In this document: piece after piece, positions 1-64,000 of the stretch
Numbering within the stretch: position 1 is the first letter of the stretch
Layout: the number at the start of each line of letters is the position of its first letter
DNA from: a virus
Lineage: Duplodnaviria; Caudoviricetes
IMG/VR virus record: IMGVR_UViG_3300027205_000173
Location: 1 to 64,000 of that record
Length of the DNA: 64,000 nucleotides
Direction: 5' to 3' (one strand)
Made by a program: the position numbers and the translations under genes
The notes under the pieces: generated by a model
Told to the model about the DNA's origin: nothing
The model's database searches: none
The model's input: only the letters and a program-made list of their open reading frames with translations

Positions 1-81
1 GTGTTGGCGCAGGCTGAGGGGTATGGGTTGAGTATCCGAGAGTATGTTGAGATGCTGGTGTTGAGAGATGTCGGTAAGTGA
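1..81 (+). CDS. 3' end of a small upstream gene, possibly ribbon-helix-helix-like (partial)
   Basis: Frame 1 is open from the window edge to TGA at 79-81 (...AEGYGLSIREYVEMLVLRDVGK*), resembling the second helix of RHH proteins. Confidence 0.35.
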   Translation: MLAQAEGYGLSIREYVEMLVLRDVGK

Positions 82-907
82 GGTGGGCGCAGGCCTACAG
101 ATCATCAATTTTAAATGTGACAAGGACTCTCCATCTATTGAAGAGTTGATGCACGATATTAAAACACCGACGTCACTCAAGTATGGTACAAAATTTTGGG
201 ATTCGGATATTCTTCGTTTAATTGATTCTTCGTTGATTAGGTTTTGTGAAGCATGGGGCAAGCCGTACGGTTTTATTCAGGAGCAGGATGGGGCAATCGT
301 CCAGAATCTTTTTCCGATAAAGAAAAATGAGAGTGAACAAATTTCTTCGTCATCTTTAGCCACACTAGAGATGCATACGGAGACCGCTTTTCATCCTTGG
401 CGCCCACAGTACGTAGTTCTTCTTTGTGTCCGTGGAGATAAGCGCGCTGAAACAACTTATGCAATTCTTGATGAAATTTTACATGATTTAAATCAGGAAA
501 CTATTGATATTTTGCATCAACCAATATTCACAACGACATTGGATAAGAGTTTTCAAAATTCAAACCAAAAAGACTCCATAATGAAAACTGCAATATTTTA
601 CAACAATGGCACATCGATTTCTTATGATCGCGTTCTTATGAATGGGCTAAATAAAGATGCTGATCATGCGCTAAAAGTTCTTTCTTCCGCAATAGAAAGT
701 TGTAAGCAGACTTTCGTGCTATCTACTGGTGATGTTGCCATCATTGAAAATTGGAAAGTCGTTCATGGGAGAACGCCATTTGTTCCGAATTATGACGGCA
801 ATGATAGATGGGTAAAAAGAGTAATGGTCAGGCGATCCATGCCCCATCAACATGATATTTATCAGATTCCCGACAAGGAACATTATATTGTTAAGACAAC
901 TTTTTAG
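68..907 (+). CDS. TauD/TfdA (clavaminate synthase-like) Fe(II)/2-oxoglutarate dioxygenase
   Basis: HxE iron motif (LEMHTE), distal His in VVHGR, C-terminal DRWVKR. Confidence 0.85.
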   Translation: MSVSEVGAGLQIINFKCDKDSPSIEELMHDIKTPTSLKYGTKFWDSDILRLIDSSLIRFCEAWGKPYGFIQEQDGAIVQNLFPIKKNESEQISSSSLATLEMHTETAFHPWRPQYVVLLCVRGDKRAETTYAILDEILHDLNQETIDILHQPIFTTTLDKSFQNSNQKDSIMKTAIFYNNGTSISYDRVLMNGLNKDADHALKVLSSAIESCKQTFVLSTGDVAIIENWKVVHGRTPFVPNYDGNDRWVKRVMVRRSMPHQHDIYQIPDKEHYIVKTTF

Positions 908-1545
908 TTTTTTACCAAAAACCCGTTTGGATTTTCTATAAAGTTCTCGCCAAACATATCGCAAGCATATGTGTTTATAGAATAACTATCACCTATGTGA
1001 TTTAAAATTCCATCATGTGTATCTTTATTCAGGGTATGGCAACAGATGAAGTGATCTCCCTTTTTCAAATATGGGTCAATCGCTTCCAGCAACTCAATTG
1101 TGTTAATTCCGACATCGTCAATAATGAATTTTGGTCCTTCAAGATTTGCGATCATGTCGTGATTGACTTTTAAGTAATTTTTGATGTCAAAAATATCAAG
1201 TTGAACCAACTCAACATCATCAATTGGTTCCTGAATAACATTTCTCGAAAAATCAATGTCGTATGAAATGATTTTTATGTCATGTTTAATAATTTTGGCG
1301 ATGTCACTCATGTACTCAGATAAACCACCATCAAAAGTACCAAATTCCATTACGTATAAAGGACGTTCGTGATCAATCAACACACGCATTGCATTTAAAA
1401 ACATTGGTTCGTGCATGATCTGTCTATTTTTATATTTATTACCACCAACGCGTCCGTAGTTCATTAACACGGCAGTATCAGAATCTGTGTAGACGCCAGA
1501 AAACTTGCGTTCACTTGATGGTTTTAAGTGTTTTTCCAACATCAT
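904..1545 (-). CDS. CmcI/cephalosporin hydroxylase-like SAM-dependent methyltransferase
   Basis: EFGTFDGG SAM-binding motif, SYDID, IIDD and a C-terminal NPNGFL. The true start may be the second ATG at 1542. Confidence 0.7.
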   Translation of the reverse strand: MMLEKHLKPSSERKFSGVYTDSDTAVLMNYGRVGGNKYKNRQIMHEPMFLNAMRVLIDHERPLYVMEFGTFDGGLSEYMSDIAKIIKHDIKIISYDIDFSRNVIQEPIDDVELVQLDIFDIKNYLKVNHDMIANLEGPKFIIDDVGINTIELLEAIDPYLKKGDHFICCHTLNKDTHDGILNHIGDSYSINTYACDMFGENFIENPNGFLVKN

Positions 1546-1548
1546 TCA

Positions 1549-1554
1549 ATTATA
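1549..1554 (-). promoter_or_regulatory. -10 element (TATAAT), likely leaderless transcript
   Basis: Perfect TATAAT 6 nt upstream of the ATG at 1542, with no SD. Confidence 0.55.
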
Positions 1555-1595
1555 CTTCGTCTACATTGCTGTCACATTACAAAAGGGATTTACAT

Positions 1596-2084
1596 ATGAC
1601 GATTATTACTCTTGAACCATGGGAATACGTACATGCATGCAATGTTGGCATAGCCAGGTTTGCGGCAAATTGGGGAAAACAGGATGCCCCTCATTATAAA
1701 AAGGAATTAATGGAAGATGATAGGACCGCAACGGTTGCGGCTGCAATTTGTGAACTTGCGGTAGCCAAAGCAACTAACCGTTTTTGGAGTGCGCATGTGT
1801 GGCCAGAAAAAGACCACAATAAATATCGTAACGTTCCTGATGTCGGCAGAAACATAGAAGTGAGGCGTGTTCGCAAAGGGAATACTGTCGCCGTACGGAA
1901 ACACCAACTTGGTAAAGGCTTAATCCTTTTCGCTGCTCAACCAGAAGCACCAGAATTTATTAATGTCGACATCTGGGGATGGCTGGACCACGACTTCGCG
2001 TGGGAACTAGCAGAACCAGCACATTACGCTCCAGAAACAACTAGACTCCTCAACAGGGAGTACTTAAAAACGGAACTTCCATAG
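1596..2084 (+). CDS. Hypothetical phage protein (possible nuclease-like fold)
   Basis: Track ORF 1515..2084. ATG 1596 avoids overlap with the divergent gene and follows AAGGGA. Contains ELAVAK and PDVGRNIEVR motifs. Confidence 0.6.
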   Translation: MTIITLEPWEYVHACNVGIARFAANWGKQDAPHYKKELMEDDRTATVAAAICELAVAKATNRFWSAHVWPEKDHNKYRNVPDVGRNIEVRRVRKGNTVAVRKHQLGKGLILFAAQPEAPEFINVDIWGWLDHDFAWELAEPAHYAPETTRLLNREYLKTELP

Positions 2085-2092
2085 GAGGCAAC

Positions 2093-2452
2093 ATGGAACT
2101 TACAGAAGAACAATCAAGACGGTTTTGGGCAAAAGTAAATAAAGAAACGGATAACGGATGCTGGGAATGGACGGCGGCCATCAGAAAGGGTGGGTACGGT
2201 ATCTTTCGCCCAACAGGGAAAACATTTATTTCCGCACATAGAATGAGTTACATTATTTCAAATGGAGAAATACCTAGTGGTTCATTAATTTGTCACTCAT
2301 GTAATAATCCTTCATGTGTTAATCCATTACATCTTTATTCTGGAACGCAATTTAACAATATGAGACAAGCATTTAATGAAGGACGATTAAGGGTAAATAA
2401 ACTTATGAATAAAAACAGTATAAATACTGAATTTAATCAGGACGAAGCATGA
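2093..2452 (+). CDS. HNH endonuclease (HNH_3-like)
   Basis: CWEW...AHR...ICHSCNNPSCVNPLHL...N; AGGAGG SD. Confidence 0.9.
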   Translation: MELTEEQSRRFWAKVNKETDNGCWEWTAAIRKGGYGIFRPTGKTFISAHRMSYIISNGEIPSGSLICHSCNNPSCVNPLHLYSGTQFNNMRQAFNEGRLRVNKLMNKNSINTEFNQDEA

Positions 2453-2964
2453 AACTTGCAGAAGAACAACTAAAAAAGTTTTGGACCAAGGTAGATAAAA
2501 AAGGGGATAATGAATGTTGGGAATGGGTGGCGGCAAAAAACAGCAAGGGCTATGGGCAGTTCGGTATAAGTGGAGTTTCTAAATCAACACACCGAATCAG
2601 TTACACGATCCATAATGGACATATCCCAGACGGACTGTTTGTTTGCCATACATGCAATAACCCACCTTGCGTGAATCCGAATCATCTTTATGCTGGTAGT
2701 AATAAAGAAAATATGCAACAAGCATCAAATGAGAAACGACTTGCCCAACAGCAAAAAACACATTGTAAATCAGGACACGAATTTACTACAGAAAACACGG
2801 CTCTTTATAAACAAAGGAAACGTGGAGATGCTCTAACTAGGGTGTGTAAAACATGCAAAAAAATAAACGATAAAAGAAGAGTCAATACACCCAAAAAACA
2901 AAAATATAATGCTGAGTATTGGAAACAACACAAAGGCATACCAGTAAGTGAAAGAAAAGAATGA
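2449..2964 (+). CDS. HNH endonuclease with C-terminal Zn-finger-like extension
   Basis: CWEW...THR...VCHTCNNPPCVNPNHL, then THCKSGHEF...RVCKTC. Tandem paralog of the upstream gene. Confidence 0.9.
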   Translation: MKLAEEQLKKFWTKVDKKGDNECWEWVAAKNSKGYGQFGISGVSKSTHRISYTIHNGHIPDGLFVCHTCNNPPCVNPNHLYAGSNKENMQQASNEKRLAQQQKTHCKSGHEFTTENTALYKQRKRGDALTRVCKTCKKINDKRRVNTPKKQKYNAEYWKQHKGIPVSERKE

Positions 2965-3210
2965 CTAAGGCTCTATGAAAATACATTCCCCAGGACACTC
3001 TTCGGCAGACTCAATCACGTCATCTATTCTGTCGTCTGAGAAAGAAGCCAGGCCAGCGGAACCCCCTAAATTGCCCGCTGCTGCCGCATAAATCTTTCCG
3101 CTCTCTTGCACATAGGCAAGACCATCCGACATCATTACGAATACATCTGGGGCTATCTCCGCGCATAAACCGTCCCCGGTACATAAATCTTGGTCAATCC
3201 AAACTTTCAT
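2965..3210 (-). CDS. Ferredoxin (monocluster, actinobacterial style)
   Basis: MKVWIDQDLCTGDGLC...ECPGECI (CxxDxxC...CP); GGAG SD. Confidence 0.9.
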   Translation of the reverse strand: MKVWIDQDLCTGDGLCAEIAPDVFVMMSDGLAYVQESGKIYAAAAGNLGGSAGLASFSDDRIDDVIESAEECPGECIFIEP

Positions 3211-3231
3211 TTACAGGCTCCGTATTCTGCA

Positions 3232-3951
3232 TTACGCATTAAACGCTTTAGTAAATCCTTCAGGACAAGTTTTTTTGCATATCAAATCTGCAATAACAGG
3301 TGCAAATGCCGCTCCGATTGCAATACCAACACCCGCTGGCGTTGCCCAGAGCGCTGCTGAATCCAAACTTTTAGCCAAACAATTTGAAATTATGTTGTTC
3401 AGTAGTGTGTGGTCAATGCTTTCACCAACATATGGGATTAGCAAGAATGTCTCTGTTATAATCTTGCTCATTCCTGCTACGACTGTCGCTTTGAGTGCCA
3501 TGTCCGTAACATAAAGAACTGGCTGTGCCATTATCGACAAAGCGGATGACGTTGCCGCACCTTCAGGTTGTGCTGGCGTAAAGAAGGCAACAACCCCGGC
3601 TGAGACTGCTGCAGTCACCGCTATGTTACAAGCGTTTTCATCTACCCAATTGTATGCGTCTACTACACCATCTTTTACTACTTCATAACCTTCTTTTATG
3701 TTAGAGCCTATTAAATCTATTATGGGTGTAAGTACTGGTACTACTTCTTCATCCCACTCCTTAGAAATCATATCTTCCCACGTATGATTCTCTTCAGGAT
3801 GAGCGTGGATGTACTTTCTGGCATTTTCGGTAAGTAGGTGATAGCCACAGTCCGAACCTGGCCATTCACCGCCCCAACCGTAAGACCGTACTTCATAGGG
3901 GTCACAGTCTGAGCAATGAAAAACAACTCCGATACCTTTTTGTGCTGCCAT
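3232..3951 (-). CDS. Hypothetical protein with hydrophobic C-terminal helices
   Basis: Track ORF 3232..3984. ATG 3951 follows GAAGGA. N-terminal HCxxC and several hydrophobic Ala/Val/Gly helices. Confidence 0.6.
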   Translation of the reverse strand: MAAQKGIGVVFHCSDCDPYEVRSYGWGGEWPGSDCGYHLLTENARKYIHAHPEENHTWEDMISKEWDEEVVPVLTPIIDLIGSNIKEGYEVVKDGVVDAYNWVDENACNIAVTAAVSAGVVAFFTPAQPEGAATSSALSIMAQPVLYVTDMALKATVVAGMSKIITETFLLIPYVGESIDHTLLNNIISNCLAKSLDSAALWATPAGVGIAIGAAFAPVIADLICKKTCPEGFTKAFNA

Positions 3952-3993
3952 TTTATTTTCCTTCAGTAAGTAAGTCTTGGTCAACCCAAACTT

Positions 3994-4398
3994 TTATTTG
4001 GTTTTGAATTCAGTCCATGTCTTATCGCCAACACCGAAGTATTCGCGTGCATATCCTGCGCCAACGATGTCTTTGTTGAGGCATGCGGTTGTTGGTGATT
4101 CGATGTCGCCCGATGAGTAAAGTTCGGCAAGTACACGACCGTACTTTTCGTTCTTATCAACGATGGTTTTGATGAAAACCGTCTCGTGGTTGTGTAGCCA
4201 ATCTTTCGTGAATTCTTTGGCTTTGAGACCCATTTGTTTTTCGGCTGCGTCTTTTGTGCGTGATTCAGGTGTGTTAATTCCGTATAGGCGTACACGGATT
4301 TTGTGGTGGACGCTAAAACCAAGGTCGACCATCAGGTCAACGGTGTCACCGTCTACGACTCCTAGAACTTTTCCTGTGTACCAGTATGGATTGATCAT
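3994..4398 (-). CDS. Thermonuclease (SNase family)
   Basis: VVDGDT, RVRLYGINTPE, KYGRVLA, GYAREY. Confidence 0.9.
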   Translation of the reverse strand: MINPYWYTGKVLGVVDGDTVDLMVDLGFSVHHKIRVRLYGINTPESRTKDAAEKQMGLKAKEFTKDWLHNHETVFIKTIVDKNEKYGRVLAELYSSGDIESPTTACLNKDIVGAGYAREYFGVGDKTWTEFKTK

Positions 4399-4399
4399 G

Positions 4400-5911
4400 T
4401 TATCTATTGGGCCTTGGTCGTCGGGCTGGTGCCATTGGTCCCGTCGTAATCCGCCCCATCCGAGGTCGTGGGGATGGTGCTTTTGGTCTTCCTGGGTTCC
4501 CTGGACTACGAATAGGGCGGGTGAGATTACTATTTACGTCTCGTCCTTCTGCCTCACTCGCTCGCTCACGACTATCCATTGTTCCACTGGTTGTGTTGTA
4601 TGCCTTACGCGGTTTATTGATGCGGATTGCTTCAATCTCATGAAGTCTTTGCGCAGCCGTATTCGACGCTGGTATTGAATTGAACTTACCTAGATGTTGT
4701 CCAGTTCTTTTATAGTGATCCCGAGCACTTTGTTCACCCTTGGGGCCGCTCCAATTTTCTCCACGAGGACCAATTGTTGGAATGAGGACTTCTTTTCCGT
4801 TGTCAGTAATTCCCATGCTTCGAACAGTGCCATAATCTCCACCTGGGAGTTTTACAGCACGGCGCTTTGATGTGTCAATGTTGCCAGGTTCGATCATTCC
4901 GTCATCTGAATTGCCGGCTTTTCCATCATATGGATGATTACCACTTTCATTAACTAGAAAGTACTTATCTCTTGAATATGAGGAAGGGCTTGGTCCACCT
5001 GGCATTAGGGAGCGTGAATGTTTACGCCCACCAGAATAAACGCGCTGCGTTGTTCTCCCACTGGCCGTCATCGTTCCTGTTTCTCCGACACGACCGCGAT
5101 TTGTTCCACCCGGCGAACCAGTAAACGAACCATTTGGCATCGGGGGTCTAATTCCACCGTGCGAGCGACCTGGCATATCTGCTGACTTCATAGATAATTC
5201 AAATTGCTCAAAAGATTTCTGACCCTTGGATTCTTCTTTACTGTTTCTATATCGATCTAGGAGTCGGCGTCCTTTTGCTGCAAGTTTTGCTGCGTCTTCC
5301 AAGTTTCGTGGTACGGGTTCGCCCCACGCCCGCGCTGATAACGCGAGACGAGTCGGTCTTCCTTTCGGATCAACCATTGGTCCAGTCGGATTCGTAAAGA
5401 ACCTGACCAAGAAAGAACCCTTGCGACGCATTTTGGTTGGCGTATCTGCCGCACCTTTAACACCTGGTTTAAGATTCGCACCTTCTGTCTCCTTGAAATG
5501 TTTACGACCAGCAGCGGTTAACCCGCCGTCGGGGTCACGTAATGATTGTTCTGCACCTTTGATTAATAGATGTCCATCTAGTTCTTTTTTCTTTTTTTTC
5601 TTCCTACGACGACCAGTGACGGCTCTAAGGATGAAGCCACCAGTGGTATCAAATAGCCATTTAGTGTCGTTGATTATCTCATTAGAAACTGCTCTACGCT
5701 CGCGCGTATCTGCCGAACCAGAAAAAGCAGCCTTCTCTTCTTCGTCAGATGAATCTTCTTCATCCTCATCAGACCCGTCGTCATACAACTCTTCAGTTGG
5801 CATGACAACCATTTTCCCATCTTCGTCGATAATGTAATCGTCAGGAAGATCGTCGTATTCTACGGTACGAAGTTTTTTTACTTCCCAATTATCAACGTAA
5901 TCATTAGACAT
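4400..5911 (-). CDS. Multi-module putative head-associated protein (DUF6321-like module plus a conserved phage domain, acidic/basic low-complexity linkers)
   Basis: DPDGGLTAAGRKHFK...NLKPGV...RRKGSF...ARAWG; GNIDTSKR...TVRSMGI...EVLIPT...TGQHLGKF. K|A and K|S sites follow acidic blocks. Confidence 0.65.
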   Translation of the reverse strand: MSNDYVDNWEVKKLRTVEYDDLPDDYIIDEDGKMVVMPTEELYDDGSDEDEEDSSDEEEKAAFSGSADTRERRAVSNEIINDTKWLFDTTGGFILRAVTGRRRKKKKKKELDGHLLIKGAEQSLRDPDGGLTAAGRKHFKETEGANLKPGVKGAADTPTKMRRKGSFLVRFFTNPTGPMVDPKGRPTRLALSARAWGEPVPRNLEDAAKLAAKGRRLLDRYRNSKEESKGQKSFEQFELSMKSADMPGRSHGGIRPPMPNGSFTGSPGGTNRGRVGETGTMTASGRTTQRVYSGGRKHSRSLMPGGPSPSSYSRDKYFLVNESGNHPYDGKAGNSDDGMIEPGNIDTSKRRAVKLPGGDYGTVRSMGITDNGKEVLIPTIGPRGENWSGPKGEQSARDHYKRTGQHLGKFNSIPASNTAAQRLHEIEAIRINKPRKAYNTTSGTMDSRERASEAEGRDVNSNLTRPIRSPGNPGRPKAPSPRPRMGRITTGPMAPARRPRPNR

Positions 5912-5920
5912 GATCCGTCA

Positions 5921-8900
5921 TCACCAGAGGCGTCGACCAAAAAACTTAGGTCCTGTTTGGTTGTTGTCTTGGCGTCCTGATAAAGAGCCCGCCAACGAGT
6001 TCGGACGAGACATTGAATCTGCGCTTCCAGTTCTACCAGGAGCGACTGTACGTGGCTTATTATTATTCATGTTTGGTGAAGCCCCACCGGGTGCTCGATT
6101 GCCTGGTCTATTTGGCATTGTCGTGTTGGGTCTTTTGTTCGGGCCAGGGTTTCCTGGATTGAGTCCTCTACCGCCGCCTACTGGAGTATTGGGACGGGCA
6201 CCTGGGCCACGAATCGGTCGCGGCTTACTGATTCCATTACCACCATACAAATCAGCGGTAGCCTTTCCCATTGATTGAGTATCAGAATAAAATTTTTGGA
6301 TACGTCCCTTGCCTTTATCTTTATCACCAAAATATTGTCCTGCTGCACGTAAACCAGCAGCCTGCTCATCAGTCATACCCTTGGAATCTTCATCGGGCGG
6401 AATCGCCATCTCATCCTCATCATCCCAATACATTTCTTCATCAGAAGCCTTGCCGTAGGTGAATCTGGAACCACTCGTAAATCCACCAATACGTGCGGCA
6501 GCCGTATCGGCACTACCTGTTCTGCTCTGAGTATTTGGCTTATTCATCATTGCTGGTCTACTAGCGCCACGCTTTGGCCCTTCGCTTCCAAATTTCTGAA
6601 GTGCTGCTGATCGACGCACTGCTCCACGTGATGCCATAGTATCCGCAGAGCCAAATGTGCTACCGCCGACATTGCGGCCACTGAAGTAGTTGCCTGCTTC
6701 ACGTAAACCAGCAGCCTGCGCATCAGTCATACCCTTGAAATCGATGTACTCGTCGTACTCGTCGTAGCCTTGATCGTAGGACTTTTGATACAAGTAATTT
6801 TCGTACTCGTCGTACTCGTCGTACTCGTCGTAGCCTTGATCGTAGGACTTTCCTGCAAATGAACGTACACTAGGATTGATTCTTTCGCGAGGACCACCAG
6901 CACCAGGCGAACCACTAAATGTCTTCGGCTTACCAAACTTTCCAAAACCTTGTGATGGCTTCTTTTGACTAGGTACTGCCTGAAATAATGCTAATGGTCT
7001 TTGTCGTGGTGGGTCACTGCGATCAATGCGTGGGTTAACGCTATTTAATTTCCCAGGCTTTGGCTGAGGACCTTTTCTATCAGCACCTGGCAAGGAACTA
7101 CCATCACCAATGACGTCTCTGCCGAACTTACTGACGCGCCCACGACCGCGAGCGGCCTGCTGTTGAGCGTTTGCGCGAGGGTCGCCAGAGCGGCCACTAA
7201 AGTAATCTCCCGCAGTAGCCAAACTTCTTTGTTGATTTACTTTTGGTCCAGGATTACCCGATCCACGAGTTGGTCTTGGTTTTGGCGCCCCTGGGTTCCC
7301 TGGACCACGAGTAGGACGAGGCTGTGCTCCGCCAGTAGGACCATACGTTGTTGAACGCTTCTGACGCTCAGCAGCAGCAGTAGGTGAACCTGCAGCACGC
7401 GAACGTGTTTGACGCTCAGCAGCAGCAGTAGGTGAACCAGTGTTCTTGGTTACGCGCGCAGCATACTGTGGCTTATTGGTGCTCCTATTATCTCCTATAG
7501 GTGCACCAGATGCCGGACCAGCAGCGTTAATGACAACTTTGCCAACATATTTTTTCAAACCTGCTTGACGACGTTCGGCAGTGCCGGCCTGTCCTGGGCC
7601 ACTCACATCTCTGGCATTGAGATGATCACCGAACTGTCTAAAACTGCGATTTTTGGAAGCATTGGAAGCACCAGAACGAGCATCAGGAGAAGGACCAGAA
7701 GACCTGGTTGTGGGTTTTGGTGCTCCTGGATTCCCGGTTCCGCGAACAGGCCTTCTTGAGGGTGAAGGGTCATCAATTGGCAACTTCTTCATATCGAAGT
7801 CGTACTCGTACTCGTAATATGCTTCTTCATCCCATGCGGACTTGGCGCCGTCGTTAAATCCAGAAGTTGCTCCAGAGATTAGTTGAGCGTTATTGTCGCT
7901 ACCCCAGTCCCTTGGCTTCTTTTTCTTAGGGCTGTAGCCCTGCGTGGGTAGTGGGGCCTGTGCAATATTTTTTGGTCTTGCCGGTGGTCCGGTATTTATG
8001 GCAGTCGCTCTCGAACCGACGCCTGTGCGAGGACTGGGATTAGTCCAGGACCTATTTCTCATAAGATCAGTCATTCTGCTATTAGCAACGTTTCTTCGTC
8101 CAGAATCACCGATATCCATATTTCCAACAGAGGTCGGATGAACATTCGTACCACTAGGCGACCTACCGCTGGCCCAATTCATGAACTGCTGACCGCGTTG
8201 ACGATCCGAAGCATCACGAGGACTACCAGCACCGCTAGGCCTCATCATGGCCTTATCATCTTCATCGTCGCCTACATACTCTTCGTCATAAAGCATGTCC
8301 TCTTCAGGCTCGTCGTCTTCTTCACCTTCGTCATAAACGGGCATGCGACTACGCTTGGATGGATTAAGACTCGACCCACGACGATTGGGAACAACTATAG
8401 AAGAGGTTTTTTCTTCAATTGCTAAGAGTTCTAAATAAGTATCCTCCATGGACTTCTCTTCAATTGCTAAGAGTTCCGAATACATATCCTCAAGAGACTT
8501 CTCTTCCATATTATTTTCCTTTTCTTCAGTAATTGGACCACCGACGATCCAAGCATCACAAGTACGAGATGAAGCACACTTAAAATCAAAAGACTCACAG
8601 TAACCAAGATCACCAGCATTGATGACATCCCAAGCAGCATTGCCTGACTCGTTACCTAGACCTTCATCAATACAACCAAGCATTTTCTTTGTTTTAATAA
8701 AAGCAGCGCAGTTGCCACATTTTTGACCACGTGCATCATCTGCGGTAACATTCCAACGTTCTGCCTTGGCATCCCAAAATTCATTATTTGGTTTCGTTGG
8801 ATTGAGTGGACCGTATCCAGCAGTATCAATCGCATTTTGGCGGTTCTTTAAGTTGACACCGATATCCCTAGTAGCAATAGGGCAAGAATCATCAACCTTG

Positions 8901-8932
8901 ACGCTGATGTCATCCCAATGTGAATTGCTCAT
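5921..8932 (-). CDS. 1003-aa protein: N-terminal Cys-rich (HiPIP-like) domain, then alternating acidic and R/P/G-rich basic blocks
   Basis: CGNCAAF...GYC...C...CDAW; repeated EEKS, KSYDQGYDEYDEY, KGMTDxQAAGLR, GNPG and GSAD units. Confidence 0.75.
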   Translation of the reverse strand: MSNSHWDDISVKVDDSCPIATRDIGVNLKNRQNAIDTAGYGPLNPTKPNNEFWDAKAERWNVTADDARGQKCGNCAAFIKTKKMLGCIDEGLGNESGNAAWDVINAGDLGYCESFDFKCASSRTCDAWIVGGPITEEKENNMEEKSLEDMYSELLAIEEKSMEDTYLELLAIEEKTSSIVVPNRRGSSLNPSKRSRMPVYDEGEEDDEPEEDMLYDEEYVGDDEDDKAMMRPSGAGSPRDASDRQRGQQFMNWASGRSPSGTNVHPTSVGNMDIGDSGRRNVANSRMTDLMRNRSWTNPSPRTGVGSRATAINTGPPARPKNIAQAPLPTQGYSPKKKKPRDWGSDNNAQLISGATSGFNDGAKSAWDEEAYYEYEYDFDMKKLPIDDPSPSRRPVRGTGNPGAPKPTTRSSGPSPDARSGASNASKNRSFRQFGDHLNARDVSGPGQAGTAERRQAGLKKYVGKVVINAAGPASGAPIGDNRSTNKPQYAARVTKNTGSPTAAAERQTRSRAAGSPTAAAERQKRSTTYGPTGGAQPRPTRGPGNPGAPKPRPTRGSGNPGPKVNQQRSLATAGDYFSGRSGDPRANAQQQAARGRGRVSKFGRDVIGDGSSLPGADRKGPQPKPGKLNSVNPRIDRSDPPRQRPLALFQAVPSQKKPSQGFGKFGKPKTFSGSPGAGGPRERINPSVRSFAGKSYDQGYDEYDEYDEYENYLYQKSYDQGYDEYDEYIDFKGMTDAQAAGLREAGNYFSGRNVGGSTFGSADTMASRGAVRRSAALQKFGSEGPKRGASRPAMMNKPNTQSRTGSADTAAARIGGFTSGSRFTYGKASDEEMYWDDEDEMAIPPDEDSKGMTDEQAAGLRAAGQYFGDKDKGKGRIQKFYSDTQSMGKATADLYGGNGISKPRPIRGPGARPNTPVGGGRGLNPGNPGPNKRPNTTMPNRPGNRAPGGASPNMNNNKPRTVAPGRTGSADSMSRPNSLAGSLSGRQDNNQTGPKFFGRRLW
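6745..6852 (-). repeat. Coding tandem repeat (KSYDQGYDEYDEY x2 with 9-bp YDE units)
   Basis: tactcgtcg units and a duplicated gtagccttgatcgtaggactt block. Confidence 0.85.
7362..7438 (-). repeat. 28-bp coding direct repeat (GSPTAAAERQ x2)
   Basis: gacgctcagcagcagcagtaggtgaacc occurs twice. Confidence 0.85.
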
Positions 8933-8940
8933 GGATCACC

Positions 8941-9117
8941 TTATTCCTGATCAAACTTAGTTCTAAGAATTTGTTGTTTTTTCTTTTTCTTAGGCTGTAC
9001 TTCATTGAAGATAATTTCTTCAATGTCGTCCGCTGAACCTTTAAAATTTTTAGTAATTCTTTCGATGTCTTCCCAATCGAATTCATCGTCATCATCAAAA
9101 TAATTTTGCTTTCCCAT
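8941..9117 (-). CDS. Small protein with acidic N-terminus and basic C-terminus (58 aa, below the ORF-track cutoff)
   Basis: Manual translation: MGKQNYFDDDDEFDWEDIERITKNFKGSADDIEEIIFNEVQPKKKKKQQILRTKFDQE*. It fills the gap exactly and ends 8 nt before the next start. Confidence 0.65.
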   Translation of the reverse strand: MGKQNYFDDDDEFDWEDIERITKNFKGSADDIEEIIFNEVQPKKKKKQQILRTKFDQE

Positions 9118-9154
9118 AACACTTCTTATTATCTCACATGTCTTATAGTTATAA

Positions 9155-9200
9155 ATGAATAACCCCCCAGCAACAACGTGTCACTGAGGGGCTATTTCAT
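9155..9200 (-). terminator. Probable terminator hairpin downstream of the major capsid gene
   Basis: On the minus strand, atagcccctcagtgac pairs with gttgctggggggttat (several G-U pairs) and is followed by tcattt. Confidence 0.55.
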
Positions 9201-9228
9201 TTTGAGCACCAAGGAGTGCTAGTAGTTA

Positions 9229-10536
9229 TCAGGCAGGAGCGGTGTCGAAGTTGATCTTGACGAATGCTTCTGGACGCTTAACTGCGAGAGCCAAACGCTG
9301 TTCGGCCAACACCACAATGGCGTTACGGACGAAGAAGTCGCTGTGCTGTTCGCTGATGCGGATGCTGGCCTGCTCACGGTCGTACAACTGTGCGCCGGTA
9401 CCGAATGCACCGACAAGAGCGGTACCTTCTGCAATGGCTGGAGTTTCGACGACAGGAATGCGCCACAACTTAGGCTCGCCACCAAGGGCGACTGACACAG
9501 CAACGAGGTACTGGCCATTCTGATCCTTGGCGAGTTCGATGTCTTCCCAGTCGTTCGGGTGGAGAACCACGCCGGTCGGCTCGTAGTAGGCAAGGAATGC
9601 GAGTGTTGCGGCACGGCGGATTGCATCTGCCTTGCTGTCAGCCACAGGAGCGGTAGCACCAGATGACCAATCATATTCCTGGATGCCTGCAGTGGTAAGA
9701 ACACCCTGAAGGTTTTCACCAGTTCCGTCACCAGCAAGAATTTGTGCATCTTCCTGCAAACGGAGACCGTACATCAATTCGTTGTCGATGATCGAGCGCA
9801 ATTGCGGTTCGTCAGCGAGAACGTTGCGGTGTGCGGCTTCCCAGTGAGCGATTGTGCGGACCGGAGCCTGCTCGCCTACGAAGGTGAATGACGATTGCGG
9901 CTTAACACCAAAGTTGGTGTTGTCGTTATTACGCTGTGCAACTGTAGCAGCGTTGTTGGCGAAGCCGGTCATACGGAAGTATTCAATAACTTGAGCGGTT
10001 GTAGTACGAACCGGGAATAGGTCACGAACACGCTTGGTGCGCATCGGAGGGACAACGATAGGGTCACGTTGAACTGCACCAAAGGTACCGGGGGTGCCGG
10101 ATGGGAGGGCAGAGTACATGTCCTTCTGGTTGTATGAACCGGTGAGAACTGCATTGGTTGTGAATGCCGAGGACATGTTGGCGCCATTACGGCCACCATC
10201 AAGTGCCTTGAATTCCATGGACTTAATGAACTCATCGCCGATTGACTTGAATGAGGTACGACCATTGTAGGAAGAACCTGCATCAGCCGAGCCACCAACG
10301 GAAGAGTATCCCGAGCGGTTCCACTGATCAGCAGCATTCATACTCTCAAGGCCATCGATGAGGCTCTTGATTTCCTTGATGTCCTTCATGTTGACGTCAA
10401 ATGCTGACTTTTGGGCGGTTGAAACAACGACAGTGCCGTTTTCAATTTTGAATGAGTCTGCGATGGCCTTATTGTCGGTCATCTTCTGACGAAGTGCGGT
10501 CTGCAGTTCGTTCAGGCGAGCGGTGTCTTCTGACAT
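9229..10536 (-). CDS. HK97-fold major capsid protein with N-terminal delta-like domain
   Basis: N-terminal coiled coil; VRDLF, LMYGLRLQEDAQILAGDGTGENLQG, LHPNDW, LWRIPVVET, FVRNAIVVLAEQRLALAVKRPEAF; AGGAG SD. Confidence 0.95.
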   Translation of the reverse strand: MSEDTARLNELQTALRQKMTDNKAIADSFKIENGTVVVSTAQKSAFDVNMKDIKEIKSLIDGLESMNAADQWNRSGYSSVGGSADAGSSYNGRTSFKSIGDEFIKSMEFKALDGGRNGANMSSAFTTNAVLTGSYNQKDMYSALPSGTPGTFGAVQRDPIVVPPMRTKRVRDLFPVRTTTAQVIEYFRMTGFANNAATVAQRNNDNTNFGVKPQSSFTFVGEQAPVRTIAHWEAAHRNVLADEPQLRSIIDNELMYGLRLQEDAQILAGDGTGENLQGVLTTAGIQEYDWSSGATAPVADSKADAIRRAATLAFLAYYEPTGVVLHPNDWEDIELAKDQNGQYLVAVSVALGGEPKLWRIPVVETPAIAEGTALVGAFGTGAQLYDREQASIRISEQHSDFFVRNAIVVLAEQRLALAVKRPEAFVKINFDTAPA

Positions 10537-10667
10537 AATTACTCCTAGTTGAGGGTTGTTGGGTTATTGTTTGCTTGGCTTAGGTAAGCACCCAGCCCTG
10601 TCTTACTAAACTACATTATTATGCTGGTACTTTAGTGCAACAATAGCAAATTTTATCAGTATTTTAT

Positions 10668-10871
10668 TTAATTACGACTATTTTCTGGTTCTACAGATTC
10701 TGGACGTCTAATAATGTTCCGGCGAAAGGTTTTTTTGATCTTTTCTAGCAGTGTTTGGCTTTTTTCGGGCATATTAAATGCACTGGCGTTTATCTCCAAG
10801 GCGTATGCCTTTGCTTTCCTAATTTGGTCATCAGTAAATGAACCATTAGGTCCTTTGGGTCGTTGCAACAT
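10668..10871 (-). CDS. Small hypothetical protein
   Basis: 67-aa ORF starting 1 nt after the stop of the 2281-aa gene, same strand. Confidence 0.5.
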   Translation of the reverse strand: MLQRPKGPNGSFTDDQIRKAKAYALEINASAFNMPEKSQTLLEKIKKTFRRNIIRRPESVEPENSRN

Positions 10872-10872
10872 A

Positions 10873-13800
10873 TTATGCTTCTTCCACTAAATCTTGTGAA
10901 ACATTAATAGGTGTCGATAATTCTTGTAGTTTTGGTGATTGAGAGATAAGGTAATCTACTGCTTTTTGTGCTTGGCTGGCAGCACGTTGAATTGCACTAG
11001 GGTCATCTTTTAATATCTCAATCCATGATTTTAGATATTGGGCATGTTGTGCTTGCGGCGTTGCTTCCATTCCTAGAATAGCCATCAAGTAGGCGGAACC
11101 TATTTCCGCTACTAGTTCTTCAAAAGCGTATTCCGGCGTGCCGAATCTGTTCATGTTTGGGCGGTTGGCTCTATCTCTATGTCCGGTCCAGTGAACTAAT
11201 TCGTGAGAAAGCGTTGCGTAATATGCGTTTGGGTCTTTGAAGGCCGTAAATGGGGGCATATTAATATAGTCGCTAGCCGGACTATAGTATGCAGAATCTC
11301 CATTGATTGTTTTGATATTGGGGAGAATTTGCCCAAATATTTCCTCAAGCGCAGGAATTCTTTCTTCGGGAGAAAGTCTTGGAGGTAGGAAATCATCTGG
11401 ATTTGCCCCAGTAACTTGAGCAATATTAAAGACAGTAAAGGCACTCGGAGTCAAGAATGTGTCTTTTGACGAAGTTCCATCGGGGAGTTTGACGTTACGT
11501 TCGCGAGAAACCCACTTGGTCCCAGTTAAACCCTTTTCGCCTCTTTGAACTTGTGCACCGAGTGCTTCCCACTGTTTATATGTGGCCCAAACTGGGTGAT
11601 CATACTTGCGAGCCTGTTGAACAAGAGAGAATAAGATGACATTAAAGCCCTTGTATGAATTTTTAGTGGAGGCGTTTCTTGGAATTGTCGTCCCTAAATT
11701 CCAAGGACGTTCCCAATTCCCATCAACAGATTCCTCTAGGGCTGCAATGAGTGCATCAGAAACAGTTTTATAGATTTCTTCTGACCTATTTGCTCTCCCT
11801 GTTTCAGAAGTTGGCTTCGATCTGCTCGCCATACCGTTTACACGATTGATCGATTGTTCAATTCTTTGTGATTTAGGTATTTTAGAAATTGTTGGACGGT
11901 TATTGGAGTTATAAATCAACATTTCGTTTGGTCCAAGTTCGCCACTTGCTATTGATGGCGTTGGTCTCTTCTTGCGAACTGGTTCGGCAATTGAAAAATC
12001 AGGAAGATTATTGATATTGCTCATAATCCCATAGTCGGAAAGCATTGCTTCTGTTGCAACAGAACTATTTAGTTTACTTTTTACTATTTTTGTTGTTGGA
12101 GATAACAAATCTTTACGATCATTCAACATGTCGCGTGTAATCAATTGAGAATTTATATTATTCCATTCATTTATTGGAACATTTAATGGAACGTTTTGCC
12201 CAGATGACTTAATTGCTTTGATATATCCTGATTTATCTTTATTTTCAATGAATTTTCTGACGTCTATAGGGGGTCCATCGTTGAATTGAAATGTTCCAAA
12301 CTGATCAATTACGTTATTTACTTCAGATATCTGATTATCCAACTCAGAATTCTTTATTGACAAATCTTCATTGATCCCATGAACATCGTTAAGGTGTCCA
12401 TATATAATTTGTATCTTCGATACCAACGGATCGATGTTTGCATCTGGGCGATTAGCATTACTCATCTTGCCAATTTCTAGCAATGCATCATTTGCATCAG
12501 ATAAAAGAACATTGCCTGGAGTTTGTGTCAACTCTTCTGTTGATATATCAGAATAATTGCGTGATCGGAACCCGCGAGCGATCATTTTGGGCACTTTGTT
12601 TCTATTAAGACCAATAGCGCCATCAAGTTTTGTTTGACTATCAACTATGGCTTCACGCAAATCAACACCATCTAATATTGCACCAGTAAGGTCGGCCCCA
12701 GACAAGTCTATCTTTCCCTGTATTTTCGCATCAGCGAAATTGGCATCAGTAAGGTTGGCTCCTTTAAATGAAACACCTCTACCAATTGTTGCGTTTCTAA
12801 AATTAGCACCAATCAAATTTGAATAATTAAATTTTACATTATTTAATATACTTTTATCAAAATTTGTTCTAAATAATGAACTGGCAGTTAAATCCACATT
12901 CGCCATTGTTGAATTTGACAATGTGCTTTCACTAAAAGTCGAACGTCTTAAATCCGTATTCATAATTTCTGATTTTTTCAAATCTCTACGTAAAAGTTCA
13001 GATTTCTTGACACCAAGCGGTCCATCAATTTTTAAAACACCATCAGTAATGTTTTTGAGAAATAAATCAGCGTCATCGCTTCCAATAACGCCAAGAGGAA
13101 TCTTATGAAGTGAGGGTTTCTGGGTGATTGTCCCATTATTTTCTGCAACAGGTAATGATAACCCATCAGGTAACTTAGTTGTTGAGTTAAATTTCGAATT
13201 CATTAATTGTTCTGCGGTAATATTTGATCCACGCAAATCTGCGCCGCGCAAATCAGTGTTCCATAAAACGGCATTCTCAAAATTTACATTTTTCAAATTG
13301 GATTTGCTCAAATTAGTCGAAATCATTAGAGCGCCAGATAAATCAACTCCTTCAAATTGAGAATTTGGCATTTGTGCAGCACTCAATACCGAGTACCTTA
13401 AATCAGCAGGCTGAGAATCATCTTTACCAAATATGATTCCAGAACCATTTAAATTACTTAAATTGGAACCAAATAAAGACGATCCCGTTAGGTTGATTCC
13501 ATCCAGATTTGCTCTTGTAAGATTTGCATAATCTATATTTCTATTCCTGAAATCAATACGCGGATCAACATGTATTGAAATCATTTCTGCCATACGTAAA
13601 TTATTATTACTCAAGTCTTTGGACGTAAGTGGATTCTTGGGAGTGAACCCATTAAAAATTAATCCACCAAAAATTTCATCCTTTTCTATTGATTGGCCGA
13701 GTTGATTACGCGAACGCATACCAGAAAGAACAAGACCTTCGTTTTTGGCTGCTATTTTTTCAAAATACGCAGAAGCAGCAGCCATGGTATCCCAATCATT

Positions 13801-16800
13801 GACATTGCTTGGAAATTCAAATGAAGCAACTGGTTTGCGTTGACCAAAAACTTGAAATTCTCCAAATGTGGATGGTCCAGCCTCCATCGTTGCCTCATCG
13901 CGCGGAACTCGAATTAGATATGTTTTACTACTAGGGACATCAGCCCGGGTGTAACCAAAATTTGGTCCCCTACCAGCAAATTCATAAGTCAAATGCTCTT
14001 CATTGCGTTTAGCAGGGCCGTATTGCTTGCTTAATCTTTTCATGACATCATTATTGAATTTGATGCTATTAGATGCTTCATACAAAAGGTACTCGGAGGA
14101 AATTTTATTATCTAAATCATCAGCACTGTAGTCATCAAAAATTTTTGCACTAGGTTTTTTTGATCCAGGATATAGCGCGTTGGCTAATCGTGATCCACGC
14201 CATTCTCCAGTCTTACTAAAATCATCAACGATTTCTTGCCATGCAGTGATTTCTCTTTCTGCTTCTTCATATTTCCGGACAACCATATCTCTGCCGATTT
14301 TATTTAAACGTCTCGTATCCATTGTTCCGCGCCCAGATATGCCCCCACCGCCGGCGTGAAGTGTGAAATTCGGATCAAGAACATCATTTTCGAGTTCTGG
14401 ATGACCCGTGTGTGTTAAATAAATATAATCATCCGAAATGAGTGGAGTTTCATCGCCATTTTTCAATTCATTGATTTCTTTTCCACGTTTTACCAAGGCA
14501 TCGAAGTCTCGCATGTCACGCAAAGTGGCAAAATTGACGTGTGCTGGTTCGACCCCATTATCCATCTCTTCAATATTCTTGAGTCGCCCACGGACGTGCT
14601 TTAGTTGAGTATCAATATTGTTCAAATATAAATCAAAGTTGTTTTTCATCTCTTCTTTTGTTTGATTTTTTAAGAGACTTTCGGCGGTATGGTTTTTCGT
14701 TACCCCAGACTTTGCATTTGGAGTTCTTGGCATGGAGACGTTGAAATCCGCACCAAGCCATTCACCGGTTTTTTCCCAATGTGCAATAGATTTTTTTATG
14801 GACGATTGCTCATTCTCTAAAATCTCTGCAAGATCACGCAAACTATCCTCACCGTAGGTATTTCTTAGGACGATACTTGATTCTCCAAATTTGTCATAGT
14901 CGGTTACATCTTCCCATTCACCGAGACGACGTGATCGCATCCCCACTCTGTCCCCCATTGAAGAAAGACTTCTTTTACTAGACATCCCGGCGCGGGTTAA
15001 ATTCTTTTTATTTGACGGAGAATTACTCTCCCAATATTCACGAACAAATTTGGCGCCAGTTGGGCTAAAGAAAGAATTGAATACTTGATTATCTAGTATT
15101 TCAAATGAGCCATCAGGCAAACGTCTGGCTGCGAGTTTTGGGACATCTCCACTATTGTCGTAAAGGTAAAATTCATCATAAAGACCGTCAGTTATTTGAC
15201 GAGAAACAGAATCTGGCCCAGACCTAAGTTCTCTTGCAATTTGCGAACCAAAATATGTTGGTATGTTTGCTCCGCCGTTACGTTTTCTTTGCGCGACCCT
15301 CTGATCTGCAAGATCATCAGGAATCCATACAAAATGACCAGACGTCTTATATCCGCGTCTACGCATATTTGAAAGATGTTCACGACGTTTGCCTGTTCCT
15401 TGGACAACCACATGCATTCTTTGTAATGCGGCATCATCCATAATTTTATCTGTAGCAACTCGTGAGGCTTGATGTACTGCACTGGCGCCTTGTCCACCAT
15501 TCCAGCCAACTAATCCTGTTTTTATTTCATCAGGGTCAATGTGTGCGGCAGAACTTTGATTCGGCACACCCTCCATTATTCCTCTGGTTATCAATGTTGA
15601 TTTACCGGAACCAGTAGTACCACCAATAAAATACAATACCGGTTCATCCTGGTTGGATTCTTCTGGATTGACACGCCCAAGTATTTTTTGGCCCATTTCC
15701 CTGCCACCAGAACCTTGACGTCCCTGCGAGTTATATGACCTAAATCCTTCAACGACTGATCGCCTGTATTGGCTCTGGACCCCCGGGGAGGAAGACAACT
15801 GAACGGATAGCGACATATCCGATAAATACTCGGGATTTTGTTCAACCCATTTTGCGGATTCCGACAATGAATCTTCATCTATCTCATATCTTTTTTTAAG
15901 AAAATCACTCAAACTTGGATTATCTGCATCGCGCTTGCTTGGCAAAGAAGAGATTGGGCTATCAAAATTTCCGGACCCATCTATGGGGGTGAATATTTGT
16001 TCAACTTCCCAAGGAGCAATACCGAATGATTCGCTAATGTTTTCCCTGGCAGTAGCATCAACTTTTGCTCTTTTACTTGAATCGGAACTAGTTAGGGCAG
16101 CAATCGTTTCTGCCAACCATTCAATTCTTGCCGTTGTTGCGTATTCCGATATTTTCGCTGCTGAAGCATGCTCCGATTCATTACCCCATTTAGCATCATG
16201 ATATGAAGAAACCTGTTCTTTATTTCTGGACATCTGAATAAGTCCTTCGTAAAGTTCAGAGAATTGCAAAGCATAGTGCGCTCTTGCTTTCTCATTTTGC
16301 ACTGCGGCCATTGCTTCCCATGCGTGGCCCATTTCATGACGTAATGCATCTTCGATTGACATCCCATGATTGAATTCAACCCACGTATAGTTCATTGCTA
16401 TGACACCAAGATGGGCCCAGCCGCCACCGCTTTCACCCCACCCTTCAGTGTTATTGCCATACCAGGCCAATGCTGGAACATACTCTGTGGCCACAATTGG
16501 TGGAACGCCATAACGACGAACCATTTCCAAAGCACCAGGGTTATCTTTGATTTGCTTAATGAAAGCATCACGCATTTTGGCTGTTGCTTCAAAGTCTGGA
16601 TTTGCCTGCATGAGTCGGCTCCATGCAGTTCGTGCTTTGTTTTTGGTGAATGGATTTGTGCGGACTAATTGCTTTAATTCTTCAGCAGACCCAGGCATGC
16701 TACTTTTAATCAAATCAATAAGTTCTTCATCGTCCATATAGCGATATTTTTCATCAATTGGTTCAAAAGTTGATTCAAACAATTTTAAATATTTACGAGC

Positions 16801-17718
16801 ATATTTTTTTGCTTTTTTAGAAAGCACCAGTTCATCAAATGCGGTGTCGCCGCTTTCTATGCTTTCCCGTTGCGCTTCATCTATGTTGAGTCTCGGTTTG
16901 CTAATACTTCTCAATCCACTCATCGGCAGTCCGTTGACTCCAGGAATGGATGGGCGTTCAAATGGTGTGTTGTCTTGTATGCGACCGTCGTTATCCCCGT
17001 CCCAAGCGTTGACATCGAAAACTGCAGGACGTGTCAGATTACCTCCTAGTCCACCACCAAGAGCCTTGAACTTGACATCATCAGAAAAAGATTTTTTACT
17101 ACGTTTATTATTCTTTTTTAGTTTCTTTTCAATAGCGGCATTAATAACTCGCTCCAAACGTTCCTTCTGATGACGTCTACCTAAACTTGTAGTTCCAGAG
17201 AGGGACGCATAATCGGACATGTTTGTACAGGGCATCCAAACAGTCGCACCAGTTTTGGAGATGCGTCGACTAACACCCACACAGCCCAACTGACGAGAAC
17301 GCTGTCTTGCTGATTCGATGTCTGTAAAAACGTCAGCATCCTGATCACGAGGACCAAAAATATTAGGCAACGCTTTAGAACTCATCCCGGCACTATCGCC
17401 GCCAAAAGTTCCCGTAGAACTACCAGCAACTAGCCCACCGCCAGATAAATTACCTAAATTAAGAACACCAGTCTGAGAAAGATTCTCCCACTGCTTCTTG
17501 ATCTTGTTAGAACCTTTTAAAGTTCTTTTACCGCGATTCTGGGATATGGCATCCCTTGTGGCAGAAGCAATAACTGGAGCAACTCGTGTTAATTTGTCGT
17601 GTGAGGAACAGGGCATCCAGCGACCATCGCTATTTTGATGAGCGCCAGAACAGCCTAATTTTTGGGCCTCTCGTAACGCCCGCATTTTCTTATATGTGCT
17701 GGACGATGCAGATTTCAT
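10873..17718 (-). CDS. 2281-aa polyvalent protein: 2x WMPC (DUF3721-like) motifs, DxDxDG module, zincin, zeta-toxin-like kinase, possible ART, pentapeptide repeats, C-terminal ArdC
   Basis: LGCSG...WMPC x2; HEMGH...EWLAE; GGTTGSGKST...HIDPDEIK; (A/L)NL(S/T)x pentapeptides; WERPW...PRNASTKNSYKGFN...WATYKQW...YYATLSHELVHWTGH...YAFEELVAE. Confidence 0.85.
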   Translation of the reverse strand: MKSASSSTYKKMRALREAQKLGCSGAHQNSDGRWMPCSSHDKLTRVAPVIASATRDAISQNRGKRTLKGSNKIKKQWENLSQTGVLNLGNLSGGGLVAGSSTGTFGGDSAGMSSKALPNIFGPRDQDADVFTDIESARQRSRQLGCVGVSRRISKTGATVWMPCTNMSDYASLSGTTSLGRRHQKERLERVINAAIEKKLKKNNKRSKKSFSDDVKFKALGGGLGGNLTRPAVFDVNAWDGDNDGRIQDNTPFERPSIPGVNGLPMSGLRSISKPRLNIDEAQRESIESGDTAFDELVLSKKAKKYARKYLKLFESTFEPIDEKYRYMDDEELIDLIKSSMPGSAEELKQLVRTNPFTKNKARTAWSRLMQANPDFEATAKMRDAFIKQIKDNPGALEMVRRYGVPPIVATEYVPALAWYGNNTEGWGESGGGWAHLGVIAMNYTWVEFNHGMSIEDALRHEMGHAWEAMAAVQNEKARAHYALQFSELYEGLIQMSRNKEQVSSYHDAKWGNESEHASAAKISEYATTARIEWLAETIAALTSSDSSKRAKVDATARENISESFGIAPWEVEQIFTPIDGSGNFDSPISSLPSKRDADNPSLSDFLKKRYEIDEDSLSESAKWVEQNPEYLSDMSLSVQLSSSPGVQSQYRRSVVEGFRSYNSQGRQGSGGREMGQKILGRVNPEESNQDEPVLYFIGGTTGSGKSTLITRGIMEGVPNQSSAAHIDPDEIKTGLVGWNGGQGASAVHQASRVATDKIMDDAALQRMHVVVQGTGKRREHLSNMRRRGYKTSGHFVWIPDDLADQRVAQRKRNGGANIPTYFGSQIARELRSGPDSVSRQITDGLYDEFYLYDNSGDVPKLAARRLPDGSFEILDNQVFNSFFSPTGAKFVREYWESNSPSNKKNLTRAGMSSKRSLSSMGDRVGMRSRRLGEWEDVTDYDKFGESSIVLRNTYGEDSLRDLAEILENEQSSIKKSIAHWEKTGEWLGADFNVSMPRTPNAKSGVTKNHTAESLLKNQTKEEMKNNFDLYLNNIDTQLKHVRGRLKNIEEMDNGVEPAHVNFATLRDMRDFDALVKRGKEINELKNGDETPLISDDYIYLTHTGHPELENDVLDPNFTLHAGGGGISGRGTMDTRRLNKIGRDMVVRKYEEAEREITAWQEIVDDFSKTGEWRGSRLANALYPGSKKPSAKIFDDYSADDLDNKISSEYLLYEASNSIKFNNDVMKRLSKQYGPAKRNEEHLTYEFAGRGPNFGYTRADVPSSKTYLIRVPRDEATMEAGPSTFGEFQVFGQRKPVASFEFPSNVNDWDTMAAASAYFEKIAAKNEGLVLSGMRSRNQLGQSIEKDEIFGGLIFNGFTPKNPLTSKDLSNNNLRMAEMISIHVDPRIDFRNRNIDYANLTRANLDGINLTGSSLFGSNLSNLNGSGIIFGKDDSQPADLRYSVLSAAQMPNSQFEGVDLSGALMISTNLSKSNLKNVNFENAVLWNTDLRGADLRGSNITAEQLMNSKFNSTTKLPDGLSLPVAENNGTITQKPSLHKIPLGVIGSDDADLFLKNITDGVLKIDGPLGVKKSELLRRDLKKSEIMNTDLRRSTFSESTLSNSTMANVDLTASSLFRTNFDKSILNNVKFNYSNLIGANFRNATIGRGVSFKGANLTDANFADAKIQGKIDLSGADLTGAILDGVDLREAIVDSQTKLDGAIGLNRNKVPKMIARGFRSRNYSDISTEELTQTPGNVLLSDANDALLEIGKMSNANRPDANIDPLVSKIQIIYGHLNDVHGINEDLSIKNSELDNQISEVNNVIDQFGTFQFNDGPPIDVRKFIENKDKSGYIKAIKSSGQNVPLNVPINEWNNINSQLITRDMLNDRKDLLSPTTKIVKSKLNSSVATEAMLSDYGIMSNINNLPDFSIAEPVRKKRPTPSIASGELGPNEMLIYNSNNRPTISKIPKSQRIEQSINRVNGMASRSKPTSETGRANRSEEIYKTVSDALIAALEESVDGNWERPWNLGTTIPRNASTKNSYKGFNVILFSLVQQARKYDHPVWATYKQWEALGAQVQRGEKGLTGTKWVSRERNVKLPDGTSSKDTFLTPSAFTVFNIAQVTGANPDDFLPPRLSPEERIPALEEIFGQILPNIKTINGDSAYYSPASDYINMPPFTAFKDPNAYYATLSHELVHWTGHRDRANRPNMNRFGTPEYAFEELVAEIGSAYLMAILGMEATPQAQHAQYLKSWIEILKDDPSAIQRAASQAQKAVDYLISQSPKLQELSTPINVSQDLVEEA

Positions 17719-17749
17719 GTAGAGTAATCCTTAACATTCTAATTAACTG

Positions 17750-18106
17750 TTAGAGAGATGGTACCCCATCATCGTTAAGAGTTTTACCTTCGGCCTCAAG
17801 AGCAGCGGCCTGAGCCTCTTGGATGTCCTCGCCATAACGCACGCGATACAGTTCTGCTTCTTCAATATCGTTAATGTGTTTGGAAACAACGGTTCTGTAT
17901 GAGTCTTTAAAAGAATCATCACGTCCAGCGCCCATGTCATCATCTAATTTGTCAAGTTTTTTAGAAATAACGTCATACGCAGCAGACAGAGCAGTTTGAA
18001 ACTCTTCATATTTTTCAATATTCGTCGTAAATGGTGGATAATCCATCAATTGTGATAAATGTCCGTGCTGCTGCATGAACATTTTTTCATTTGGTCCTGT
18101 TTCCAT
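17750..18106 (-). CDS. Hypothetical protein
   Basis: 118-aa ORF with GGAGAAGGGG upstream, co-oriented within the operon. Confidence 0.7.
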   Translation of the reverse strand: METGPNEKMFMQQHGHLSQLMDYPPFTTNIEKYEEFQTALSAAYDVISKKLDKLDDDMGAGRDDSFKDSYRTVVSKHINDIEEAELYRVRYGEDIQEAQAAALEAEGKTLNDDGVPSL

Positions 18107-18118
18107 GGCCCCTTCTCC

Positions 18119-21100
18119 TTATGCCTTTGACTTAGCCAGTTTGACTGCGTCATCTCTCGTAAATGTATCACCAACGATGGTGATTGCCGTACGGTTATGA
18201 ATCAATTCTACGCCACTATCAGCCATAATTGTATCGTAACCCAATAATGGTGCATAAGAGTTGGAAGTTCTCTTTGTACTAATGAGTTCCAAGAATTCTA
18301 AAGCATCAAGCAACTCTTGTTTCTTGGAATCCGAAGAGCCACTTAACGATTCCAAAATCTTCGATGTCATCTGACCCATCTTGGTGGACATTGTTGATTC
18401 GTATATTGGCCCAAGTGAAGCACGCAAATGATCACGCAATTGAGTTACGTACTCTTCTGCGTTCATTTTTTCACGTTCCCCAGATGGAAGTCCTGCGTCA
18501 AAACTCTTGATTGATTTTGCTAAAGGAGCGTGCTCGGATTTGATTTTACCTAATTCCGCTTTACTGACGCGACGAGTAGATGGAGGGAGGAGGCCTACGG
18601 TTCCTGCAGGGAGACTTCCGTCCATCCAACTAAACCAACCGCCGCCGCCTTGAGTGGGTCTTGCCCAGTATTCGCCTTCACCCTGCGCTTCTCCACCCTG
18701 TCCTGTAATGAAGCGTACGGGGTCATCTAGCCAGTCATTAGCATAACGAACTCCATTCGCTCCGCCGCCGTGTCCTCGGACTACAGGCACCCATCCGGCT
18801 GCATGTAGCGTCTTGAACTCTTCCGCTGTAACGATATTTGGTGTTCCGTTATATCCGGCGCCATCCCAAAGAACAGCAAGTGCCCTATTTCTACTAACGC
18901 CACCCTTGGTTTTCTTCAATTTTGATTCTGTACGATAATTTTTCATCATCGTTGCAAGAGTTGGAGTTAATTTTTCGCCGAATACCAAGGAGCCTTGACT
19001 GTCGGTATGGGCTAGGCGTCCGTCTATGCGGTTGCCTGTTGACGAATTAGAGATACTGCCAATATCGCGTGTGCGATTTTTGCGCATTTCCTTGAGGCGC
19101 TTGCGGCGACGAATCTTGCGCTTGGCATCATCTACTGGGTTTGCTTCGCTAGTCGTGAATCCACCAGCATTAATTCCCTGACGACGTGCTTTACGCATTT
19201 CGCGACGAGCCTGACGGGCTGGGTCGGTATAAAGAATCTTGTCCGACATTCTCTTGTAATAAGCGTCAAGACGTTCCTTGAGTGGCTTCTTTTCGTTTTG
19301 TCCAACTTGTTCACGAATTGGCGTTCCGGTATCAATGGGATCACCCAATGGGCGTGGTGCCGTTGACGGTGTTTTCATTTCTTTACCGCTAGCAGAAATT
19401 CTAGTTTTCTTGCTGTCATCGCGTCGAGCATCGTCAAACAAGTAGCGTCGTGAAGTTGGATTTAGATGCTCCAGAAGGTCATGTACACCCCTGTTTGATC
19501 TCATGTTGTAGAGAGCCTGCAGGTCATTGAATTGCTTCTCTGCCTCAACTCTATTCTTTTCAGGATAATCGGGGTCATCAGCGAGCCTGGTAACGAATCT
19601 ATGTAATTCGTCCATCCATCCAGCGTTGCCGCCGTTCATCAAGTCCTTGTCCCAACCTTTTTTATCTGCTTCTTTGCTTGCTCTATCCCACCATCTTGGG
19701 AATCGTTGCTTGAATTCGTTAAGAAGCATCTTCTCGCGATTGACGGCACGGTCTGCGACAGTTGTTTTTTCTTCGTCCGATAGACGGCCCCATAGTTGTC
19801 CATCTGATGGATCAACGCGATCACGTCCTGGTACTGCGAAGCGTGGGTCCCTGAGGCCCTCAGAACGACGTGATGCCATTCCTTGAGGGCGAGCGGAGAT
19901 TTCCATTTCTGCTGCACGGATACGACCAGATGAGGGGGCCATGCGTGAACGCATACCGAAGTTTGCGCGTTCTGCTGTTAGGCCTTCACTTGGCATGTCG
20001 CCATGTTCACCGCCATCGACTACGCGATAACCTTCTTTTTTGATGTTGTTGATAATTCGGCCAGTGCCAGTTTCTCTTTCTAAATCTTCGATCCAGTAAG
20101 AGTCAACATCTTTGTATGTGTATGTACGTCCACCTGCGTAGGTGACAATAAGGTCTTTCTTGTCGTCGTCCCATGTGAGTGCTTCGATTGCCGAAGAACC
20201 GCTTACTGGAATTTGAGTTTTTTCGCGACGTCCAAGTCGGGAAAGTTTTCCTGTACCAATTTGCCCACCTGGACCTTGAATATCTTGATATTCAGGATCG
20301 AATGTGTGCACGCCGCCTTCGCGGAAATCGTGATTTTTCTTTATCTGATTTACTGCAGTGCCCGTCAAGACATAGTCGGGCCCAGATAGAGCATTATCTA
20401 AGTCGTCATTTGAAAAGTTTTTATATGTGTATGTTTTCCCATTTGCGTAAGTTACAACTAGTTCTTCTTTTTCTGCGTCATAACTTGCTTGTCGCAATGC
20501 CGATGAACCTGCTACTGAGACATTAAAATAGGGGCGCTGTTCCGTTGCCGTACTGGAGCGCATACCCATCTTGGCTTGTTTTTCATGATCTGCCTTCCAA
20601 TCAACATCTTTGTCATATGATGAAGATTTGGCAGGAATATGACCACCTTCTAGTCGATATCCACGCTGTTCTTTGCCTCGTAATAACTTGTGGAAATCTT
20701 CTTGAGTTTTACCTGAATAAACTTTTGTCTGAAGATTTCTACTGTCTGCCCTGCCCCAACTAACTGTGAGTGTTCCAGTTTCTTCGTCAAACTCTGCGAT
20801 ATATACTTTTCCTTCAGGGCCACCATTTTCACTTGGAGCACTCAGAATAATTTTATCTGACCGACTCACGTCTTCAGCACCATAATAAGGTCTCTCGGGA
20901 TAGATTACGTCTTGCAATCTTGCTGTTCTTGGCCATGTTTCGGCATCTTTGCCAAGGTGATTGGCTCTGATATTGGCATCACGCTTGAAGTCTCGGCCAC
21001 GTAGTTGCGTACTGGAACGCATACCACCTGAACGTGAACGGAAACCGGCGGCCCACTCAGCATCACTAATGCCGTAATACTTTTTTGGATCATTTCTTTC

Positions 21101-24100
21101 CATATATGAGTCCCATGCGAGTTCTGCACCATCGGGGTCATTGATGAAATCTTCTCTATTTTTACCCGGGTTGTCTACGAGCCAATCATTTAAATGCTCT
21201 TCAAACGTGGGGGTATCTATGTAGTTCTCGTAATCTTCTCTATCAAGATCGGGCGCATCTGCTTCCGCGTAGCCATCTGCACTGTCATCAGAGTACCTGG
21301 AACGCATACCACCTGAACGTCGACCCATACCATCCATGATGCGTCGACGCTCATCGGGGTCTAGATCATCGTCCCAGTCTCCCCTGTCAACTCCGTAATC
21401 GTCGTCACCATAATCCGAATCATCGTCATTACGATAGCCACGTGAACGCATGCCCTGTCGCTCGCCACTCGCCAATGCATCGTAGTCGTAATCATCATCA
21501 TCGAACTCTTCATCGTCATAATCATCATCAAAACCAAAAAGGTCTTTAATATCCCTGCGAATAAACTTAGCAATTAAATCAATAAAATCATTTAGTCTTT
21601 CGTAGTCATCATCATTTGTTGCCGATTCATTGGCTGCTTTGTCAAGATCAACAAGTAAATCTTGTAATCCATATTCTGCCTGACGAGCGTTCTTGTATCG
21701 CCCTTTAAGATTTTTTTCCCATTTGTCAAATTCATTCTCAATATCTTCTTCTGCTCCTTTAACATCGGAACGAAGTTTTATTGAACGTGAACGCATACCA
21801 GATTCGCGACGATTTTCAAAAGTATCTAATTGACCATTTAGGTAGTCATCGTAATGGTCTTCCATTGCAGCAACTAAATCGCCTTCGTATGAAGAAAGTA
21901 GGTCTCCCATTTTGTCTGGGTCGTCATCTACCGAATCTTGCCAATGCTTGATAACTGAACGGGCATTATCTTTAGCAAATCCCGCACTGCGGGTCTCTGG
22001 GTCTTGGCCTTTTTCATCGCGCTCAACCATGAGGTCTTCGATATCAGCAGCAAGGTCGTCGTTGACTTGAGTATTATAGAAATAGTGATTTAATGCGTCC
22101 ATTATCCAGTCAGAGTCAATTTCTCCATCATTCAAACGGTTGGGATCAAATCTACGGCTATCCATTGCTGCTTCAAATAATTTATAGTCTTGTGCCCGGG
22201 AGAGATCATTGCCACTTAGGCGTTCTGCTTCAAATAGCGGCTCCGTACGCGAACGCATGCCGCGACCATCACGATTCCCCCTGCGAGCCATCGCTCTTCT
22301 CATAGCACGCCTCACACCACCAGGTGCACGCATAACTGAACCATCAAAATTCATGTCATGCATCGTGCCAAGTCTGTCAAGTTCATCAGTGACAAACTCG
22401 TTACCATCGGCATCACGAACACTCTCAAGTAAACCAAGAAGATTCTTCGCATCACCATTCGGATCATCACCATTCTTAGCGATATTTCCGAACAAATCAA
22501 TAAGCGTATCTCTGACATCGTCATCCATTACAATGGAATCGAATGCTGCGCCAGCATTATCAATAGAATCCTTAAAGTCGTTTAGAGCGTTTTCTTCTTC
22601 TGCGCTAAATCCACCACGTCCACTTTCAATAATGTTAGAAAGTCTGTCATCTACAGCATTCAACTCTCTTGATGTCATGTGGATTTGGTTATCTGGGTTC
22701 TCTGAATTAGAACGCATTCCACCTGAACGCGAACGCATACCGCCAGGTCCATATTTTTTAACTTCATCTTCAAATTGTTTTTTTGCTTCTTCTTTTGCTT
22801 CTTTGCGTGCTTGTGATTCTCTTTGACGGTAGGCCGCATCCGCTTCTTTCCACTTACCAAAAGCAGCGTCATATTCTTCATCGGTCGGGCGGATGACATA
22901 GCCTCGGAAATCGCGTTTTGGTTCCTCGTCAAACCATCCCCACCCTTGATTGTATTCTGGCTTTTTTTCGTCGAATATTCGTTTAAGGGCGTCGTAAAAT
23001 CTACGATCTTGTACATCTGAAGATAAATCATCCCAATTTTCAGCCCAATAATTTTTCATCTGTTCATTTATTTGTTCAGCAATATATTCTTTTGCTAGTG
23101 CATAATCGTTCTCTGTAAGTACATCAGTCATGGCGTCATAATGTTCTGACAATAGGTCATCTTCGTCAGGTATGTAGTCGCGCTCTGAACCGCGTGAACC
23201 AGAGGCTTCAAATCCCCAATCACGTCCAGCGCCTATTTCATCTAAGTCGTCCTCTGTTGGTGCACCAAAAATTTCGTCTAATATTTCTTGTTTATTGTCG
23301 TGCACCTCATCCATGAAATCGTTAATTTCATCATCAGTGATGTCATCGGCGGTTACTTTTACACCAGATTTAAGGCGAGCCTCAAGACCACTCTCCTCAT
23401 CAAGATCATCTCCCGAACGTGAACGCATGCCGCCATAACGCATACCCAACTCACGACGTGAATTTGCAGCATCATCAATAATTTTTTCTGCACGTTTACG
23501 CTTCGCACCAGAAAGTGTTTCCACGCCGTTATACATGACGTTTCCAACTTCATCTGGTGTTAAGAATTCACCAAGTTTTTCTTCAACTTCTAAAGTTGGG
23601 TCGGCATAACCAGAAGCCATTCTAAAGTCACTGACAACCTGCCTTCTATCATCTGGCTTTAGTTCTTCAAGTAACTCGCCACTTGCTATTTTGCCGCCGA
23701 CTTCTTCCAACATATCCCTATCGGCTTGGTTGAGATTTTCCCCGTCAAGGACACGACCAACCTGCCTATAGTTATCCCAAGAGTCATCATCCCAGGAGGC
23801 ATACCCCCCTGTGGCCCTGTCCATGGCTCGCAAATTTGAATCAATGCGTTTTTGTTCGCGCATAGAACGTGAACGCATACCACCTGAACGTGAACGCATG
23901 CCGTAAGAAGCCATGTCGTAGTCTCTTTCCGCCCATTTCTTTGCAGCGGCTCTGGATTTAAAAATTCTGTCGTGTTCGTATTCTCGTGTATCCTGACCAC
24001 CATTGCGAAAGCCATCCGAGTATCTAGTAACTACAAACCCTTCTTTGTTGTTCCCCTGTATTTCGTAGAGGCCATCAATATCTGGCGCGTCCATCTCAAT

Positions 24101-25750
24101 GCCGTCTCTTGTTTTGGTCCAGTCGGAATTGGAACGCATGCCAGAACGTGAACGCATGCCGCGTTCTTCGTCAAACCCTCTATCATCGGAACCACGCAAA
24201 ATTGATTCAAATACGTTCAAATGTTTCAACGCGCCAACATCTGCTCCGCGTTCCTGCTCAAGAGTTTCGCCGATCTCTTTGTTTCTTGCTACCAAACGAT
24301 TGGCCCTATCGTTTTCGTCAACCAGTACTTCTACTTCCCAGTTGCCCTTATTCCACTTGTCCCCATTTTTTTGCCAGCCATTCCTACTGAGAGACGAGTC
24401 ATAATCATTACGCGAACGCATGCCGCCAGAGTTACGGCGCTGCATCTCACGAGCCTCAAGACGACGAGCCTCAAGACGACCACCCTTCAAACCATACTTC
24501 TTCGCAGCCTCATCAAGATTCAAACCAGCATAACGATCCTCAATCAAACGATCAACGATCTCCTGCTCCGACAACTTATTCAACTCACCAGGAGAAAGCG
24601 GAGTCGCATCACCAAGATCGGCACGCTGACCACTACGCATACCCCGACGCGAAGCAATCTCCCTACGACGCGAACCAATATTGCCAGCAACATTACGAGC
24701 AGCAACAGAAACACGCTCACGCCCAGAAGTCGTAGTAGCAGGAACGCCACGATCATTACTTACGGCCTGAAGAAGACTCGCATCCCCACCAACACTGGCA
24801 ACAATATTACGTAACTTACCTTCATCAAACTGAACACTCGTATTACCGGCACGACGCTGTTTCTCAATCTCTTCAGCATCACCCTCAACGATTCCAGACA
24901 ACTTGCGGGCAAGGTCCTTCGGAACCATGAAACGAGGGATAATTGGTCGCTCTAGGCCCGGCTTACCTTCAAAAACAATACCGTCGGTATCAGCGTCGGT
25001 CACACCAGTAACGTCAACAAAAGACATGCCAGCAGGGGCAGCACGAAGACCGCCACTCAAACGACTACCAATCTTCGGACCAATACCAGCAGCCTTGAAT
25101 TCAATACCGAAAGACTGAGCAAGCGCCTGATCCTTGCGGACAACAGCAAGCATCTTTACGGACTTCTTACGAATAAGACTCAAGCCGATAGCACGCTGCA
25201 AAGAACGACCGTACGAGTCAATAATTTCTGCTTGCTTTACTTCAGGGGTGTGAATTGGGTTGCGTGAACTGAATACGCCTTCATTTGAAACGAATCCCAG
25301 TCTCTCTGCACGTACTTGAGTAAGCAATGATGAAACCTTGGAGTCGGTACGGAATGCGCGCGCCTTAAAAGCAATGGCTTCATTACGCTTGTCGATGTCA
25401 AATGCACGTAATTCTGCGTCACGAACACCAGGAACGACCGAAGAAGAGTTTTTGATCAAAGAATCAGAGATACCTTGCTTCTTATTAATTGAAGGATTAC
25501 GGAGCGATACAGTATCTACGAGTGCTTGAACATAGTTGGGGTTGGTATTACGAAGGGCCGAGTAACCGCCTACTACGACGCCTATTGGGAGACCATTGTT
25601 TTCACTTTTGACATTGATGCCGTTGGCCCACTTGGACCATTCGAGACCTTTGGCGCTTACGCCGTAAAATTTCGAGAGACCGTTACTATCAACGATCACT
25701 CCAAAAATACTGTCATTAATAGAATCTTTTAATAGGGCGTAACGATTCAC
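18119..25750 (-). CDS. 2543-aa polyvalent polyprotein (~17 GMRS-type motifs): DxDxDG module, many acidic modules, WGR, 2x KTSC, C-terminal ART-like domain
   Basis: LTVSWGR (WGR); SSALRQASYD...YTYKN and SSAIEALTWD...YTYKD (KTSC); VVRG...GEGEYW...LGYDTI...HNRTAI. Confidence 0.85.
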   Translation of the reverse strand: MNRYALLKDSINDSIFGVIVDSNGLSKFYGVSAKGLEWSKWANGINVKSENNGLPIGVVVGGYSALRNTNPNYVQALVDTVSLRNPSINKKQGISDSLIKNSSSVVPGVRDAELRAFDIDKRNEAIAFKARAFRTDSKVSSLLTQVRAERLGFVSNEGVFSSRNPIHTPEVKQAEIIDSYGRSLQRAIGLSLIRKKSVKMLAVVRKDQALAQSFGIEFKAAGIGPKIGSRLSGGLRAAPAGMSFVDVTGVTDADTDGIVFEGKPGLERPIIPRFMVPKDLARKLSGIVEGDAEEIEKQRRAGNTSVQFDEGKLRNIVASVGGDASLLQAVSNDRGVPATTTSGRERVSVAARNVAGNIGSRRREIASRRGMRSGQRADLGDATPLSPGELNKLSEQEIVDRLIEDRYAGLNLDEAAKKYGLKGGRLEARRLEAREMQRRNSGGMRSRNDYDSSLSRNGWQKNGDKWNKGNWEVEVLVDENDRANRLVARNKEIGETLEQERGADVGALKHLNVFESILRGSDDRGFDEERGMRSRSGMRSNSDWTKTRDGIEMDAPDIDGLYEIQGNNKEGFVVTRYSDGFRNGGQDTREYEHDRIFKSRAAAKKWAERDYDMASYGMRSRSGGMRSRSMREQKRIDSNLRAMDRATGGYASWDDDSWDNYRQVGRVLDGENLNQADRDMLEEVGGKIASGELLEELKPDDRRQVVSDFRMASGYADPTLEVEEKLGEFLTPDEVGNVMYNGVETLSGAKRKRAEKIIDDAANSRRELGMRYGGMRSRSGDDLDEESGLEARLKSGVKVTADDITDDEINDFMDEVHDNKQEILDEIFGAPTEDDLDEIGAGRDWGFEASGSRGSERDYIPDEDDLLSEHYDAMTDVLTENDYALAKEYIAEQINEQMKNYWAENWDDLSSDVQDRRFYDALKRIFDEKKPEYNQGWGWFDEEPKRDFRGYVIRPTDEEYDAAFGKWKEADAAYRQRESQARKEAKEEAKKQFEDEVKKYGPGGMRSRSGGMRSNSENPDNQIHMTSRELNAVDDRLSNIIESGRGGFSAEEENALNDFKDSIDNAGAAFDSIVMDDDVRDTLIDLFGNIAKNGDDPNGDAKNLLGLLESVRDADGNEFVTDELDRLGTMHDMNFDGSVMRAPGGVRRAMRRAMARRGNRDGRGMRSRTEPLFEAERLSGNDLSRAQDYKLFEAAMDSRRFDPNRLNDGEIDSDWIMDALNHYFYNTQVNDDLAADIEDLMVERDEKGQDPETRSAGFAKDNARSVIKHWQDSVDDDPDKMGDLLSSYEGDLVAAMEDHYDDYLNGQLDTFENRRESGMRSRSIKLRSDVKGAEEDIENEFDKWEKNLKGRYKNARQAEYGLQDLLVDLDKAANESATNDDDYERLNDFIDLIAKFIRRDIKDLFGFDDDYDDEEFDDDDYDYDALASGERQGMRSRGYRNDDDSDYGDDDYGVDRGDWDDDLDPDERRRIMDGMGRRSGGMRSRYSDDSADGYAEADAPDLDREDYENYIDTPTFEEHLNDWLVDNPGKNREDFINDPDGAELAWDSYMERNDPKKYYGISDAEWAAGFRSRSGGMRSSTQLRGRDFKRDANIRANHLGKDAETWPRTARLQDVIYPERPYYGAEDVSRSDKIILSAPSENGGPEGKVYIAEFDEETGTLTVSWGRADSRNLQTKVYSGKTQEDFHKLLRGKEQRGYRLEGGHIPAKSSSYDKDVDWKADHEKQAKMGMRSSTATEQRPYFNVSVAGSSALRQASYDAEKEELVVTYANGKTYTYKNFSNDDLDNALSGPDYVLTGTAVNQIKKNHDFREGGVHTFDPEYQDIQGPGGQIGTGKLSRLGRREKTQIPVSGSSAIEALTWDDDKKDLIVTYAGGRTYTYKDVDSYWIEDLERETGTGRIINNIKKEGYRVVDGGEHGDMPSEGLTAERANFGMRSRMAPSSGRIRAAEMEISARPQGMASRRSEGLRDPRFAVPGRDRVDPSDGQLWGRLSDEEKTTVADRAVNREKMLLNEFKQRFPRWWDRASKEADKKGWDKDLMNGGNAGWMDELHRFVTRLADDPDYPEKNRVEAEKQFNDLQALYNMRSNRGVHDLLEHLNPTSRRYLFDDARRDDSKKTRISASGKEMKTPSTAPRPLGDPIDTGTPIREQVGQNEKKPLKERLDAYYKRMSDKILYTDPARQARREMRKARRQGINAGGFTTSEANPVDDAKRKIRRRKRLKEMRKNRTRDIGSISNSSTGNRIDGRLAHTDSQGSLVFGEKLTPTLATMMKNYRTESKLKKTKGGVSRNRALAVLWDGAGYNGTPNIVTAEEFKTLHAAGWVPVVRGHGGGANGVRYANDWLDDPVRFITGQGGEAQGEGEYWARPTQGGGGWFSWMDGSLPAGTVGLLPPSTRRVSKAELGKIKSEHAPLAKSIKSFDAGLPSGEREKMNAEEYVTQLRDHLRASLGPIYESTMSTKMGQMTSKILESLSGSSDSKKQELLDALEFLELISTKRTSNSYAPLLGYDTIMADSGVELIHNRTAITIVGDTFTRDDAVKLAKSKA

Positions 25751-27771
25751 TCAAATCCTCCAAGTATGTTCCGGATTGAATCTCCGGCTCTTTCTAGGGA
25801 GCCAATTCTTTGATTGACTATCCTTTGTATTATTCCTAAATGAATTTTTTCTGTTTCAGTCAATTTTCCATCAATGGTAAATCTGGCTTGATATTTCTCA
25901 AAATTGAACGCCCGCGCCCGTTCTAGCAACTTATTGATAATGGCAAGGAATTGTCTTTTTTGTAGACTCTTCAACTCTCTATAATACTCCTCATAGGAGC
26001 CATTCTCAGCAAGTGATGTCATTTGTGCAATGAGTTCTTCGGCGGTCTTGACTTTTTTCTGAACCTCTACGAAGTCGGGCAAGTTGATGGTTGGAACAAC
26101 AGCATTTTTATCTGACAATTCTATAATGTCAATACTTGAGGGCGACCTATTGGCGTCCCCTGTCAATAGGTCGGAAACTAAGAGTGCTGCAACATGAGAA
26201 ATATCGCCATCTTTAAATAATTTGGTCGTAGATGGGGTATTGCCTGGGTAAACGGTTCCGGATGTTTCTTTCAAATATGGACGACGTGGGCCCATTCCAT
26301 ATGGATAGATATCTGGAGATTCAATACCAAAATGTTGCTGAATGTCTGAAACGAGGGTGGCGTCAAGGTGTTCAAAGTCGTTAAGTGGCGTGATTGATAA
26401 ATATGATCTTCCATTGGGGCCATCAAAAATCTTTTGATTATTCCCAATATTGCGTGCTTTAAACAAACCTGCTTGAATAAGTGCCTGTTGAAGAATGTCG
26501 GGAGAAATTGAAGCAAGACTTCCACCCGCCGCAATATGAGCAACTGCCTCTTGAATGGACGTTATTTTCTCAGAAATCCCAGATTCAGAAGAGGTCTGTC
26601 TTGCTTCGGGCAACGGCTTGCTCTTGCGGTTGGCGAATACTTGACCCACCCAACTTTCAACCATTTTGCCATTTCTTGCAGCGATTCTCTTATGAGGATT
26701 ACTGACCCCAATGAAATTTTCGGAATATTGAATTCCGTCGCCAGTTTCTTCGGCAACAGACATCAGTCTTGCTGCGGCAATCTGACTATTATCAATACGG
26801 GATGCAGCATTGACTGTTCTGCCCAGTTTGCGACGTTCGCCAACGGTCAATGGTCTAACTTTTTCTAGACTAAGTGTCGATCCACCAGGTAAAACGTACA
26901 TAATTTTGGTTACTCCAGTATTTGAGAGTAACCCAAGTTCTTCGCCACCAAGGGAAGAAACATTATTTGCATTTAAAATATATGCCGCCCCTTCCATGTC
27001 ACGATTATCGGGAATAGTTCTCAAAACTTTTGGAGAAACTACTGGTTCCAAAATGAATCCGTCACGCCGTACCATTCTCTTGGCATCAAGATTCGGCTGA
27101 TTCATGTCCTTTACAATTTGCCTAATACTTTCAAGTTGCTTCTTGACATCACTGTCAGTAACTCGCGGAATCTGTGGAGCGCGAGAATCAATAACTGACC
27201 CGCCATACTCTCCCGGGGTTAACGCTGTACCTTCTATAGTGATGGGTTTGAGGTTTGCCTCCCGACGCAATGCACGCAGGGCGGATATGACTAGACCAAG
27301 TGGACCAGGGATATCGAATAGTTTTGCTCCACAGGTCGTAAATTGGTTATCCGTAAAACGACCGCCATACTGGTAGCCCTCAGGGCATCTGTGGACCTTG
27401 TCGCGACCAGTGCGTATGCGTGGTCGCATGGGGATGCTGGGGACACCGGGGGTCAATAAAGAGAATCCCGTAGAACGAACCGGACTTCTTAGAATCGACG
27501 AATCACCAGGCAGGAAGTATGAACCAACTGCCTGTGCGGTTTGTCCAATAGTGGAAGACGAGCCAATCGTGCCAACACGTTTGACCCGATAATTATCACC
27601 AAGGCCAAGCATTTTGACCATGGCTTTATAGTTGACAATTTCCTGTTTCGATGCTACTGAACCAATAAAAGCATTACCATCGGCATTTTTTGTTGTTAGA
27701 ACATGACGTTTAACAACAACCTCCTGGTTGGGGCAACATTTACTTGGTTTAATGATCTCAAAAGAGTTCAT
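25747..27771 (-). CDS. 674-aa protein with RCPxG..FTD motif and degenerate JAB-like and HipA/PI3K-like kinase domains
   Basis: RCPEGYQYGGRFTD; MEGAAYILNANNVSSLGGEEL (JAB-like spacing without the His residues); DLLTGDANRSPSSI (compare DxLxxNxDRHxxN). Confidence 0.55.
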   Translation of the reverse strand: MNSFEIIKPSKCCPNQEVVVKRHVLTTKNADGNAFIGSVASKQEIVNYKAMVKMLGLGDNYRVKRVGTIGSSSTIGQTAQAVGSYFLPGDSSILRSPVRSTGFSLLTPGVPSIPMRPRIRTGRDKVHRCPEGYQYGGRFTDNQFTTCGAKLFDIPGPLGLVISALRALRREANLKPITIEGTALTPGEYGGSVIDSRAPQIPRVTDSDVKKQLESIRQIVKDMNQPNLDAKRMVRRDGFILEPVVSPKVLRTIPDNRDMEGAAYILNANNVSSLGGEELGLLSNTGVTKIMYVLPGGSTLSLEKVRPLTVGERRKLGRTVNAASRIDNSQIAAARLMSVAEETGDGIQYSENFIGVSNPHKRIAARNGKMVESWVGQVFANRKSKPLPEARQTSSESGISEKITSIQEAVAHIAAGGSLASISPDILQQALIQAGLFKARNIGNNQKIFDGPNGRSYLSITPLNDFEHLDATLVSDIQQHFGIESPDIYPYGMGPRRPYLKETSGTVYPGNTPSTTKLFKDGDISHVAALLVSDLLTGDANRSPSSIDIIELSDKNAVVPTINLPDFVEVQKKVKTAEELIAQMTSLAENGSYEEYYRELKSLQKRQFLAIINKLLERARAFNFEKYQARFTIDGKLTETEKIHLGIIQRIVNQRIGSLERAGDSIRNILGGFE

Positions 27772-28415
27772 CAGTCACATCCACAATCCTCTACGGGAAG
27801 AAGTGACTTTAGGGTAAAGCCGGCTTCGTTCTCACCTTCGAATTCCCAGTTATCGTTATTGCGCAAATACTCAGCAAATTTCGATTCCATTTCACAAAAA
27901 TCTGACAGTACCTGAAATGCGTGAGACAGATCGTCTGGTGTAACTACGTGGTTTTCGTTACCGGCATAGATATTTAGACCTTTGGTGTACCAATCAGTAT
28001 CAAAGAAAACTTCGTTTTGAAGTGATTTTGTGCCCGCTTTGGGGATACGGGATAGACGGTTATTAAATTGCTCATTAGACCACAATGAGCCGTTTACGCC
28101 TTTCTTGAGTTTACGGCGACAGTTCTTCATGGTGGGGTGATGGCAGCCTTCATTTGGCCACAAGCCCGTGGTTTCATGATGTAGCCAAGCACAAATATTG
28201 TTTAGTGGGAATAATTCTGGATGGTCCGCCAAAATGACCTTGCAACGTCTAAACCCGCCTGGCTTGCGCATAATTGGACGCCAGTAACGGAGAAGTCGTT
28301 CGAGATTTCCTCTTCGTGGGCCGTATCCCTTTAGTACGTCACCAGTGAATTTTTCTTGAGGGATACCGACCTCAGGTATCGCTGCTTTGTAAGAGTAGCG
28401 TCCAGTTTCCATCAT
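27771..28415 (-). CDS. Head-operon protein with a Cys/His-containing domain
   Basis: LLRYW...PGGFRRC...CAWLHHETTGLWP resembles a domain I recall from actinophage head/protease fusion proteins; several K|A/S/G sites. Confidence 0.6.
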   Translation of the reverse strand: MMETGRYSYKAAIPEVGIPQEKFTGDVLKGYGPRRGNLERLLRYWRPIMRKPGGFRRCKVILADHPELFPLNNICAWLHHETTGLWPNEGCHHPTMKNCRRKLKKGVNGSLWSNEQFNNRLSRIPKAGTKSLQNEVFFDTDWYTKGLNIYAGNENHVVTPDDLSHAFQVLSDFCEMESKFAEYLRNNDNWEFEGENEAGFTLKSLLPVEDCGCD

Positions 28416-28768
28416 AACTCCGATATGTATTTTTTGAGGAAATCATCAGATTTCGTTAACTCTAATAAGTCTAGCCTATCTTCGGGAGGATAATTAATTA
28501 GTCCGCTTGTGATGAGTTCAAAATATGGCTTATCGTCTTCTCGTACCCAGTTCTTTTTTCCTGGGAGTGACATGATTGCAGCGATTTCTTGTGCTTTGTT
28601 TTTGCGGCTGGTTTCGTGGGGGTCGACTCCTGTTTGGAGTTTCCTGGCCCTACTGATGTGCTCGTCAATAGATAAATCTGAATTATTTACCGAGACTAAA
28701 GTCATTCCCCAAAGTTGTTTGATTTTTTGGTTCCACTCTTCTTGACTAATCATATTATTTTGCCTCAC
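28412..28768 (-). CDS. Hypothetical protein
   Basis: 118-aa ORF overlapping both neighbours in the operon. Confidence 0.6.
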   Translation of the reverse strand: MRQNNMISQEEWNQKIKQLWGMTLVSVNNSDLSIDEHISRARKLQTGVDPHETSRKNKAQEIAAIMSLPGKKNWVREDDKPYFELITSGLINYPPEDRLDLLELTKSDDFLKKYISEL

Positions 28769-31535
28769 TAATATTACTCAATTTACCCTTTGGGAAAAGC
28801 CAACTAAGTAACTTATCAAACAATTTAATTTCGTCAGAAGTTAATGCGCGTTTTGAAGTTGATCGACCGTCAACATCCTCATGAACCTGAATAGGTATAC
28901 CAAAAGCATCATAAACTGCCAACTCGGCCATCAACTCCGAACTATCGGGATTCGATTGAAGAAAACTAACGATTCTCCTATTGAGCGCCGTTGACATATA
29001 GTTCCTGTATCCCGGCTCGGCAGACTGTCTAGCCATATCAATAATACTTTTTACATCATCATCTTTCAGCGAATCAAAATGCCAAAAATCCATACCAGTA
29101 GTTTCCATGATGGTTCCAAGAGTTGCGGGATCGGCATTTTTTGCAAGAGGAGCAAAAGAATTAATAATGGACATTTCTGCAATATTTTTCAACCCGTCCA
29201 CATCATCTATTGCTGCCATATCCTGAATTGTCCGCGCGTTTAATTGTGATGAATGCAACAACGGCCCAGCAACATCAGTTGGGGTGTGTCTAAAAGACCC
29301 AACAGCACGAACACTTCTTAGATCAACGCCAGAATGAATAATTCTTCCGACCATACCCATTGCAGAATTGACGGAATCAGCGATCAATTTTCCTGATTCC
29401 TTAGATAGGGGGCGAGTTTTCCCTCGCTGCATCACGAGTGCCGGGTATCCCTCTTGCCTAATCAACGTTAATGCATTACTGGCAACAGTCTTGTCTTTAT
29501 CGTAATACAATTTGATTCCCGCAAATTGCCTTCTGGCATCCTGTCTCTGAAGGCTCAGGATTCTTCCGTCTGCAAGCATGTGTGCTTGTGCAAAAGTAAA
29601 ATTATCTCCTTCTTTATAAGGATATCCGTCACCAAAAACACTTTGTCCGCTCATAGATTCAAGGCGATTAAAAAGATCAGCAATTTCTTTATTTATTTTA
29701 ATAACCGAACCATCTTTGTTATAAAGAGGCTGATTCATAAAATCTTCTAAGGTGTTTTGCGCATCCTGATTGCCAGTAGATGATGCCTTATAAGCAAGGT
29801 TTTTAAATACATCAGAAAATATCCTATTCAAAACTACCGCATTCATGTCGGTTGCATCATCCAAAATTTGTTTCAATTGTTTTTTATCCATGGATTTTGT
29901 CATCATTGAAGCAATTTCGGGGATACCAACAGAGGGATCAACACCGCGTTGAAGTAGATAGGCCGACATATCTTCGTGCATTTGCGCAAGGTGTGCGGCA
30001 TGTGTGGCTTCGTGTATAGCCGTAGACCTGGCCAAAACAGACCACATCTCTTCATGGTATTTGAGAGCACCCTTGGCCTGATCTGTAAATCCGTCAGATA
30101 TAACAGATGATTGATTCTTTACAACGTCGCGAACTTTTTCGATAAGCCTAATCGTTGCTCCATTATCAAACATGTTGTCAGGGATGACTCCAGCATCCAT
30201 CAAGTACTTAATAGTGTCCATTGTTGCTTGATCAACACCAGGAAGCCGTGCGTCTGGGTTGGAACCAAATTGGGGAGTAACTAAATCAATAAAATTGCCC
30301 AAAGAGTTATTCATATTATTGTAATTGAGAAATTCATAAACAGACATCAAGGCCTCGTCATCCAACGATCCGCCCAAACTCTCCGCCATTCCGCTCATCA
30401 TGGCGGAACCAATAATATTTGAACTTACATCAAATCGACCTTCACTGAATAGGGTGGATGGACTCGCCATCCTGTACATCGGGTCCATGGGGTGACGATA
30501 AGTAATGGTGATTTTTGGTGTTCTATTTTTTGTAGCAACATACGCCCCATTGACTACAGTCCATTGATGTCCTGATTGATAGCGAGTTGATCCACCAACA
30601 CCCGGCTCATCACCTATACCAAAAGGTTTCATGTCATAAGAAAACTTTTTCATACTTGGGTTAGCGTGCAATGCGAGCAAGAACCCAACAATATTTTCAT
30701 AAGCGTAAGATTCTAAAGGCTGATCGTCTGGTCCGTCTAGGAAATCAAATCGTGATTCACCACTAGCAAAACTTGGTAATTCATTCATTAATATTCTTTT
30801 AACATCACCGATTGATGTAATCGGTTTACCGTCATTGAATCTTTTTTCAAGAAATTTATCTTGTTTTATTATTGTTTGACGAATTTGATCAACCGAAATC
30901 GTTGCGAACCTATCGACAGGAGAAGATGATGTTCGTACCCTCATCCCCTGAGCACGAACAGATTTTGGAATTCGTATATTCGCTACATCTAAACCAGGTA
31001 TGAATGGACGCATCGTAGGCAAGCCATCATCAATGAATCCATCATTGTCACCGTCATAACCAGCACGAACAGGACCAAGAATTTTAGAATTCATCCCCAT
31101 GATTGTGCGATTGGATGATCTCCGATTACCAAGCGCCGAATTCGGCATCTTTTCAAATTGTTGAGAAAATACCAATGACTTAAATGCCATGATTTGATTG
31201 TTCTTACTCTGAGCAACAAGGCGTTTCTTGGGCTTTTTCTTAACTTCAACATCCTTGATGAGGCTTTCATCGACTGGCTGTGTGCGATTCATAAAAACGC
31301 GCTTCCAGCGATCAGCCATCTGTCCTTCTGCTCCATCCCATAAAAACTTATGAAATGGGGTAGAACGAATTTCGTTCATATCAGGGTTACTACTAATAAA
31401 AGAAACTAGATCAACTGGAGTTTCGGTTTCCTGGGAGTCGATAAAGATTGCATTCTTTTCAGTGGGGTTAGCGTCGGCGTTATAGAACAATTTCCCCTCT
31501 CCTGTATTTCCAACAAAAATAAGACGCGTAGGCAT
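28755..31535 (-). CDS. 926-aa protein with DxDxDG module and zincin (HEATH) motif
   Basis: YDGDNDGFIDDGLPTMRPFIPG; GMRVR motif variant; AIHEATH with a distal ELMAE. Confidence 0.75.
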   Translation of the reverse strand: MPTRLIFVGNTGEGKLFYNADANPTEKNAIFIDSQETETPVDLVSFISSNPDMNEIRSTPFHKFLWDGAEGQMADRWKRVFMNRTQPVDESLIKDVEVKKKPKKRLVAQSKNNQIMAFKSLVFSQQFEKMPNSALGNRRSSNRTIMGMNSKILGPVRAGYDGDNDGFIDDGLPTMRPFIPGLDVANIRIPKSVRAQGMRVRTSSSPVDRFATISVDQIRQTIIKQDKFLEKRFNDGKPITSIGDVKRILMNELPSFASGESRFDFLDGPDDQPLESYAYENIVGFLLALHANPSMKKFSYDMKPFGIGDEPGVGGSTRYQSGHQWTVVNGAYVATKNRTPKITITYRHPMDPMYRMASPSTLFSEGRFDVSSNIIGSAMMSGMAESLGGSLDDEALMSVYEFLNYNNMNNSLGNFIDLVTPQFGSNPDARLPGVDQATMDTIKYLMDAGVIPDNMFDNGATIRLIEKVRDVVKNQSSVISDGFTDQAKGALKYHEEMWSVLARSTAIHEATHAAHLAQMHEDMSAYLLQRGVDPSVGIPEIASMMTKSMDKKQLKQILDDATDMNAVVLNRIFSDVFKNLAYKASSTGNQDAQNTLEDFMNQPLYNKDGSVIKINKEIADLFNRLESMSGQSVFGDGYPYKEGDNFTFAQAHMLADGRILSLQRQDARRQFAGIKLYYDKDKTVASNALTLIRQEGYPALVMQRGKTRPLSKESGKLIADSVNSAMGMVGRIIHSGVDLRSVRAVGSFRHTPTDVAGPLLHSSQLNARTIQDMAAIDDVDGLKNIAEMSIINSFAPLAKNADPATLGTIMETTGMDFWHFDSLKDDDVKSIIDMARQSAEPGYRNYMSTALNRRIVSFLQSNPDSSELMAELAVYDAFGIPIQVHEDVDGRSTSKRALTSDEIKLFDKLLSWLFPKGKLSNISEAK

Positions 31536-34500
31536 TATCTGCCCCCTCTTCTTGCAAATCTACCAACTAGACGTCCTGCGGCTTCTTTGCCACGTTGCTT
31601 CAATGCGTCCATGGCCTCATCTGCTAATTCTGATGCTTTATCTCTAGCCATGTCGCGAGCACTGTCACGAACCTCACGCAGTTTGTCTGCTGCCAATTCC
31701 CTTCCTCGTTCCTTGGCGATATCGGTCAAAACTCTAGTTTTTTGTTTTGCTGAGTCTGCAAGACGTTGCATTCCACCAGAGCGAACAGTCTCGCGAATAG
31801 TGTCTAAAAGTTCAACGGCCTTGGCCTTGCTTTCTTCGGAAGTGACGGCATCTTTACCTTTTTCGATAATGTCTTTAATGTCATCCGGCAATCCTTCTGG
31901 GGCGACGCGATCCAACATTCGCTTAGTGATCTTGTCTGCCGTTGCCTGACTCATCCACCCACGCTCTACTGCTTCCACTAAACCAAAGTCAGCGACGTCT
32001 CGTCCTGCTCGTCGGGCAAGAACAGAACCCATCCCTGCAGGTCCGCCAACACTAAACGCCGCAGCCATCTCCCCAAGAAGTTGAACGGCCTCCGCCCTAT
32101 CCTCGTCAACACCAAGTTTTTCTAATGCCTTACGTGATCTGTCGGATGAAATGATTCTTCCGGCAACACCAGCCTTGGCGCGTGTATTTGATCCAACATT
32201 AGAACGAGAACGTAATCCACCCCATCTTTCATATCCACCCACAACATCATTGACCTCAGACGCAATTGGCCCAGTCTTGGTACCATCAAGCAAATCTTGG
32301 ATCATGTCTTCGGGCATTCCAGACGAGGCACCAAGGTCTCTGATCTCATCACGCAATGCATTGATTCTGTCTGTAATTCCTTGTGGTTCTCTTACGCCAG
32401 CATAAACATCATCAATGATGTCGCGCATTACGTTGTCAATATCTTCGACATTGTAGTAATCACGTGATCGTGGAAGATTTTCGGTATTTGAATTCCTGTA
32501 TTCGCGTGGCTCTACTGCTTTTGGTTTAGGCGTCCGCTTAGTAGTTGATTTAGCCGGTCTCGTTGCAGTGCGTGATCGCATGCCTCCTTCGTCATTAGTA
32601 GGAGGTCTGGCATCTAGGAAAGTTTCTTTTTCACTTTCAAATGCCGCAACTGCTTTTTCAAATTTAATTTTAGTTTCATTCTCTTTGGATCGTCGTTTGG
32701 ACTTGTCTAATACGTCCGTAGGCCAGTTATTTTCTATGGCACCGTCAATAATTCCTTGCATTACTTTTGCTGTTGCTTCGGCATCTGCGTCTGCGTTATG
32801 GTGTTTGTCTCCAAGGTCGACACCAAGATATTTTGTGATATCTCCAAGTGAGTTTGAAGGCGACTTAGTGCCATCTTTGTTAACTTTGAATGGGGCATCT
32901 TGATTTGTTTCAGACCATTTTGGAAGAACCATGTCGGAAATTTCTTTAGTATCGATGATTCCCTTGGGTCTCCAATCAATGCCAGAATCTTTCAATGCGT
33001 CTTCTAGGACTTCATTATCAAACACGGCGTTTTGCATTCCCATCAATTCTGTATCACCCATGAATTCAACTAATTGTTTATGGGCATCTGCTATTGAAGG
33101 TTTGTCCGCCAGGTATGCATCTGTTATTGGGTTGCCGTCGCCGTCCTTGAGGTTGTCTCGTGACCATTTTTCCCATTCCGACATTGGCGTGCCAGGGTTG
33201 ACAAACACGTTAAAACGCGCAATGACTTTGCCATTTTTCATTTTTACAGCACCTATTTGAGTAGGTAGTCCATTTCCTGCTGATTCGTTAAATTCATTGA
33301 ATTTGAGACCAGTTGTTTCGTAGTCGATGAAAACAATTTCTTTATCTGCAAGCACGCGTTTAAAATCTTCCCAATTTGTTATTCCATCAAATTCTGAATC
33401 TGCAGAACCGATGAACGCACCCATTGTTGGCTTGCGAGGATATTGCGGAGGTTTGGGTCCAGATTGTGAACGCATGCCAGTACCAGTAGAGGTACCACGT
33501 ATTTTACGGGTAGCCCTATCTAGTGCGGCCCACTGCTTATCACTTAAACGGCCACGGGAATTATATTGAGAAACGACACTTTTAGCAAAATCACCACTTA
33601 AACCACGAGCAGCCTCAATGATTGCCTTCTTGTCTTCATTAGAAAGTGAAGGCGCGATATCTTCAGCCTTATCTATTCCTTCTTTTGCAGATGGACCGGC
33701 TGATGTTTTTTTATTTTTAGAAACTATGCTACGTAGTAAATTCCATTGTTTTTCCGTAAGCCAGCCACGATTGTATGTTTTGTATTGTTCAACAAGGGAT
33801 GTAATAAGGTCATTTCCAGTAATGGACGAAGCATCGCTTATTAATTGATCTCCATCATCTGGTTTTAGTCCTGGTTGTTTAGGAGTACTTTTAGGGTATC
33901 TACTGGGATATTCTCGTGGTATTTGGTCTGGACGCCTACCGAGGGGGTCTGGCGCCGTATATCCCCGGTCTGGTCGGAAACCATCTTGCCTGGCATCGTA
34001 TGCCCTATCGCCATCTTCATCAGAAATCCAAATCCTGCTTTCGCCGTCGGTCCAGTATCGCCCGCCGCCTTCATTGTATCTAGAGCGCATCCCGCGATCT
34101 TCTACATCAACCCCCTTAGCAATGTTTCTTAAATCATCAGTTAAGGAATTAAAAATATCGTCAACTTCGTTGTCATCAATATTGTCCATACGTGAAGAAA
34201 TATTTGGAGTATTAACATTTGGTCTATTGATATTTTCAGTCTGCGTAGCACGTATGCGAGCCTGGGCATCAGGGGACTTCTTGATGGCCTTCAAGGTCTT
34301 CTTCAGGTTTGGTGCCATGTCATCAAGCATTCTTGCTGACAACATTTGCTCAACGGTCTGAAGGCCACGTGAACTTGGGTGCTCTCTAAAAGTTTCAGGA
34401 GACATGAGGTCTATCCCGTCAGGGTTAGTGAAAACTAAACGTCCGTCAAAATTGTTTTTGTTTCGAAAATCTTTTTCAAATTTCTTAGCAGCACGATGCT

Positions 34501-37500
34501 GTTTCAACCAACGAGCAGATTGAAGATCAACTTCGCCATCATTGACCATACGCAAATATTCATTAATTTCGCCATCGCCAAAACCATTAGTTTTTAATAA
34601 TTCTCGCCCATTATCGCCAATTAAAGAATTGATATCTAACTTTTCATTATTCATGTCAAGTTTATTTACTGGGTAACGTATCTCGGCAACGTCATCCAAA
34701 CTCACCCCACCAGCAACAAGTGCTTCGTACCTATTCCCTGGTCTGAGAGCACGTTCTGATCTACTTGCTGAAATATCGTCAGACAGAGAACCACTAAAGT
34801 TGTCATCAATAACATTTTGCAAGGCATTAGCAATATTGCGCATTCTGTCTGATTCCGAATTACCCGCAGTAATCGATTCATTAAGGTGTGCTAATCCAAC
34901 ATCGCCAGGTTCGTCAAACAAAACTGGTGTTGGATAGTTGTGTGAACGAATTGCTTCTCCGCGTGAATACGCAGAACGAGAAGCAACTTCTGGTTTTAAT
35001 ACTAAATCAATATCGTTCCCGCCAATTCGTACATCACCCATTGGCTGGATATCTCCACTTTCGTGAAAGAAATCAGGGTTTCTGCTAATCCCATCGCTTG
35101 GAATTGATTCAAGATGATCTGAAATAACATTTTTAGCATTACGGTGAACCATGTAACCATTGGATGATCGTAAATTATCAGAAACTGCCGCATCGTAACC
35201 TAAAAATAATTCATGTTCTGATTTGAGTTTGGAAATTGGACTATTCGGTTTAATTTCTTGAATTGTTTTTAAGCGACCGTCAGACATTAAGTTATTCAAT
35301 GTATTTTCATTCATCGGAATACGTATACGATCATCAAAACCTTTATGAAAATTAGAATAAGAATCATCAATCATTTTAAGAACTGATTCAGGAGATTGGT
35401 TATTCAGTAATGTTTTGATTCGTGGATCAAGATTATTGATAAAGTCAAATTCGCTCTCGTTAGAAGGAGAGACGTCGCCATTTATAATATTTCGCATACG
35501 CCCCAATGACGCAGAAATACGATTATTTCTTTGCTCTACATGAACTTCACGTGGAACAACTTTTCCCCATTGCGTAGAAAGTTGTGTTCCATCTGGATTC
35601 CTATAACGAGCGGAGTAATTATTATCAACATTAAATGGCACGCTATTCTGTCTGCGCATAATGCTAGAAATGGAATCGTTTTGTTCCCTCTGGTTTTTTT
35701 GAGTCAAGGGATCATTGCTGCTACCACGAGAACGTGAACGCATTCCTCGGCCACGCTCAGTATTTGCATAATTATCAATCTGCCTACTAATCTCAGATTT
35801 AATAATTGACGCCTCATTCTTGATGGACTCATCAACACCATCAGCAGATGAAACATTATCTATGTTGCCGTCCATGCGCTTAAGTGTTTCCAGGGGTGTT
35901 TCCTGTTTGTGAATTGTTGCCTCAATAATGCCATTTTCATCTACGCCAGTTATAACGAAATCACCTGGGGGCAAAAGAACCCCATCACTATCACCACTGA
36001 ATGAATCACCAACAACAGTTCCACGACTTCCCGCAGGAACACTCAGACGCACAACTCTGGTATTTTCGGGCATAGTTGGCTGAGCACCTTCCAAAGTCCC
36101 TTCACCTATTAGAATTCCTCGTGTTGGGGTTGGCTTTGTAACTATTTCACCACCATCAATCTCATAATCTTTTGGTAATGGGTAGGCAATCATGACCGAC
36201 ATATCTTCATCAAATTCATGAGAATCAATATGAAATAATAGTGGTGCTAAGGAATCCCTAATTTCTTCATCAAGCAAAGGAGATTGAGTGTCTGGGGTCG
36301 GTGCCCCAATTGTTTCTGCATTTTCTTTTGCCTTATTGCGTGCGTTGGCAGAAGTGGCAAGAACATTGCCTGTTTGTTGTTCGGCTAATGCTCTTGTCGA
36401 TGATCGCATATCCGGTGGCGTCGAGCCATCCAATAAAGCAACGGTTTCTGGTTCCGTTGTATCTAATATTTCTTGTCTTCTCTGACGTCCCCACTCCTTG
36501 GGATTGGACGCAGGGGTGATCGGAGTAGGTGTTGTTTCAATTGGCTCTTTGGGAACATTTACTCGTTCTATTGGTCCATCAAATTTTTCTTCAAAATCAA
36601 TTTTGGCTTTGACTTCTTCTGGGGTTCTATCGTAGCGTTCTGCAAGTTCATCAATTGTGTAGTCTGTATTAGTGTAATCGTCAATTAAAGCATCCGTTAA
36701 TTTTACTTCTGAATAATCGTTTGCAAACGGGTCCACTTGTCCATCCCATGCCGGAATGTCACGTTTTTTCTTAGGTTCTGGAAGTGATTCATCGGGAATG
36801 GAAGTTCCTTTTTCACTTGGTTCATTTCCAGTAGCAGATGCCGGCTTTGCATATTTTTCACGATATTTATCTAAACTTGGCTTATATTTTCTTGATTTTT
36901 TAAATTTTTCCCTGTCGTACTTGTCTCCCGGATCAAAGCCAGCGTCTTCTACGTCTTGTAAAAATTCTTGAGATTCTCCATAGTCCACTTTTGAAAGTTC
37001 TAATTTTGCTTGTCGCGTTTTTCCGTCATCATTTAGATCGGGTGACCAGTCGGCATAAATACCATTTGCAGGATCAAATTTGGGAATGCCATTTTCTCTT
37101 TCGGGGGACAACCAATCCGTAGGGGTGTCATCTGCCCCTGTATTGCCAATCATCTTATTGACATCATCCAAAGTAAACTTAGGATTTTCAGGATCACCAG
37201 CATTTAACTCATTCAATATTTGTTCAGGAGTATAATTTTCCTTTTTCATTTTCTTGACAAATTTAGTAACTTCGGGGGGGTATTCGGGTTTTCTTCGTAA
37301 ATCTCTTTTATCTGAAAAAATACTTTTCGGAACAAGTCTGGAAATATTTTCCGTAGGGGCATCATAAATAGGACGCGAAGCCAATTCAATACCGGGAGGC
37401 CTTCTCACCTCATCCATACCACCAATAGCCTTGTCGATATCTGGCCCAGAAATAACGCCCATCTGCCTCAACGCATACAACTCAGCACGAGCCTCCTGAA

Positions 37501-39523
37501 TCATCAAACCAACCTGGGCATTTTTTAACATCGGGGAGCCTTCACCCCCACTAAGGTGCATTCGCTGCCATTTTCCTAATTCATCTTGATAATACTGTCC
37601 AGCAAGAAGGTGAAGCATTGAATCCTCTAACCAGTCAACGGTAACTGGCGGATAATTCATCCCTTCAAAAGTTCCTCTCATGACAGTATTCAATGCATCG
37701 TACCAATCATTATTGGACCATGTTCGCCAATCACCAGTAAGGACATTGAGTGCGCCGTCATTAGTAACAACAAGTTGACCATGCTTGTTCACATAATCGA
37801 TAATCGCATTTTGTGCTTCGGCATATTGTAAAACATGCCCAAACTCATGAAACATAACGTGCATTGCCCTGGCTTTTGCGGGAGACATGCCAGCCACTGC
37901 GGATGCACGGGCAGATGACTGCTCGTTCGCATAACCAACACCATGAATAAAATGATCAACTTCATTGGACTGGGCGATAATGTCACGTATTTGTTTTAAT
38001 TTTTCAATATCATTTAAAGGTGTGCCTTGGGCATCCACGGGCTTGAGATCAATTTCAAACCTACCTTCTCCTTCCAGTTTTCTCAAATCAATCAAAGGCT
38101 TAAATACAAGCGCCCAGGTATTGAAATTTATTTGAGTGCCAAGTCTACCAGGGTTTAGTTCATCAGTAATAGGATTAGTGATGCCCTCATAACTCATCCA
38201 TTCATTTAGGCCAACTCTTCCATTCCAAGCATCAAAACCAATTTCGCGCAAAGTTTGAAACATTTGAGGATTATCATTAAAAGACACCAAAGCACCATGG
38301 ATGATGCCTTCTTGAACTTCCCTAAATCGATCAATCATCATGTCAACGATTTTTTGCGCTTCATCGTACTGATCGGGATAAATGGGCTTCTTTGTTGACG
38401 GGTCAATCAATAACGCTTTTTTAACTTCCTCTGGAACCAACTTGTAAGCCGTCTCACGTAATGTCTCCCAGTAATCTTTCATATTTTCATCAACACTCTT
38501 AGAGTCATCCCATTTGAAACCAATGGCATCATGCAAAAATCTTCTAAACTCAGGACCATCATGATTTTTGAACAATTCATCCATGGCAGTAAAGAGATGA
38601 ACATTGTTTTTTAACTGCTCTGGCGTAAACTGAGATAAATCAATCCCCAAAGTTTCATAAGCATCCTGAATGGATTGTTCATTACGAGCAAGCCATTCAG
38701 CATTCTGTTCAAGGCTCGTATAATTTTCTTTAGCCTTACCAAGTCTTTCTTTGGCAGTTCGAGCAGAGCGAATCGCTGCTACATCTTCGTTCCACTCTTT
38801 CCAAAAACCACGGATGCGACGAATCTCTTTTTGAACAGCACCAACACCAATATTGAAACAGTTAGACATATCGACATCGGTGAATTGGTTGGCGTTAGGA
38901 GTGCCGGGAGGGCAACGCATGTGTCCGTTGGCATCAATAATAATACCCTTAGAAATAGCCTTACGTAATTTGATTGCTTGTCCAGGCATCATGTCATTTA
39001 TGGTGGGACCCAACTGCTTTACCGCAATTTCGTTAGTTTCACCAGTCTCGTTACCATCTTTATCAACAGTAAATTGGCGAACAATAACCTGAGGGCGTTT
39101 ACTAATGAAGTCAGCAGCCTCCTCGGACAACTGGAGACGATCCTCGTCAGACAATTCGGGCTCAGGATCAACCCAGCCCCAGTTATGATCATCACCAGGA
39201 GTCGTTGCTTCTTTATAGGTGGTATGGAGTTTTAATACTTGCCCAGGTTGACGGCGAGCCAAGGGATCGAAACGAAACTCAGCCATAGTCGGCTGATCGT
39301 CATCACCAGTCATTTCTCTGTCCCCACCAGAACCAGCAGCAATCATTCCCTCAGCCAGAACTTTGACTGCAATATCTGCGTCAAGATATGGTTGATTTAA
39401 TGAAAACTTCTGTCGTTCACGAAAGTACATAGCCTTTCCGTCATAATTACGGATAGGCACGTCTAGACGTGGCGATAGTTTATTCCGCTGAGGGATACCT
39501 CTACCCGTCATCCCGGGCTCCAA
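31535..39523 (-). CDS. 2662-aa polyvalent protein: zincin, ART-like, DUF3626-like and DEDDh exonuclease domains, 5 GMRS-type motifs
   Basis: RCPPGTPNANQFTD; MFHEFGH...EARAE; RLSVPAGSRG...GVLLPPG; YEALVAGGVSLDDV; FIDYETTG...QNAVFD...IDT...HNADADA. Confidence 0.85.
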   Translation of the reverse strand: MEPGMTGRGIPQRNKLSPRLDVPIRNYDGKAMYFRERQKFSLNQPYLDADIAVKVLAEGMIAAGSGGDREMTGDDDQPTMAEFRFDPLARRQPGQVLKLHTTYKEATTPGDDHNWGWVDPEPELSDEDRLQLSEEAADFISKRPQVIVRQFTVDKDGNETGETNEIAVKQLGPTINDMMPGQAIKLRKAISKGIIIDANGHMRCPPGTPNANQFTDVDMSNCFNIGVGAVQKEIRRIRGFWKEWNEDVAAIRSARTAKERLGKAKENYTSLEQNAEWLARNEQSIQDAYETLGIDLSQFTPEQLKNNVHLFTAMDELFKNHDGPEFRRFLHDAIGFKWDDSKSVDENMKDYWETLRETAYKLVPEEVKKALLIDPSTKKPIYPDQYDEAQKIVDMMIDRFREVQEGIIHGALVSFNDNPQMFQTLREIGFDAWNGRVGLNEWMSYEGITNPITDELNPGRLGTQINFNTWALVFKPLIDLRKLEGEGRFEIDLKPVDAQGTPLNDIEKLKQIRDIIAQSNEVDHFIHGVGYANEQSSARASAVAGMSPAKARAMHVMFHEFGHVLQYAEAQNAIIDYVNKHGQLVVTNDGALNVLTGDWRTWSNNDWYDALNTVMRGTFEGMNYPPVTVDWLEDSMLHLLAGQYYQDELGKWQRMHLSGGEGSPMLKNAQVGLMIQEARAELYALRQMGVISGPDIDKAIGGMDEVRRPPGIELASRPIYDAPTENISRLVPKSIFSDKRDLRRKPEYPPEVTKFVKKMKKENYTPEQILNELNAGDPENPKFTLDDVNKMIGNTGADDTPTDWLSPERENGIPKFDPANGIYADWSPDLNDDGKTRQAKLELSKVDYGESQEFLQDVEDAGFDPGDKYDREKFKKSRKYKPSLDKYREKYAKPASATGNEPSEKGTSIPDESLPEPKKKRDIPAWDGQVDPFANDYSEVKLTDALIDDYTNTDYTIDELAERYDRTPEEVKAKIDFEEKFDGPIERVNVPKEPIETTPTPITPASNPKEWGRQRRQEILDTTEPETVALLDGSTPPDMRSSTRALAEQQTGNVLATSANARNKAKENAETIGAPTPDTQSPLLDEEIRDSLAPLLFHIDSHEFDEDMSVMIAYPLPKDYEIDGGEIVTKPTPTRGILIGEGTLEGAQPTMPENTRVVRLSVPAGSRGTVVGDSFSGDSDGVLLPPGDFVITGVDENGIIEATIHKQETPLETLKRMDGNIDNVSSADGVDESIKNEASIIKSEISRQIDNYANTERGRGMRSRSRGSSNDPLTQKNQREQNDSISSIMRRQNSVPFNVDNNYSARYRNPDGTQLSTQWGKVVPREVHVEQRNNRISASLGRMRNIINGDVSPSNESEFDFINNLDPRIKTLLNNQSPESVLKMIDDSYSNFHKGFDDRIRIPMNENTLNNLMSDGRLKTIQEIKPNSPISKLKSEHELFLGYDAAVSDNLRSSNGYMVHRNAKNVISDHLESIPSDGISRNPDFFHESGDIQPMGDVRIGGNDIDLVLKPEVASRSAYSRGEAIRSHNYPTPVLFDEPGDVGLAHLNESITAGNSESDRMRNIANALQNVIDDNFSGSLSDDISASRSERALRPGNRYEALVAGGVSLDDVAEIRYPVNKLDMNNEKLDINSLIGDNGRELLKTNGFGDGEINEYLRMVNDGEVDLQSARWLKQHRAAKKFEKDFRNKNNFDGRLVFTNPDGIDLMSPETFREHPSSRGLQTVEQMLSARMLDDMAPNLKKTLKAIKKSPDAQARIRATQTENINRPNVNTPNISSRMDNIDDNEVDDIFNSLTDDLRNIAKGVDVEDRGMRSRYNEGGGRYWTDGESRIWISDEDGDRAYDARQDGFRPDRGYTAPDPLGRRPDQIPREYPSRYPKSTPKQPGLKPDDGDQLISDASSITGNDLITSLVEQYKTYNRGWLTEKQWNLLRSIVSKNKKTSAGPSAKEGIDKAEDIAPSLSNEDKKAIIEAARGLSGDFAKSVVSQYNSRGRLSDKQWAALDRATRKIRGTSTGTGMRSQSGPKPPQYPRKPTMGAFIGSADSEFDGITNWEDFKRVLADKEIVFIDYETTGLKFNEFNESAGNGLPTQIGAVKMKNGKVIARFNVFVNPGTPMSEWEKWSRDNLKDGDGNPITDAYLADKPSIADAHKQLVEFMGDTELMGMQNAVFDNEVLEDALKDSGIDWRPKGIIDTKEISDMVLPKWSETNQDAPFKVNKDGTKSPSNSLGDITKYLGVDLGDKHHNADADAEATAKVMQGIIDGAIENNWPTDVLDKSKRRSKENETKIKFEKAVAAFESEKETFLDARPPTNDEGGMRSRTATRPAKSTTKRTPKPKAVEPREYRNSNTENLPRSRDYYNVEDIDNVMRDIIDDVYAGVREPQGITDRINALRDEIRDLGASSGMPEDMIQDLLDGTKTGPIASEVNDVVGGYERWGGLRSRSNVGSNTRAKAGVAGRIISSDRSRKALEKLGVDEDRAEAVQLLGEMAAAFSVGGPAGMGSVLARRAGRDVADFGLVEAVERGWMSQATADKITKRMLDRVAPEGLPDDIKDIIEKGKDAVTSEESKAKAVELLDTIRETVRSGGMQRLADSAKQKTRVLTDIAKERGRELAADKLREVRDSARDMARDKASELADEAMDALKQRGKEAAGRLVGRFARRGGR

Positions 39524-39535
39524 TCCCTGTTGTAG

Positions 39536-41665
39536 TTACTTGGTCGTTGAAGGATTGTCTACCTCGGCAGCGAGCATCTCAAACTCAACGAGAGATTGAA
39601 TAAACTCTTCTGCCGGGTTGGACTTTTCTGCCGTTTTCCAATTTTCGGGAAGCATTTCCTCAAGACCCAACGCTGCAGCACGTGACTTGATGTGTGCTTT
39701 TGCTGCATCTGAGTCCTTTGCTCTTCCATGAGCCATGATTGCGTTGCGGAGATCGTTTTCGCTTGCAATTGGGAACGATCCATCAGGCATTGCGGTGCCT
39801 TCTTTTGCCATCTCTTGACGCTTATCTTCTGGGAATGCACGCTTGAGGGCGATTTCTGCTGCCTCTGCTTCGATTTCTGCTGTTTCGTCAGAGTTGTATG
39901 AGTCGTAGCCGAGCGTTTCGCCATCAAGTGCAACAAAAACGTCGTATGACTTGCCATCAACGCCATCGATTTCAACTTGATAAGAGTCGAAACCTTCAAA
40001 CACTGCTGGCTCTACGGCGACAACACTGCCAGGGATCGATTTGACAGCAATTTCTGCTGCTTCGTTAAAGTCGATGAGTTCGATGTCATCCATGATTGAC
40101 TTCTGTGAAAGAACTGAGTCATCCAGACGATGAAAGCCAAGAACTTCTGCTGATGTTCCATCAACGAATACTTCGTTAATGCTTCCAGACTTTGTCTCTA
40201 CGTCAATAACGTACATGTCCGCATCTTGCGAGTAGCCGGAGTCAATGACTTCGCCCTTGAACATAACTTCGACGAGTCCTTCGACGTGGAGGAGTCCTGG
40301 CATTCCTTTTTCTGCCATGCATCCACCAGGGCAGTCATCACATACGGATGCTGCGCCAGGATATACCTTGCGGTCGATAGCACACATATAGCCATTCATG
40401 CCTACATCTGCTGACTTTGTTCCAAGTTTACGTAGGCGTGCCATACGCATTGCTTCTAGATCGGGTGCCATATCCATATCGTCGGCTTCTCCTTCTTCGT
40501 CTTCCATGTACATTTCTTCGTTGTCTTCATCTTCAGGCATCATTTCGTCTGCCCTACGTTGCATTAGGCTGCGACGCATTTGTTGTGGCCTAGAACTGTT
40601 ACCCCTGCTTGGCATCATGTACATTTTGCCTTCTTCGTCCATCATGTACTCGTTACCTTCGTCATCCATATACATTTCTTCGTCCTCGTCGTACATTTCT
40701 TCATCAGAAGCCTTGCGAGGCATCGCATCAGAAATGCCGAGTATGTCGCGTCCTACCGCGAAGATTGGCTTAGGAGTGCCACCAGTTGATCTTCGTTCCC
40801 ATGGACCCCACATTGCTTCACTGCGGCGATTACTTGAATGGCCTGGGCTCGCCGTGGGTCTTGCACCGCCGCCGCCTGGCCGTGCGGCCATCTTGCCTTC
40901 ATCTTCCATGCCCATGTTCTCTTCGTCGTCCATGTACATTTCTTCTTCGTCGTCCATCATTTCTTCAGCCAACATTTGCATTCTTCCGGTCGGAGGTCGC
41001 TGCATAACTCCGCCACCGCCAGGCTTCCGGGGTCCGCGAGGACGTGGTCTTGGGTCTGGCAATGGGCCTGGGCCTGGGCGTCCACCACGACCGCCGCCGC
41101 CCATGCCGTACATGCCTTTTTCTTCTTCGTCCATATACTCTTCGTCGTCCATGTACATTTCTTCGTCCTCATCATCTTCGGGCATCATTTCTTCACCCTT
41201 GACTGGGCGGTAGAGACCATCTTGCATTGATGCGGTGTAGGCGCGACGGGTTGCTTTTGGTGTTTGCCACATTCCAGCACCCTTGGTTTTGAGCATGGGC
41301 TTACCATTCTCCATTGGTGCTTCTTCTTCTGATTCTTCTAATAAATCTTCTTCATCAGTGGTTTCTTCTTCGTCTTCTTCGTCGACGGGAACCATTTTGA
41401 TTTCGACAGCCATTGCGCCACATTTTCCACAGACTTTTTTGTCTGCTTCATATCCACATTCGGAGCCAGGCAAAGACTTGGCACACTTGATTACAGTACC
41501 ATCACCATCAATTTTGACGACCGATTTTTCGTTTAAATCCATTATGTGAGACTCCTTATAGTGAATGCTCTTGTCGAGACATCCGTTATGGCTGGGGCAA
41601 CCACTACAAGGAATATTAGCCTGTTCGGCTTCTACCATGCAGAAGTATTTGGATATTTTTTTCAT
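39536..41665 (-). CDS. 709-aa scaffold-like protein: Cys clusters, alternating acidic and basic blocks, 2x PepSY-like, C-terminal DUF6582-like domain
   Basis: D/E/M/Y blocks ending in K|G/M/A; IDFNEAAEIAVKSIPGSVVAVE...YQVEI...YDVFV...GETLG (PepSY); AMPDGSFPI...DLRNAI...HIKSRA...LPENW. Confidence 0.7.
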   Translation of the reverse strand: MKKISKYFCMVEAEQANIPCSGCPSHNGCLDKSIHYKESHIMDLNEKSVVKIDGDGTVIKCAKSLPGSECGYEADKKVCGKCGAMAVEIKMVPVDEEDEEETTDEEDLLEESEEEAPMENGKPMLKTKGAGMWQTPKATRRAYTASMQDGLYRPVKGEEMMPEDDEDEEMYMDDEEYMDEEEKGMYGMGGGGRGGRPGPGPLPDPRPRPRGPRKPGGGGVMQRPPTGRMQMLAEEMMDDEEEMYMDDEENMGMEDEGKMAARPGGGGARPTASPGHSSNRRSEAMWGPWERRSTGGTPKPIFAVGRDILGISDAMPRKASDEEMYDEDEEMYMDDEGNEYMMDEEGKMYMMPSRGNSSRPQQMRRSLMQRRADEMMPEDEDNEEMYMEDEEGEADDMDMAPDLEAMRMARLRKLGTKSADVGMNGYMCAIDRKVYPGAASVCDDCPGGCMAEKGMPGLLHVEGLVEVMFKGEVIDSGYSQDADMYVIDVETKSGSINEVFVDGTSAEVLGFHRLDDSVLSQKSIMDDIELIDFNEAAEIAVKSIPGSVVAVEPAVFEGFDSYQVEIDGVDGKSYDVFVALDGETLGYDSYNSDETAEIEAEAAEIALKRAFPEDKRQEMAKEGTAMPDGSFPIASENDLRNAIMAHGRAKDSDAAKAHIKSRAAALGLEEMLPENWKTAEKSNPAEEFIQSLVEFEMLAAEVDNPSTTK

Positions 41666-41718
41666 TTTAATCTAGGTTAAGTGTACAACAAACTAACATA
41701 AGTGCATGTAAATTACTG

Positions 41719-44700
41719 TTATTCATTGAGTGGAATCTTTACAGTGCGACCGGACTCGTTGGTTTTTTCTACAAATCGAGAATTAACCGGTTTTGCTGTT
41801 TTTCTGATAAATGTTGTCATGCCCGCTTCGGCTAGTTTGTCAAGCATTTGGGCAAACATATTAGTTCTGGAACCATCCGTCTGGGTCTGACGATCAACGA
41901 CGTGCATCAAGGCATCCATTACATCGTCCAGTTCACTCTGAGTAAGATACAAAGCACCAGCGTTGGTTCTCTTTCCACCAACATCGCCAGACTTCTGCCT
42001 ATCCATAATCTTTGTCAAATTTCTTAAAGAATTGGCAGTTTTGGAATCTCCAGACCTTTGTGCCTCAGAAATTTCCCTGCTCAATGATTGCTCTACCTTA
42101 TTGAACTCAGTTGCTTCCCAGCGAATTTCAGCGCGACCATCTTGTTCCGTTCCAGAACGTGAACGCATTCCTGCTTTTGGCTGCCGTTCGGCATTCTTGC
42201 GAGAACCTATGTAGCCATTGACTAGGCTCGAACGGGAACGTAGACCTTCTCCAGTCATAAATCTTGGAGTCGGATTGTCATCTTCCTCGCCACCGAGAGA
42301 AACGCCCGCTTGTTCACGAGAAGTATTTCCTCGCTTGATAAAAGGATCAGAATCTATATCATCATACAATTCTTCAAGGGTGTTCTTGAGTTTTGTGGCA
42401 TTATTGACACTCTTGCGTTCTGCTGGGCTCATTTCCTCCCCATCAAAACCAATAGTGTAATCATCAAGTGCTTCAATGATCGAACTCAATTTAGAAAGAG
42501 TCAAGTCAGTATCGTCGCCACCATCCTCAGCCTGAACCAAGTCCATCACTTCGTCCCATAGACGACCATGCTCATCTTCAGCATCGCCATCAATAATCGC
42601 ACCACTAATACTGTCCTGCGCCTTTGCAACGACTTTCTCAATAGTCGACATTTGCTTTTGGCGAACCTTTTTTGCTAACGCTGCTCGATTCTCTGGAGTT
42701 GTCTCGGCATCATCTGCCCGACGAGGTGAGTCTTGTTCCATAACTTCTGGACGACGTGTCACTGGGCCGGCTTCAGCCGAACGCTTCATTCTCTCGGCAA
42801 GTGCTTCCCGACGAGCAGTAATTCTGTCCTGCTGATCTTCAGCATCACGCAAACGCCTAAATGCAGCATTATATTCGCCGACCTGGATGCCGTTCGGATT
42901 AGTTGACTCGTCGTACTTGCCTGCAGAAATTAACGCATCAAACTTTTCATCTAGTGACAAAGTTTCGTAGTTTTCTGGAAGAGCATCCTTGGCCGTTCGT
43001 GGACCCTTGCCCTTTCCTGGACGAGAAGTAGACACGGCGCTGCCAGTTTGTGAACGCATACCAGAACCGACTCGTGACCTAACTCCACCACTACGGTTCT
43101 CTTCAGAGAATCGGTCAAACATATTGCGCAAAGTACTCCACTGACGCGCTGTCATGGTGCCGTTATTCTTCTTGTGAGCCTCAACGAGACCCTTAACTAT
43201 GCGGAAGTTGGGCTGACGACGACCCCAGTCAACAAGTTGACCCTGCATTCTTGGAGTAATATCTGCTGGAGCGCCATTATTGATGCGCTTACCATCGAAT
43301 TCCTCACCAGGCATATCAACATTGGGGCTGGTGTATTTTCCTTCTTTGCTGACTGAGGCCATTTCTAGTGGATCAGCACCAAACATCTTGATCCATGATG
43401 GATCAACTTTCTCTAATTCATCGTACGCCGTCATGACGTTGTCGTATTCTGAAGAAAGAATTGTCAAAGAACGACCAGGATTAGATTTTTTCTGATTCTG
43501 TAATTCCTCAAGAAGATTATCGTACTTCTTCATACCGTAAGTAATCATGCCGTTTCCGCCATGCTTCGCAGTAATTCCACGAATTTCATCACGAATTAAG
43601 CCAATTTCATCTACGGAAAGATTGACTTCCATTTTTTGATGTCTTGCTCCCGCTCGTGAACGGAAACCACCACCACCACGGGCTATATTAAGTTTTTTAT
43701 TGATTTTTTCTGCTGCTTCTGACAAGAAATTAGATGCTGCATACTCATCATTGCCCCACATGTCATTGGCGAGGTTGCTAATATTCGTAACTTGAGACTG
43801 AACTCGCTCAAGGTCACTGTCTTCGGTAATCCCGTTACGAAGCAATTCAATGGCATTGCCGTATACGGACTTTTCGTCTTCACTCATTGGAATCCGACGC
43901 AAATCACGTTCTAGGAAATCAACCGTCGTTGACTCAACACCATTAACATCACCATTTGGCTTGACGGAGTATGTCGCATTACGCTTCACATCATTGAGTG
44001 CTTTACCGAGACTCTCTGCTTCTTCAATGCTGTCTGCGTCATCAGCAGAAATACCACCAAATACGTAAGCCCCACCACCCTTATATTGGACGACCAACTC
44101 TTCTTTAGCGGCATCGTAACGAACGAAGTCAACAGCACTACTTTCGGCCATTCTGCGTGAAGGATAGATTTCGCGTGATTCGCCCAACCCTGTTCCGGCT
44201 TTGCTTCGCATGCCGTCAGCAATTTCTTGCACATCATCTGGATCGTCCGGATCGTCCGGCGGTCGCTTCGCTGCGGCTGCGAATCGTCTAGGCTCAATAT
44301 CCCTATCTTTGTTACGTCTAATAATTTCGCCAGGTTTGAATTTTTCACCGACTTCAAGTCCTTCTTCGCGATTAGAACGTGAACGCAAGCCCGCCTTTTT
44401 CATCCGCTCTTCATGCTTAATTAAATATTTTCTTGCTGCTTGTCTTCTTTGACGTGAAGCGGGTTTGCGCGCATCGGAACTGGGTTGATTTGCTATAGCA
44501 CCAAATCGTCTTTGAATATTTTTATCTGCAGCCTTACGTACTTCAAGATTCTCGTCTTCAAGTAAGTCTTTGATTGTTTCCAAATATGCCATATCATTAT
44601 TTGCAACATTTAGTCTAGTTTGAACATCCTCGCGACGTGAAAGTTCATCAAGATAATTGGGCGACATTAGATTCAGCCTGGAATCATGCGCAGCATCTCT

Positions 44701-47700
44701 TCGGTCTGCTTCTACATTTGCTGACGTTCCACCAGAGCGTGAACGCAATCCTTCTAGGGGACGTCTGCCCGGCTTTCCAGCAGCACGGACACGGTCAAGG
44801 CTGCGGAATTGCTCATCCTCGTAGAATACGTCGTCATTTCCCTGGTCTTCAATGTTTTGCAGGAAGTCCATGGCGTCTTCAACGGAATCAAACTCTTCAT
44901 CATCCGCTCCGCCATAGAAATACTCCACGCCATCTTCTGTACGGAACATACCAACAACTCCGTATCCGGGAGTGTCGTCGCCATAAATATCAGCCAGAGG
45001 GATAACTTCTGCGTCTACATTTTCGCCGTTAAGTCGATCAATCCACTTTGATCCCGTGTTGTATTTTGATTCGGCAACACCTTCACGCACCCCACCCGAA
45101 CCACCTTCGTCATCGTAAGAACGACGTGAACGCATGCCGGAAGTTGGCTTTGAATTAGTTCCAGGTTTACGCGATTTATTTTCTTTTCTGCGTCGATCAA
45201 TTTCTTGTTTTGCCGCAAAATAGGAATCCCTGATCTTCTTCTTTTCAAGCGGGTCATCGACACTGACTTTTCCGTCCGTAACATCGAACCAATCATTCAT
45301 TAAATTCTTTAGTTCTTCATCTGTGGCGTCTTCCATATTGGTTGATCCAGAATTTGTTTGTGAACGCATGCCTTCTAGTGGACGTCTGCCAGGCTTTCCA
45401 GCAGCACGAACACGGTCAAGACTACGGAATTCCGGATCACCATACAAAATTCCCTCATTACCCTGGTCATCAACATTTTGCAAGAAGTCCATAGCATCTT
45501 CAACAGAATCGAACTCTTCATCGTCCCCGCCATAGAAATACTCAATCCCACCGAATCCATCGTCAGTTCTATAAACGCCGACCACGCCATATCCAGGCCT
45601 GTCGTCACCATAAATATCCGCTAATGGAATAACATCGGCATCAACATTGTCGCCCTTGAGTTGATCAATCCACATGAAGCCTTCAAAATGTTCAGACTCT
45701 GCGACTCCTTCGCGAACACCACGCGAACCACTTTCGTCATCGTAAGAACGACGTGAACGCATTCCTTGCTGGCGTCCACCACGAGAACCAGACGGTCTGC
45801 TCACGTTCGGGAATGTGTCATTCGTACCAAAGGTGCGTGTTTCGGTAGTTCCATCAGACATGTTCTCCAACACCATTGTGACGTAGCCATCTTCTTGGCC
45901 ATCACTACGGATATCGGCAATACGAACCATCGGCTCGCCAACAGCACTAGTTTCATCATCCCAATTTTCGGGAAGAACATCACCAGGTGCTAAATCTATA
46001 ATGTTTGCTCGCGCTTCAACACCACGTTCTCTGTCGCCCAATTTGGGCCCTTTTCGATTAGGACGATTCTTGTACGAGGGCGCAGATTCCCAAGCACGAT
46101 CATCCATCAAGAATCCATTATTAGACAAGATGTCTGATGCTCTTTTATCTTTTGATATTGCGTTTACTAAAGCATCAAGTTTGTCGTCCATGTTGGCTTT
46201 GGCATTATCTCGCAAGGAAATATCTGAACCGACCGATCCTTCGCGATCCGCCCGATAGAAATCAATTTTCACTCCATTATCCAAGAGGTGATTTCGTAAA
46301 TATTTTTCGTTAGAAGACAAGTTCTTATCATCTTTGGAGAAAATTTCGCTTATATAGCCAATTGCGGCACCAGCAGAATTCCCAAAATCTTCACGTGAAC
46401 GGAAACCCCACTCATTTGTGGATGGTCCATCTTTTTTCTTGCCCGGAATTTTCTTCGAGCGAAGTTTTTGTTCTTGCATGATACGAACTTGATCTGGTGT
46501 CAATTTCGTGTTCATTTTACGTTTTTCGGAATTGTTCTTTTTTCCAGAACGTGAGCGCATTCCCCCATTTTTCAATCTGTCAAGTGCTTCTGTGACTTTT
46601 TCGTCAGCAAAATCAGACGACAAATCATCAATTTTTTCAGTTATTAAATAGTCAGGATCAATATCATCAAATTCAGAACCTTCAAAATTATCACGAAGAT
46701 TTGAGACAAACGATATGGCGTCCACGCTGTCCCAATGCTCGTCGTCAAAGAATGCCGGGTCAATCAAGTCTGTAATTAGTGCATCATATTCTTCTTGATT
46801 AATATCGCCATCATCCAGCATTTTCTTATAAGCAACACGGGCTTTCGTTGTGCCAGTTCTACCGACTAATCTCTGGGTGTCTTCACTAACTGCGTATTTT
46901 GCCCAATCAGTAATGCCTTTAATCTCATCATTGACACTATCTAATTCATTTTCAATCTCATCAAAAAGGTCATTTTCTTCATCGTTAAAATCTCGCCCAT
47001 TGGCATAATACTGATCCATTAATTCTTTTGATTTTGCATCAAGTTCATTACGACGTTGTGTGAGTTCTTCCAACTTATTGACTATTCCTTCGGAATTCTT
47101 TGATAAGTAGGCATCTCGCGTATTCTTAAAATTCTCATGCGAACCACTTCGTGAACGCATACCCGAAGAAGATGCTCCCATTAAAGTGTTGATTTCATCT
47201 TCCGTGAAACCAAGTTCCGACATCGTTAAACGACGTTTGTCATTTTGTTCTGCTAAGAATTTTTCTGAATCAAACTTAACTTTTCCTTTTTCGTCACGTT
47301 CAATCATTTCACGACGTGGACGACCAGTGGCATCCAACTCTGGTGCCTTTCTGGTTGCCGACTCAGCGCCTTGCTCTTTGCGTAGGTCAGAAAACTCTTG
47401 ACGTAATGGTGCTTGACGGCGACGGAATTCCGCTAAATCAATTTTCTCATCATCAAGTTCTTTTTCAAGATCACGTTGCTTTTTGATATTGGTATCAATT
47501 TCGGCATCAATATTGCGCCCTGTACGGGAACGTAAGCCCATTGTGCGTTGCTTGTCGCTATCTTTAACAATGTTGTCATACACTTCATTGGCGCGTCTCA
47601 AGATGCTTTCTTTACCTTGAGGAATTCTGCCAGAAGAAACAAAATCTTGGAATTCATCAACAGTTAGCCCATCGCTGAGTATATCCATCGACTCTAAAAA

Positions 47701-50700
47701 TGCGCGATTAGCAATAGATTCCATTTCTGATTCAAATATGCGCTCACCATCATCTGAAGGTCCAGATATTTGGTTTCGTGCATATCCCGCATAGCGACCG
47801 CTCAATACATCGGCAACATCATCTTTGGTAAATCCTTGACGCTTTAGTTCAGAACGAACAATCTTCATCAATTCGGGATTAATCCTCTGGTCACCATCAA
47901 AAATATCTTGCAGTTCTTTATCGCTCAAACCAAATTTCTGGCCGCTACGCTGCGACATTTGGGCAAGAATGTCAAATGCTCGCTGTTCTTTTGTTACTTT
48001 AGGCTCAACGCTGTTATTGCGTTCATTTCTTAAACCATCAGTGATTTTTGAACGGAAACCACGAAGCAGTTCCGGTACGTCGCGAGGACCGTCATAAGAC
48101 CCAAAGCGAAGAGGCTTTGGTTTAAAGTTATCCCAGTCAAGATTTTCTACTGACCAGCCCGTTTGCTGAACAGCACGCTCTTCTACTGGCTTGACATTGC
48201 CTTTTTCTAGATCGTGGGCGTAGGCTTTTCTTTGCGCTTTTCTGTATTGGCGCAATTTCTTTTTGTATTCCTGATCCCACTCTTCGAAAGTAGGGTACCA
48301 ATCCCAAGTATCGTAAGGTTTATTGCTGTCGACATCACGTTTTGCTTGATTGCGGAAAGAATCAAGCATTTCTTGTTTGCGTTGTGCTTTAGATTTTGGC
48401 TTGAAAGTCTCTAGAAGTCTTCTTTCAGCAGGTGTCAGAGTTTCTAGGGCACCATCTGATGGCTTGTAGTCGTCAGGGACGGTTGCTTTCCAGGTTTTGC
48501 TTTCGCTACGACGACGATCTTCTAGTTGGGAGTCAATGACATCTTGTGTTCCTTTTTCTTCTTCTCCCGATGACATGCCGCCATTGGGCAATGTTGATGG
48601 CTCTTGTCCGCGCTTGCGTGCATAAACGCTCTTATCTCCGGCGGAATAATCACCGAAATATTCAGGCTCACGTCCCTCGCTTTGATATACGTCGTAACCA
48701 CGTGAATCAAGTTCTTGAACCAAAGAACTCAATGATGGGCGATCTCTCAAAAGGAGGGAAGAAGATTGTGGATTCCTGTCCCATGGACGCCATGCCGTTT
48801 CTCCATACGATTGAAGAAGTTTAATAAGTTCCTCGTCACTCATATTTTGGAGTGCTTGAACTGGACCTCTTCTTCCGTACGCTGGTTTCAATTTTTTGTC
48901 TGGCTTGCTATCTTCCCTGAATCTACGCGAACGCATGCCACGATCTCTTCTGTTGCGATCAAAAATATTGTCTACAGCATCATCAAGGAGTTCGCGACCC
49001 TTTTCTCTAGCAAATTTCTTAGCCTCTCTCTTGAGGTCTTTGCCAATTTCGCGACCTTGCTTACGTACCGCGTCGCCAAGACGCGAACGCATTCCAACAT
49101 CATCGCGCTGTCGTTCGCCAACATTTTCCCAATGTGTTTGCACGTCAGAATTCCACATTTCTTCGGCACGACTCATTACTTTTTCATTGTCAAGAATGTT
49201 TGACCAATCAACGTCCTTCGGGTCAAGTTCGTCATCTTCGATCATTATTTCGACAGTACGTTCAAGTAAATTCTCGAAATGATCAGAATCTTGATCTAGG
49301 TCCTCGAATTGCTCGTTGTAAGTTGGGCCACGTCGCGAACGCATGCCACGATCTTTGTCGCGTAAAACAAATCCGTCTCTACCCCAAGAACCCTCATGAG
49401 ACATGATCGCATCGGAGACAGCACTTGCTACAAAACGCTTTTTATCTTCAGGTGATGCTTTACTGACATCTATTGACCATGACCAGCCACCGTCAGAGTC
49501 ACCTTCGGTTTCGATGTAATCAACGAGACCACTATCCTGAAGGAAGGAACCTGCAGGACCATCTGCTACATCAACTTCTGTATCAACAAAATCCATCCAG
49601 AGTCTTGATTCCGATGCATCACCCATACCATCGTTGAAGACCCTGACATCCAAGCCTTCTCTAATAACATCATTGTTACTATAGGCGTTATCGATAAGTT
49701 TATTGACTTCAGAAATATTATCCTTAGAAACAAACTCATCTAGTGAACGACCATCAAATATTTCGGGGGCATACTTCTCAATTAAAGGAGTAATTCTGTC
49801 TAGATAATCCTGAGTTGATTCGTCATCACCCTGGAATAGGTCTCTTGGGTCGACACCATCATCTTCAAGAACTTTACGAGCGCGATCTGCTGCTACTTGA
49901 TCCGAATATATTTTTCTCTGAGAAGTTGAGCGCATTCCACGTTCTTCGCGTTCCATATCACGTTGCATGTCTGCTTGCTCGTCAAGCATGTACTGGATGT
50001 ACTCGGGGTCATTTTCTGCTTCGCGTTGACGCTTCAGGCGATTCTCTTCACGCAGTTCTCGCATCGACTTCTGGGGCTTCTTGCGCGGTGCGTTGAGGCG
50101 ATTTTCACGGAACTGGCGGTCATCTTGTTCGTCAAGTTGATAATCGATTTCCGGATCACCCGAGCGTGAACGGAAACCGCGAACCCAGCCACGATCTTCC
50201 TCTTGGGCATTCTCTAAATCACTTTCAGCAGCCTTCTGGATATCGTCATCGAAGGCATCGGAATTATTGTATTCTTTAAACAATTTTTCCATTGCGGCAA
50301 TAGGGTCGTCTGATTCATTGACGTCATCCAGAAGGGAATCCCACTCGTCGTCAGTCATGTCCTTGTATTTGTCTACATTTTCTCTAGTCCAATCGCGAGC
50401 AGTCTCGTAATATCTATCCGAGTCCATCCTGCTCCACTCTTCGCCAACGTTTTCCATAATTGGTTCTAAGGGATCGTCATCTGGCTCATACCATGAATCA
50501 GGAGGACCAACATAGCCACGTGAACGCATGCCACGATCTTCGCGTTCCATATTGCGCTGATCGTCAGCCCACTCATCGAGCATTGCTTCGGTGTCATATT
50601 CTGCGGCATCGCGTTGACGCTTTAAACGATTCTCTTCGCGAAGTTCACGCATCGACTTCTGAGGCTTCTTGCGTGGTGCGTCAAGACGATTTTCACGGAA

Positions 50701-52695
50701 CTGACGGTCATCCTGTTCATCAAGTTCTGCATCAATATCCGAGTCGCCCGAGCGCGAACGCATTCCCTGCTGGCGTCCCTTGCTAGGTTTTGTTTCTCTT
50801 AAATTGGGGAATGGTGGAAAGGGGCGAGTTCTTTTTTCAAATTCTTCATCAGTTTCATCAAACTTCTTACGAGGTTTGCCGGTTCCTAGATCGAATGGCA
50901 GGTCAGAACCAATAGGTTGCATTTCGCCACGTGAGCGCATGCCACCATCATTAGTGCCTGATAAACTCTGTAAGAGATTAGGGTTACCACCGATATCGTC
51001 GATGATTGAACGTAGTTTCTTTTCATCAAAAGAAACATTGCCATTACCTGAGCGACGTTGCTTTTCAATTGCTTCGGCATCTCCCTCGACGACTGCCGAA
51101 AGTTTTCTGGCAAGGTTCTTGGGTACGATAAAGCGAGGAATAATTGGTCGTTCCAAGCCTGGCTTGCCTTCAAAAACAATGCCGTCAGAGTCGGCGTCAG
51201 TAACGCCAGTAATGTCAACGAATGCCATGCCTGCAGGAGCCGCACGCAAGCCGCCCCCTAGTTTCGGACCAATTTTGCCACTAAGGGCTTTTATTCTGGT
51301 CTTGGGGGCGTCTTTGGTGTTAGGCGCCCCATCACCTTTTTTTGAACCACCGCCACCATCTAGGTAGGAGGAGATATTTTTGTGGGCTGATCTGAGTGCC
51401 TGTAGTGAATCTTCGTTGATCCCGCTAGTGATATGGACTCCGTAGTCGTCAACGTGTGCTTCTAGGCGATGGTAATTGAGTACGGGGTCTAGTAGTGACT
51501 TGACCTCGTATGCATATTGTGGCTTGCACCATACCGAATATTCCAAGGCAGTTTTTTTCTGCTGTCCACCAGCAAGATTGCGCAAATAGTCGATGGCATC
51601 TTGGATTTTCTGCAATTCGCTTTCCTTGATTGTTTCATCTTCTCCGGCGTTAGAAAGAACTTCGACTGCCTGATCAAGTTGATCATCAAATGATTTCATC
51701 ATCGAAACTGGCTGCTGGGAATCACCATAGGACTGGGTTACATATCCTGGCTTAACCATCATCGGCATCGAAGGCATTTGCGATGGAACAATCTGTTGTG
51801 AAGCCATCTTCTCTGGCTTGCCGAACATGTATCTGCCGCTTTGTGACTCGCGATGGTACCCAATTCGATAAGTCATGCGGGTTCCGTCTGGCATTGTGCG
51901 ATCAAAAACAACGCTGTTTTCGGTTGCGTTCACTACTTTGAGTGGGCTTGCTGATCGTGAAGATAATTCCATTTCAAGTGCGGCACGAGCCTCGCCGCCA
52001 AGTTGGCCAGATTCTCCTGAAGCAAAAATGTCTGTTCGTTCGTTTGCTGCTGGGAATGTTTGCGGTTTTGCTGGGGAGAGGTTAAAGCGAGGGATGTCGA
52101 TAGCCGTCGAACCAGGTCGACTTTGACGCATTCCGCCCTGCATTCCTTCTGGACCACATTTTTCGCCATTTTCGTCGCTTTTGACGGAAAGTGTGGCAGT
52201 GAGTTGGTTTGCTCCGTGGAGAACAGGGCTGACTTCGTATAATTCAACTTCACGCAGGACGTTGGCTTGCATTGTGGGATCAAACGTTGCTTGAAGTGTC
52301 TTGTAGCCGATTGACCATTCTTGTTCTTGTCCAAAGAATGCCACGCTGCCAAATCCTTCGCGTCCCTTTTCCGTTGCAAGGTTGAATTGGACGCGAGCGT
52401 ATAGTCCACCGACCCCGGCCATCTTCATCTTCATGGGGATACGTGGGTCGTTTGCTGGTACTTCGTAGATTTCTAGAACTTTACCGATAGGGTCATTCCA
52501 GTTGTGTCCCCAGACCACGCGTGGCTTACGACGCTTGAGGCTTTCCGTAAATGCACCGCTGATGATCACATCGCCTACCGAATCCTTATTACCGATGGCG
52601 GCTACAAAACATTCAACGATTCCTTGCGCTGAGTCAATATTAATTTGACCATCAAGCGCTTTGAAAAGTATGTCTGACGTCGAGAAATTGGACAT
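41719..52695 (-). CDS. 3658-aa polyprotein: N-terminal HK97-family (S78) prohead protease followed by ~24 GMRS-delimited modules, including KTSC
   Basis: DSVGDVIISGAF, VWGH (catalytic His), WSIGY (catalytic Ser), LYEVSPVLHGAN; the domain ends at SVK|S near 52180. AAGGAG SD; directly downstream of the portal gene. Confidence 0.92.
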   Translation of the reverse strand: MSNFSTSDILFKALDGQINIDSAQGIVECFVAAIGNKDSVGDVIISGAFTESLKRRKPRVVWGHNWNDPIGKVLEIYEVPANDPRIPMKMKMAGVGGLYARVQFNLATEKGREGFGSVAFFGQEQEWSIGYKTLQATFDPTMQANVLREVELYEVSPVLHGANQLTATLSVKSDENGEKCGPEGMQGGMRQSRPGSTAIDIPRFNLSPAKPQTFPAANERTDIFASGESGQLGGEARAALEMELSSRSASPLKVVNATENSVVFDRTMPDGTRMTYRIGYHRESQSGRYMFGKPEKMASQQIVPSQMPSMPMMVKPGYVTQSYGDSQQPVSMMKSFDDQLDQAVEVLSNAGEDETIKESELQKIQDAIDYLRNLAGGQQKKTALEYSVWCKPQYAYEVKSLLDPVLNYHRLEAHVDDYGVHITSGINEDSLQALRSAHKNISSYLDGGGGSKKGDGAPNTKDAPKTRIKALSGKIGPKLGGGLRAAPAGMAFVDITGVTDADSDGIVFEGKPGLERPIIPRFIVPKNLARKLSAVVEGDAEAIEKQRRSGNGNVSFDEKKLRSIIDDIGGNPNLLQSLSGTNDGGMRSRGEMQPIGSDLPFDLGTGKPRKKFDETDEEFEKRTRPFPPFPNLRETKPSKGRQQGMRSRSGDSDIDAELDEQDDRQFRENRLDAPRKKPQKSMRELREENRLKRQRDAAEYDTEAMLDEWADDQRNMEREDRGMRSRGYVGPPDSWYEPDDDPLEPIMENVGEEWSRMDSDRYYETARDWTRENVDKYKDMTDDEWDSLLDDVNESDDPIAAMEKLFKEYNNSDAFDDDIQKAAESDLENAQEEDRGWVRGFRSRSGDPEIDYQLDEQDDRQFRENRLNAPRKKPQKSMRELREENRLKRQREAENDPEYIQYMLDEQADMQRDMEREERGMRSTSQRKIYSDQVAADRARKVLEDDGVDPRDLFQGDDESTQDYLDRITPLIEKYAPEIFDGRSLDEFVSKDNISEVNKLIDNAYSNNDVIREGLDVRVFNDGMGDASESRLWMDFVDTEVDVADGPAGSFLQDSGLVDYIETEGDSDGGWSWSIDVSKASPEDKKRFVASAVSDAIMSHEGSWGRDGFVLRDKDRGMRSRRGPTYNEQFEDLDQDSDHFENLLERTVEIMIEDDELDPKDVDWSNILDNEKVMSRAEEMWNSDVQTHWENVGERQRDDVGMRSRLGDAVRKQGREIGKDLKREAKKFAREKGRELLDDAVDNIFDRNRRDRGMRSRRFREDSKPDKKLKPAYGRRGPVQALQNMSDEELIKLLQSYGETAWRPWDRNPQSSSLLLRDRPSLSSLVQELDSRGYDVYQSEGREPEYFGDYSAGDKSVYARKRGQEPSTLPNGGMSSGEEEKGTQDVIDSQLEDRRRSESKTWKATVPDDYKPSDGALETLTPAERRLLETFKPKSKAQRKQEMLDSFRNQAKRDVDSNKPYDTWDWYPTFEEWDQEYKKKLRQYRKAQRKAYAHDLEKGNVKPVEERAVQQTGWSVENLDWDNFKPKPLRFGSYDGPRDVPELLRGFRSKITDGLRNERNNSVEPKVTKEQRAFDILAQMSQRSGQKFGLSDKELQDIFDGDQRINPELMKIVRSELKRQGFTKDDVADVLSGRYAGYARNQISGPSDDGERIFESEMESIANRAFLESMDILSDGLTVDEFQDFVSSGRIPQGKESILRRANEVYDNIVKDSDKQRTMGLRSRTGRNIDAEIDTNIKKQRDLEKELDDEKIDLAEFRRRQAPLRQEFSDLRKEQGAESATRKAPELDATGRPRREMIERDEKGKVKFDSEKFLAEQNDKRRLTMSELGFTEDEINTLMGASSSGMRSRSGSHENFKNTRDAYLSKNSEGIVNKLEELTQRRNELDAKSKELMDQYYANGRDFNDEENDLFDEIENELDSVNDEIKGITDWAKYAVSEDTQRLVGRTGTTKARVAYKKMLDDGDINQEEYDALITDLIDPAFFDDEHWDSVDAISFVSNLRDNFEGSEFDDIDPDYLITEKIDDLSSDFADEKVTEALDRLKNGGMRSRSGKKNNSEKRKMNTKLTPDQVRIMQEQKLRSKKIPGKKKDGPSTNEWGFRSREDFGNSAGAAIGYISEIFSKDDKNLSSNEKYLRNHLLDNGVKIDFYRADREGSVGSDISLRDNAKANMDDKLDALVNAISKDKRASDILSNNGFLMDDRAWESAPSYKNRPNRKGPKLGDRERGVEARANIIDLAPGDVLPENWDDETSAVGEPMVRIADIRSDGQEDGYVTMVLENMSDGTTETRTFGTNDTFPNVSRPSGSRGGRQQGMRSRRSYDDESGSRGVREGVAESEHFEGFMWIDQLKGDNVDADVIPLADIYGDDRPGYGVVGVYRTDDGFGGIEYFYGGDDEEFDSVEDAMDFLQNVDDQGNEGILYGDPEFRSLDRVRAAGKPGRRPLEGMRSQTNSGSTNMEDATDEELKNLMNDWFDVTDGKVSVDDPLEKKKIRDSYFAAKQEIDRRRKENKSRKPGTNSKPTSGMRSRRSYDDEGGSGGVREGVAESKYNTGSKWIDRLNGENVDAEVIPLADIYGDDTPGYGVVGMFRTEDGVEYFYGGADDEEFDSVEDAMDFLQNIEDQGNDDVFYEDEQFRSLDRVRAAGKPGRRPLEGLRSRSGGTSANVEADRRDAAHDSRLNLMSPNYLDELSRREDVQTRLNVANNDMAYLETIKDLLEDENLEVRKAADKNIQRRFGAIANQPSSDARKPASRQRRQAARKYLIKHEERMKKAGLRSRSNREEGLEVGEKFKPGEIIRRNKDRDIEPRRFAAAAKRPPDDPDDPDDVQEIADGMRSKAGTGLGESREIYPSRRMAESSAVDFVRYDAAKEELVVQYKGGGAYVFGGISADDADSIEEAESLGKALNDVKRNATYSVKPNGDVNGVESTTVDFLERDLRRIPMSEDEKSVYGNAIELLRNGITEDSDLERVQSQVTNISNLANDMWGNDEYAASNFLSEAAEKINKKLNIARGGGGFRSRAGARHQKMEVNLSVDEIGLIRDEIRGITAKHGGNGMITYGMKKYDNLLEELQNQKKSNPGRSLTILSSEYDNVMTAYDELEKVDPSWIKMFGADPLEMASVSKEGKYTSPNVDMPGEEFDGKRINNGAPADITPRMQGQLVDWGRRQPNFRIVKGLVEAHKKNNGTMTARQWSTLRNMFDRFSEENRSGGVRSRVGSGMRSQTGSAVSTSRPGKGKGPRTAKDALPENYETLSLDEKFDALISAGKYDESTNPNGIQVGEYNAAFRRLRDAEDQQDRITARREALAERMKRSAEAGPVTRRPEVMEQDSPRRADDAETTPENRAALAKKVRQKQMSTIEKVVAKAQDSISGAIIDGDAEDEHGRLWDEVMDLVQAEDGGDDTDLTLSKLSSIIEALDDYTIGFDGEEMSPAERKSVNNATKLKNTLEELYDDIDSDPFIKRGNTSREQAGVSLGGEEDDNPTPRFMTGEGLRSRSSLVNGYIGSRKNAERQPKAGMRSRSGTEQDGRAEIRWEATEFNKVEQSLSREISEAQRSGDSKTANSLRNLTKIMDRQKSGDVGGKRTNAGALYLTQSELDDVMDALMHVVDRQTQTDGSRTNMFAQMLDKLAEAGMTTFIRKTAKPVNSRFVEKTNESGRTVKIPLNE
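44740..45765 (-). repeat. Duplicated ~130-aa module (45361-45765 and 44740-45137), each copy bounded by GMRS/GLRS
   Basis: RRSYDDE.G..GVREGVAES...VIPLADIYGDD.PGYGVVG...FRSLDRVRAAGKPGRRPLEG(M/L)RS occurs twice. Confidence 0.9.
49928..50766 (-). repeat. Duplicated ~80-aa module (50523-50766 and 49928-50178), each copy bounded by GMRS/GFRS
   Basis: RSGD..ID..LDEQDDRQFRENRL.APRKKPQKSMRELREENRLKRQR...MERE.RGMRS occurs twice. Confidence 0.9.
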
Positions 52696-52780
52696 TGGGG
52701 CTCCTTAACTATCTTGTACCATAATAGTTAAGGCGCTAATGGTTCAATGCAACTGTTAAGTATTTTTCAGTCAAATATGA

Positions 52781-52814
52781 TTTAGTTTACGGAAATTGTT
52801 TTAGTTTACGGAAA
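52781..52814. repeat. Intergenic 15-bp tandem direct repeat TTTAGTTTACGGAAA (period 19)
   Basis: Exact copies at 52781-52795 and 52800-52814, between the portal stop and the protease-polyprotein start. Confidence 0.85.
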
Positions 52815-54839
52815 CTATGGTCTGCAATAGTCCCAAGAGCGACGTGCTTCTGCCGAGGCAACCTCTGGGCGAATCTTCACCAACAAATCGGTATAGATGC
52901 TGACAATGGATGTCTTTAGGGCACTGAGTCGTTCCTCGTCGTTCTTAATTCCAAACGAATTAAAGATAGCCATATCCAAAAGTGTCCGAGTATCGTCGTT
53001 TATAGACTTAATTCTAGTCATCTGAGCATCAAGATGTGCATGGATATCCGATGCTGACGGTCCAGAATAATTTGCTGACTTTTCTGCATATATGGACTTT
53101 GAGTCCTTGACGATAGCCGAAAGTACAGGACGGATATCCTCATCCATTTGCTTGGTCCACGTATCATTATTCAAAATGCTTTCAGAATCAAGAGAACCAG
53201 AACTCAAGAATTCCCTAGACTTCTTGCCGCCAACCTTCTCTAGGACAACACGCTGTTGACGTTCGAGTACTCGTTCTAGGCTTCGATCTAAGATTTCTTC
53301 CCAGCGCACAACAGCAATGTCTCGTTCCGCGCTGTCATCTTTGTAGGCCAATGGTTGCCTATCGGACATTTGGGCCATCGCCCCTTCGGGCCCTGCGGGA
53401 ATTCCCCCACCAGGCATACCCATTCCAGGAAAACCTCCAGGAGCGTCATTCGGTGCACCAGGGACTCCGCCCTGTTCTGCCATGAGTGCTCCAGCCATCG
53501 TATCTGGGGCTGGAGCGCCACCAGCGGCATCAGGAGGCATTCCAGCAGGCATTCCAGGAGGACCGCCACCCATAGGAACCCCGCCCTGACCAGGAGGAGG
53601 AGTGGGCTTGGTTGTATTTGCGATTGGGGTCAAGTTGGGGTTCATGAGAAGGCTATCCGCCAACTCCGATTCAACCTTCTTACGACCAGTTCCTTCACGA
53701 TATTCGTTGACGCTAATAAGTCCGCGACTTTGCTCATCCAGAAGGTATCTTTCACGCTCCTGCTTGGTAATAATCAGGTATGGAACGTCGGAAGTATCAA
53801 AGTCAATATAATGTTCAGCATCGAGGTCGTCAAGTGCTCGTGCCAAAATCTCCAAGTGAGGAGACATAGTCTCATTCCAGAAAACGCTCACTTCCTCGGC
53901 AGCGTTGCTGAATGTTCTGCCAGAAGCATTACCGATGACTGACTCAGGAACGCCAAACGAAGCAAGGATTTCTTCCTTGGTGATCTGACGCATTTGAATA
54001 TAGGCAGCATCTCGCGGATTTGACGAAGTATCAACATAATCAACGCCATCATCAGCCGAAATAACAGTAGTTGACCCAACGCGACCCAAGTTGCCCCTAA
54101 AACGGTTCCTTAACTCATCTTTGTCATCTTCATCGATTTCCCCACGAAGAACCAACAAACCACCAGGACGACCATCATTAAGTAGGTAGTTGCGGTTATA
54201 GAGTTTCGCTAAGTTCTCAATTTCAATAGCAACGCCAGCGGACTCCATGGGAGTTAGTGACAAGTAAGGGTCTAGTGGATGTGGTCGACGAACCCAAATA
54301 ACATCATCGGGATTCATGATGATCTTGGTGCCAGTTGGCATTAAGACTTCATACCCAGAAACGAACTTAACAGGGTCGGGGATAGGTGCAGTTGATTGAG
54401 GAGGAAGGAGATTTAGCCCAATAATTGAGCCATCACGACCACGAACCTTCTCAATAAAAGCGCCACGAGTTCCAAGAAGAATCTGAGATGAGAGACGGTA
54501 TCTAAAAATATACGCATTTTCACCAATATTGGATTTTGTGTTCAAAATTGTCAATAATGATGATTTATCAGCAGTATCCCCACGAACAATACGGCCAATT
54601 GGCGAATTTTCTTTACGAAGGATGACAGGGAGGCGAGCCTGATTACCTGCGATGGCATCAATACAGCGTGCCACCCAGGTGACTTTCTGCATTCCCTCGC
54701 GATAAGCGCGCTCAATGTCCCAGGGGTCACGATAGGCGCGTCCAACAAAACTTGGGTTTGCTGAAACGGGTGCGCCAGGACCAATGAGCGACTTCCCGCC
54801 CTGGCCATTTAATGATTTATTAGAAATATTCCAAGCCAT
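52815..54839 (-). CDS. HK97-type portal protein with a P/G/M-rich linker and C-terminal MuF-like extension
   Basis: WVARCIDAIA, GAFIEK...LNLLPP, PLDPYLSLTPM, NDGRPGGLL, EILASFGVP...TFSNA, GLISVNEYR. Confidence 0.92.
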   Translation of the reverse strand: MAWNISNKSLNGQGGKSLIGPGAPVSANPSFVGRAYRDPWDIERAYREGMQKVTWVARCIDAIAGNQARLPVILRKENSPIGRIVRGDTADKSSLLTILNTKSNIGENAYIFRYRLSSQILLGTRGAFIEKVRGRDGSIIGLNLLPPQSTAPIPDPVKFVSGYEVLMPTGTKIIMNPDDVIWVRRPHPLDPYLSLTPMESAGVAIEIENLAKLYNRNYLLNDGRPGGLLVLRGEIDEDDKDELRNRFRGNLGRVGSTTVISADDGVDYVDTSSNPRDAAYIQMRQITKEEILASFGVPESVIGNASGRTFSNAAEEVSVFWNETMSPHLEILARALDDLDAEHYIDFDTSDVPYLIITKQERERYLLDEQSRGLISVNEYREGTGRKKVESELADSLLMNPNLTPIANTTKPTPPPGQGGVPMGGGPPGMPAGMPPDAAGGAPAPDTMAGALMAEQGGVPGAPNDAPGGFPGMGMPGGGIPAGPEGAMAQMSDRQPLAYKDDSAERDIAVVRWEEILDRSLERVLERQQRVVLEKVGGKKSREFLSSGSLDSESILNNDTWTKQMDEDIRPVLSAIVKDSKSIYAEKSANYSGPSASDIHAHLDAQMTRIKSINDDTRTLLDMAIFNSFGIKNDEERLSALKTSIVSIYTDLLVKIRPEVASAEARRSWDYCRP

Positions 54840-54842
54840 GTT

Positions 54843-55076
54843 TTACTCAAGCCCTAACAGGATGCCAAAAATTCCACAACACACTCCAGCAACAATAAGC
54901 CCGAGGGCAGGAGAATACATAAACGTACCGACACTTGTCAACAGTATGAATAATACCATCATTATATTTGCTGCTACTGTACGTGTTCTAATGCGCAATA
55001 AAAACAATCTCAAACGAGTTAATGTAATCTTGATACGAGAAGGTTCTGTCTTGTTTCGCTTTTTACGAGTTTTCAC
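54843..55076 (-). CDS. Small two-TM membrane protein upstream of the portal
   Basis: Track ORF runs to 55190. GTG 55076 avoids overlap with the terminase and has TAGATT 7 nt upstream. Basic N-terminus and two hydrophobic helices. Confidence 0.6.
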   Translation of the reverse strand: MKTRKKRNKTEPSRIKITLTRLRLFLLRIRTRTVAANIMMVLFILLTSVGTFMYSPALGLIVAGVCCGIFGILLGLE

Positions 55077-55117
55077 AAAAAACAATCTAATACATAAAAC
55101 ACTGACTGGAGTGGACA

Positions 55118-56422
55118 ATGCCCGATTGGAATAAAGTTCTTGAATATCTGGAACCAAAGATGCCACCGTTTTGCCCAGAGACGCCATCACTCACACAAAA
55201 GGTATTCCTAAGAACTTACTCATTGGAGGCCCTATTTGGCGGCGCGGCTGGCGGTGGGAAAAGTTCGGCCCTCCTCATGGCGGCGATGCAATATATCGAT
55301 GTACCAGGTTATTCGGCAATTATTTTCCGTCGTACCTATGCCGACCTTGCTCTTCCAGGAGCCATCATGGACCGTTTCATTCATTGGATGTCGACAATTG
55401 ATGACGTCAGATGGAACGCCAACAACTACACCGCCGTATTCCCTTCGGGGGCAAGAATTTCATTTGGATACTTGAATAACTCGCAGGACTTTCTTCGTTA
55501 CAAAGGTGCAGAATTCCAATTTATTGGGATGGACGAAGTTACGGAAATCCGTGAATCAGATTATCGATACATGTTCTCTCGTCTACGTCGCCCTGGTTCT
55601 GGTCCACTTTCACAAGTTCCACTCAGAATGCGATCCGCCTGCAACCCAGCACCCAACTGGGTTCGTCAACGATTTATTGTTGAAGGGATATCGGAAGGCA
55701 GAATTTTTGTTCCTTCAAAACTTTCCGATAACCCAGGAATCGATGCTGACTCATACCGCCAGGCGCTTCAGGCCCTAGACCCGCTTGAACGGCGTAGACT
55801 AGAAGAAGGTGACTGGTGGGCAACCACTCTCGGCTCAATGTTTAGTAGAGAAGCAGTTGTTATCATAGATCACTCTGATATCCCTCAAATCACGACAGCA
55901 GCAAGAGCCGTTAGATTTTGGGACTTAGCAGCGACAGAGCCAAGTTATACAAACCCTGATCCTGACTGGACCGTAGGTACGTTAATGCTTTTTGATGGTG
56001 GTATAGCCTATGTGTTGGACATCAAGAAGGCCAGAGTTAAGGGTGAAAAGGTAGAACAACTCATTGCTCAAACCGCATACGAAGACGGACATACGGTCGC
56101 CATCAGGATGGAACAAGAACCGGGATCGTCTGGAAAGGCCTTGGTTGATCAGTATGCGAGAAATATTTTGCAGGGGTTTGACTTTGGCGGCATACGTTCA
56201 ACCGGAGACAAGATAACGCGAGCCAGGCCATTCGCTGCTGCTGTTGCTAACGGCAACGTTCGATGCCTCAGGGGGCCGTGGCTCACAGACTGGCTGGATG
56301 AAATGTCTTCATTCCCTGAAGCGTGTAACCACGATGACCAAGTTGACTCCGCCGTTAGTGCATTTACATATTTGTCAGGATTGGGCTTGCCTCAACGCAA
56401 AAAAATTGGTATTATCATCTGA
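55118..56422 (+). CDS. terL: Terminase large subunit
   Basis: Walker A GGAAGGGKS, Walker B FIGMDE, coupling motif SACNP, RNase H-like FWDLAA, EQEPG and HDDQVDS. Confidence 0.93.
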   Translation: MPDWNKVLEYLEPKMPPFCPETPSLTQKVFLRTYSLEALFGGAAGGGKSSALLMAAMQYIDVPGYSAIIFRRTYADLALPGAIMDRFIHWMSTIDDVRWNANNYTAVFPSGARISFGYLNNSQDFLRYKGAEFQFIGMDEVTEIRESDYRYMFSRLRRPGSGPLSQVPLRMRSACNPAPNWVRQRFIVEGISEGRIFVPSKLSDNPGIDADSYRQALQALDPLERRRLEEGDWWATTLGSMFSREAVVIIDHSDIPQITTAARAVRFWDLAATEPSYTNPDPDWTVGTLMLFDGGIAYVLDIKKARVKGEKVEQLIAQTAYEDGHTVAIRMEQEPGSSGKALVDQYARNILQGFDFGGIRSTGDKITRARPFAAAVANGNVRCLRGPWLTDWLDEMSSFPEACNHDDQVDSAVSAFTYLSGLGLPQRKKIGIII

Positions 56423-56446
56423 AATCACTACGACAAAAGGACGCCA

Positions 56447-56944
56447 ATGTCAAATCTAGAACGCCTAGAAGCATTCCGCAGAGAATTATCTGACATTTGT
56501 GCTGATATCAGTACAGAACTCGCACAAGACGGTGCGGTCATCGAAGAATCGTGCGTAAATTTAGTACATATCTACAATCTCAAAAGAGACATTAATTATA
56601 TCTATGAGGAAATGGTTACTGTTATCGCAGACAAAATGCCACAGTCAATGATTTTCCTTTCAGATGGAACAGAAATTGAGCGCAAGCAAAGTGCCGACCG
56701 CAAGGCGTGGGACCACAAGGGTTTAGCCAATGAAGTGGCAGCGAAAATATCTCAAATGTCAGTGGATATGGATACTGGGGAAATTACCTTGACACCAGAA
56801 GAAATGATGATTAAGATGCTTGATTACGCAGCACCATCATATTGGAGAGTTGGCGAACTTGGGAAAATCGGGGTCAACCCCTCCAAGTATTGCGAAACAT
56901 CCGAAGGGCGGACAAGTATTGTCATTAAGAAAGGGAAAGTGTAA
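56447..56944 (+). CDS. Hypothetical phage protein (recombination module)
   Basis: 165-aa ORF with AAGGA SD, translationally coupled to the annealase gene. Confidence 0.7.
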   Translation: MSNLERLEAFRRELSDICADISTELAQDGAVIEESCVNLVHIYNLKRDINYIYEEMVTVIADKMPQSMIFLSDGTEIERKQSADRKAWDHKGLANEVAAKISQMSVDMDTGEITLTPEEMMIKMLDYAAPSYWRVGELGKIGVNPSKYCETSEGRTSIVIKKGKV

Positions 56945-57768
56945 TGCCACAATCACCACGAAATAAACAATTAATAGATACCGCAGAATTAGTAGAGACG
57001 GAAATTCCAGAAAGGGCCAATTCCATGCACGATGAGCAAACACACGAAGAATTTTGGGTAGAAAAAGATAAGCGAGATCAAATCGTCGCTAAGCGAAATC
57101 GCTCAGAACAAGAAAGATTACTCTCCGAATTAAGTGAACCATTTTCTTCGGAAGTTGAAAGAGAACTACGAAAAGGTACAGCAGTACTCATTTACATCCC
57201 TGTAAGCGAAGTAATCGCTCGCTTGAATCGAGTATTTGGTGTTCTTGGTTGGTCCTCCGAAATTATTAAATGCGAACGAGATGCACTTGACCCTGATTGC
57301 ATCGTTGCCCATGTACGACTTACTGTCTCTACGTCTGAATACGGACAAATTATTCAGAAAGATGGTTTTGGTGGACAGAAAATCAAAAGAACTAAAACTG
57401 GTGACATCATAGACCTTGGCAACGAATTCAAGGGTGCGGTTTCTGATGCTCTCAAAAAGGCTGCTCAACAATTCGGCGTAGCACTATATCTTTCTCGCTC
57501 AGATGAATCACTAAATCAAGAGACTGAACGCGAGCACGCAGCAAATGCGCCAAAAATTGATCCGAATATTCTTGCCCTATGGGCAAAATTCCGTGAAGCA
57601 AGTAAGGATTTCTCCGCTGAACAGAAAACAAAATTGAACGAATTTTGGACTAAGTATTCCAATGGTCGTCCAAAGCCTTCTCCAGAGACGGCAACGATGC
57701 AGGACATCATGGCTCTCATCGAAGAATCTACTCGTATTTCGTTCCCTGGATCAGAGTTTGAGGGATGA
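56944..57768 (+). CDS. Rad52/22-family (Sak-like) ssDNA annealing protein
   Basis: YIPVSEVIARLNRVFGVLGW...KDGFG...KGAVSDALKKAAQQFGVALYL. Confidence 0.85.
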   Translation: MPQSPRNKQLIDTAELVETEIPERANSMHDEQTHEEFWVEKDKRDQIVAKRNRSEQERLLSELSEPFSSEVERELRKGTAVLIYIPVSEVIARLNRVFGVLGWSSEIIKCERDALDPDCIVAHVRLTVSTSEYGQIIQKDGFGGQKIKRTKTGDIIDLGNEFKGAVSDALKKAAQQFGVALYLSRSDESLNQETEREHAANAPKIDPNILALWAKFREASKDFSAEQKTKLNEFWTKYSNGRPKPSPETATMQDIMALIEESTRISFPGSEFEG

Positions 57769-58547
57769 GCGAGGACCAGCAAGGCGCCCCATACACTCCC
57801 CCGCCATACCTATCGGCATCATCGATGGGCACGTTTCATCAATGCCCTTTGAAATTCAAATACAACAAAATTGATCGCCTCCCCGACCAGCCGTCCGATG
57901 CAACCCTTCTTGGTAATTTTGTTCATGAAACACTTGAGGAATTTTATGTCTTGCCTCCAGAAGAACGAAATTTGAATTCAGCGAAGATGCTTGCTGCTCA
58001 GGTTTGGACAAATGCCGACTGGGAACAGAGAATTCGTGGATACGTCCATCCCACCAAAGTTCGACAATTCCGCTGGTCGGCGTGGTGGTGTTTGGAAAAT
58101 CTCTTTAAAGTAGAAGAGCCTTCGTCCATCAAGGTCAAAGGAATCGAATCCGAGGTCAATGGGCTAATAGGCACGGCAATGGTAAAAGGATTTATTGACC
58201 GTTTTGAGACAACAGAAACCGGAGTTTGTGTTTCTGACTACAAAACAGGCAAAACCCCCAAATCGTCATGGCTAGCCGACAAGTATCTTCAACTTCAAAT
58301 ATATGCAACATTATTGAATGATAGTGGTGTTGCGAATGTCACAGAAATACAGTTGTTGTACCTCAAAGATGGCGTTAACTTTACTCATCAACTAGTCGCT
58401 GAGGACTTTGAAAAAACAATTAAATACGTTCAAGAATCACATGACGCCATACACAACGCATGTGAAACTGGAAATTTCCCACACAATAAATCACGCCTAT
58501 GCGACTGGTGTGCCTATAAACCAATATGCCCAGGATGGAAAAAATGA
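57765..58547 (+). CDS. PD-(D/E)XK RecB/Cas4-like exonuclease
   Basis: LSASS...CP, GNFVHETLE, GFIDR, DYKTG, QLQIY, CDWCAYKPIC. Confidence 0.9.
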   Translation: MSEDQQGAPYTPPPYLSASSMGTFHQCPLKFKYNKIDRLPDQPSDATLLGNFVHETLEEFYVLPPEERNLNSAKMLAAQVWTNADWEQRIRGYVHPTKVRQFRWSAWWCLENLFKVEEPSSIKVKGIESEVNGLIGTAMVKGFIDRFETTETGVCVSDYKTGKTPKSSWLADKYLQLQIYATLLNDSGVANVTEIQLLYLKDGVNFTHQLVAEDFEKTIKYVQESHDAIHNACETGNFPHNKSRLCDWCAYKPICPGWKK

Positions 58548-59050
58548 CAACAATGACAGATGATGAATTAGTTTATATGGTTGCGGAAGAAGTCAAAAAT
58601 AGACTTTCGCCCATTCAGAGGAAAATCCTTCTTAGTAAAGAAAACTGGGAACGTTGGCAACAGTGCCTTCTCGCCCTAGTGAATAACCTAAACGAGCAAT
58701 TGCGGAATATTGAAGAAGACCGAAGTGCTGATGAAATGCGTTTTCAGGCACTTGGTTCGCGTCGGTTGCTGAGCGAGGCAACAAGTCAATACAAGCGTCG
58801 TCAATTTAAAATAGAACGCTTTAAGTCACATGTAGAAAAGCGTCTTGATGAAGTAACGGCAATGATTGAGACCGGTAAGGTTTTTGATTCCAACGGGTGG
58901 GAACACGTTGAATTCCTGAAGCGTGCGATTGCCAAACATCGTGAAATGCTTCGTGAGTGCGACATGGAGCCAACCCCAATTGACCAAGCACTCTGGTCCG
59001 CGCTTGTGGACAAGTGGGAATTTGATAAGATAGACGTGTCACAACTTTAA
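58544..59050 (+). CDS. Hypothetical coiled-coil protein
   Basis: Track ORF 58526..59050; ATG 58544 gives an ATGA overlap with the upstream stop. Confidence 0.7.
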   Translation: MTTMTDDELVYMVAEEVKNRLSPIQRKILLSKENWERWQQCLLALVNNLNEQLRNIEEDRSADEMRFQALGSRRLLSEATSQYKRRQFKIERFKSHVEKRLDEVTAMIETGKVFDSNGWEHVEFLKRAIAKHREMLRECDMEPTPIDQALWSALVDKWEFDKIDVSQL

Positions 59051-59063
59051 TCTAGGTGGATAC

Positions 59064-59366
59064 ATGCGTCGACGTAGCAAGAAAAAAGAAGAACAATACG
59101 TTGAAAGGCGCAAATTAGTAGGTCGTATGCTTTCAGAACGGCCCTACTGCGAGGCATGCCCTGTATTCGCCAAGCATGACCAAAAGGCCACCTACACGCG
59201 TCGTGGAAGCGTTGATATTCATGAACTGATCAGACGATCTCAGGGTGGATCGATTCTTGATGAGTCAAATTTGATGGCAGTATGTCGAGAGTGCCATACG
59301 AGAATTGGCAATTATCCAGCGTTAGCGTTTGAACTTGGCCTAGCAAAGCACTCGTGGGACAAGTAA
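59064..59366 (+). CDS. Small HNH endonuclease
   Basis: CEAC...DIHELIRRSQGG...NLMAVCRECH. Confidence 0.85.
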   Translation: MRRRSKKKEEQYVERRKLVGRMLSERPYCEACPVFAKHDQKATYTRRGSVDIHELIRRSQGGSILDESNLMAVCRECHTRIGNYPALAFELGLAKHSWDK

Positions 59367-59373
59367 CCCACAG

Positions 59374-59445
59374 TCCCCCTGCGGAGAGTTGAACTCCGTC
59401 AAACATTTTATAAGAATGTTATGCTAACCGTTACATCACAGGGGA
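59374..59445 (-). tRNA. tRNA-Ile, anticodon UAU
   Basis: Manual fold: acceptor TCCCCTG/CAGGGGG, D stem ATGT/GCAT, anticodon stem ACATT/AATGT with loop CTTATAA, T stem CGGAG/CTCCG with loop TTCAACT, discriminator A. No encoded CCA. Confidence 0.88.
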
Positions 59446-59451
59446 GCATTC

Positions 59452-60084
59452 TCATAACTCCTCTATAAGGAAACCATTTGCGACAAGCGTGGATATGGCA
59501 ATATCTATATCTTCATCACTTGGCGACTCAATTGCTTCTTGCTTTAATGCCTGGATGAGCATTAACGGTATTGGTGAGTTTCTTAGGATTGTTTCGCTGC
59601 CACGGGTGTAGCCAACAGGGTCCATCCATTCCACTTTTCTTCCTAGTTCATACTTGTATCCGGCAGATACCAGGGTTATCTCATAATCGTGGGTTATCTC
59701 GTTTTGTTCGCAATGGGTGACCGTCAAACATTCATGAACAACATTTTTGTCTTCGATAAATGCTTGTTGCAATTCTCTGCCCTTGAGTTTTTCTTTACTA
59801 TGGGTCTCAAAACCTTCAGCAACAAGGGTAATCGCATCAACCCCCCAAAATGTTTTGAGGGCAGCCAGCATGTCACCACATTTTGGAAGCCGTGCCTCTA
59901 CGGGTTTGTTCATCTCGCTTCTTTGAAGTTGAGCGACAACAAGCAGTTCCCCCTTCTTCCATGCAAAGAAGTTGAAAGCCAAATCTTCACCAATGCCGAA
60001 CTCTTCGACATTGATATTTTTGGCTAATTGGGCCCCTGTTAAGGCAAGGGACATTTTGGACATTGAGTCTGGATATAGTTCCAC
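59452..60084 (-). CDS. Hypothetical protein
   Basis: 210-aa ORF with TAGATT upstream; likely co-transcribed with the tRNA. Confidence 0.7.
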   Translation of the reverse strand: MELYPDSMSKMSLALTGAQLAKNINVEEFGIGEDLAFNFFAWKKGELLVVAQLQRSEMNKPVEARLPKCGDMLAALKTFWGVDAITLVAEGFETHSKEKLKGRELQQAFIEDKNVVHECLTVTHCEQNEITHDYEITLVSAGYKYELGRKVEWMDPVGYTRGSETILRNSPIPLMLIQALKQEAIESPSDEDIDIAISTLVANGFLIEEL

Positions 60085-60148
60085 GGGTTGAACAATAATC
60101 TAGAATTAGTTCCTGCAGGGGAAGAAACCATCTGCTAGTTTTTTGCTT

Positions 60149-60682
60149 ATGAGCACAAACAAACCAACACCAAAAAAGAAGTCACAGACGCCTTCGAAAA
60201 AGGTTGCCCAAAAAGTAATTTCTGGTGCACCTGCAAAGAAGGCTGCTGCTACTTCTCCTAAATTAAAGCAAAAGCCAGGCCCTAAGAAGGGTTCAACCAG
60301 AAAGGCTCAGCCGGAAAAGAAGGCCGTAGTAAAGAAGGTTGCGCCAAAAGCAAACAAGGCAATTGGTCTAAACACTCTCAATTCTGAGTTGTTGGTATCA
60401 AAGAAATTGGCTGCAGGCGCTGCTGAGGAATTGAATGCTATGGCAAAGAAGTATAAGCAACAGATCGACAAAGGTTCTTTGCGCTTCCTTGAGCAAGCAA
60501 CCACTTCCGCAAACAACGCGACCCCTCAGGCTGATCTTCGTATTAACCTGAACAACGCTACGACCAGCGTTCAGCCCAATACCAAGCCTTATGGCACCGC
60601 CGCCAAGAAAAAGGGGATTCTTTCGAGAATTACCTCGTGGTTCCGTCCTTCAAAGAAAAAGAATACGAGCAAGAAGCGATAA
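60149..60682 (+). CDS. Lys/Ala/Pro-rich histone H1-like basic protein
   Basis: PAKKAAA and KKAVVKKVAPK runs; extended -10 (TGcTAGTTT) 7 nt upstream of ATG 60149. Confidence 0.65.
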   Translation: MSTNKPTPKKKSQTPSKKVAQKVISGAPAKKAAATSPKLKQKPGPKKGSTRKAQPEKKAVVKKVAPKANKAIGLNTLNSELLVSKKLAAGAAEELNAMAKKYKQQIDKGSLRFLEQATTSANNATPQADLRINLNNATTSVQPNTKPYGTAAKKKGILSRITSWFRPSKKKNTSKKR

Positions 60683-60689
60683 CAATTAT

Positions 60690-60743
60690 TTATTATCACC
60701 TCCAATCGGCTATTATTACGATATCCGGTTGGAGGTGAAATAA
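60690..60743 (+). promoter_or_regulatory. RBS-sequestering hairpin
   Basis: TCACCTCCAATCGG (60696-60709) pairs with CCGGTTGGAGGTGA (60725-60738), which contains the SD for GTG 60744. Confidence 0.6.
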
Positions 60744-60923
60744 GTGAAGAAGAAAATAGACGCAATATCCGAAGCGGCAGCCATTCTTGGTGTAGACAAA
60801 GAGAACCTGACCGAAGAACAAGCAATGAAAGTCTTACGCAATTTAGTGATGTCAAATTCAGATATTCGGATTCGCAAGGCCCGCAACGATCAACAGAAAC
60901 GTAGAGAATTATTCGATGAGTGA
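60744..60923 (+). CDS. Small hypothetical protein (59 aa, below the ORF-track cutoff)
   Basis: GGAGGTG SD; MKKKIDAISEAAAILGVDKENLTEEQAMKVLRNLVMSNSDIRIRKARNDQQKRRELFDE*; overlaps the next start. Confidence 0.65.
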   Translation: MKKKIDAISEAAAILGVDKENLTEEQAMKVLRNLVMSNSDIRIRKARNDQQKRRELFDE

Positions 60924-61167
60924 AGTTATTAATAGAATCCACGATCTACAAAAACAAGTTTTTCAATTAGAAGAAGAGTTGCGTAAAATACGTTCCAAAT
61001 ACGGGGATGAAGTAGATCATTCTGATGATTTGGCAAACTTAGTACGAGACATGGCCAAATCTCTTAATGGGGCTTATTTTCTTTCATCTAAATCAATCTT
61101 GGAGGAGCACGAACGTCGCCGTATTCAAGATGACATTGACGAAAATGGATTATCCGTAGAGGAATAA
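60916..61167 (+). CDS. Small hypothetical coiled-coil protein
   Basis: 83-aa ORF overlapping both neighbours. Confidence 0.6.
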   Translation: MSEVINRIHDLQKQVFQLEEELRKIRSKYGDEVDHSDDLANLVRDMAKSLNGAYFLSSKSILEEHERRRIQDDIDENGLSVEE

Positions 61168-61472
61168 TGTATCTTTCATTTCTCGAAGACTATATTTCTG
61201 AATTAATGGTGTTGACCATAGACGACCCAGGCCACACCAGTAAAACTGAAGAAATATGGGGAACTCTTTGGGAGATATTGATCTGGGAGGAAAAATTAAT
61301 GCCAGATTTAATTATTGATGGCGACAAAATTGCCATTGAAAAGAAAAGTAAAATGATCAATAATAAAATTGAAATCAAGGAGGTGGAAGTAGTGAAGAAA
61401 TTTACATGGTTAGGACTGACGGCTGTTGTTGGTTTCGTTTGTTTTTTATATGGTTTTTTCACTGCTCCGTAA
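61167..61472 (+). CDS. Small protein with C-terminal TM helix
   Basis: TAATG coupling to the upstream gene; hydrophobic C-terminus. The true start may be internal. Confidence 0.5.
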   Translation: MYLSFLEDYISELMVLTIDDPGHTSKTEEIWGTLWEILIWEEKLMPDLIIDGDKIAIEKKSKMINNKIEIKEVEVVKKFTWLGLTAVVGFVCFLYGFFTAP

Positions 61473-61476
61473 CGTC

Positions 61477-61770
61477 ATGGTAGAACCAGAATATGCGTCC
61501 GATATAAAGCCTTCTCAGCCCAAGGTTGTGTCGCGTGCGAAAATGATTATTTTTGATGTTAATGTTGGGAGAAGGTGGGCTGTATCTTTGGAGGAAAACT
61601 CCTACATCCATCTTTATTCAATTTCCGATCATGGCAATTCTGTAACATACAATAAGGTTGTAACCCTGTATAGGGGTAATCCTGAATGGCCATTAGTCGC
61701 CGAAGGTAAGCCATTTGAGGAATTCGCTCGTGACCTAGTGAGGAAATATGTCGGAATCGGAAAACCCTGA
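61477..61770 (+). CDS. Hypothetical protein
   Basis: Track ORF 61426..61770; ATG 61477 follows the upstream stop. Confidence 0.55.
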   Translation: MVEPEYASDIKPSQPKVVSRAKMIIFDVNVGRRWAVSLEENSYIHLYSISDHGNSVTYNKVVTLYRGNPEWPLVAEGKPFEEFARDLVRKYVGIGKP

Positions 61771-61915
61771 TACAAAGAGTCCTGCCTATCGTATGTCAAT
61801 TTGTTTTGATTGCGACAGACTTTTTCATCCAACGAGGCAGTGTAAGGAATGTGGGTGTTTTATGAAAGTCAAAACACGAATCCCTTCATCTAAATGCCCG
61901 CTTGGGAAATGGTAA

Positions 61916-62923
61916 TTAATTAACTACAGATTTCTTTGACTGTTTTTTCTTTATTTCATCCTCATACCAGTCATCTATAAATTCCGCACGGTTTGGGTAA
62001 GCATCAGAAAACCGCACATTCGTTCCGTCACCCCTCACGCCAATCCCCTCATACATTTTGTCATAGGCATACCAGCAGAAAGATTCGGCCCAGTCTTCTT
62101 CGTTATTATCTTTTGCATATTCAGTGAGTGCTTTTTGCCCAAAGATCAATGAATGAATACTGTCGCTAGAGACATCGAGCATCGTATTGGTTTCGTGTTG
62201 TTTGAAATTATCATTTAGTAAAGTTTTCGAGACATCCTTATCTGCAACCATCGCTTTTCCCCATTCCACGGAACTCCCAATACCGGCATAGTCTCCCACC
62301 ACATGAGCCGTTTCATGCATTAGTAATGGTCCTATAATTTCAGGGTACTGCCCTTCTGGGTATACGGTAAAACTGTCGTGATTGGCATCTGTCGTCCCCA
62401 GGGTGACCAGCCCATCTCCCCTAGCCTGGTCCTGCTTGTAGTCTTTTGCTGAAATATTTATTTGTTTTATTGGTACTTCAATTTCCGAAAATGTTGTATG
62501 AAAAATGTCAATTGTTGCGCCAATTTCTATTTGTGTATCTAGGACAGTAAATTGATCTTTATCATTGTATTCAATGTTTTTTTGTTCAAGAATTTCATCA
62601 AAAGATGTCTTTGTTACCTGTGATATCAGAACGACCCCATTAATTTTCTGAACAACTGCGTACTCCATCGCAGATATGTCGTAATCACCGTCTAAATTTT
62701 TTAACAAAATTAGTTCGCCATTTTCCATATTGTCAAAATCACTGTTTTTCCAAATCGTCCATGGGTCGCTATATTCGAGCGAATCCGCATCGATTGTTTC
62801 CGTAACGAAGTAATCGTATTGATTGGGTTGTAATGAATTAGATTGAGATGATTCGTGTGATGCATAAATAAAAAATGCAATCACCATAGAAACTGTCAAC
62901 ATAAAAATAGATCGTATTTTCAT
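61916..62923 (-). CDS. Membrane-anchored or secreted zincin metallopeptidase-like protein
   Basis: N-terminal hydrophobic helix; LMHETAH...TEYA...EEDWAES...YPNR; GAGGA SD. Confidence 0.75.
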   Translation of the reverse strand: MKIRSIFMLTVSMVIAFFIYASHESSQSNSLQPNQYDYFVTETIDADSLEYSDPWTIWKNSDFDNMENGELILLKNLDGDYDISAMEYAVVQKINGVVLISQVTKTSFDEILEQKNIEYNDKDQFTVLDTQIEIGATIDIFHTTFSEIEVPIKQINISAKDYKQDQARGDGLVTLGTTDANHDSFTVYPEGQYPEIIGPLLMHETAHVVGDYAGIGSSVEWGKAMVADKDVSKTLLNDNFKQHETNTMLDVSSDSIHSLIFGQKALTEYAKDNNEEDWAESFCWYAYDKMYEGIGVRGDGTNVRFSDAYPNRAEFIDDWYEDEIKKKQSKKSVVN

Positions 62924-62990
62924 AGGAATAATGTCCTCTGTTTAATGTATTATTATCAGAGCATACTGTGGTGTTGGGTGATTTCCTACA

Positions 62991-63569
62991 TTAATATTTA
63001 GTATTCTTTGATTTTTCCCGTATCCGTTTTGATACTTTTGCTGCCCTTTCGGTATTGGGAACAAATTGCTGACCTTTTTTGTCTGCTTCTAGTTTTTTAG
63101 CGATTGTCGCTTTTCTTTGCTCTGGTGTCAGTTTTTGCCATGCTTTTGCAGGTAGGTAGCGTGTCATTTTGCCGTCACGAAATGCGGGCTTGCCATCAGA
63201 TGTCGTCCAACGCTGTTTAGTCCACTTTTTCAATGAATTTTGAGCCTTGGACGGCTTCCCCCTGTATCCGCCACCTTCTTTTCTATAGGCTACGGCTAAT
63301 AGTTGTGCTTTACGGGCGCTCCATTGCCCTGGCCTACCCCCATCGTCTCCTGCCATGATTTTGTCTTTAAGACGTTCACGCAAACTGGGTTTAGTGTAAT
63401 TGAGTGATTTGAGATGATTGGATGGCGAATTGTAGATAAAGTCTTTCGTTGCCTTATCTACCCATTGTGGTGTTGTGCCGTATGAACTCATCTGGCGATT
63501 AAGCGAACCACCGATAACTGTACGCCTAATTTTCCCTATTTGTATTGGTTGACGTGCCATCGGGCTCAC
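62991..63569 (-). CDS. DUF5872-like basic protein
   Basis: NYTKPSLRERLK...GGRPGQWSARKAQ...GGGY...LKKWTKQRW...RYLP. Confidence 0.75.
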   Translation of the reverse strand: MSPMARQPIQIGKIRRTVIGGSLNRQMSSYGTTPQWVDKATKDFIYNSPSNHLKSLNYTKPSLRERLKDKIMAGDDGGRPGQWSARKAQLLAVAYRKEGGGYRGKPSKAQNSLKKWTKQRWTTSDGKPAFRDGKMTRYLPAKAWQKLTPEQRKATIAKKLEADKKGQQFVPNTERAAKVSKRIREKSKNTKY

Positions 63570-63898
63570 TTGCCCTTTTTGACAATCCCATTCGGAATGA
63601 CTGCAAATCTACATTTTCCTTCCGGCATCACGGGGATAGTGATGATTTTACAAGAAGTTCCACCTTCGTAAAGGACGCAATTAGAACATTTGACACCAAT
63701 GTTTTTTACAGTATTCTTCGATGGCGGATCATACCCCGCCCATACACCTTCGCCCTTTTCGTCAAATTTGCCATATTTTTGGGTTAAGGAAATGAGCACT
63801 TTGGCGAGTTCTGCTTCTTGGGGGTCCATTTTGGGAGTATCACCAGAAATGATGATCCTTGCTCCACTAAGAAGATTTTCGAGGGGTGTTTTATTCAT
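63566..63898 (-). CDS. Small protein with HiPIP-like four-Cys motif
   Basis: KCSNCVLY...SCKII...VMPEGKC; TGgCATAAT 6 nt upstream of the ATG. Confidence 0.65.
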   Translation of the reverse strand: MNKTPLENLLSGARIIISGDTPKMDPQEAELAKVLISLTQKYGKFDEKGEGVWAGYDPPSKNTVKNIGVKCSNCVLYEGGTSCKIITIPVMPEGKCRFAVIPNGIVKKGK

Positions 63899-64000
63899 TT
63901 ATAAATTATGCCACAACTATTCGTAGGTTTATTCAGATCAAGATATTTAAATTATTCATCCTGTGTTGGCGTTCGAACTTGGCCTAGCAAAACATTCTTG

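Follow-up and report, generated by a model that had tools for sequence, protein, structure and literature searches.

Recurrent G-Φ-x-S punctuation of giant head-operon proteins in an uncultured lake phage, candidate polyproteins for capsid cargo

Analysing a 64,000-nucleotide stretch of phage DNA (the window), we found that four giant proteins encoded between the portal and major capsid genes are divided by a recurrent short peptide, G-Φ-x-S, and several lines of evidence support this motif as a real, selected punctuation between modules. The giant head-operon proteins occupy about a third of the genome of this uncultured lake phage, and the first of them begins with a predicted prohead protease. 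Weighing this evidence, we lean towards the reading that they are capsid-loaded polyvalent proteins which the prohead protease cuts at G-Φ-x|S.

Motif counts in the head operon

The regular expression G[MLFV]RS matches 24 times in the giant of 3658 aa (protein A), 17 times in that of 2543 aa (protein G), and 5 times each in those of 2662 aa (protein C) and 2281 aa (protein H), exactly the counts given in an earlier note on this DNA. Against a null of 2000 composition-preserving shuffles per giant, with means of 0.35, 0.29, 0.17 and 0.19 for A, G, C and H respectively and at most 3 matches in any shuffle, the motif is strongly enriched (40-70 fold), and this enrichment is restricted to the four giants. 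None of the 22 remaining ORFs of 150 aa or more has a match, including the portal, capsid and terminase proteins, from which the motif had already been reported missing. When every stop-to-stop frame of 100 aa or more in the 124,933-bp genome is searched, it appears outside the four giants in only two real ORFs, with one copy each. GMRS, with 37 copies, is the top tetrapeptide of the region, and the GMSS, GMAS and GMRV variants and doubled sites (GMRSRSGMRS, GMRSRSGGMRS) pointed out previously are all present. Because several sites are doublets lying 6-8 aa apart, the "about 50 effectors" initially suggested come closer to 45 modules.

Table 1. Features of the head operon, with their positions in the window
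Feature	Coordinates	Strand	Remarks
Large terminase subunit	55118..56422	+	PHROG 979, E=2e-108; divergent, marks edge of head module
Portal protein, 674 aa	52815..54839	-	Opens head operon; Pfam Phage_portal, E=5e-45; 0 motif
Giant protein A, 3658 aa	41719..52695	-	Protease body, address module, then ~24 motif-delimited modules; 24 sites, Pfam, AF2
Ancestral "protease protein" body, protein A aa 1 to ~450	51346..52695	-	Putative; alignment to stand-alone proteases
HK97-type (S78) prohead serine protease domain, protein A aa 24-170	52186..52626	-	Peptidase_S78
Address module, protein A aa 474-575 (GGLRAAPAGMAF...DADSDGIVFEGKPGLERPIIP)	50971..51276	-	Common to protein G
First GMRS site, protein A aa 585-588	50932..50943	-	Directly after address module
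KTSC domain, protein A aa 2851-2906			Pfam
709-aa protein	39536..41665	-	No motif; C-terminal 280 aa ~60% identical in relatives
Giant protein C, 2662 aa	31535..39523	-	5 motif sites
926-aa protein	28755..31535	-	Address module aa ~150-185, between GMNS (147) and GMRV (197)
214-aa protein	27771..28415	-	No motif
674-aa protein downstream of the 214-aa protein gene	25747..27771	-	No motif
Giant protein G, 2543 aa	18119..25750	-	17 sites including four doublets; address module aa 215-330; two KTSC
Giant protein H, 2281 aa	10873..17718	-	5 sites, plus GMSS twice and GMAS once
HK97-fold major capsid protein, 435 aa	9229..10536	-	Pfam Phage_capsid, E=3e-45; ~150-aa N-terminal extension

Position of the sites and conservation of the peptide

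None of the sites lies inside a Pfam envelope, in agreement with the earlier description of a motif standing between domains and never within a recognisable one. Zeta_toxin, pentapeptide, RNase_T (DEDDh) and KTSC domains follow sites of the motif, and ArdC-N follows GMAS, as had been described; only the "WGR" module of the same description was not recovered by Pfam. In protein H, Pfam delimited DUF3721, Zeta_toxin (aa 688-841), pentapeptide repeats (1473-1675), ArdC-N (1981-2097; PF08401, 87 bits) and MPTase-PolyVal (2124-2249; PF18818, 147 bits), and in protein C sites at 2016 and 2314 stand on either side of the DEDDh exonuclease (RNase_T, aa 2064-2254). For the 709-, 926- and 214-aa proteins, for the 674-aa protein downstream of the last of these (kept in 35 of 47 related loci at ~40% identity) and for most modules, no function emerged from PHROGs, Pfam (E up to 5) or the protein atlas.

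The folded modules between sites measure 50-270 aa, and the sites themselves fall in hydrophilic linkers of low model confidence. The hydrophobic fraction drops from 0.24 to 0.06-0.12 within 5 aa of the sites (Mann-Whitney p=5e-10), and AF2 segments with pLDDT below 50, which make up 21% of residues, overlap both the first GMRS of protein A (at 585, in segment 575-601) and 6 of the 7 sites of its aa 2760-3658.

In close relatives, all of the 39 aligned sites (39/39) remain G-Φ-R-S, with an identity of 96.8% in the motif, 84.6% in its flanks and 90.6% overall. In relatives the codons of the motif are mixed, among others AGG against CGN and AGC against TCN. The sites of the present phage display a codon bias (CGT in 39/51 and TCA in 31/51, for backgrounds of 40% and 25%), which hints at a homogenisation of the linkers by recombination. 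Furthermore, compared with random positions, the ends of homology blocks lie 2-4 times more often within 15 aa of a motif site (for instance, blocks 1810-2021 and 2016-2330 of protein C terminate at motif sites), and the junctions of indels relative to close relatives lie right beside the motif. A joint acting purely through its DNA should nevertheless keep its nucleotides, and since relatives preserve the peptide while their codons vary, a recombination signal in the DNA was rejected as the sole explanation. Recombination at these positions does not conflict with cleavage, and both may coexist.

Protease, address module and capsid protein

The first giant is predicted to carry a catalytically intact S78 prohead protease: its aa 24-170 match Peptidase_S78 (PF04586) with 40.3 bits for a cut-off of 21, and His64, Ser128 and His160, which we take to be the catalytic triad from their spacing and by likeness to assemblin rather than by structural superposition, are invariant in a 26-sequence alignment. 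This domain was modelled by AF2 with a pLDDT of about 70-80. Foldseek searches of the PDB with both AF2 models of protein A returned nothing significant, the only matches being the KTSC domain and a weak resemblance of the protease model to T4 gp21 (PDB 5jbl, TM 0.48). The stand-alone proteases of 460-515 aa encoded by relatives (L088, L095-L106) align to aa 1-445 of protein A and end there; judged from this alignment, aa 1 to ~450 of protein A appear to be the equivalent of the stand-alone protease of related phages.

Behind this body stands a conserved module that we call the address module (DxDxDG...ERPxIP), which occurs once each in four cargo-region proteins, A, G, H (aa ~228-262) and the 926-aa protein, and was not found in giant C. 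In relatives it was found in 53 distinct ORFs, again with one copy per giant, and some stand-alone proteases bear it at their C-terminus. Carried by proteases and cargo alike, it may point to a shared routing into the prohead, where it probably docks the chain during assembly.

The capsid protein, which matches HK97 gp5 structures (E about 1e-56), should be an obligatory substrate of such a protease, but it holds no G[MLFV]RS and no match to the cargo motif. Its candidate sites (FK97|S98, EFK110|A, NM121-S-S and LTG133|S) match nothing stricter than a loose Φ-x-S rule, and an N-terminal alignment across relatives revealed none that co-varies with the clade motif, FKS, EFK[SA] and NMxS being identical in all clades. 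HK97 K|SLG looks similar to FK|SIG of the capsid protein, but their positions do not support the likeness: HK97 Ser104 falls near aa 140 of this protein.

Proposed processing of the head-operon giants

We propose that the interval from the portal to the capsid gene encodes capsid cargo as polyproteins. The address module would dock the chains that carry it in the assembling prohead, and protease and cargo would enter it together, since the first giant is fused directly behind the protease. Inside the prohead, the protease (His64/Ser128/His160) would cleave the exposed linkers at G-Φ-[R/S/A]|S, here G-M-R|S, releasing ~45 modules of 50-270 aa. These would include a zeta-type kinase, a pentapeptide DNA mimic, ArdC with its metallopeptidase, a DEDDh exonuclease, KTSC domains and many uncharacterised modules, and they would leave with the DNA at infection. 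The HK97 protease cuts at Lys|Ser and herpesvirus assemblin at Ala|Ser, with a P1' Ser in both, the very residue that is invariant in the present motif. We advance more tentatively, with doubt slightly outweighing belief, that the freshwater lineage of this phage follows a true polyprotein strategy, obtaining ~45 anti-defence and takeover proteins from four genes, and that the cut site also serves as an in-frame joint for module swapping, making it a unit boundary of evolution.

An unlikely alternative, although the most probable of those considered, is that the chains stay uncut and that the motif acts as a hinge, as a docking peptide for the capsid interior or the DNA, as a pause or unfolding signal during threading through the tail, or as an in-frame recombination joint. 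The clustering of homology-block ends and indel junctions at the motif and the codon bias of the present phage would suit such a joint, the capsid protein lacks a matching site, and phage N4 packages an uncut virion RNA polymerase of 3,500 aa (PMC5512222). A hinge of 4 aa, however, has no need of an invariant Gly and Ser, doublets 6-8 aa apart in an exposed basic context suit protease sites better, and a protease fused to the chain, like the parallel with T4 and phiKZ cargo, speaks for cutting.

Distribution and drift of the motif among relatives

Homologous phage contigs revealed that the architecture is family-wide, with the motif or sibling motifs present. It recurs in hundreds of IMG/VR contigs; 262 clusters of 2,011-6,402-aa proteins begin with a prohead protease, and 103 of 120 protease-led giants from a 5.8-billion-protein set hold at least 5 copies of one class motif. 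Related phages display GFSS, GLAS, GMAS, [RK]LSSG, STRS or GSKS, each relative's own motif far exceeding its shuffles, and aligned linker positions hold GMRS, GFSS, GLSS, GFAS, GMSS, SSRS, SMRS or SSKSTT according to the clade, the P1 residue (R/S/A) being exchangeable even inside one protein. The GMRS code initially put forward thus stands as punctuation, but at the family level it broadens to G-Φ-[R/S/A]-S, with [RK][LF]SSG, STRS and others beside it. No recurrent motif was present in a few related giants (L061, L078, L054). In the cultured relatives Chidieberevirus and Cantarevirus, the stretch from portal to protease contains cargo-like functions as separate genes (RNA ligase, VIP2-like ART, HNH), and the recurrent motif was not found in them. 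The large freshwater lineage to which the present phage belongs probably consists of actinophages.

The prohead protease is the one peptidase found in every relative, fused to the first giant or encoded immediately upstream of it. Its domain is 75-90% identical across motif classes, and therefore the drift of the motif is not explained by a change in specificity; inspection by eye revealed no convincing class-specific residues. That the protease hardly varies while the motif drifts would also be expected if another protease read the sites. The candidates are the ArdC-linked zincin (MPTase-PolyVal) carried as cargo, active in the head or once ejected, and a host protease that meets the chains in the cytoplasm. 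Protein H does end in ArdC-N and MPTase-PolyVal, this pair recurs in the giants of several clades, and release of polyvalent-protein domains by MPTase was proposed by Iyer et al. (PMC5512222). We nevertheless regard this reading as improbable: the MPTase version is weakened because two portal-to-capsid contigs, G001 (GFSS) and G002 (GMAS, 9 copies), have punctuated giants and no MPTase in a whole-contig HMM search that did detect the domain in G003 (E=1e-46), and of 47 loci only 3 have it in the 10 kb upstream of the capsid gene.

Finally, a functionless recurrence born of low complexity or recent internal duplications has a negligible probability, since, although Gly, Ser and Arg abound in the linkers, A and G are paralogues (27% identity over 1589 aligned residues) and an internal duplication of A (2311-2442 versus 2520-2649) copies motif sites, this reading is already contradicted by the shuffles, by the motif counts of relatives and their aligned sibling motifs, by the mutual unrelatedness of most flanking modules, by the persistence of sites at the low identity of the paralogues and, in altered form, across clades, and by the pattern in 103 of 120 independent giants.

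Significance and comparison with known systems

Were the motif a cut site, a single phage would load dozens of proteins into its capsid from four genes, a third of its genome would be infection cargo made in advance, and the polyprotein economy, so far tied to RNA viruses, would extend to tailed phages. The motif would also provide a sequence rule that splits thousands of residues of unannotated giants into candidate effectors, a parts list for anti-defence and host takeover. Its drift by clade, with exchange of R, S and A, also offers natural material for studying how specific HK97-type proteases are, enzymes that are used in engineered capsid loading as well.

The closest known relatives of this system are the polyvalent proteins of Iyer, Burroughs, Anand, de Souza and Aravind (2017), predicted to be packaged in the head, injected and released by embedded peptidases, in the manner of RNA-virus polyproteins (PMC5512222). 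Like them, the present giants are very long multidomain proteins of portal-terminase phages, with ArdC-N/MPTase hubs, zeta-type kinases and nucleases. Several unrelated domains share one polypeptide (five in protein H, beside RNase_T in C and KTSC in A and G), the giants lie between the portal and capsid genes with the terminase adjacent, and the MPTase/ArdC-N hub is present in protein H and absent from A, C and G; protein H is a textbook polyvalent protein. Iyer et al. described no recurrent inter-domain motif and found an assemblin-like peptidase at C-termini only (PMC5512222), whereas here the protease is N-terminal, a chain holds up to 24 sites of one clade-drifting code, and each bearer has a single address module. 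The earlier note knew of no description of such a punctuation code in phage head operons, and our literature search likewise returned none for phage head giants. Peptidase release of packaged polyvalent proteins had, however, already been proposed (PMC5512222). That 2017 prediction now becomes directly testable, since both the site and the protease are defined and a Ser128Ala mutant can serve as control.

Processing of packaged cargo at a short consensus is established for T4 gp21 (L/I-x-E), phiKZ gp175 and SPN3US gp245 (A/S/G-x-E) (PMC10052503, PMC5694885). In these phages, N-terminal propeptides or targeting sequences route the cargo, which is ejected into the host; it is encoded by separate genes, usually receives one propeptide-removing cut, and shares its motif with the capsid protein. 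By contrast, the present phage has many modules per chain, an S78 protease, Ser at P1' rather than Glu at P1, and no matching site in the capsid protein.

HK97 shares the S78 family and the capsid fold, and its basic P1 and P1' Ser resemble GMR|S; its gp5 is reportedly matured at Lys103|Ser104, and the C-terminal tail of its gp4 is said to be a capsid-targeting signal; a targeting element borne by the protease can bring passengers into the prohead. HK97 has no cargo, however, and its protease of 225 aa is degraded, while here a protease body of ~450 aa precedes ~3,200 aa of passengers. Polymorphic toxins place a short conserved peptide (VENN, DPxGL) at the boundary where cassettes are exchanged, and RNA-virus polyproteins combine an embedded protease with repeated short consensus sites between mature products, as at picornavirus 3C sites; the proteins considered here are unrelated to either and would be virion cargo of a dsDNA tailed phage rather than replication proteins or secreted toxins. 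Very large head-packaged proteins with anti-defence or early functions are also known from the Dar system of phage P1 (DarB, 2,255 aa, and DdrB, which is proteolytically processed) and from the N4 virion RNA polymerase (PMC5512222; PMC9024508), but these are single-function giants without repeated punctuation, and the N4 polymerase is uncut.

The hallmark of a polyprotein appears here as an N-terminal S78 protease followed by 51 linker sites between predicted domains. What is new here is the family-wide architecture, the sibling motifs, the codon-independent conservation of the peptide, the homology blocks that end at it and the address module.

A recurrent peptide in the giant head-operon proteins

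The window belongs to a single phage contig of 124,933 bp, in which the cargo interval between the portal and major capsid genes spans ~42 kb, one third of the genome. A regular-expression search for G[MLFV]RS in the four giant proteins of this interval returned 24 (protein A), 5 (C), 17 (G) and 5 (H) matches, identical to the hand counts of the earlier note, and the enrichment that it had anticipated was borne out by composition-preserving shuffles (0.17-0.35 expected per giant, maximum 3). None of the window's remaining ORFs of 150 aa or more carried the motif, and across the whole genome two real ORFs besides the giants carried it, with one match each. GMRS was the commonest tetrapeptide of the region (37 copies), the consensus around the sites extended to [R/G]-G-M-R-S-R-[S/T]-G, and the variants GMSS, GMAS, GMRV and GMNS, as well as doublets 6-8 aa apart, were real.

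Features of the portal-to-capsid region, with the eight intervening ORFs in order
Feature	Position	Strand
Portal gene	52815-54839	-
ORF 1, 3658 aa (protein A)	41719-52695	-
Low-complexity stretch, A aa 176-228	~52012-52170	-
Address module, A	50971-51276	-
ORF 2, 709 aa		-
ORF 3, 2662 aa (protein C)		-
ORF 4, 926 aa		-
Address module, 926-aa protein	30936-31088	-
ORF 5, 214 aa		-
ORF 6, 674 aa	25747-27771	-
ORF 7, 2543 aa (protein G)	18119-25750	-
Address module, G	24761-25108	-
ORF 8, 2281 aa (protein H)	10873-17718	-
Address module, H	16903-17046	-
Major capsid protein, HK97-fold	9229-10536	-

Placement of the motif between modules

The motif had been described as falling between domains, and this description held: no site lay within any Pfam envelope of the giants, where sites bracketed the Zeta_toxin, pentapeptide block, RNase_T, KTSC and ArdC-N/MPTase domains, and low-pLDDT segments held most modelled sites. 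Within 5 residues of sites the hydrophobic fraction dropped to 0.06-0.12, against a background of 0.24 regained by ~20 residues, and FoldIndex was reduced at sites compared with other positions (Mann-Whitney p = 5e-10). AlphaFold2 modelling of protein A aa 1-640 (26-sequence alignment) gave folded blocks at 20-158 (protease), 230-300, 335-445 and 485-575 separated by segments of pLDDT <50, the first GMRS lying in such a segment (575-601). In a second model (aa 2760-3658, 20 sequences, mean pLDDT 73), 6 of 7 sites were in or at segments of pLDDT <50 that make up 21% of the chain (binomial chance ~5e-4).

Sites were mostly spaced by 50-270 aa, BLAST homology blocks ended within 15 aa of them 2-4 times more often than for random positions, and several indel junctions relative to close relatives abutted the motif. 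In an alignment of relatives to part of protein A, four loci (L134, L152, L127, L151) displayed an extra insert of ~250 aa with kinase-like signatures (e.g. FVANAWLANWD...GN; columns ~640-900), where the linker of this phage contains no more than the doublet GVRSRVGSGMRS; precisely at a motif site, an entire module has been acquired or lost. Protein A (aa 474-2183) has a paralogue in protein G (aa 226-2059), with a shared module order and 27% identity over ~1,600 aa, and 5 motif sites coincide in their alignment.

Motif codons were mixed in relatives (AGG vs CGN, AGC vs TCN), so the peptide is the thing conserved. At the 51 sites of this phage, Arg was CGT in 39 (background 40%) and Ser was TCA in 31 (background 25%), with unbiased Gly codons; this bias, not found in relatives, is read as linker homogenisation.

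Sibling motifs in related phages

IMG/VR contigs were retrieved by the hundreds (438 confirmed matches with the capsid protein, 310 with the portal), most showing a portal followed by giant ORFs. Many of these giant-bearing contigs lack GMRS and repeat a sibling peptide instead, namely [RK][LF]SSG (up to 16 copies), G[MLF]AS (9), G[MLF]SS (6), S[ST]RS (9), SMRS (6), GSKSTT (7) or SISGRM (6), each expected 0.04-0.3 times by shuffling. In aligned linkers the motif of another clade stands where GMRS does (RPLEGMRS, RPLAGFSS, RPLAGLAS), one column block combining GMRS, GFSS, GLSS, SSKSTT, SSRS and SMRS, and another GMRS, GFAS, GFSS, GMSS and GMRA. Among close relatives (~90% identity), all 39 alignable sites were still G-Φ-R-S (Φ, hydrophobic), and identity reached 96.8% at motif residues, compared with 84.6% in the ten-residue flanks on each side and 90.6% overall.

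A search of 5.8 billion proteins recovered 262 clusters of 2,011-6,402 aa led by this protease, all metagenomic and at best named 'HK97 family phage prohead protease'. Of the 120 giants listed among these, 103 repeated one class motif five or more times, with an extreme of 26 DGFASRG in a 5,358-aa chain, and ~40 combined GxRS, GxSS and GxAS within a single chain. In a protease tree of 119 tips, read in tip order, the dominant class switched ~30 times. The real code is thus G-Φ-[R/S/A]-S, in which Gly and Ser are fixed and Arg is simply the preference of this phage.

The protein database also contains giants as long as 5,687 aa. One relative, complete at 148 kb and bounded by direct terminal repeats (G003, the contig of locus L162), encodes MPTase, the ArdC-linked zincin-like metallopeptidase that ends protein H, at 66700-67077 within a 3,967-aa open frame. 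The motif-free 674-aa protein is kept in 35 of 47 related loci (~40% identity); it had no Pfam or PHROG match, and its protein-atlas leads were weak and kinase-like (scores <0.9).

The prohead protease and the address module

Protein A opens with a Peptidase_S78 domain (40 bits, cut-off 21) whose His64, Ser128 and His160 are invariant in 26 relatives. Several related contigs encode instead a separate protease of 460-515 aa, whose alignment to protein A covers aa 1-445 and which ends there, with a giant as the next ORF; the fusion thus represents a gene-boundary variant inside one family. Always behind the protease domain lies a Met/Pro/Gly-rich stretch, which reads GPEGMQGGMRQSRPG in this phage and MHGMMPM or PGMPxGMP in its relatives and is predicted to be disordered by AlphaFold2.

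An address module of ~60 aa (...GGGLR[AS]AP.GM.F.D.TG..D.D.DGIVFEG.P..ERPIIP, or the variant RFDP.AWDGDGDG.VQEGTP..RPAIP), without Pfam match, occurs once in each of A, G, H and the 926-aa protein. Its core, DxDxDG-[IV]...ERP-x-IP, frequently has GGGLR[AS]AP-GM-x-F in front of it. Across 53 distinct ORFs of relatives it was placed directly behind the protease body (aa ~480-517), in the opening part of a giant that comes after a stand-alone protease (aa ~55-95), behind a conserved N-domain in giants adjoining the capsid gene (aa ~240-270), or at the C-terminus of the stand-alone protease. A module common to the protease, which has to enter the prohead, and to most of these proteins is most plausibly an element for routing or anchoring.

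Candidate reader of the motif

The motif is almost certainly a selected, functional inter-module signal. The best explanation, slightly more probable than not, is that the fused prohead protease cuts at it; this protease is the sole peptidase common to all relatives and is either joined to or adjoining the first giant. The HK97 protease cuts at Lys103|Ser104 and herpesvirus assemblin at Ala|Ser; both have Ser at P1', and such a Ser together with a tolerant P1 would fit the invariant Ser of the motif. This reading is weakened by the capsid protein, from which G[MLFV]RS is absent and in which the conserved stretches that might serve as sites are the same whatever the clade. The protease domain is 75-90% identical between motif classes, across which no class-specific residues were seen by eye.

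That the chains stay uncut, the motif being a linker or recombination joint, is possible and distinctly less probable than cleavage by the prohead protease. Cleavage by another protease is improbable: release of domains in polyvalent proteins by the ArdC-N/MPTase peptidase was proposed by Iyer et al. (PMC5512222), but ArdC-N/MPTase is a mobile cargo module, and whole-contig HMM searches detected no MPTase in two portal-to-capsid contigs with punctuated giants, against E=1e-46 in a third. An artefactual origin of the recurrence can be practically dismissed.

Comparison with known systems

We found no description in the literature of a punctuation code in phage head giants. Protein H is a textbook example of a polyvalent protein. 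Head packaging with peptidase-mediated release was already proposed in 2017; in that study, assemblin-like peptidases were reported at C-termini only, and no inter-domain motif was described (PMC5512222). Effectors fused to a capsid-processing serine peptidase were noted later (PMC9503650).

The cultured relatives by capsid protein (~48% identity), Gordonia and Brevibacterium myophages, lack the motif, and the cargo-like genes that they carry from portal to protease are separate ones. In Gordonia phage ChisanaKitsune (L001) and Brevibacterium phage Cantare (L002), this interval holds a separate RNA ligase, a VIP2-like ADP-ribosyltransferase and a 970-1,040-aa 'HNH/hypothetical' gene, which may correspond to the cargo region in unfused form. 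Packaged cargo is also processed at motifs in T4, phiKZ and SPN3US (PMC10052503), but there it is encoded by separate genes with a single propeptide apiece.

Follow-up and report, generated by a model that had tools for sequence, protein, structure and literature searches.

How very large internal or ejected proteins, such as virion RNA polymerases and anti-restriction polyproteins, enter phage heads is poorly understood outside T4. The question is raised anew by a 64,000-nucleotide stretch of a Caudoviricetes virus record (IMG/VR IMGVR_UViG_3300027205_000173, positions 1 to 64,000; hereafter the window), in which four large proteins share a segment built from K-x-(L/A)-G, DxDxDG and RPxIP motifs. 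The original prediction took this segment for a capsid-targeting or co-assembly signal analogous to the capsid-targeting sequence (CTS) of T4. Here we ask where the segment occurs, how it is conserved, what surrounds it and which function fits it best.

A shared module in the head operon

A six-frame regex scan of the 64-kb window found exactly four occurrences of DxDxDG, along with four of RPxIP inside ORFs and one more across a stop codon in a non-coding frame. Each DxDxDG is paired with an RPxIP 9–10 residues downstream, all on the minus strand, and the four pairs lie in exactly the ORFs that had been named as sharing a module (Table 1). When the window was scanned with an HMM built from ten copies, the next-best frame reached only E 0.88, and the entire 125-kb virus record was found to hold exactly four copies. 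The scan found no module in P0005 (2662 aa), despite the five GxRS sites of this protein. The copies start at aa 469, 219, 218 and 151, so that their placement is N-proximal and not N-terminal. The long similarity claimed for P0004 and P0002 is real, with 80% identity over a 69-aa core and 64.5% over 124 codons. Among the window copies, that of P0001 is nearest to the commonest type in relatives (FDPNAWDGDxDG..ERPAIPGVN), and orthologues of P0003 (class D) retain the module at aa 130–155.

Table 1. Positions of the module copies, their motifs and neighbouring features in the window.
Feature	Position	Strand	Remark
P0004 (3658 aa) copy, aa 469-579	50959..51291	-	profile E 1e-28
P0004 core, KALSG through RPIIP	51136-51291	-	followed by helical extension common to P0002
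P0002 (2543 aa) copy, aa 219-332	24755..25096	-	extended type as in P0004; profile E 1e-28
P0001 (2281 aa) copy, aa 218-259	16942..17067	-	KALGGG, WDGDNDG, ERPSIP; profile E 3e-25
P0003 (926 aa) copy, aa 151-180	30996..31085	-	KILGP, YDGDNDG, MRPFIP; profile E 2e-17
P0004 DxDxDG; RPxIP	51181-51198; 51136-51150	-	regex scan
P0002 DxDxDG; RPxIP	24980-24997; 24935-24949	-	regex scan
P0001 DxDxDG; RPxIP	16984-17001; 16942-16956	-	regex scan
P0003 DxDxDG; RPxIP	31038-31055; 30996-31010	-	regex scan
P0004 first GMRS, aa 585-588	50932..50943	-	first of 24 candidate processing sites
P0001 first GxRS (GLRS), aa 268-271	16906..16917	-	8 residues past the end of RPSIP
P0002 first GMRS, aa 370-373	24632..24643	-	motif scan
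EFKALDGG of major capsid protein, aa 108-115	10192..10215	-	near expected end of scaffold (delta) domain
P0004 pre-module part, 453 aa	51337..52695	-	S78 prohead protease (aa 24-170) and 'mid' region
Candidate dnaX-like -1 frameshift signal	51305..51343	-	16 codons upstream of the P0004 module

By its sequence matches the surrounding region is an HK97-type head module, with a portal (Phage_portal, E 5e-45), an S78 protease and a capsid protein (Phage_capsid, E 3e-45) that hits chains of HK97 gp5 (E 1e-56) and carries ∼110–150 extra N-terminal residues, the predicted scaffold domain. The protease is the N-terminal part of P0004 itself: aa 24–170 match Pfam Peptidase_S78 (E 4.8e-10), and over the catalytic part the identity to the protease of Brevibacterium phage Cantare (417 aa) is 41%. 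The whole pre-module part is about the size of the stand-alone protease in the nearest cultured phages, and in relatives L009–L014 it is a separate ORF of 462–515 aa. P0001 contains DUF3721, Zeta_toxin, pentapeptide repeats, ArdC-N and MPTase-PolyVal domains, while KTSC is found in P0002 and P0004 and RNase_T in P0005. With their MPTase-PolyVal, ArdC-N, Zeta toxin, pentapeptide repeat, KTSC and DEDD exonuclease domains the carriers are textbook polyvalent proteins, and those of the window are all encoded between the portal and capsid genes; hits from the wider search add ART-PolyVal, InPase and portal or MuF fusions. Processing of polyvalent proteins of phages and conjugative elements by the zincin MPTase has been proposed (PMC5512222), and a shared entry module is not described in that paper, which also yielded nothing relevant on calcium, linkers or proheads (Iyer, Burroughs, Anand, de Souza and Aravind 2017).

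The module is widespread in related phages. Its profile matched 250 metagenomic protein clusters at E <= 1e-3, nearly all of them proteins of 500–5000 aa with an N-proximal module, and in 79 of 79 related viral loci examined in IMG/VR the carriers belong to a single head operon of conserved gene order (TerL; then portal, S78 protease::module::cargo, downstream class A, class C and the HK97-type capsid gene). The confinement to head-operon proteins that had been predicted was thus borne out by the HMM, all module ORFs of the 79 loci lying between the portal and capsid genes. Non-virion proteins, which had been envisaged as a possible main class of match, did not turn out to be one, the only matches outside being Excalibur-type cross-hits (P0086 and P0160). 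In every case either one of four conserved N-terminal parts or a short leader stands ahead of the module, and variable cargo, whose length and content differ widely among orthologues, comes after it. The pre-module regions fall into four homology classes that correspond to the four window proteins, and in 55 additional clusters the module lies inside the first 80 aa. In other phage lineages a short form is repeated 2–5 times, with copies between all the cargo domains; this holds for ART-bearing polyvalent proteins and even where a fusion to portal or MuF already ensures incorporation. A set of 49 loci of unrelated ART-PolyVal polyvalent proteins contained no module.

Searches of reference collections with the module profile returned nothing from Pfam, PHROGs, 50,697 deposited phage genomes or 185,579 prokaryote genomes. 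At E <= 10, the four window copies matched no Pfam family (hmmscan) and, among PHROGs, gave only two weak matches of unknown function (E 0.013 and 0.32). By tblastn against cultured phages no match was found for the P0004 module, for fragment P0129 or for a typed consensus peptide, in which DGDGDG was possibly masked as low complexity. The head regions of Cantare and GMA6, the nearest actinophages by portal, and of Streptomyces phage Gilgamesh are without the module; a scan of genome contigs for prophages yielded no confirmed relative, and relatives of P0054 were not found in IMG/VR. Literature searches for the motif in phages retrieved nothing relevant, and the module has apparently not been described to date.

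Conservation, predicted fold and co-evolution

Across 64 diverse copies the aspartates of DxDxDG and the Arg of RPxIP are invariant, and a further upstream Asp, the motif Gly and the two prolines are each found in at least 90% of them; position 10 of the loop is E or D in the listed copies. The upstream K-x-(L/A)-G of the original prediction also held up, with K[AGSTI][LIAV][GSAD] found 10–39 residues before DxDxDG in 81 of 103 full-length modules (expected, 0.09 per such window), and K-(A/G/S)-(L/I)-G is about nine times as frequent as chance predicts at a fixed distance ahead of the loop. AF2 with the 64-row alignment gave a pLDDT of 78–85 for aa 484–579 of P0004 (model mean 69) and modelled the KALSG...GGLRAAP stretch as disordered, while a single-sequence run was uninformative (pLDDT 39.6). 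The module may accordingly be pictured as two halves: a flexible, basic, glycine-rich half that opens with hydrophobic-K-(A/G/S)-(L/I)-G, and a predicted compact knot running from DxDxDG to RPxIP, whose four invariant acidic residues would probably hold a divalent cation. Foldseek searches with this model, which is of moderate confidence, gave no fold match (best E 4.2 against the PDB and 2.4 against BFVD), and a VIA-align wide search with it (mean pLDDT 69) gave a best Z of 3.4. In the ESM Atlas the module yielded only sub-threshold leads below 0.9 and the class A N-domain none.

Calcium binding by the DxDxDG loop is plausible from the sequence, since the loop is invariant in the 64 copies and the profile cross-hits the Excalibur repeats, of which P0086 has seven. 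The module and Excalibur (PF05901) have in common an invariant D-x-D-x-D-G loop with an acidic position 10, as in DxDxDGxxCE; unlike Excalibur, the module has no Cys and has its own (E/Q)RPxIP tail, and the models for PF05901, EF-hand, dockerin and TSP3 were not matched by the four window copies (hmmscan, E <= 10). A FrpC-like Asp-Pro self-processing module was also considered and rejected, as the D-P before the loop is unconserved and D-V, D-A, N-P and V-D-I-T occur in its place.

Within a genome, the module copies carried by different proteins have co-evolved. Class A and class B modules have an identity of 0.71 within a genome and of 0.47 between genomes, and orthologous modules of the same class have an identity of 0.45–0.48 between genomes. 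For the P0004 and P0002 copies, the most alike pair in the window, compared over the 124 codons, pS is 0.73 and dN 0.31. With a nucleotide identity of 62.6%, saturated synonymous sites and a dN/dS of ∼0.11, selection acts on the protein and not on DNA homology. The within-genome resemblance in the face of such saturation therefore points to a shared partner. Recent gene conversion as the cause of the P0004/P0002 similarity is ruled out by the pS value.

Candidate processing sites and a candidate frameshift

The module marks the upstream boundary of the GxRS region. Over the 34 distinct carrier ORFs that have at least three sites each, the module is followed by 225 of the 226 GxRS sites and preceded by one, where 45.7 would be expected upstream; in P0004 all 24 are downstream. 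The claim that the module stands just ahead of the first GxRS fails for P0003, which has no GxRS and whose nearest motif is GMRVR, starting at aa 197. GxRS is missing altogether from 43 of 99 distinct carrier ORFs and from the capsid protein of the window. A putative cleavage site of another kind may be proposed in the capsid protein, namely EFKALDGG, which is kept as EFK[AST]Lx[GN]G in 12 of 12 aligned capsid orthologues and resembles the hydrophobic-K-A-L-G opening of the module. When the first 162 aa of the capsid protein were aligned to solved structures, only chance hits resulted. In HK97 gp5 the maturation site is K103↓S104-L-G.

Just ahead of the module, P0004 carries a candidate -1 frameshift signal. 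The heptamer is A AAA AAA (51337–51343), the -1 frame reads AGG TGA (stop), and a GGGGCG/CGCCCC hairpin begins 6 nt past the heptamer, with a fold energy of -20.5 kcal/mol (z -3.49; none of 200 shuffles as stable). E. coli dnaX makes tau and gamma by -1 frameshifting at an A AAA AAR heptamer, and there too the -1 frame ends after one codon and a hairpin follows at 6 nt. The sequence features of such a site, an in-frame heptamer of the form X XXY YYZ, a -1 stop and a structure at 5–9 nt, are all present in the window. The A7 run with its immediate -1 stop is retained in relatives L001–L005. In L009–L014 a slippery A7 run shortly before the module is the point where protease gene and cargo part, and no start codon precedes the module, so the cargo is translatable only as a frameshift fusion to the protease; the break leaves the module on the cargo side, not on the protease side. 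The long form is thus predicted to be the zero-frame product in the window and shift-dependent in L009–L014. The arrangement is akin to the logic of retroviral Gag/Gag-Pol, in which a short-anchor product is made alongside a long one that joins the anchor to enzymes. A heptamer A AAA AAG with -1 stops is also present in P0001 and close relatives of it, with every case in a single subclade; against a background of 0.12 slippery sites per 50 codons in this Lys-rich region, the finding is not significant.

Possible roles: docking, release or cargo

Taken together with its setting, the sequence suggests that the module probably helps to load or release capsid cargo. The best-fitting reading, which we favour tentatively and at somewhat less than even chances, is that of a docking tag. 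In a large clade of uncultivated HK97-like phages, the module would serve the polyvalent proteins loaded into the capsid as a portable 'cargo-entry' element, placed at the junction between a conserved N-part (S78 protease and mid region, three other N-domains or a 10–60-residue leader) and exchangeable cargo that candidate protease sites would divide. The four or five carriers of a phage would dock through it to one partner in the assembling prohead, which could be the capsid/scaffold interior, the protease or other modules. In this way over 1 MDa of cargo would enter the head, after which tag and cargo would be parted by maturation cleavage at the first GxRS and perhaps also at the K-A-L-G lysine. 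This reading is favoured by the conservation of the module, its confinement to head operons, its place ahead of the GxRS sites and on the cargo side of the gene break, the co-evolution of copies within a genome and the lack of the module in the unrelated ART-PolyVal loci, and an extended fold with a pLDDT of ∼80 exceeds the needs of a bare cleavage site. It is weakened because the short form recurs between cargo domains, where one address per polypeptide should suffice, because the protease fusion of L009–L014 could itself be the address, and because P0005 has GxRS-delimited cargo and no module. A shared protease, moreover, would cause equal co-evolution within a genome.

How far the comparison with T4 carries can be stated from the two systems. 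The T4 CTS is a stretch of ∼10 residues at the extreme N-terminus that ends in L/I-x-E↓, and it operates with a T4-type protease and a separate scaffolding core. It is found on the internal proteins IPI–III and Alt and is removed by the gp21 prohead protease (PMC3012670, PMC9958956). Like the CTS, the module is a short peptide common to unrelated head-internal proteins (here putatively internal), lies before a maturation site (a candidate one here) and has interchangeable cargo. Unlike the CTS, it spans 30–110 residues, usually behind an N-domain of 140–470 aa, contains a DxDxDG loop, belongs to an S78/HK97-type system and has no sequence similarity to the T4 signal. Removal at L/I-x-E↓ in the manner of gp21 does not apply either, the protease being Peptidase_S78 and the candidate sites GxRS and K↓A-L-G. 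The idea of a capsid-targeting or co-assembly signal is therefore partly supported, being consistent with the head-operon confinement and the within-genome co-evolution, whereas the module lacks defining features of the T4 CTS: in the window the module is not at the extreme N-terminus, the protease is of another family and the sequences are unrelated.

The module can also be set beside peptides of HK97-fold shells. The maturation protease of HK97 reportedly has a C-terminal encapsidation tail, which Duda, Oh and Hendrix are said to have described in 2013 (cited in PMC12749128). Such a tail and the cargo-loading peptides of encapsulins are, like the proposed tag, short peptides that tether protease or cargo inside an HK97-fold shell, and the module comes straight after a protease of that family in a phage whose capsid protein is a close relative of HK97 gp5. 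The known peptides differ in being C-terminal on short proteins, whereas the short protease product predicted here, from frameshifting or as a separate ORF, stops before the module. A resemblance between encapsulin G-S-L-K/R and (L/I)GGGLR of the module is loose and putative.

A close rival to the docking tag, which we consider somewhat unlikely, places the address in the conserved N-parts. These would co-assemble into the prohead in a Gag-like manner, and the module would be a junction that the S78 protease binds and cleaves at hydrophobic-K↓(A/S)-L-G, setting the cargo free, with the calcium-loop half serving as an exosite or structural stop. The recurrence of the short form between cargo domains of portal-, MuF- and ART-bearing polyvalent proteins and the cargo translatable only as a frameshift fusion agree with such a junction no less well than with an address label; the same architecture is predicted to yield a short protease and a long protease-cargo fusion. 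The ninefold enrichment of K-(A/G/S)-(L/I)-G speaks for it as well, as does the likeness of K-A-L-G both to the capsid EFKALDGG, kept in all orthologues near the expected scaffold end, and to the HK97 gp5 site. The K-A-L-G half is moreover predicted to be disordered and hence accessible to a protease. However, a cleavage site leaves ∼35 strongly conserved residues and a folded unit of ∼95 aa unexplained, and in the window GxRS, which bears no likeness to K-A-L-G, already offers a candidate site of far greater regularity. In the capsid protein the residue that corresponds in position to HK97 S104 falls near aa 140 and not at aa 111, and K-[AGS]-[LI] also occurs in unrelated places, such as the protease N-terminus.

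It is decidedly less probable that the module is itself the cargo, a first, conserved cassette cut out at K↓A-L-G and at the first GxRS to give a small cation-binding protein of 50–150 aa, one copy from each of the 4–5 genes. Such a protein might be a calcium-sensitive clasp or switch that keeps internal proteins in the virion and releases them in the low-calcium cytoplasm. In the window a candidate site does flank the module on each side, the extended form is predicted to be an autonomous small fold, the invariant acidic residues go together with the Excalibur cross-hit, and several copies per genome and per protein would increase the dose. Excision cannot be general, however, given the 43 carrier ORFs without GxRS; the common short form is too small to fold independently, and no fold match to a known cation switch was obtained. 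Finally, a tolerated linker, or a junction that aids recombinational swapping of cargo behind fixed N-domains as the VENN motif of CdiA toxins is thought to do, would suit the position of the module on the border between conserved and widely varying sequence, but this highly improbable reading is already disfavoured by the selection on the protein (dN/dS ∼0.11), by residues (D, D, D, G, R, P) that stay invariant across wide divergence and by the co-evolution across paralogues, which linkers do not show.

On a wider proposal, which we regard as unlikely, the module would be the coupling element of a so far unrecognised cargo-loading system of HK97-like capsids. Four or five giant proteins, the protease among them, would be gathered by a cation-dependent contact, either module-to-module or module-to-shell; frameshifting would set how many protease molecules drag cargo with them, in Gag/Gag-Pol style; and the tag would be cut from the cargo once the shell has closed.

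Whatever its mode of action, the module is a sequence-defined and strongly conserved marker of the start of cargo in hundreds of polyproteins encoded in capsid operons. It adjoins a protease and a capsid protein closely related to those of HK97, the best-studied model of assembly, and this kinship makes the question testable in E. coli by known methods. If the module is a cut site instead of a tag, it defines the specificity of a large branch of S78 proteases and the way in which polyvalent proteins are released. If the cargo-loading reading is true, a peptide of 40–110 residues suffices to load arbitrary proteins into an HK97-fold shell, and a working tag would offer a means of loading HK97-type shells with foreign proteins.

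Module copies in the head operon

The minus strand of the window, the first 64 kb of a viral record of 124,933 bases (completeness estimated by CheckV at 84%), contains one long head operon, and the large terminase gene is divergent on the plus strand. Its capsid protein, P0009, matched HK97 gp5 chains of known structure (E 1e-56), and its giant proteins are typical polyvalent proteins. By portal, the nearest cultured phages are Brevibacterium phage Cantare and Gordonia phage GMA6 (40–43% identity), whose hosts are actinobacteria. The portal has 674 aa, of which the Pfam domain stops at aa 382, leaving about 290 C-terminal residues without Pfam assignment; tblastn matches to the cultured relatives cover aa 4–410 only.

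Features of the head operon and of the module's surroundings (positions are those of the window unless a locus is named)
Feature	Protein or locus	Coordinates	Strand	Remarks
Portal		52815-54839	-	Pfam Phage_portal, E 5e-45
Giant carrier, 3658 aa	P0004		-	S78 (HK97-type) prohead protease at start; KTSC domain
Proteins of 709, 2662 (P0005), 926 (P0003), 214 and 674 aa	between P0004 and P0002		-	
Giant protein, 2662 aa	P0005	31535-39523	-	DEDD exonuclease
Giant carrier, 2543 aa	P0002		-	KTSC domain
Giant carrier, 2281 aa	P0001		-	DUF3721, Zeta toxin, pentapeptide repeats, ArdC-N, MPTase-PolyVal
Major capsid protein	P0009		-	Phage_capsid, E 3e-45
EFKALDGG	capsid protein aa 108-115	10192-10215	-	like K-A-L-G start of module
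HExxH (HEATH)	P0003 aa 508	30000-30014	-	
HExxH (HEMGH)	P0001 aa 461	16324-16338	-	
HExxH (HEFGH)	P0005 aa 559	37835-37849	-	
HELVH	P0001	11191-11205	-	of Pfam-recognised MPTase; separate from other three HExxH
DUF3721 copy	P0001 aa 13-40	17599-17679	-	class C N-domain; Pfam E 2.6e-14
DUF3721 look-alike	P0001 aa ~140-170	~17220-17310	-	GC-x-G...WMPC
Candidate -1 frameshift signal		51305-51343	-	heptamer A AAA AAA at 51337-51343, in frame
Second in-frame heptamer	P0001 aa ~201	17113-17119	-	A AAA AAG
Split at same run in relatives	L009; also L012, L013, L014	L009:9938-9968		protease ORF ends, start-less cargo ORF begins in -1 frame

A six-frame motif scan found paired DxDxDG and RPxIP motifs in P0004, P0002, P0001 and P0003, in the ORFs and at the positions where the original prediction had placed them. 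DxDxDG has four occurrences in the six frames together, RPxIP has four within ORFs, and 9–10 residues separate the paired motifs in every window copy. The four copies matched a ten-copy profile at E 1e-17 to 1e-28 (next-best window frame, E 0.88), and no fifth was found in the whole 124,933-base record. The K-x-(L/A)-G element reported upstream is also real: K-[AGSTI]-[LIAV]-[GSAD] precedes the loop by 10–39 residues in 81 of 103 full-length database modules, against 0.09 expected per such stretch. The P0004 and P0002 copies are indeed highly similar (80% identity over the core, 64.5% over 124 codons). That the module lies ahead of the first GxRS, a candidate processing site in the variable cargo behind it, held for P0001, P0002 and P0004 but not for P0003, which has GMRVR instead. 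The module is N-proximal in the four window carriers, not N-terminal, and begins at aa 151–469. GxRS sites without a module are found in P0005; its five motifs all lie beyond aa 1260, and its orthologues in two related loci, L090 and L094, likewise lack the module.

When 64 diverse copies were aligned, the DxDxDG loop's three Asp and the RPxIP Arg were invariant, and one more upstream Asp, the loop Gly and both prolines were kept in at least 90%. AF2 modeling with this alignment gave a mean pLDDT of 69, reached by the best of five models only, in which P0004 residues 484–579 (pLDDT 78–85) form short strands around the loop and then two helices, and the K-A-L-S-G...G-G-L-R stretch (pLDDT < 50) is disordered. 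No fold match for this model was found in PDB or BFVD. The module profile cross-matches a protein that contains seven Excalibur calcium-binding repeats, and the loop shares acidic position 10 with Excalibur, although the Excalibur model itself gives no match to the module. Cation binding, originally suggested for Ca2+, can reasonably be inferred.

Distribution and N-terminal classes

With E ≤ 1e-3 as the cutoff, the module profile matched 250 clusters among 1.84 billion representatives, of which 57 reached E ≤ 1e-10; most are proteins of 500–5000 aa with the module around aa 20–80, 205–280 or 400–620. The wider consensus is (E)-hydrophobic-K-A-L-G, a Gly/Arg-rich spacer, and F-D-P-N-A-W-D-G-D-x-D-G-(I/L)-V-Q-E-G-T-P-F-E-R-P-A-I-P-G-V-N. 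At least 186 stretches in IMG/VR match the module, and in all 79 IMG/VR loci fetched the matches proved restricted to head operons, the outcome that the check proposed with the original prediction called for; the motif occurred in 0 of 49 IMG/VR loci with unrelated ART-PolyVal polyvalent proteins. No module family was found in Pfam or PHROGs and no copy in 50,697 deposited phage genomes, none was confirmed in prokaryotes (one genome per species, 185,579 species), and the head regions of Cantare and GMA6 lack it. Literature searches found no account of the motif, and no mention of it was found in the polyvalent-protein paper (PMC5512222).

Across the 150 best profile matches, the regions N-terminal to the module fell into four homology classes corresponding exactly to the four window proteins: A (P0002-like, 26 clusters), B (S78 protease plus a 'mid' region, 25 clusters, S78 being confirmed by Pfam in the samples tested), C (P0001-like, 19 clusters) and D (P0003-like, 16 clusters). 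In 55 further clusters the module lies inside the first 80 residues. Each of the 79 loci has one of two arrangements, either TerL(-) and portal followed by S78::module::cargo, or class A, class C and the capsid gene in that order; larger contigs have both in one genome, as well as class D and a giant protein of 'N-type', in which a short leader precedes the module. P0003 is the sole carrier conserved over its whole length in relatives (class D, 920–1114 aa). It also has an HExxH motif and might be a further processing enzyme, acting for instance on the GxRS sites, which the capsid protein lacks.

More distant matches contain a compact version 2–5 times per protein, between domains: hydrophobic-K-(A/S)-x, 5–10 residues, then D-G-D-G-D-G-(F/I)-(I/V)-(Y/F)-D-G-T-P-x-x-R-P. 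Outside the window, such copies lie behind the portal and InPase domain and ahead of the ATLF domain of P0057, behind MuF and around the GNAT domain of P0120, around ART-PolyVal domains in P0070 and P0147, and around HipA-like and PI3/4-kinase-like domains in P0054. Every compact copy has at least one further domain after it, and none is C-terminal.

Boundary and co-evolution

In the 34 distinct carrier ORFs that have three or more G-[MLFVI]-R-S motifs, 225 of these motifs come after the module and 1 comes before it, where 45.7 would be expected at the downstream density; the module therefore closes an N-terminal unit free of GxRS motifs. The gap to the first GxRS has a median of 51 residues and is at most 17 in 12 ORFs. 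Because 43 of 99 carrier ORFs lack GxRS entirely, the module is the more general feature.

In the related loci L009–L014, the protease and mid region form their own ORF (462–515 aa), and the module and cargo ORF comes next, in the -1 frame and sharing an A7 or A8 run with the first as their overlap, with no ATG, GTG or TTG between the upstream stop and the module. In the window and L001–L005, A AAA AAA is kept in frame; a -1 slip would add a single codon before a stop is reached (AGG TGA, or AGA TAG in L002), and a hairpin, GGGGCG/CGCCCC (-20.5 kcal/mol, z -3.49), begins 6 nt 3' of the heptamer. The E. coli dnaX signal has the same layout. This candidate signal is restricted to the window's subclade. 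Slippage would truncate the product in the window's group and fuse both parts in the L009–L014 group. For the window, the signal predicts a short protease of ~454 aa, near the size of Cantare's stand-alone 417-aa protease (catalytic part 41% identical), and a long protease-module-cargo form. The signal places the module on the cargo side of the junction. The second heptamer, in P0001, lies 17 codons ahead of the module. In its -1 frame two stops come after a single codon, and four close relatives retain the heptamer; it may be due to chance, as the region is Lys-rich with a high background (0.12 per 50 codons).

Within one genome, the modules of class A and of class B have a mean identity of 0.71 (five genomes), against 0.47 between genomes, and same-class orthologues across genomes reach 0.48 (A) and 0.45 (B). 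Whole subclades have their own tail type, common to several of their carriers: RF-x-VPK-x-LARK in the window's group, GVNDRSTGG in another and GINTNLPG-x-x-HTR-x-KP in a third. Synonymous sites of the P0004/P0002 pair are saturated (pS 0.73; dN 0.31), so the likeness has been kept by selection; recent conversion as its source is ruled out. Such within-genome co-evolution indicates a putative common partner.

Possible functions of the module

The facts to be explained are a conserved module, confined to head operons in 79 loci, that sits between a conserved front and variable cargo, with GxRS kept out of the front, co-evolution within genomes, and a split or frameshift just upstream. We tentatively favor a shared docking tag, through which the carriers would be recruited to one partner in the prohead and which would afterwards be separated from the cargo. 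Three things speak for it: the conserved unit is large and predicted to fold, the proteins that carry it are otherwise unrelated, and copies within a genome have evolved together.

Ranked second, and somewhat less likely, is a cut-and-release junction, with the N-terminal parts as the address and the S78 protease docking on the module to cut between K and A of K-A-L-G. The repeated inter-domain short form, the frameshift-fusion logic and the modeled disorder of the K-A-L-G half favor it, as does the likeness of K-A-L-G to the capsid EFKALDGG and to the HK97 site (K103-S104-L-G, cut after K103). However, the positional homologue of HK97 S104 falls near aa 140 of P0009. EFK[AST]Lx[GN]G is kept in 12 of 12 aligned capsid orthologues, ~110 residues from the N-terminus, and may be a scaffold-domain cleavage site. 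Docking and cutting would be mutually compatible; the T4 targeting sequence is both address and cut site. That the module is a cargo or switch in its own right, excised as a small cation-binding unit, is improbable, and a linker or recombination junction, disfavored by the dN/dS result and the invariant residues, is very unlikely.

In its proposed working the module resembles the T4 capsid-targeting sequence, to which the original prediction had compared it, and the HK97/encapsulin loading peptides, but it belongs to none of these families. As a sequence family the module is undescribed, in a functional niche that is already known. In the cultured actinophage Gilgamesh (host Streptomyces), a gene of 13.9 kb annotated as 'hypothetical protein' (MN234216.1 31978-45852) lies just downstream of the portal-MuF fusion gene, with one small membrane-protein gene intervening; the first 8.6 kb of the 13.9-kb gene lack the module. 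Gilgamesh may serve as a tractable model for giant head-operon proteins.

Follow-up and report, generated by a model that had tools for sequence, protein, structure and literature searches.

The capsid protein of phage HK97, gp5, is cleaved between K and S (K103 and S104) by a head protease that reportedly carries a C-terminal capsid-targeting part, and herpesvirus assemblins cut between A and S. The herpesvirus enzyme cleaves itself after the A of (V/L/I)-x-A-S, with Ser at P1', and its locus gives products with and without the protease. T4 (gp21) and phiKZ/SPN3US (gp175/gp245) have a head protease with an assemblin fold that cleaves packaged proteins after the Glu of a short x-x-E motif, and the pieces are ejected with the DNA. 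In SPN3US, 14 cleavage sites have been mapped in 9 substrates, and gp245 prefers Ser at P1' (PMC10052503). Polyvalent proteins, described in 2017 by Iyer, Burroughs, Anand, de Souza and Aravind, are giant multi-module proteins encoded beside virion genes and predicted to be packaged and injected, with ArdC-N, MPTase, nuclease, helicase and toxin-type domains; a few are fused to an assemblin-like peptidase, which was predicted to process them (PMC5512222).

We analyzed a 64,000-nucleotide stretch of DNA (the window; positions 1 to 64,000 of the IMG/VR virus record IMGVR_UViG_3300027205_000173, Duplodnaviria; Caudoviricetes), from an uncultured aquatic phage, in which a single ORF joins an S78 prohead protease unit (aa 1-453, including an extension of roughly 280 aa) to a putative head-cargo polyprotein (aa ~469-3658) that would be cut and delivered with the DNA, an explanation to which we give a probability of roughly one half. 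The locus is like the polyvalent proteins in size, modularity, location beside virion genes, predicted packaging and injection, and, in the sister giants and orthologous fusions, domain types. It is unlike them in that the peptidase is N-terminal and the fused form is widespread; moreover, a search of the text of that paper revealed no mention of linkers and no discussion of cleavage sites, so that no recurrent inter-module tag is described there, and the paper presents neither an address or C-terminal "chassis" nor a recoding site (PMC5512222). As in T4 and phiKZ, a head protease of putative assemblin fold would cut packaged proteins at a short motif. However, the enzyme here is of the S78 family and the motif is G-hydrophobic-R-S, whereas their enzyme is of the T4 gp21 type and cuts after Glu; their substrates are separate proteins that lose an N-terminal propeptide, whereas here the substrates would have 5-24 internal sites and one of them is fused to the protease. 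The resemblance is one of working mode and not of membership.

Similarly to the herpesvirus UL26/UL26.5 assemblin, an N-terminal protease of the same fold (a weak model match) is fused to an assembly protein, but the downstream part is a scaffold in the herpesvirus and not a chain of effectors, and the second product comes from a nested promoter and not from frameshifting. With HK97 gp4/gp5 the locus shares the S78 family and a capsid protein that is homologous to gp5 and has an N-terminal delta-like domain. The HK97 protease, however, is a cargo-free protein of about 225 aa encoded beside the capsid gene, whereas about 31 kb of cargo genes intervene here. Finally, as in RNA-virus polyproteins with their own protease, short recurring sites would be where a single translation product is split into many functional proteins, although the proteases are unrelated and the purpose here would be the loading of virions and not expression from a single ORF.

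The protease unit of the fusion gene

The features of the ORF and of its N-terminal unit are the following.

41719..52695, minus strand: 3,658-aa ORF, protease unit plus cargo polyprotein (putative); single ORF without internal stop, found in independent assemblies
52186..52626, minus strand: S78 prohead protease catalytic domain, aa 24-170, His64 and Ser128 (Pfam and PHROG)
52177..52188, minus strand: candidate site of self-cleavage, S-V-K-S at aa 170-173 (invariant S170 and K172; low-confidence segment after the fold)
51337..52179, minus strand: aa 173-453, by which the protease unit is extended (encoded within the stand-alone protease gene of split relatives; conserved in 235 relatives; structure model)

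The preliminary description claimed an intact S78 protease at the start of one unbroken frame, and both points were confirmed. The frame runs for 3,658 aa without a stop, and Peptidase_S78 (PF04586) matches residues 24-170 with 40.3 bits against a curated cut-off of 21 (E 4.8e-10); the motifs WGH (62-64), WSIGY (127-131), EVSPV (154-158) and SVK-S (170-173) were all found. PHROG 3244 (head maturation protease) also matches this protease, and a comparison of 52 relatives showed H64 (in WGH), S128 (in WSIGY), S170 and K172 to be invariant. The structure model is confident over aa 20-159, and its resemblance to T4 gp21 (5jbl) and herpesvirus proteases, with probabilities of 0.8-0.95, is a weak one, the E values being only 0.05-0.1 because a 590-aa model served as the query. 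The SVK-S that follows the protease fold, invariant across the family, fits the small-hydrophobic-x-Ser pattern of the putative processing tag described below.

The boundary between protease and cargo proposed earlier was correct in one respect only. The catalytic domain does end near residue 172, but residues 173-453, previously counted as cargo, belong to the protease unit, as is evident from the split relatives, in which the unit is encoded as a separate gene and reaches about residue 453. From the same comparison, the cargo proper begins near residue 469. In the model, the extension consists of two small folded domains (about 229-300 and 334-445) with disordered Pro/Met-rich linkers.

Cargo modules and the tag between them

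The part of the ORF that lies behind the protease unit had been described as a chain of motif-delimited modules, and this held, with 24 tags and two dozen or so modules, as listed here.

50926..51291, minus strand: "address" module, aa 469-590, ending at the first tag, aa 585 (common to other cargo giants)
42163..50934, minus strand: about 22 variable cargo modules, aa 588-3511, with G-[MFLV]-R-S tags between them (tag positions)
49930..50757, minus strand: two copies of one module, at aa 647-724 and 843-922 (78% identity from tag to tag)
44743..45756, minus strand: two copies of another module, at aa 2314-2444 and 2523-2651 (76.5% identity from tag to tag)
43978..44145, minus strand: KTSC domain, aa 2851-2906 (Pfam; weak fold matches to 4rgi and 7x8c)
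41722..42162, minus strand: conserved C-terminal module, aa 3512-3658 (relatives and a confident folded model)

The tag reads G-[MFLV]-R-S-(R), and its first four positions occur 24 times in the fusion ORF, against 0.4 occurrences expected from composition, dividing it into 25 segments of 8-587 aa, mostly 50-290 aa. With the three other giants of the window, 51 tags were counted (24 + 5 + 17 + 5); the remaining long ORFs of the 125-kb record contain just three single matches, at chance level. The 51 tags are encoded by 27 different 12-mers, and both the Arg and the Ser codon families are used, which indicates that the constraint acts on the peptide; there is also a codon bias, CGT being used for Arg in 39/51 and TCA for Ser in 31/51. 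All six tags in the two modelled stretches lie within segments of pLDDT<50, and tags flank every Pfam domain in the giants of the window and in the relatives P0086 and P0061, one example being a UvrD helicase (1921-2519) between tags at 1891 and 2544. Strain variants have lost exactly one module (252 nt or 591 nt) or show modules reordered at the tags. The tag behaves like an inter-domain processing site, in that it lies in disordered linkers and brackets domains and that the module is the unit of duplication and deletion; we consider that the tag is probably a proteolytic processing site.

The address module matches aa 226-336 of the downstream 2,543-aa protein at 73% identity, its profile matches aa 219-287 of the 2,281-aa protein (E 1.7e-13), and in relatives it forms the N-terminus of separate cargo genes. 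In 72 relatives, 1,002-3,639 aa in length, the C-terminal module lies at the very end of the protein or no more than about 30 residues from it. The cargo modules that were modelled are folded, the modules are individually conserved, and they are highly charged (D+E+R = 28%). Searches with Pfam, PHROGs, PDB sequences, Foldseek against the PDB and one ESM Atlas query revealed nothing recognizable but KTSC in the cargo of the fusion ORF. A polyprotein of the "polyvalent protein" kind, in which some 22 swappable modules stand between the address module and the conserved C-terminal one, appears to be the best explanation for this second unit.

Genome context and other giants

Three further tagged giants that have no protease are encoded in the same operon, and terminase, portal and capsid genes flank the giants, a late/virion context.

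52815..54839, minus strand: portal protein, directly upstream of the fusion gene
31535..39523, minus strand: 2,662-aa giant, 5 tags, RNase_T exonuclease domain
18119..25750, minus strand: 2,543-aa giant, 17 tags, address module, KTSC
10873..17718, minus strand: 2,281-aa giant, 5 tags, with a zeta-toxin-like kinase, pentapeptide repeats, and ArdC-N plus MPTase-PolyVal
9229..10536, minus strand: major capsid protein of the HK97 fold, its N-terminal domain delta-like and conserved; the fusion gene ends about 31 kb upstream of it

Orthologous fusions and sister giants carry ArdC-N/MPTase, exonuclease, helicase, sigma-r4 and zeta-toxin domains, as polyvalent proteins typically do (PMC5512222). According to Pfam, MPTase and ArdC-N are absent from the fusion ORF itself and present in its 2,281-aa neighbor and in relatives such as P0061 and P0086. 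Zincin-type peptidase domains carried in the cargo could cut the tags. The location of the giants among virion genes suggests that they are packaged in the head, which we regard as likely.

Fused and split relatives

The relatives comprise at least 583 viral contigs and 245 protein clusters (E<=1e-30). Among the best 80 related viral contigs, the protease and the cargo are fused in 51 and split in 12, the latter having a protease of about 460-490 aa and a cargo protein of over 3,300 aa. On the protease tree (a quick IQ-TREE tree), the fused or split state changed at least 3 times. In nearly all giant relatives the top tetrapeptide is of one shape (GMRS, GLRS, GLAS, GFAS, GFSS, [RK][LF]SSG or STRS), and the family-wide pattern, as read from these sequences, is a small residue, a hydrophobic residue, [R/K/A/S], then Ser. 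Lineages whose DNA has diverged still keep the hydrophobic residue and the invariant Ser, and separate cargo genes within one genome carry that genome's own tag variant.

Neither aa 172-585 nor the C-terminal module had a tblastn match in 50,697 deposited phages, and cultured phages match the protease domain alone. In GTDB, the full N-terminal unit was found only in MAG contigs, which are binned across unrelated phyla (the binning being unreliable), and actinobacterial isolates match the protease domain only. Judging from the contigs, the protease-cargo design is common in uncultured phages.

It had been proposed that fusion to the protease guarantees encapsidation of the cargo. This could not be upheld: close relatives encode the protease and the cargo as two genes (the 12/80 above), the three sister giants have no protease, and the cargo has an N-proximal module of its own, the address module. 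Fusion is therefore not what guarantees packaging.

A slippery sequence at the junction

Two features coincide with the junction between the protease unit and the cargo.

51337..51343, minus strand: in-phase slippery heptamer A-AAA-AAA, codons S451-K452-K453 (the -1 frame reads K-K-R-stop)
51305..51330, minus strand: GC-rich hairpin, 6 nt past the heptamer (folding versus shuffles)

Reading in the -1 frame at the heptamer predicts a protease-only product of 454 aa. The hairpin of the window, separated by a 6-nt spacer, folds with -17.1 kcal/mol (z -4.2; 0/200 shuffles fold as well), and only 3 in-phase A-AAA-AAN heptamers are present in the whole ORF, the background being 1.2 per 1,000 codons. 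At least 6 lineages have a run of seven A's (eight in L010) where the homologous junction lies, the base before the run being G, not A, in L061/62 and L073; the heptamer is absent from the split lineage L021/L023 and from many fused lineages. A hairpin follows the run by about 5-7 nt in most of the 8 folded sequences of relatives, the exception being the minimum-energy fold of L013, and z is below -2 in 4/8 folded lineages. Fused and split forms both have A7, and the difference between them lies in the bases that follow it. Wherever the A-run is present, in fused and in split lineages, a stop codon follows within 0-10 codons in one frame while the other frame continues into the cargo, so both products could be made in both types of genome.

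The arrangement is similar to that of E. coli dnaX (tau/gamma), where a -1 frameshift gives a shortened product, with an A-AAA-AAN heptamer, a short spacer, a hairpin and a -1 stop after one or two codons. Unlike in dnaX, split relatives have the reversed polarity, and the shift would lengthen the protein. The slippery heptamer and hairpin would probably give the fusion in the 0 frame and the 454-aa protease in the -1 frame, and the split relatives would make the same two products the opposite way round. On balance, we lean slightly towards recoding being used at this junction. With the heptamer, some fusion protein would be produced in split genomes as well, and its covalent link may therefore be of importance. 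We also considered the split relatives as proof that fusion is dispensable, an argument weakened by the slippery site common to fused and split genomes.

Proposed cutting of the tags and alternative explanations

In the mechanism that we propose, the giants would be built into the prohead and a protease, for which the S78 enzyme is the best candidate, would cleave the tags, probably on the N-terminal side of their invariant Ser. From the four giants, about 55 pieces would result and enter the host with the DNA. The S78 protease is encoded in the same operon as the tagged giants in all these genomes and is the only peptidase present in all of them; we give nearly even odds to its being the cutting enzyme. 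The capsid protein, a clear gp5 homologue (E 2e-60 to 3qpr), has a hydrophobic-K-S in its linker in 9/10 orthologs, and the position homologous to K103-S104 of HK97 aligns about 45 residues downstream of this site. The capsid protein has two hydrophobic-x-Ser candidates, 95-98 and 140-142, and the HK97 alignment favors the second. The exact tag was looked for in the capsid protein and is absent. The P1 residue of the tag varies (R/A/S), even within one genome, with no matching change in the protease. Protease columns 135 and 137 were considered as co-evolving with the P1 class and rejected, as tags of the A, S and R classes all occur with the same D135/I137 protease and more than one class is present in several genomes. 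The tag "code" is best described, from these alignments, as a lineage preference inside one loose rule.

The tags might be cut by another protease, in the cytoplasm or after ejection, with S78 processing capsid proteins only; the enzyme could be a cargo zincin such as MPTase-PolyVal, some other phage enzyme or a host protease. A tag is present at aa 620 of the putative tape-measure protein, and the orthologues in relatives carry it in the variant of their own lineage; as the tape measure never enters the prohead, cutting is argued not to be confined to the prohead. MPTase-PolyVal is part of the 2,281-aa giant and of many orthologous fusions, and Iyer et al. put MPTase forward as the enzyme by which polyvalent proteins are processed (PMC5512222). 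However, MPTase-PolyVal is absent from an 88%-complete relative with an entire GLAS-tagged head module and was not found in two fragmentary relatives, whereas S78 is the only peptidase in all these operons and its own invariant S-V-K-S fits the pattern. A host enzyme does not readily explain a pattern shared by MAG contigs from very different phyla, unreliable as their binning is. Taken together, we consider cutting by another enzyme to be unlikely, if a serious alternative to cutting by S78.

It is also conceivable, though rather unlikely, that the tags are not cut at all and are hinges, modification or recognition sites (e.g., for portal threading) or by-products of recombination, the giant being packaged intact like N4 vRNAP, a protein of about 3,500 aa that is packaged unprocessed (PMC5512222). 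Modules are reshuffled at the tags, repeated DNA could persist as a recombination substrate, and the codon bias of the tags points in the same direction. Yet the peptide is kept through both codon families and all the different 12-mers, the Ser and the hydrophobic residue outlast divergence of the DNA, the tape-measure candidate that bears a tag is not modular, and a hinge needs no fixed tetrapeptide. A sacrificial scaffold or core that fills the prohead, is chopped at the tags and exits before DNA entry, so that no modules are delivered, would account for the charged modules, most of them without a recognizable fold; protease-scaffold fusions are common in phages and herpesviruses. Propeptides, too, normally exit the head (PMC10052503). 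Nevertheless, this is improbable given that the modules are folded and individually conserved, that enzymes directed against host defence and DNA are present in sister giants and orthologues, that a scaffold has no need for 20 or more different, rapidly exchanged modules, and that the capsid protein already has a delta-like scaffold domain. As for an assembly or sequencing artefact, such as an error in the A7 run joining two genes, the junction does lie at a homopolymer and close relatives have two genes there. However, A7 is common to fused and split forms and only the following bases differ, 51/80 of the best related contigs are fused, and the same fused protein was obtained from several other assemblies (proteins 78-97% identical, 3,078-3,639 aa, with S78 and KTSC), a 92% identical viral contig having a 3,658-aa ORF. 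Contigs from three runs other than the source (marine 2017, lake 2022 and lake 2025) span the junction and the A7, with no indel listed there. The question of misassembly raised in the preliminary description is thereby answered, and an artefact is hardly credible. Metatranscriptome contigs cover parts of the fusion gene, which by themselves are no proof of transcription.

Significance

In the literature, we found no prior description of the tag, of protease-ArdC fusions, or of frameshifting in prohead protease genes. What appears to be new here is a conserved A-AAA-AAA with a hairpin that marks the precise junction in both fused and split genomes, and a tag in a putative tape-measure protein that varies with the lineage. 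Recoding at the junction would add a new example to those in phage head assembly and would offer a handle on the stoichiometry of protease and cargo, and the tape-measure tag raises the question of which enzyme processes tape-measure proteins. The tag provides a simple rule to split thousands of unannotated giant metagenomic ORFs and to mine them for new effector domains, and the address module, the C-terminal module and the tag are a candidate "chassis" for the loading of foreign proteins into capsids.

More tentatively, and with rather low confidence, a large clade of uncultured myophages of ~125-150 kb may exist in which an S78 protease reads a small-hydrophobic-x-Ser rule at dozens of sites in several giants and the tape measure, the balance between free protease and fusion is set by a dnaX-like -1 frameshift, and the tag DNA doubles as a recombination joint for the gain, loss and reshuffling of modules between strains. 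Provided that the tags are cut, about fifty separate proteins would be delivered per genome from four genes, many of them anti-defence or takeover enzymes, and this would be a polyprotein strategy undescribed for tailed phages.

The fusion gene and its protease

The fusion gene, located on the minus strand at window positions 41719-52695, runs for 3,658 codons without interruption in an IMG/VR virus contig of 124,933 bp that is about 84% complete. Since a tail sheath is also encoded in this record, the phage is a myovirus. The fusion gene comes after the portal gene, and the terminase gene lies upstream, divergent to this pair. The other genes referred to in the analysis are listed below.

Genes neighbouring or related to the fusion gene (window coordinates unless stated otherwise; tag, the tetrapeptide G-[MFLV]-R-S)
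52815-54839, portal gene
39536-41665 (-), 709-aa protein, very acidic, directly after the fusion gene
31535-39523 (-), tagged giant, 2,662 aa, 5 tags
18119-25750 (-), tagged giant, 2,543 aa, 17 tags
10873-17718 (-), tagged giant, 2,281 aa, 5 tags
9229-10536 (-), capsid gene, about 31 kb downstream of the end of the fusion gene
record 79796-84163 (+), outside the window (L115:2897-7261), putative tape-measure protein, 1,455 aa, Ala/Gly-rich, downstream of the sheath gene

The preliminary description had asked whether so long a frame might be a misassembly. The ORF proved to be real: ENA and JGI assemblies yield proteins that are 78-97% identical and likewise extend from S78 to KTSC, an ORF of 3,658 aa is also found in a viral contig 92% identical, and the protease-cargo junction is crossed by contigs of three non-source runs, with no indel listed at the junction. 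In the acidic 709-aa protein, Met-Tyr units rich in D/E recur and each end has Cys clusters; similarly acidic proteins of 457-516 aa occupy its position in two relatives, and it is possibly a scaffold or core protein.

The expected match to Pfam Peptidase_S78 (PF04586) was obtained for residues 24-170 with 40.3 bits (cut-off 21), and a head maturation protease PHROG is matched as well. Across 52 relatives the catalytic residues His64 and Ser128 do not vary. The AlphaFold model is confident for residues 20-159 and weakly resembles T4 gp21 and the herpesvirus proteases; residues 173-453 are predicted to fold into two small domains connected by disordered linkers.

Relatives with about 57% identity (L012, L013 and others) encode the protease and the cargo as two genes. 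Their first gene, of 460-494 aa, corresponds to residues 1-~445 of the fusion, so residues 173-453 are part of the protease, and the earlier claim that the cargo starts right after the catalytic domain had to be abandoned. Their second gene encodes a cargo of >3,300 aa that opens with the counterpart of residues 469-590, which we named the "address" module, and closes with that of residues 3512-3658. The address module is also present close to the N-terminus in two giants, those of 2,543 aa (73% identity) and 2,281 aa (E 1.7e-13). In 72 relatives, 1,002-3,639 aa long, the module formed by the last 147 residues of the fusion lies at the C-terminus or at most about 30 residues from it. On account of these shared modules, the cargo proteins look like a fixed chassis, from address to C-terminal module, with exchangeable inserts between. 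In a 926-aa protein without tags (28755-31535 (-)), aa 159-187 weakly match the address module's core (E 7e-6).

The tag and the module borders

The fusion ORF contains 24 tags, as against 0.4 predicted from its composition, which together with the single ORF and the Pfam match confirms that an S78 protease heads a motif-delimited chain. The consensus is (R/G)-G-M-R-S-R-S-G, with polar flanks rich in Gly, Ser, Arg and Asp. Apart from the four giants, the tag occurs in the record only as single matches in three long ORFs. The 51 tag sites comprise 27 different 12-mers; every Gly codon occurs among them, as do the two codon families of Arg and those of Ser, so it is the peptide that is kept.

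All six tags within two structure models fall in linkers of pLDDT<50 between confidently folded units, and Pfam domains in the giants of the window and their relatives are closely bracketed by tags, none containing one. In the related protein P0086, for example, the tags at 1891 and 2544 enclose a UvrD helicase (1921-2519), those at 3136 and 3418 enclose an exonuclease (3181-3368), and ArdC-N plus MPTase come after the tag at 4357. The fusion ORF has two internal duplications, each exactly from tag to tag. Contigs from other metagenomes have lost exactly module 1120-1203 (252 nt) or 923-1119 (591 nt), or show a changed module order with joints at tags. These strain deletions and reorderings (49081-50532 (-)) have their joints at tag-coding DNA, which may have a second role as the place where modules recombine.

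In the 2,281-aa giant, tags mark off separate modules for DUF3721, for a zeta-toxin-like kinase, for long pentapeptide repeats and for an ArdC unit that is complete, with ArdC-N and MPTase-PolyVal. DUF6321 (PF19846) is found in a 503-aa protein (4400-5911 (-)), and in P0016, P0033 and P0120 it is part of a protease-cargo fusion.

A candidate recoding cassette at the junction

Codons 451-453 read TCA AAA AAA and so contain the heptamer A-AAA-AAA in phase; the fusion ORF has only three heptamers of the form A-AAA-AAN, including this one. A hairpin with a folding energy of -17.1 kcal/mol and a z of -4.2 follows after a 6-nt spacer (heptamer and hairpin at 51295-51343 (-)). A -1 shift here would read K-K-R-stop and give a 454-aa protease. 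In split relatives the A-run is kept at the same place, the 0 frame ends within 0-10 codons, and the open -1 frame continues into the cargo gene. The arrangement was found in at least six lineages, both fused and split (L010-L018, L046-L055, L061/62, L073), two of which have G, not A, before the A-run; it is absent from many fused lineages and from one that is split. Of eight representatives folded, most have a hairpin that begins about 5-7 nt downstream, and four fold clearly better than their shuffled sequences. Judged from sequence only, the cassette looks like that of E. coli dnaX (tau/gamma) and is a candidate -1 frameshift site; recoding would allow both products to be made from both fused and split genomes. 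No description of it was found in our literature search.

Distribution and tag dialects

The N-terminal unit is encoded in at least 583 IMG/VR contigs. An exhaustive profile-free search gave 245 clusters (E<=1e-30) with continuous lengths from about 180 to >5,300 aa, the protease being N-terminal in all. Among the best 80 contigs, 51 are fused; in 12 the two units are split and the next ORF begins with the address module, and the remaining contigs are truncated or unclear. A quick ML tree indicates at least three changes between the two states.

Almost all giant relatives are dominated by a tetrapeptide of one shape (GMRS, GLRS, GSRS, GLAS, GFAS, GMAS, GFSS, [RK][LF]SSG, STRS or SSRS), and this dialect is common to the separate cargo genes of a genome: a complete 148-kb relative has RFSS/FSSG in both giants, and another has GLAS across four genes. 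The third position mixes R, A and S within some genomes; a dialect is a preference rather than a strict code. An apparent correlation of some protease columns with dialect did not hold up. What is invariant is a hydrophobic residue and a Ser two positions on, a rule also matched by the invariant S-V-K-S of the protease (170-173) and by the hydrophobic-K-S of the capsid protein linker in 9/10 orthologues. The first 72 residues of the capsid protein are nearly invariant among relatives 74-93% identical overall, unusually high conservation for a delta domain, which may reflect many binding partners.

The enzyme that may act on the tag

The putative tape-measure protein has one good tag at residue 620 (R-Q-Q-G-M-R-S-Q), with an R-Q-Q prefix common to two tags of the fusion. 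Its orthologues in five relatives carry the dialect of their own lineage at about this position: the GLAS phage has three copies of GLAS, the [LF]SSG phage has RFSSG and KLSSG, and the three others have GM[AS]S. A common reader therefore seems to act outside the prohead, on a protein that never enters it. The S78 enzyme may work outside proheads too, or another protease may read the tag; a candidate for the latter is MPTase-PolyVal, but a relative that is 88% complete and has its whole head module lacks it.

Comparison with known systems

Polyvalent proteins were defined by Iyer et al., who mention rare fusions to an assemblin-like peptidase (PMC5512222); there the peptidase is C-terminal, whereas here the protease is N-terminal. 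By a text search, linkers are unmentioned in that article and "cleavage site" occurs in the reference list only, so no inter-module tag is described in it. In T4 and phiKZ/SPN3US a protease of related fold cuts packaged proteins at a motif, as proposed here, but each substrate there is a protein of its own and cutting follows a different rule. In architecture, the closest parallel is the fusion of protease and scaffold in herpesviruses. Our literature search found no paper on the protease-cargo family or its tag.

The first reading of the fusion as a protease-borne cargo polyprotein is thus partly supported, in that tags delimit the modules, although some relatives encode protease and cargo separately. 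Cutting at the tag, S78 as the enzyme, packaging and recoding are candidate steps. The fusion belongs with the polyvalent proteins, here combined with putative head-protease processing, and its design is widespread, with several concrete testable features.

Follow-up and report, generated by a model that had tools for sequence, protein, structure and literature searches.

A protease-headed phage polyprotein whose modules vary as whole cassettes bounded by a G-M-R-S linker

We analysed a 64,000-nucleotide stretch of Caudoviricetes phage DNA (the window; positions 1 to 64,000 of IMG/VR record IMGVR_UViG_3300027205_000173), in which a gene headed by a capsid-type protease encodes a protein of 3658 aa. 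A short motif, G-[MLFVI]-R-S, is strongly enriched in this protein, and internal duplications have their edges at it. Orthologues differ from the protein by whole modules between motifs, DNA crossovers lie at or beside the motif codons, and modules have been transferred between giant proteins in the same units. Taken together, it is probable that the gene encodes a cargo polyprotein with a capsid protease at its head, which evolves in units of one module and its linker and in which the linker is cut by the S78 protease. The layout of the gene is given below.

41719..52695, minus strand: P0001, protease-headed polyprotein gene, 3658 aa (open reading frame list and translation)
50944..52695, minus strand: module 0, aa 1-584, the S78 protease plus about 400 more residues, up to the first motif (aa 585)
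52186..52626, minus strand: Peptidase_S78 (HK97-type prohead serine protease), aa 24-170; PF04586, 40.3 bits, cut-off 21
50938..51276, minus strand: shared pre-cargo domain, aa 474-586, with a second occurrence in the 2543-aa giant, aa 226-336 (24743-25075)
41722..43668, minus strand: C-terminal modules, aa 3010-3658
Gly codons of motif sites 1-8, first listed base: 50941, 50764, 50530, 50176, 49936, 49345, 49093, 48937
Gly codons of motif sites 9-16, first listed base: 48058, 47536, 47161, 46561, 46405, 45763, 45370, 45136
Gly codons of motif sites 17-24, first listed base: 44749, 44389, 44212, 43666, 43084, 43060, 42244, 42169

The motif occurs 24 times in the protein, compared to 0.48 copies expected from shuffles. 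The forms seen at these sites are G-[MLFV]-R-S, and the sites split the protein into ∼24-25 modules. Pfam recognises only the S78 and KTSC domains in it, and most modules match no known domain. The S78 domain aligns with HK97 gp4 (E 8e-11); His64 and Ser128, both invariant in 110 related polyproteins, line up with the His and Ser in the HK97 protease motifs, the catalytic residues of that enzyme. In the same 110 polyproteins ∼110 positions of the first 172 residues are ≥90% identical. In keeping with S78 membership, the gene shares a head module with genes for the portal and for a capsid protein of HK97 fold. When the protease domain was searched against PDB sequences, nothing matched. In distant homologues of all linker classes the alignment is limited to the first ∼290-620 residues of the 3658-aa query (8-17%). 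The pre-cargo domain is 73% identical between the 3658-aa protein and the 2543-aa giant (E 3e-46), forms the N-terminus of P0080 and occupies aa 211-332 in P0036-type giants; it may serve in capsid targeting or as an anchor. The order and length of the C-terminal modules are constant across all orthologues (module strings), and the C-terminal 330 aa are 34% identical to the giant P0080. ESM Atlas look-ups with module 13 and with aa 175-584 gave no usable match. An AlphaFold2 single-sequence model of aa 2097-2830 was set aside (mean pLDDT 42); five of its six linkers lay in coil and the sixth, at the end, in helix, an observation given no weight.

Among 50,697 phage records, megablast found nothing that matched the gene, and our searches turned up no cultured phage built in this way. 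Gordonia GMA6 and Brevibacterium Cantare, the closest cultured relatives (portal and protease ∼40%), encode proteases of the ordinary kind and lack the motif pattern. At least 100 protease-headed giants were found, and the capsid protein has 438 relatives in IMG/VR. We found no paper that describes a motif-bounded cassette polyprotein.

The sequence-only reading of this DNA had claimed that modules are gained, duplicated and shuffled as cassettes, and had asked for a comparison of orthologues. We compared nine close orthologues (P0002-P0010), which come from metagenomes and are 78-97% identical to the window protein. Module strings showed that whole motif-bounded modules vary in presence, order and copy number between them and the window protein. 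In motif-blind global alignments, where a clean indel was one of 25 aa or more with flanks ≥60% identical, 42 of the 42 distinct clean indels were in register with the motifs, both ends lying at a near-equal small offset from a motif. A few of the 42 sit 1-8 aa off the motif, and one indel alone lies further away (-19/-19), where the 13-14-13 repeat has slipped by a period of 207 aa; a random position falls within 5 aa of a motif 8% of the time. For HSP end points between orthologues the enrichment near motifs was only three-fold, since gapped BLAST runs across cassettes, and the gap analysis was used instead. The comparison thus came out in favour of the claim. An exception is the module family at aa 1253-1545 (module 7), which shows internal mosaicism with breakpoints away from the motif.

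The claim had been based on two duplications inside the protein, of ∼80-aa and ∼130-aa units, each with an unrelated module between the copies (A-x-A'). Their parts lie as follows.

50521..50766, minus strand: duplication 1, copy A, aa 644-725
50179..50532, minus strand: module between the copies of duplication 1, aa 722-839, motif-bounded and unrelated to the copies
49927..50178, minus strand: duplication 1, copy A', aa 840-923, the copy common to all orthologues
45361..45765, minus strand: duplication 2, copy A, aa 2311-2445, of the 'module 13' family
45139..45372, minus strand: module between the copies of duplication 2, aa 2442-2519, motif-bounded and unrelated to the copies
44740..45138, minus strand: duplication 2, copy A', aa 2520-2652

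We measured the duplications by tiled BLAST of the 3658-aa protein and then by alignments with 60-aa flanks. Both are real, with 74% and ∼70% protein identity, their coordinates had been given correctly to within one codon, and the A-x-A' layout is as described. The copies of duplication 1 are 74% identical in protein (E 6e-35) and 78% in DNA; those of duplication 2 align by BLAST in two parts, at 70% (E 2e-42) and 61% (E 2e-24) identity, and are 77% identical in DNA. In the flanked alignments identity runs from the Gly of one motif to the Arg-Ser of the next. The similarity had been said to extend 'exactly' from motif to motif; it does start and stop at motifs, but the agreement is exact only to a few residues, and in the second pair the BLAST HSPs run 14 and 25 residues past the motif at low identity. 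DNA flanks of 60 nt showed 45-53% identity, which we presume to be background for this aligner. Synonymous codon differences outnumber non-synonymous ones in both pairs (25 versus 14 in duplication 1, 44 versus 27 in duplication 2), indicating that the duplications are old and that both copies are still under purifying selection. In a tree of copies, copy A' of duplication 1 clusters with the single copies of P0003, P0004, P0006 and P0009, and copy A' of duplication 2 with the second copies of P0003, P0004 and P0005. The aa 722-839 module is also found without the duplication, in P0006 and P0008.

At the DNA level, where comparisons were based on four orthologous genes, six three-way comparisons of junctions each showed the switch from left to right homology at the motif codons or next to them. 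Five independent events had their best-fit crossovers within about 10 nt of the Gly codon (-10 to +14 nt), and some joints share only 2-8 nt of microhomology. The linker-coding core is ∼15 nt long (GGN-ATG-CGT-TCA-CGT). Linker Arg is encoded by CGT at 39 of 51 sites, compared to 40% gene-wide (p 2e-7), and linker Ser by TCA at 31 of 51, compared to 25% (p 7e-8), while the Gly codon shows no bias. The linker codons are more uniform than the peptide demands. This uniformity could have been inherited with the cassettes and not be a cause of recombination.

The motif is not confined to the 3658-aa protein. The following genes of the head module are needed here.

52815..54839, minus strand: portal protein (PF04860, E 5e-45), without the motif, directly upstream of the 3658-aa gene
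31535..39523, minus strand: 2662-aa giant with 5 motifs, an RNase_T domain and a conserved HExxH at aa 559
18119..25750, minus strand: 2543-aa giant with 17 motifs, including four tandem double sites, and two KTSC domains
10873..17718, minus strand: 2281-aa polyvalent protein with 5 motifs and DUF3721, Zeta toxin, pentapeptide repeats, ArdC-N and MPTase-PolyVal
9229..10536, minus strand: HK97-type major capsid protein (phrog_10, E 3e-65), 41% identical to HK97 gp5
10243-10251: candidate capsid maturation site Phe96-Lys97|Ser98, proposed from its resemblance to the HK97 site

Between the portal and capsid genes lie 42 kb of giant genes, and the four giants together hold 51 copies of the motif. 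The portal, the capsid protein and the 709-, 926-, 674- and 1003-aa proteins have none, and the ORFs of 200 aa or more in the rest of the 125-kb genome have 3 singletons. Modules that are 75-93% identical to those of the window occur in orthologues of the 2543-aa giant from distant phages, although the ends of these orthologues are only 33-39% identical. The edges of the transferred modules lie 0-6 aa from motifs on both sides. For example, the aa 722-839 module is 75-79% identical to one in the giants P0041, P0042, P0054 and P0055. The claim that modules move as cassettes is supported by the orthologue indels, the DNA joints and the transfer between giants, with the aa 1253-1545 mosaic as the part that is not motif-bounded. 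As for the proposed functional boundary, the evidence is good that the motif marks an evolutionary boundary, and its role as a cleavage site is something that we infer.

Other clades carry other linkers at homologous positions (G-L-A-S, G-F-A-S, G-F-S-S and L-S-S-G), each clade having one over-represented linker of its own. The same cargo family terminates in G-[M/L]-R-S here and in G-L-A-S and G-F-S-S elsewhere, and G-L-A-S, G-F-S-S and L-S-S-G polyproteins contain the module 13 family too, bordered by their own linker. On the S78 tree the linker class is strongly clustered, with 8 changes compared to 57 after shuffling; as labels are shared among relatives, co-evolution does not follow from it.

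These observations would fit a protein made of an N-terminal unit (S78 plus ∼400 residues) followed by ∼24 separate modules joined by G-[M/L/F]-R-S-(R), which related phages gain, lose, duplicate, reorder and exchange whole, with the joints in or beside the ∼15-nt linker core. Because all linkers share one reading frame, a linker-to-linker crossover gives an in-frame chain of intact modules, and both A-x-A' duplications are probably products of unequal recombination of this kind. Inside the procapsid the linker would be cut, most probably by S78 itself at hydrophobic-Arg|Ser, so that each module may travel in the virion as a separate cargo protein and be delivered together with the DNA. Recombination between short homologies at the linker codons, acting beyond selection, would make the in-register joints, and it would also keep the linkers of one genome alike (concerted evolution). 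We put forward tentatively, as a possibility that falls short of an even chance, that the linker thus has two roles, the peptide being the cutting site that frees the modules and the ∼15-nt DNA core supplying the homology for recombination. This would be an in-frame, integron-like cassette system for injected proteins, in which cassettes pass between giants and between phages and the linkers of one genome evolve in concert. Concerted linker evolution would explain the block switches among G-M-R-S, G-L-A-S, G-F-S-S and L-S-S-G under a near-constant protease.

The G-M-R-S linker is most likely a proteolytic processing site, judging from the protein sequences. Between the candidate cutters we favour the S78 protease, with a conserved HExxH protein as its putative rival. 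A cut between Arg and Ser by S78 is proposed because of its likeness to the HK97 Lys|Ser cut. The S78 domain is near-invariant across clades with Arg, Ala or Ser at linker position 3, and only Ala136/Ser was found as a residue that might track Arg versus Ala there, which was unconvincing. As no S78 residue tracks this position, the protease either ignores it or is not the cutter. The HExxH segments of the 2662-aa protein (aa 559) and the 926-aa protein (aa 508) are both kept in relatives without MPTase, and they are conserved in the 2662-aa and 926-aa orthologues of genomes G001 and G005. The giants of G003 and G006 have one HExxH segment each, and their match to the 2662-aa protein lies only outside that region. 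No Pfam family matched the 2662-aa HExxH region at E 0.01 or below, and the 926-aa protein had no PHROG match. In six-frame Pfam searches, two complete relatives without MPTase-PolyVal had S78-headed polyproteins with 12 and 11 G-[MLF]-R-S sites. MPTase as a universal cutter is thus ruled out, for PF18818 only, since it is missing from complete relatives that keep the punctuation.

The capsid protein was inspected for related sites. HK97 gp5 undergoes its maturation cut at Lys103|Ser104 (PMC10275583), and a family-wide K-S-[ILV]-G segment of the capsid proteins, Phe-Lys-Ser-Ile-Gly in the window, resembles Lys103|Ser104-Leu-Gly. The candidate cut implies an N-arm much longer than that of HK97, and the likeness of the sites is one of resemblance only. 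In the capsid delta region W-N-R-S occurs only in the window's lineage and Q-L-S-S only in L-S-S-G loci. Other G-x-R-S loci have G-L-R-E, so the match to the linker is partial, and with kinship uncontrolled there is only a hint that this region may carry the linker of its lineage.

The same cassettes could be cut by another enzyme, a zinc metalloprotease of the head module acting before the hydrophobic residue (Gly|Met/Leu/Phe), for which the N-terminal HExxH of the 2662-aa protein, the HExxH of the 926-aa protein and the MPTase-PolyVal of the 2281-aa protein are candidates. Many zincins typically have a hydrophobic P1' residue. A hydrophobic residue at position 2, with Ser at position 4, is common to all linker classes and would suit such enzymes, the HExxH segments persist in relatives while S78 stays constant across linker classes, and MPTase has been proposed as a processing enzyme of polyvalent proteins in the passages covered of Iyer et al. 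2017 (PMC5512222). Against this, complete relatives without MPTase-PolyVal retain G-[MLF]-R-S, protease activity of the other HExxH regions is conjecture as they match neither Pfam nor PHROG, and the Arg|Ser reading has a parallel in the known HK97 site; we regard a metalloprotease cutter as rather unlikely. It would be more improbable still that nothing cuts the motif and that it serves as a hinge or conserved spacer, or as a basic element that binds DNA or the capsid, in giants that are packaged intact and threaded through the tail. This is about the least likely of the readings considered. The linker and its neighbours are indeed basic and rich in Gly, Ser and Arg, and other very large virion proteins, such as the N4 virion RNA polymerase, are said to be packaged whole (PMC5512222, passages covered). 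A spacer, however, needs no four to five fixed residues, and the motif is limited to head-module giants, one of them headed by the genome's protease. Moreover, clades have switched coherently to another peptide at homologous positions, as would be expected of an enzyme recognition site.

A different question is whether recombination at the linker is needed at all. Breakpoints could be illegitimate and fall anywhere, with only whole-module products with intact linkers surviving selection and the uniform linker DNA being a by-product of common descent. In line with this, purifying selection on both copies of each duplication means that intact modules matter, the mosaicism of module 7 shows that non-linker breakpoints happen, and microhomology at some joints is short. 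But selection alone would allow joints across the variable 10-20 residues on each side of the linker, while the five best-fit crossovers lie close to the Gly codon. In addition, linker Arg and Ser codons are far more uniform than gene-wide, with six codons possible for each. We consider selection alone an unlikely explanation, and recombination at the linker codons, combined with S78 cutting, is the reading that we carry forward.

Several known systems resemble parts of this arrangement. Polyvalent proteins, in the passages of PMC5512222 covered, are giant, multi-domain proteins in a late or virion context; they are believed to enter with the DNA and to be cleaved into separate effectors, and they show extensive domain shuffling (Iyer, Burroughs, Anand, de Souza, Aravind 2017, PMC5512222). 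The neighbouring 2281-aa protein shares their hallmark ArdC-N and MPTase-PolyVal as well as Zeta toxin and pentapeptide repeats, and the giants here lie between the portal and capsid genes, a late or virion context that would imply delivery with DNA. An assemblin-like peptidase is rare in polyvalent proteins and always C-terminal according to those passages; in contrast, the S78 peptidase here is N-terminal and heads a large metagenomic family, with the MPTase on another protein. Effector or conflict domains occur in the 2281-aa and 2662-aa giants, whereas in the 3658-aa protein only S78 and KTSC are recognised; its cassette behaviour shows ∼24 separable modules. The same passages make no mention of a regular short linker, lineage-specific linker codes or recombination at linker codons.

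In SPN3US and phiKZ-like phages, ejection proteins are head cargo that the head protease processes at a short recurring consensus motif (PMC5694885, PMC10052503). The T4 internal proteins and Alt, with the protease gp21, are a further likeness: they are packaged in the head too, and their short cleavage motif is found again in many head proteins. The T4 gp21-type protease cuts after Glu by the rule Leu/Ile-x-Glu, and an N-terminal targeting peptide is removed. The protease here is of the S78 and not the gp21 type, and the linker G-M-R-S follows no Glu rule. Moreover, the cargo of the T4, SPN3US and phiKZ-like systems is encoded by separate genes, unlike the chains of up to 24 modules found here, and we know of no description of cassette exchange at cleavage-site codons in them. 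HK97 shares the S78 protease, a capsid protein with 41% identity and a basic residue followed by Ser, as in the proposed Arg|Ser cut, but its gp4 has 225 aa and no cargo, and S78 action on such linkers is only proposed here. The herpesvirus assemblin precursor has a release and a maturational site, both Ala|Ser, that is, two sites and a scaffold. Assemblin resembles the present case: it is a protease fused to its substrate, Ser follows the cut, and the passages of PMC5512222 covered place it in one structural superfamily with the protease here. An Ala|Ser cut would suit the G-L-A-S and G-F-A-S clades. In place of two sites and a scaffold, however, there are dozens of sites and swappable cargo here. 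Nematode polyprotein allergens (PMC3079579) and RNA-virus polyproteins are also single products cut at repeated short sites; their units are copies of one protein or follow a fixed gene order, whereas here unrelated cassettes are swapped between genomes.

If the proposed reading is true, aquatic phages of a large and abundant family encode their cargo as in-frame cassettes that extend over tens of kilobases, and one short peptide together with its codons is processing site and exchange point at once. This would explain how the set of injected proteins can change rapidly without loss of frame. The set presumably includes anti-defence functions, as ArdC, pentapeptide, Zeta-toxin and exonuclease modules occur in the same system. 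It would also give a simple rule for dividing unannotated giant phage proteins into functional units and a natural design for the delivery of many proteins by a capsid. Two questions become testable: what it is that S78 proteases recognise, and whether 12-15 nt of shared sequence suffices for cassette exchange.

The sequence-only reading had described two independent duplications in the 3658-aa protein, each bounded by GxRS motifs and each with an unrelated motif-bounded module between its copies; both this description and its coordinates proved correct. Tiled self-BLAST returned exactly two internal duplications, with matches of aa 639-725 to 835-923 (74% identity) and of aa 2297-2467 to 2506-2678 (two pieces, 70% and 61% identity). 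In long-flank protein alignments of both, identity ran from the Gly of one motif through the Arg-Ser of the next, and the intervening modules (aa 722-839 and aa 2442-2519) were unrelated and motif-bounded. As DNA the copies were 78% and 77% identical, respectively; their 60-nt flanks were 45-53% identical, which we took as background for the aligner without a shuffled control. The protein holds 24 copies of this linker motif, G-[MLFVI]-R-S, against 0.48 expected. Synonymous differences outnumbered non-synonymous ones in both pairs, indicating that both copies of each are maintained. In trees of the copies, the second copy of the first duplication (aa 840-923) was the one common to all orthologues, and both copies of the second (aa 2311-2445 and 2520-2652) were older than the split of the window from two metagenomic orthologues, P0003 and P0004.

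Nine close orthologues of the 3658-aa protein (3078-3639 aa, 78-97% identity) came out of a protein search, along with >100 more distant protease-headed giants. We split the orthologues at each motif and grouped the fragments by clustering; the module strings so obtained differed by whole modules, as the sequence-only reading had expected of cassettes, and module length was nearly constant within a family.

Module strings of the window protein and three orthologues (module 13 is the family of the second duplication)
Window: 0-1-2-3-2-4-5-6-7 ... 12-13-14-13-15-16
P0002: ... 12-23-13-15-16
P0006: 0-1-28-2-5-3-6-7 ... 12-23-29-13-15-30
P0010: 0-2-3-2-4-32-8 ... 12-29-33-30

Because these strings themselves use the motif, we repeated the comparison blind to it, on global pairwise alignments, taking gaps of at least 25 aa with 25 flanking columns on each side at least 60% identical. 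All 42 distinct clean gaps (42/42) were in register with motifs, both ends being shifted from a motif by an equal or almost equal distance (differing by 1-8 aa in a few). The offset was usually 0-5 residues, where the chance for a random position to fall within 5 residues of a motif is 8%, and at most 11 with one exception (-19/-19): in the 13-14-13 repeat, where a gap can be placed arbitrarily, the alignment slipped by 207 aa.

We then compared three orthologous genes as DNA (L003, partial, L004 and L006), setting at six junctions the sequence lacking a cassette against the left and right cassette ends in the other genome. At most of the six, homology switched from left to right in or beside the linker codons, and clean switches had 8-14 nt common to all three sequences. 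A least-mismatch search over 240 nt placed the breakpoints of five independent events between -10 and +14 nt, counted from the Gly codon's first base. Linker codons were also more uniform than the peptide demands: Arg was CGT in 39/51 sites (40% gene-wide, p 2e-7), Ser was TCA in 31/51 (25% gene-wide, p 7e-8) and an Arg after the linker was CGT in 26/36 (p 1e-4), with no bias in the Gly codon. The 12-mer ATGCGTTCACGT occurs 11 times on the genome's coding strand and 0 times on the other. Tandem double linkers 6-8 residues apart are found in the 2543-aa protein (aa 531/537, 617/624, 1004/1011 and 1569/1576) and at 43060-43086; they may have been left behind by linker-to-linker recombination slightly out of register, and a tiny peptide would be freed if both sites were cut.

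All of the window belongs to one phage contig of 124,933 bp, of which it makes up the first 64 kb; a related contig stems from a marine metagenome. The head genes are arranged as follows.

Genes of the head region
52815-54839, minus strand: portal gene (PF04860)
41719-52695, minus strand: 3658-aa ORF, Peptidase_S78 N-terminal
39536-41665, minus strand: 709-aa ORF, directly after the polyprotein gene
31535-39523, minus strand: 2662-aa ORF, RNase_T domain
28755-31535, minus strand: 926-aa ORF
Between portal and capsid genes, minus strand: 674-aa ORF
18119-25750, minus strand: 2543-aa ORF, two KTSC domains
Minus strand: 2281-aa ORF (DUF3721, Zeta toxin, pentapeptide repeats, ArdC-N, MPTase-PolyVal)
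9229-10536, minus strand: major capsid protein

Cassettes also move between different giant proteins. Six metagenomic giants (P0036, P0041, P0042, P0054, P0055 and P0072) are orthologues of the 2543-aa protein, to which their N- and C-terminal parts are only 33-39% identical, and they hold modules 75-93% identical to aa 2311-2447, 2651-2771, 725-843 and 587-650 of the 3658-aa protein; the boundaries of the modules common to both proteins lie 0-6 residues from the linker in each. For protein as well as DNA, comparison among relatives thus gives strong support to the cassette interpretation, except that the aa 1253-1545 module departs from it: a 213-aa variant in P0008 has only a 30-residue stretch in common with the 71-74-aa module of P0007 and P0010, so there is some mosaicism below module level. 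No other module family varies in length internally, whereas this one (48058-48939) comes in forms of 293, 213 and ~72 aa; the module holds a degenerate, linker-like G-M-S-S and may represent two cassettes fused after linker decay.

Cargo modules of the 3658-aa protein are mostly strongly acidic (pI 4.1-5.0, with Asp and Glu together making up 23-31%); scattered among them are short modules that are very basic (pI 9.7-11.6), and KTSC (aa 2851-2906) is the only recognised domain in the cargo. The ~110-aa domain just before the first linker (aa 474-586, 50938-51276) recurs with 73% identity in the 2543-aa protein (aa 226-336, 24743-25075) and also stands at or near the start of P0080 and P0036-type giants; a possible role, common to cargo chains, is capsid targeting or anchoring. 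The 709-aa ORF (39536-41665) is Cys-rich at both ends, with several C-x-x-C pairs, and strongly acidic in the middle, where five E-E-M-Y-M-D-D-E-like repeats alternate with Gly/Pro/Arg-rich stretches; it lacks the linker and had no match in Pfam or PHROG. Downstream of the capsid gene, a 1003-aa ORF (5921-8932) without a family match carries a Y-D-E-Y-D-E-Y-type repeat.

From the portal to the capsid gene there are four giants, and all of them carry the motif, in 24, 17, 5 and 5 copies. The portal, the capsid protein and the other head-module proteins lack it, and it is almost missing elsewhere in the genome, a 2210-aa ORF included. Other clades of the protein family each have their own strongly over-represented tetrapeptide; a complete relative, G003, had no clear linker.

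Linkers of other clades
G-L-A-S, 8-15 copies
G-F-A-S, 20-25 copies
G-F-S-S
[R/K]-[L/F]-S-S-G, 10-18 copies
I-S-G-R-M-G, in one complete genome (G006, 137,811 bp; L092-L093), 13-14 copies in head-module giants

Protease-headed polyproteins of other clades contain members of the aa 2311-2445 family too, and in these the conserved tail ends in G-L-A-S or G-F-S-S, not in G-[M/L]-R-S. As the tails end in the linker of their clade, linkers of different clades occupy homologous positions, and the third residue of the linker is specific to the lineage.

Since a short, strictly kept peptide lies between separable modules in a protease-headed protein, the motif is best read as a proteolytic processing site; that it stays uncut seems quite improbable. 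Peptidase_S78 spans aa 24-170, with His64 and Ser128 aligned opposite the His and Ser motifs of HK97 gp4. This domain (52186-52626) is unusually conserved (~110 of the first 172 residues at least 90% identical in 110 related proteins), also across clades with completely different cargo and linker peptides.

We infer both the cleavage and its agent, and consider the S78 protease somewhat likely to be the cutter. It heads the chain, the Arg-Ser bond resembles the Lys103-Ser104 cut of HK97, whose gp5 is 41% identical to the window capsid protein, and that protein carries Phe-Lys-Ser-Ile-Gly inside a K-S-[ILV]-G segment conserved family-wide. Moreover, S78-headed polyproteins with 12 and 11 G-[MLF]-R-S sites are kept in two relatives with complete genomes, one of 156 kb and one of 137 kb with terminal repeats, neither of which has the MPTase-PolyVal domain. 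However, the S78 domain hardly changes from one linker class to another, no residue in it tracks the third linker position, and the residues common to all classes (a hydrophobic one and Ser two positions on) would fit a zincin equally well. A zinc protease cutting before the hydrophobic residue is a rather doubtful alternative, consistent with the recurrence in complete relatives of HExxH segments from the 2662-aa protein (aa 559, in its N-terminal part) and the 926-aa protein (aa 508): both segments are present in G001 and G005 and one each in G003 and G006. The HExxH region of the 2662-aa protein had no Pfam family match and that of the 926-aa protein no PHROG match, and both are possible undescribed metalloproteases of the head module.

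In T4, the head protease cleaves its cargo substrates at a consensus motif. The same holds for SPN3US (PMC5694885, PMC10052503). In both, the cargo comes from separate genes and the protease is of another family. Among described concepts, the polyvalent protein of Iyer et al. 2017 (PMC5512222) comes closest; in that paper an assemblin-like peptidase is rare and always C-terminal, and the passages searched report no regular linker. Our literature search found no account of polyproteins headed by a protease and punctuated by linkers, nor of recombination at the codons of such linkers. Recombination from linker to linker would lead to concerted evolution of the linkers, and through this a whole clade could switch its linker under a nearly unchanged protease.
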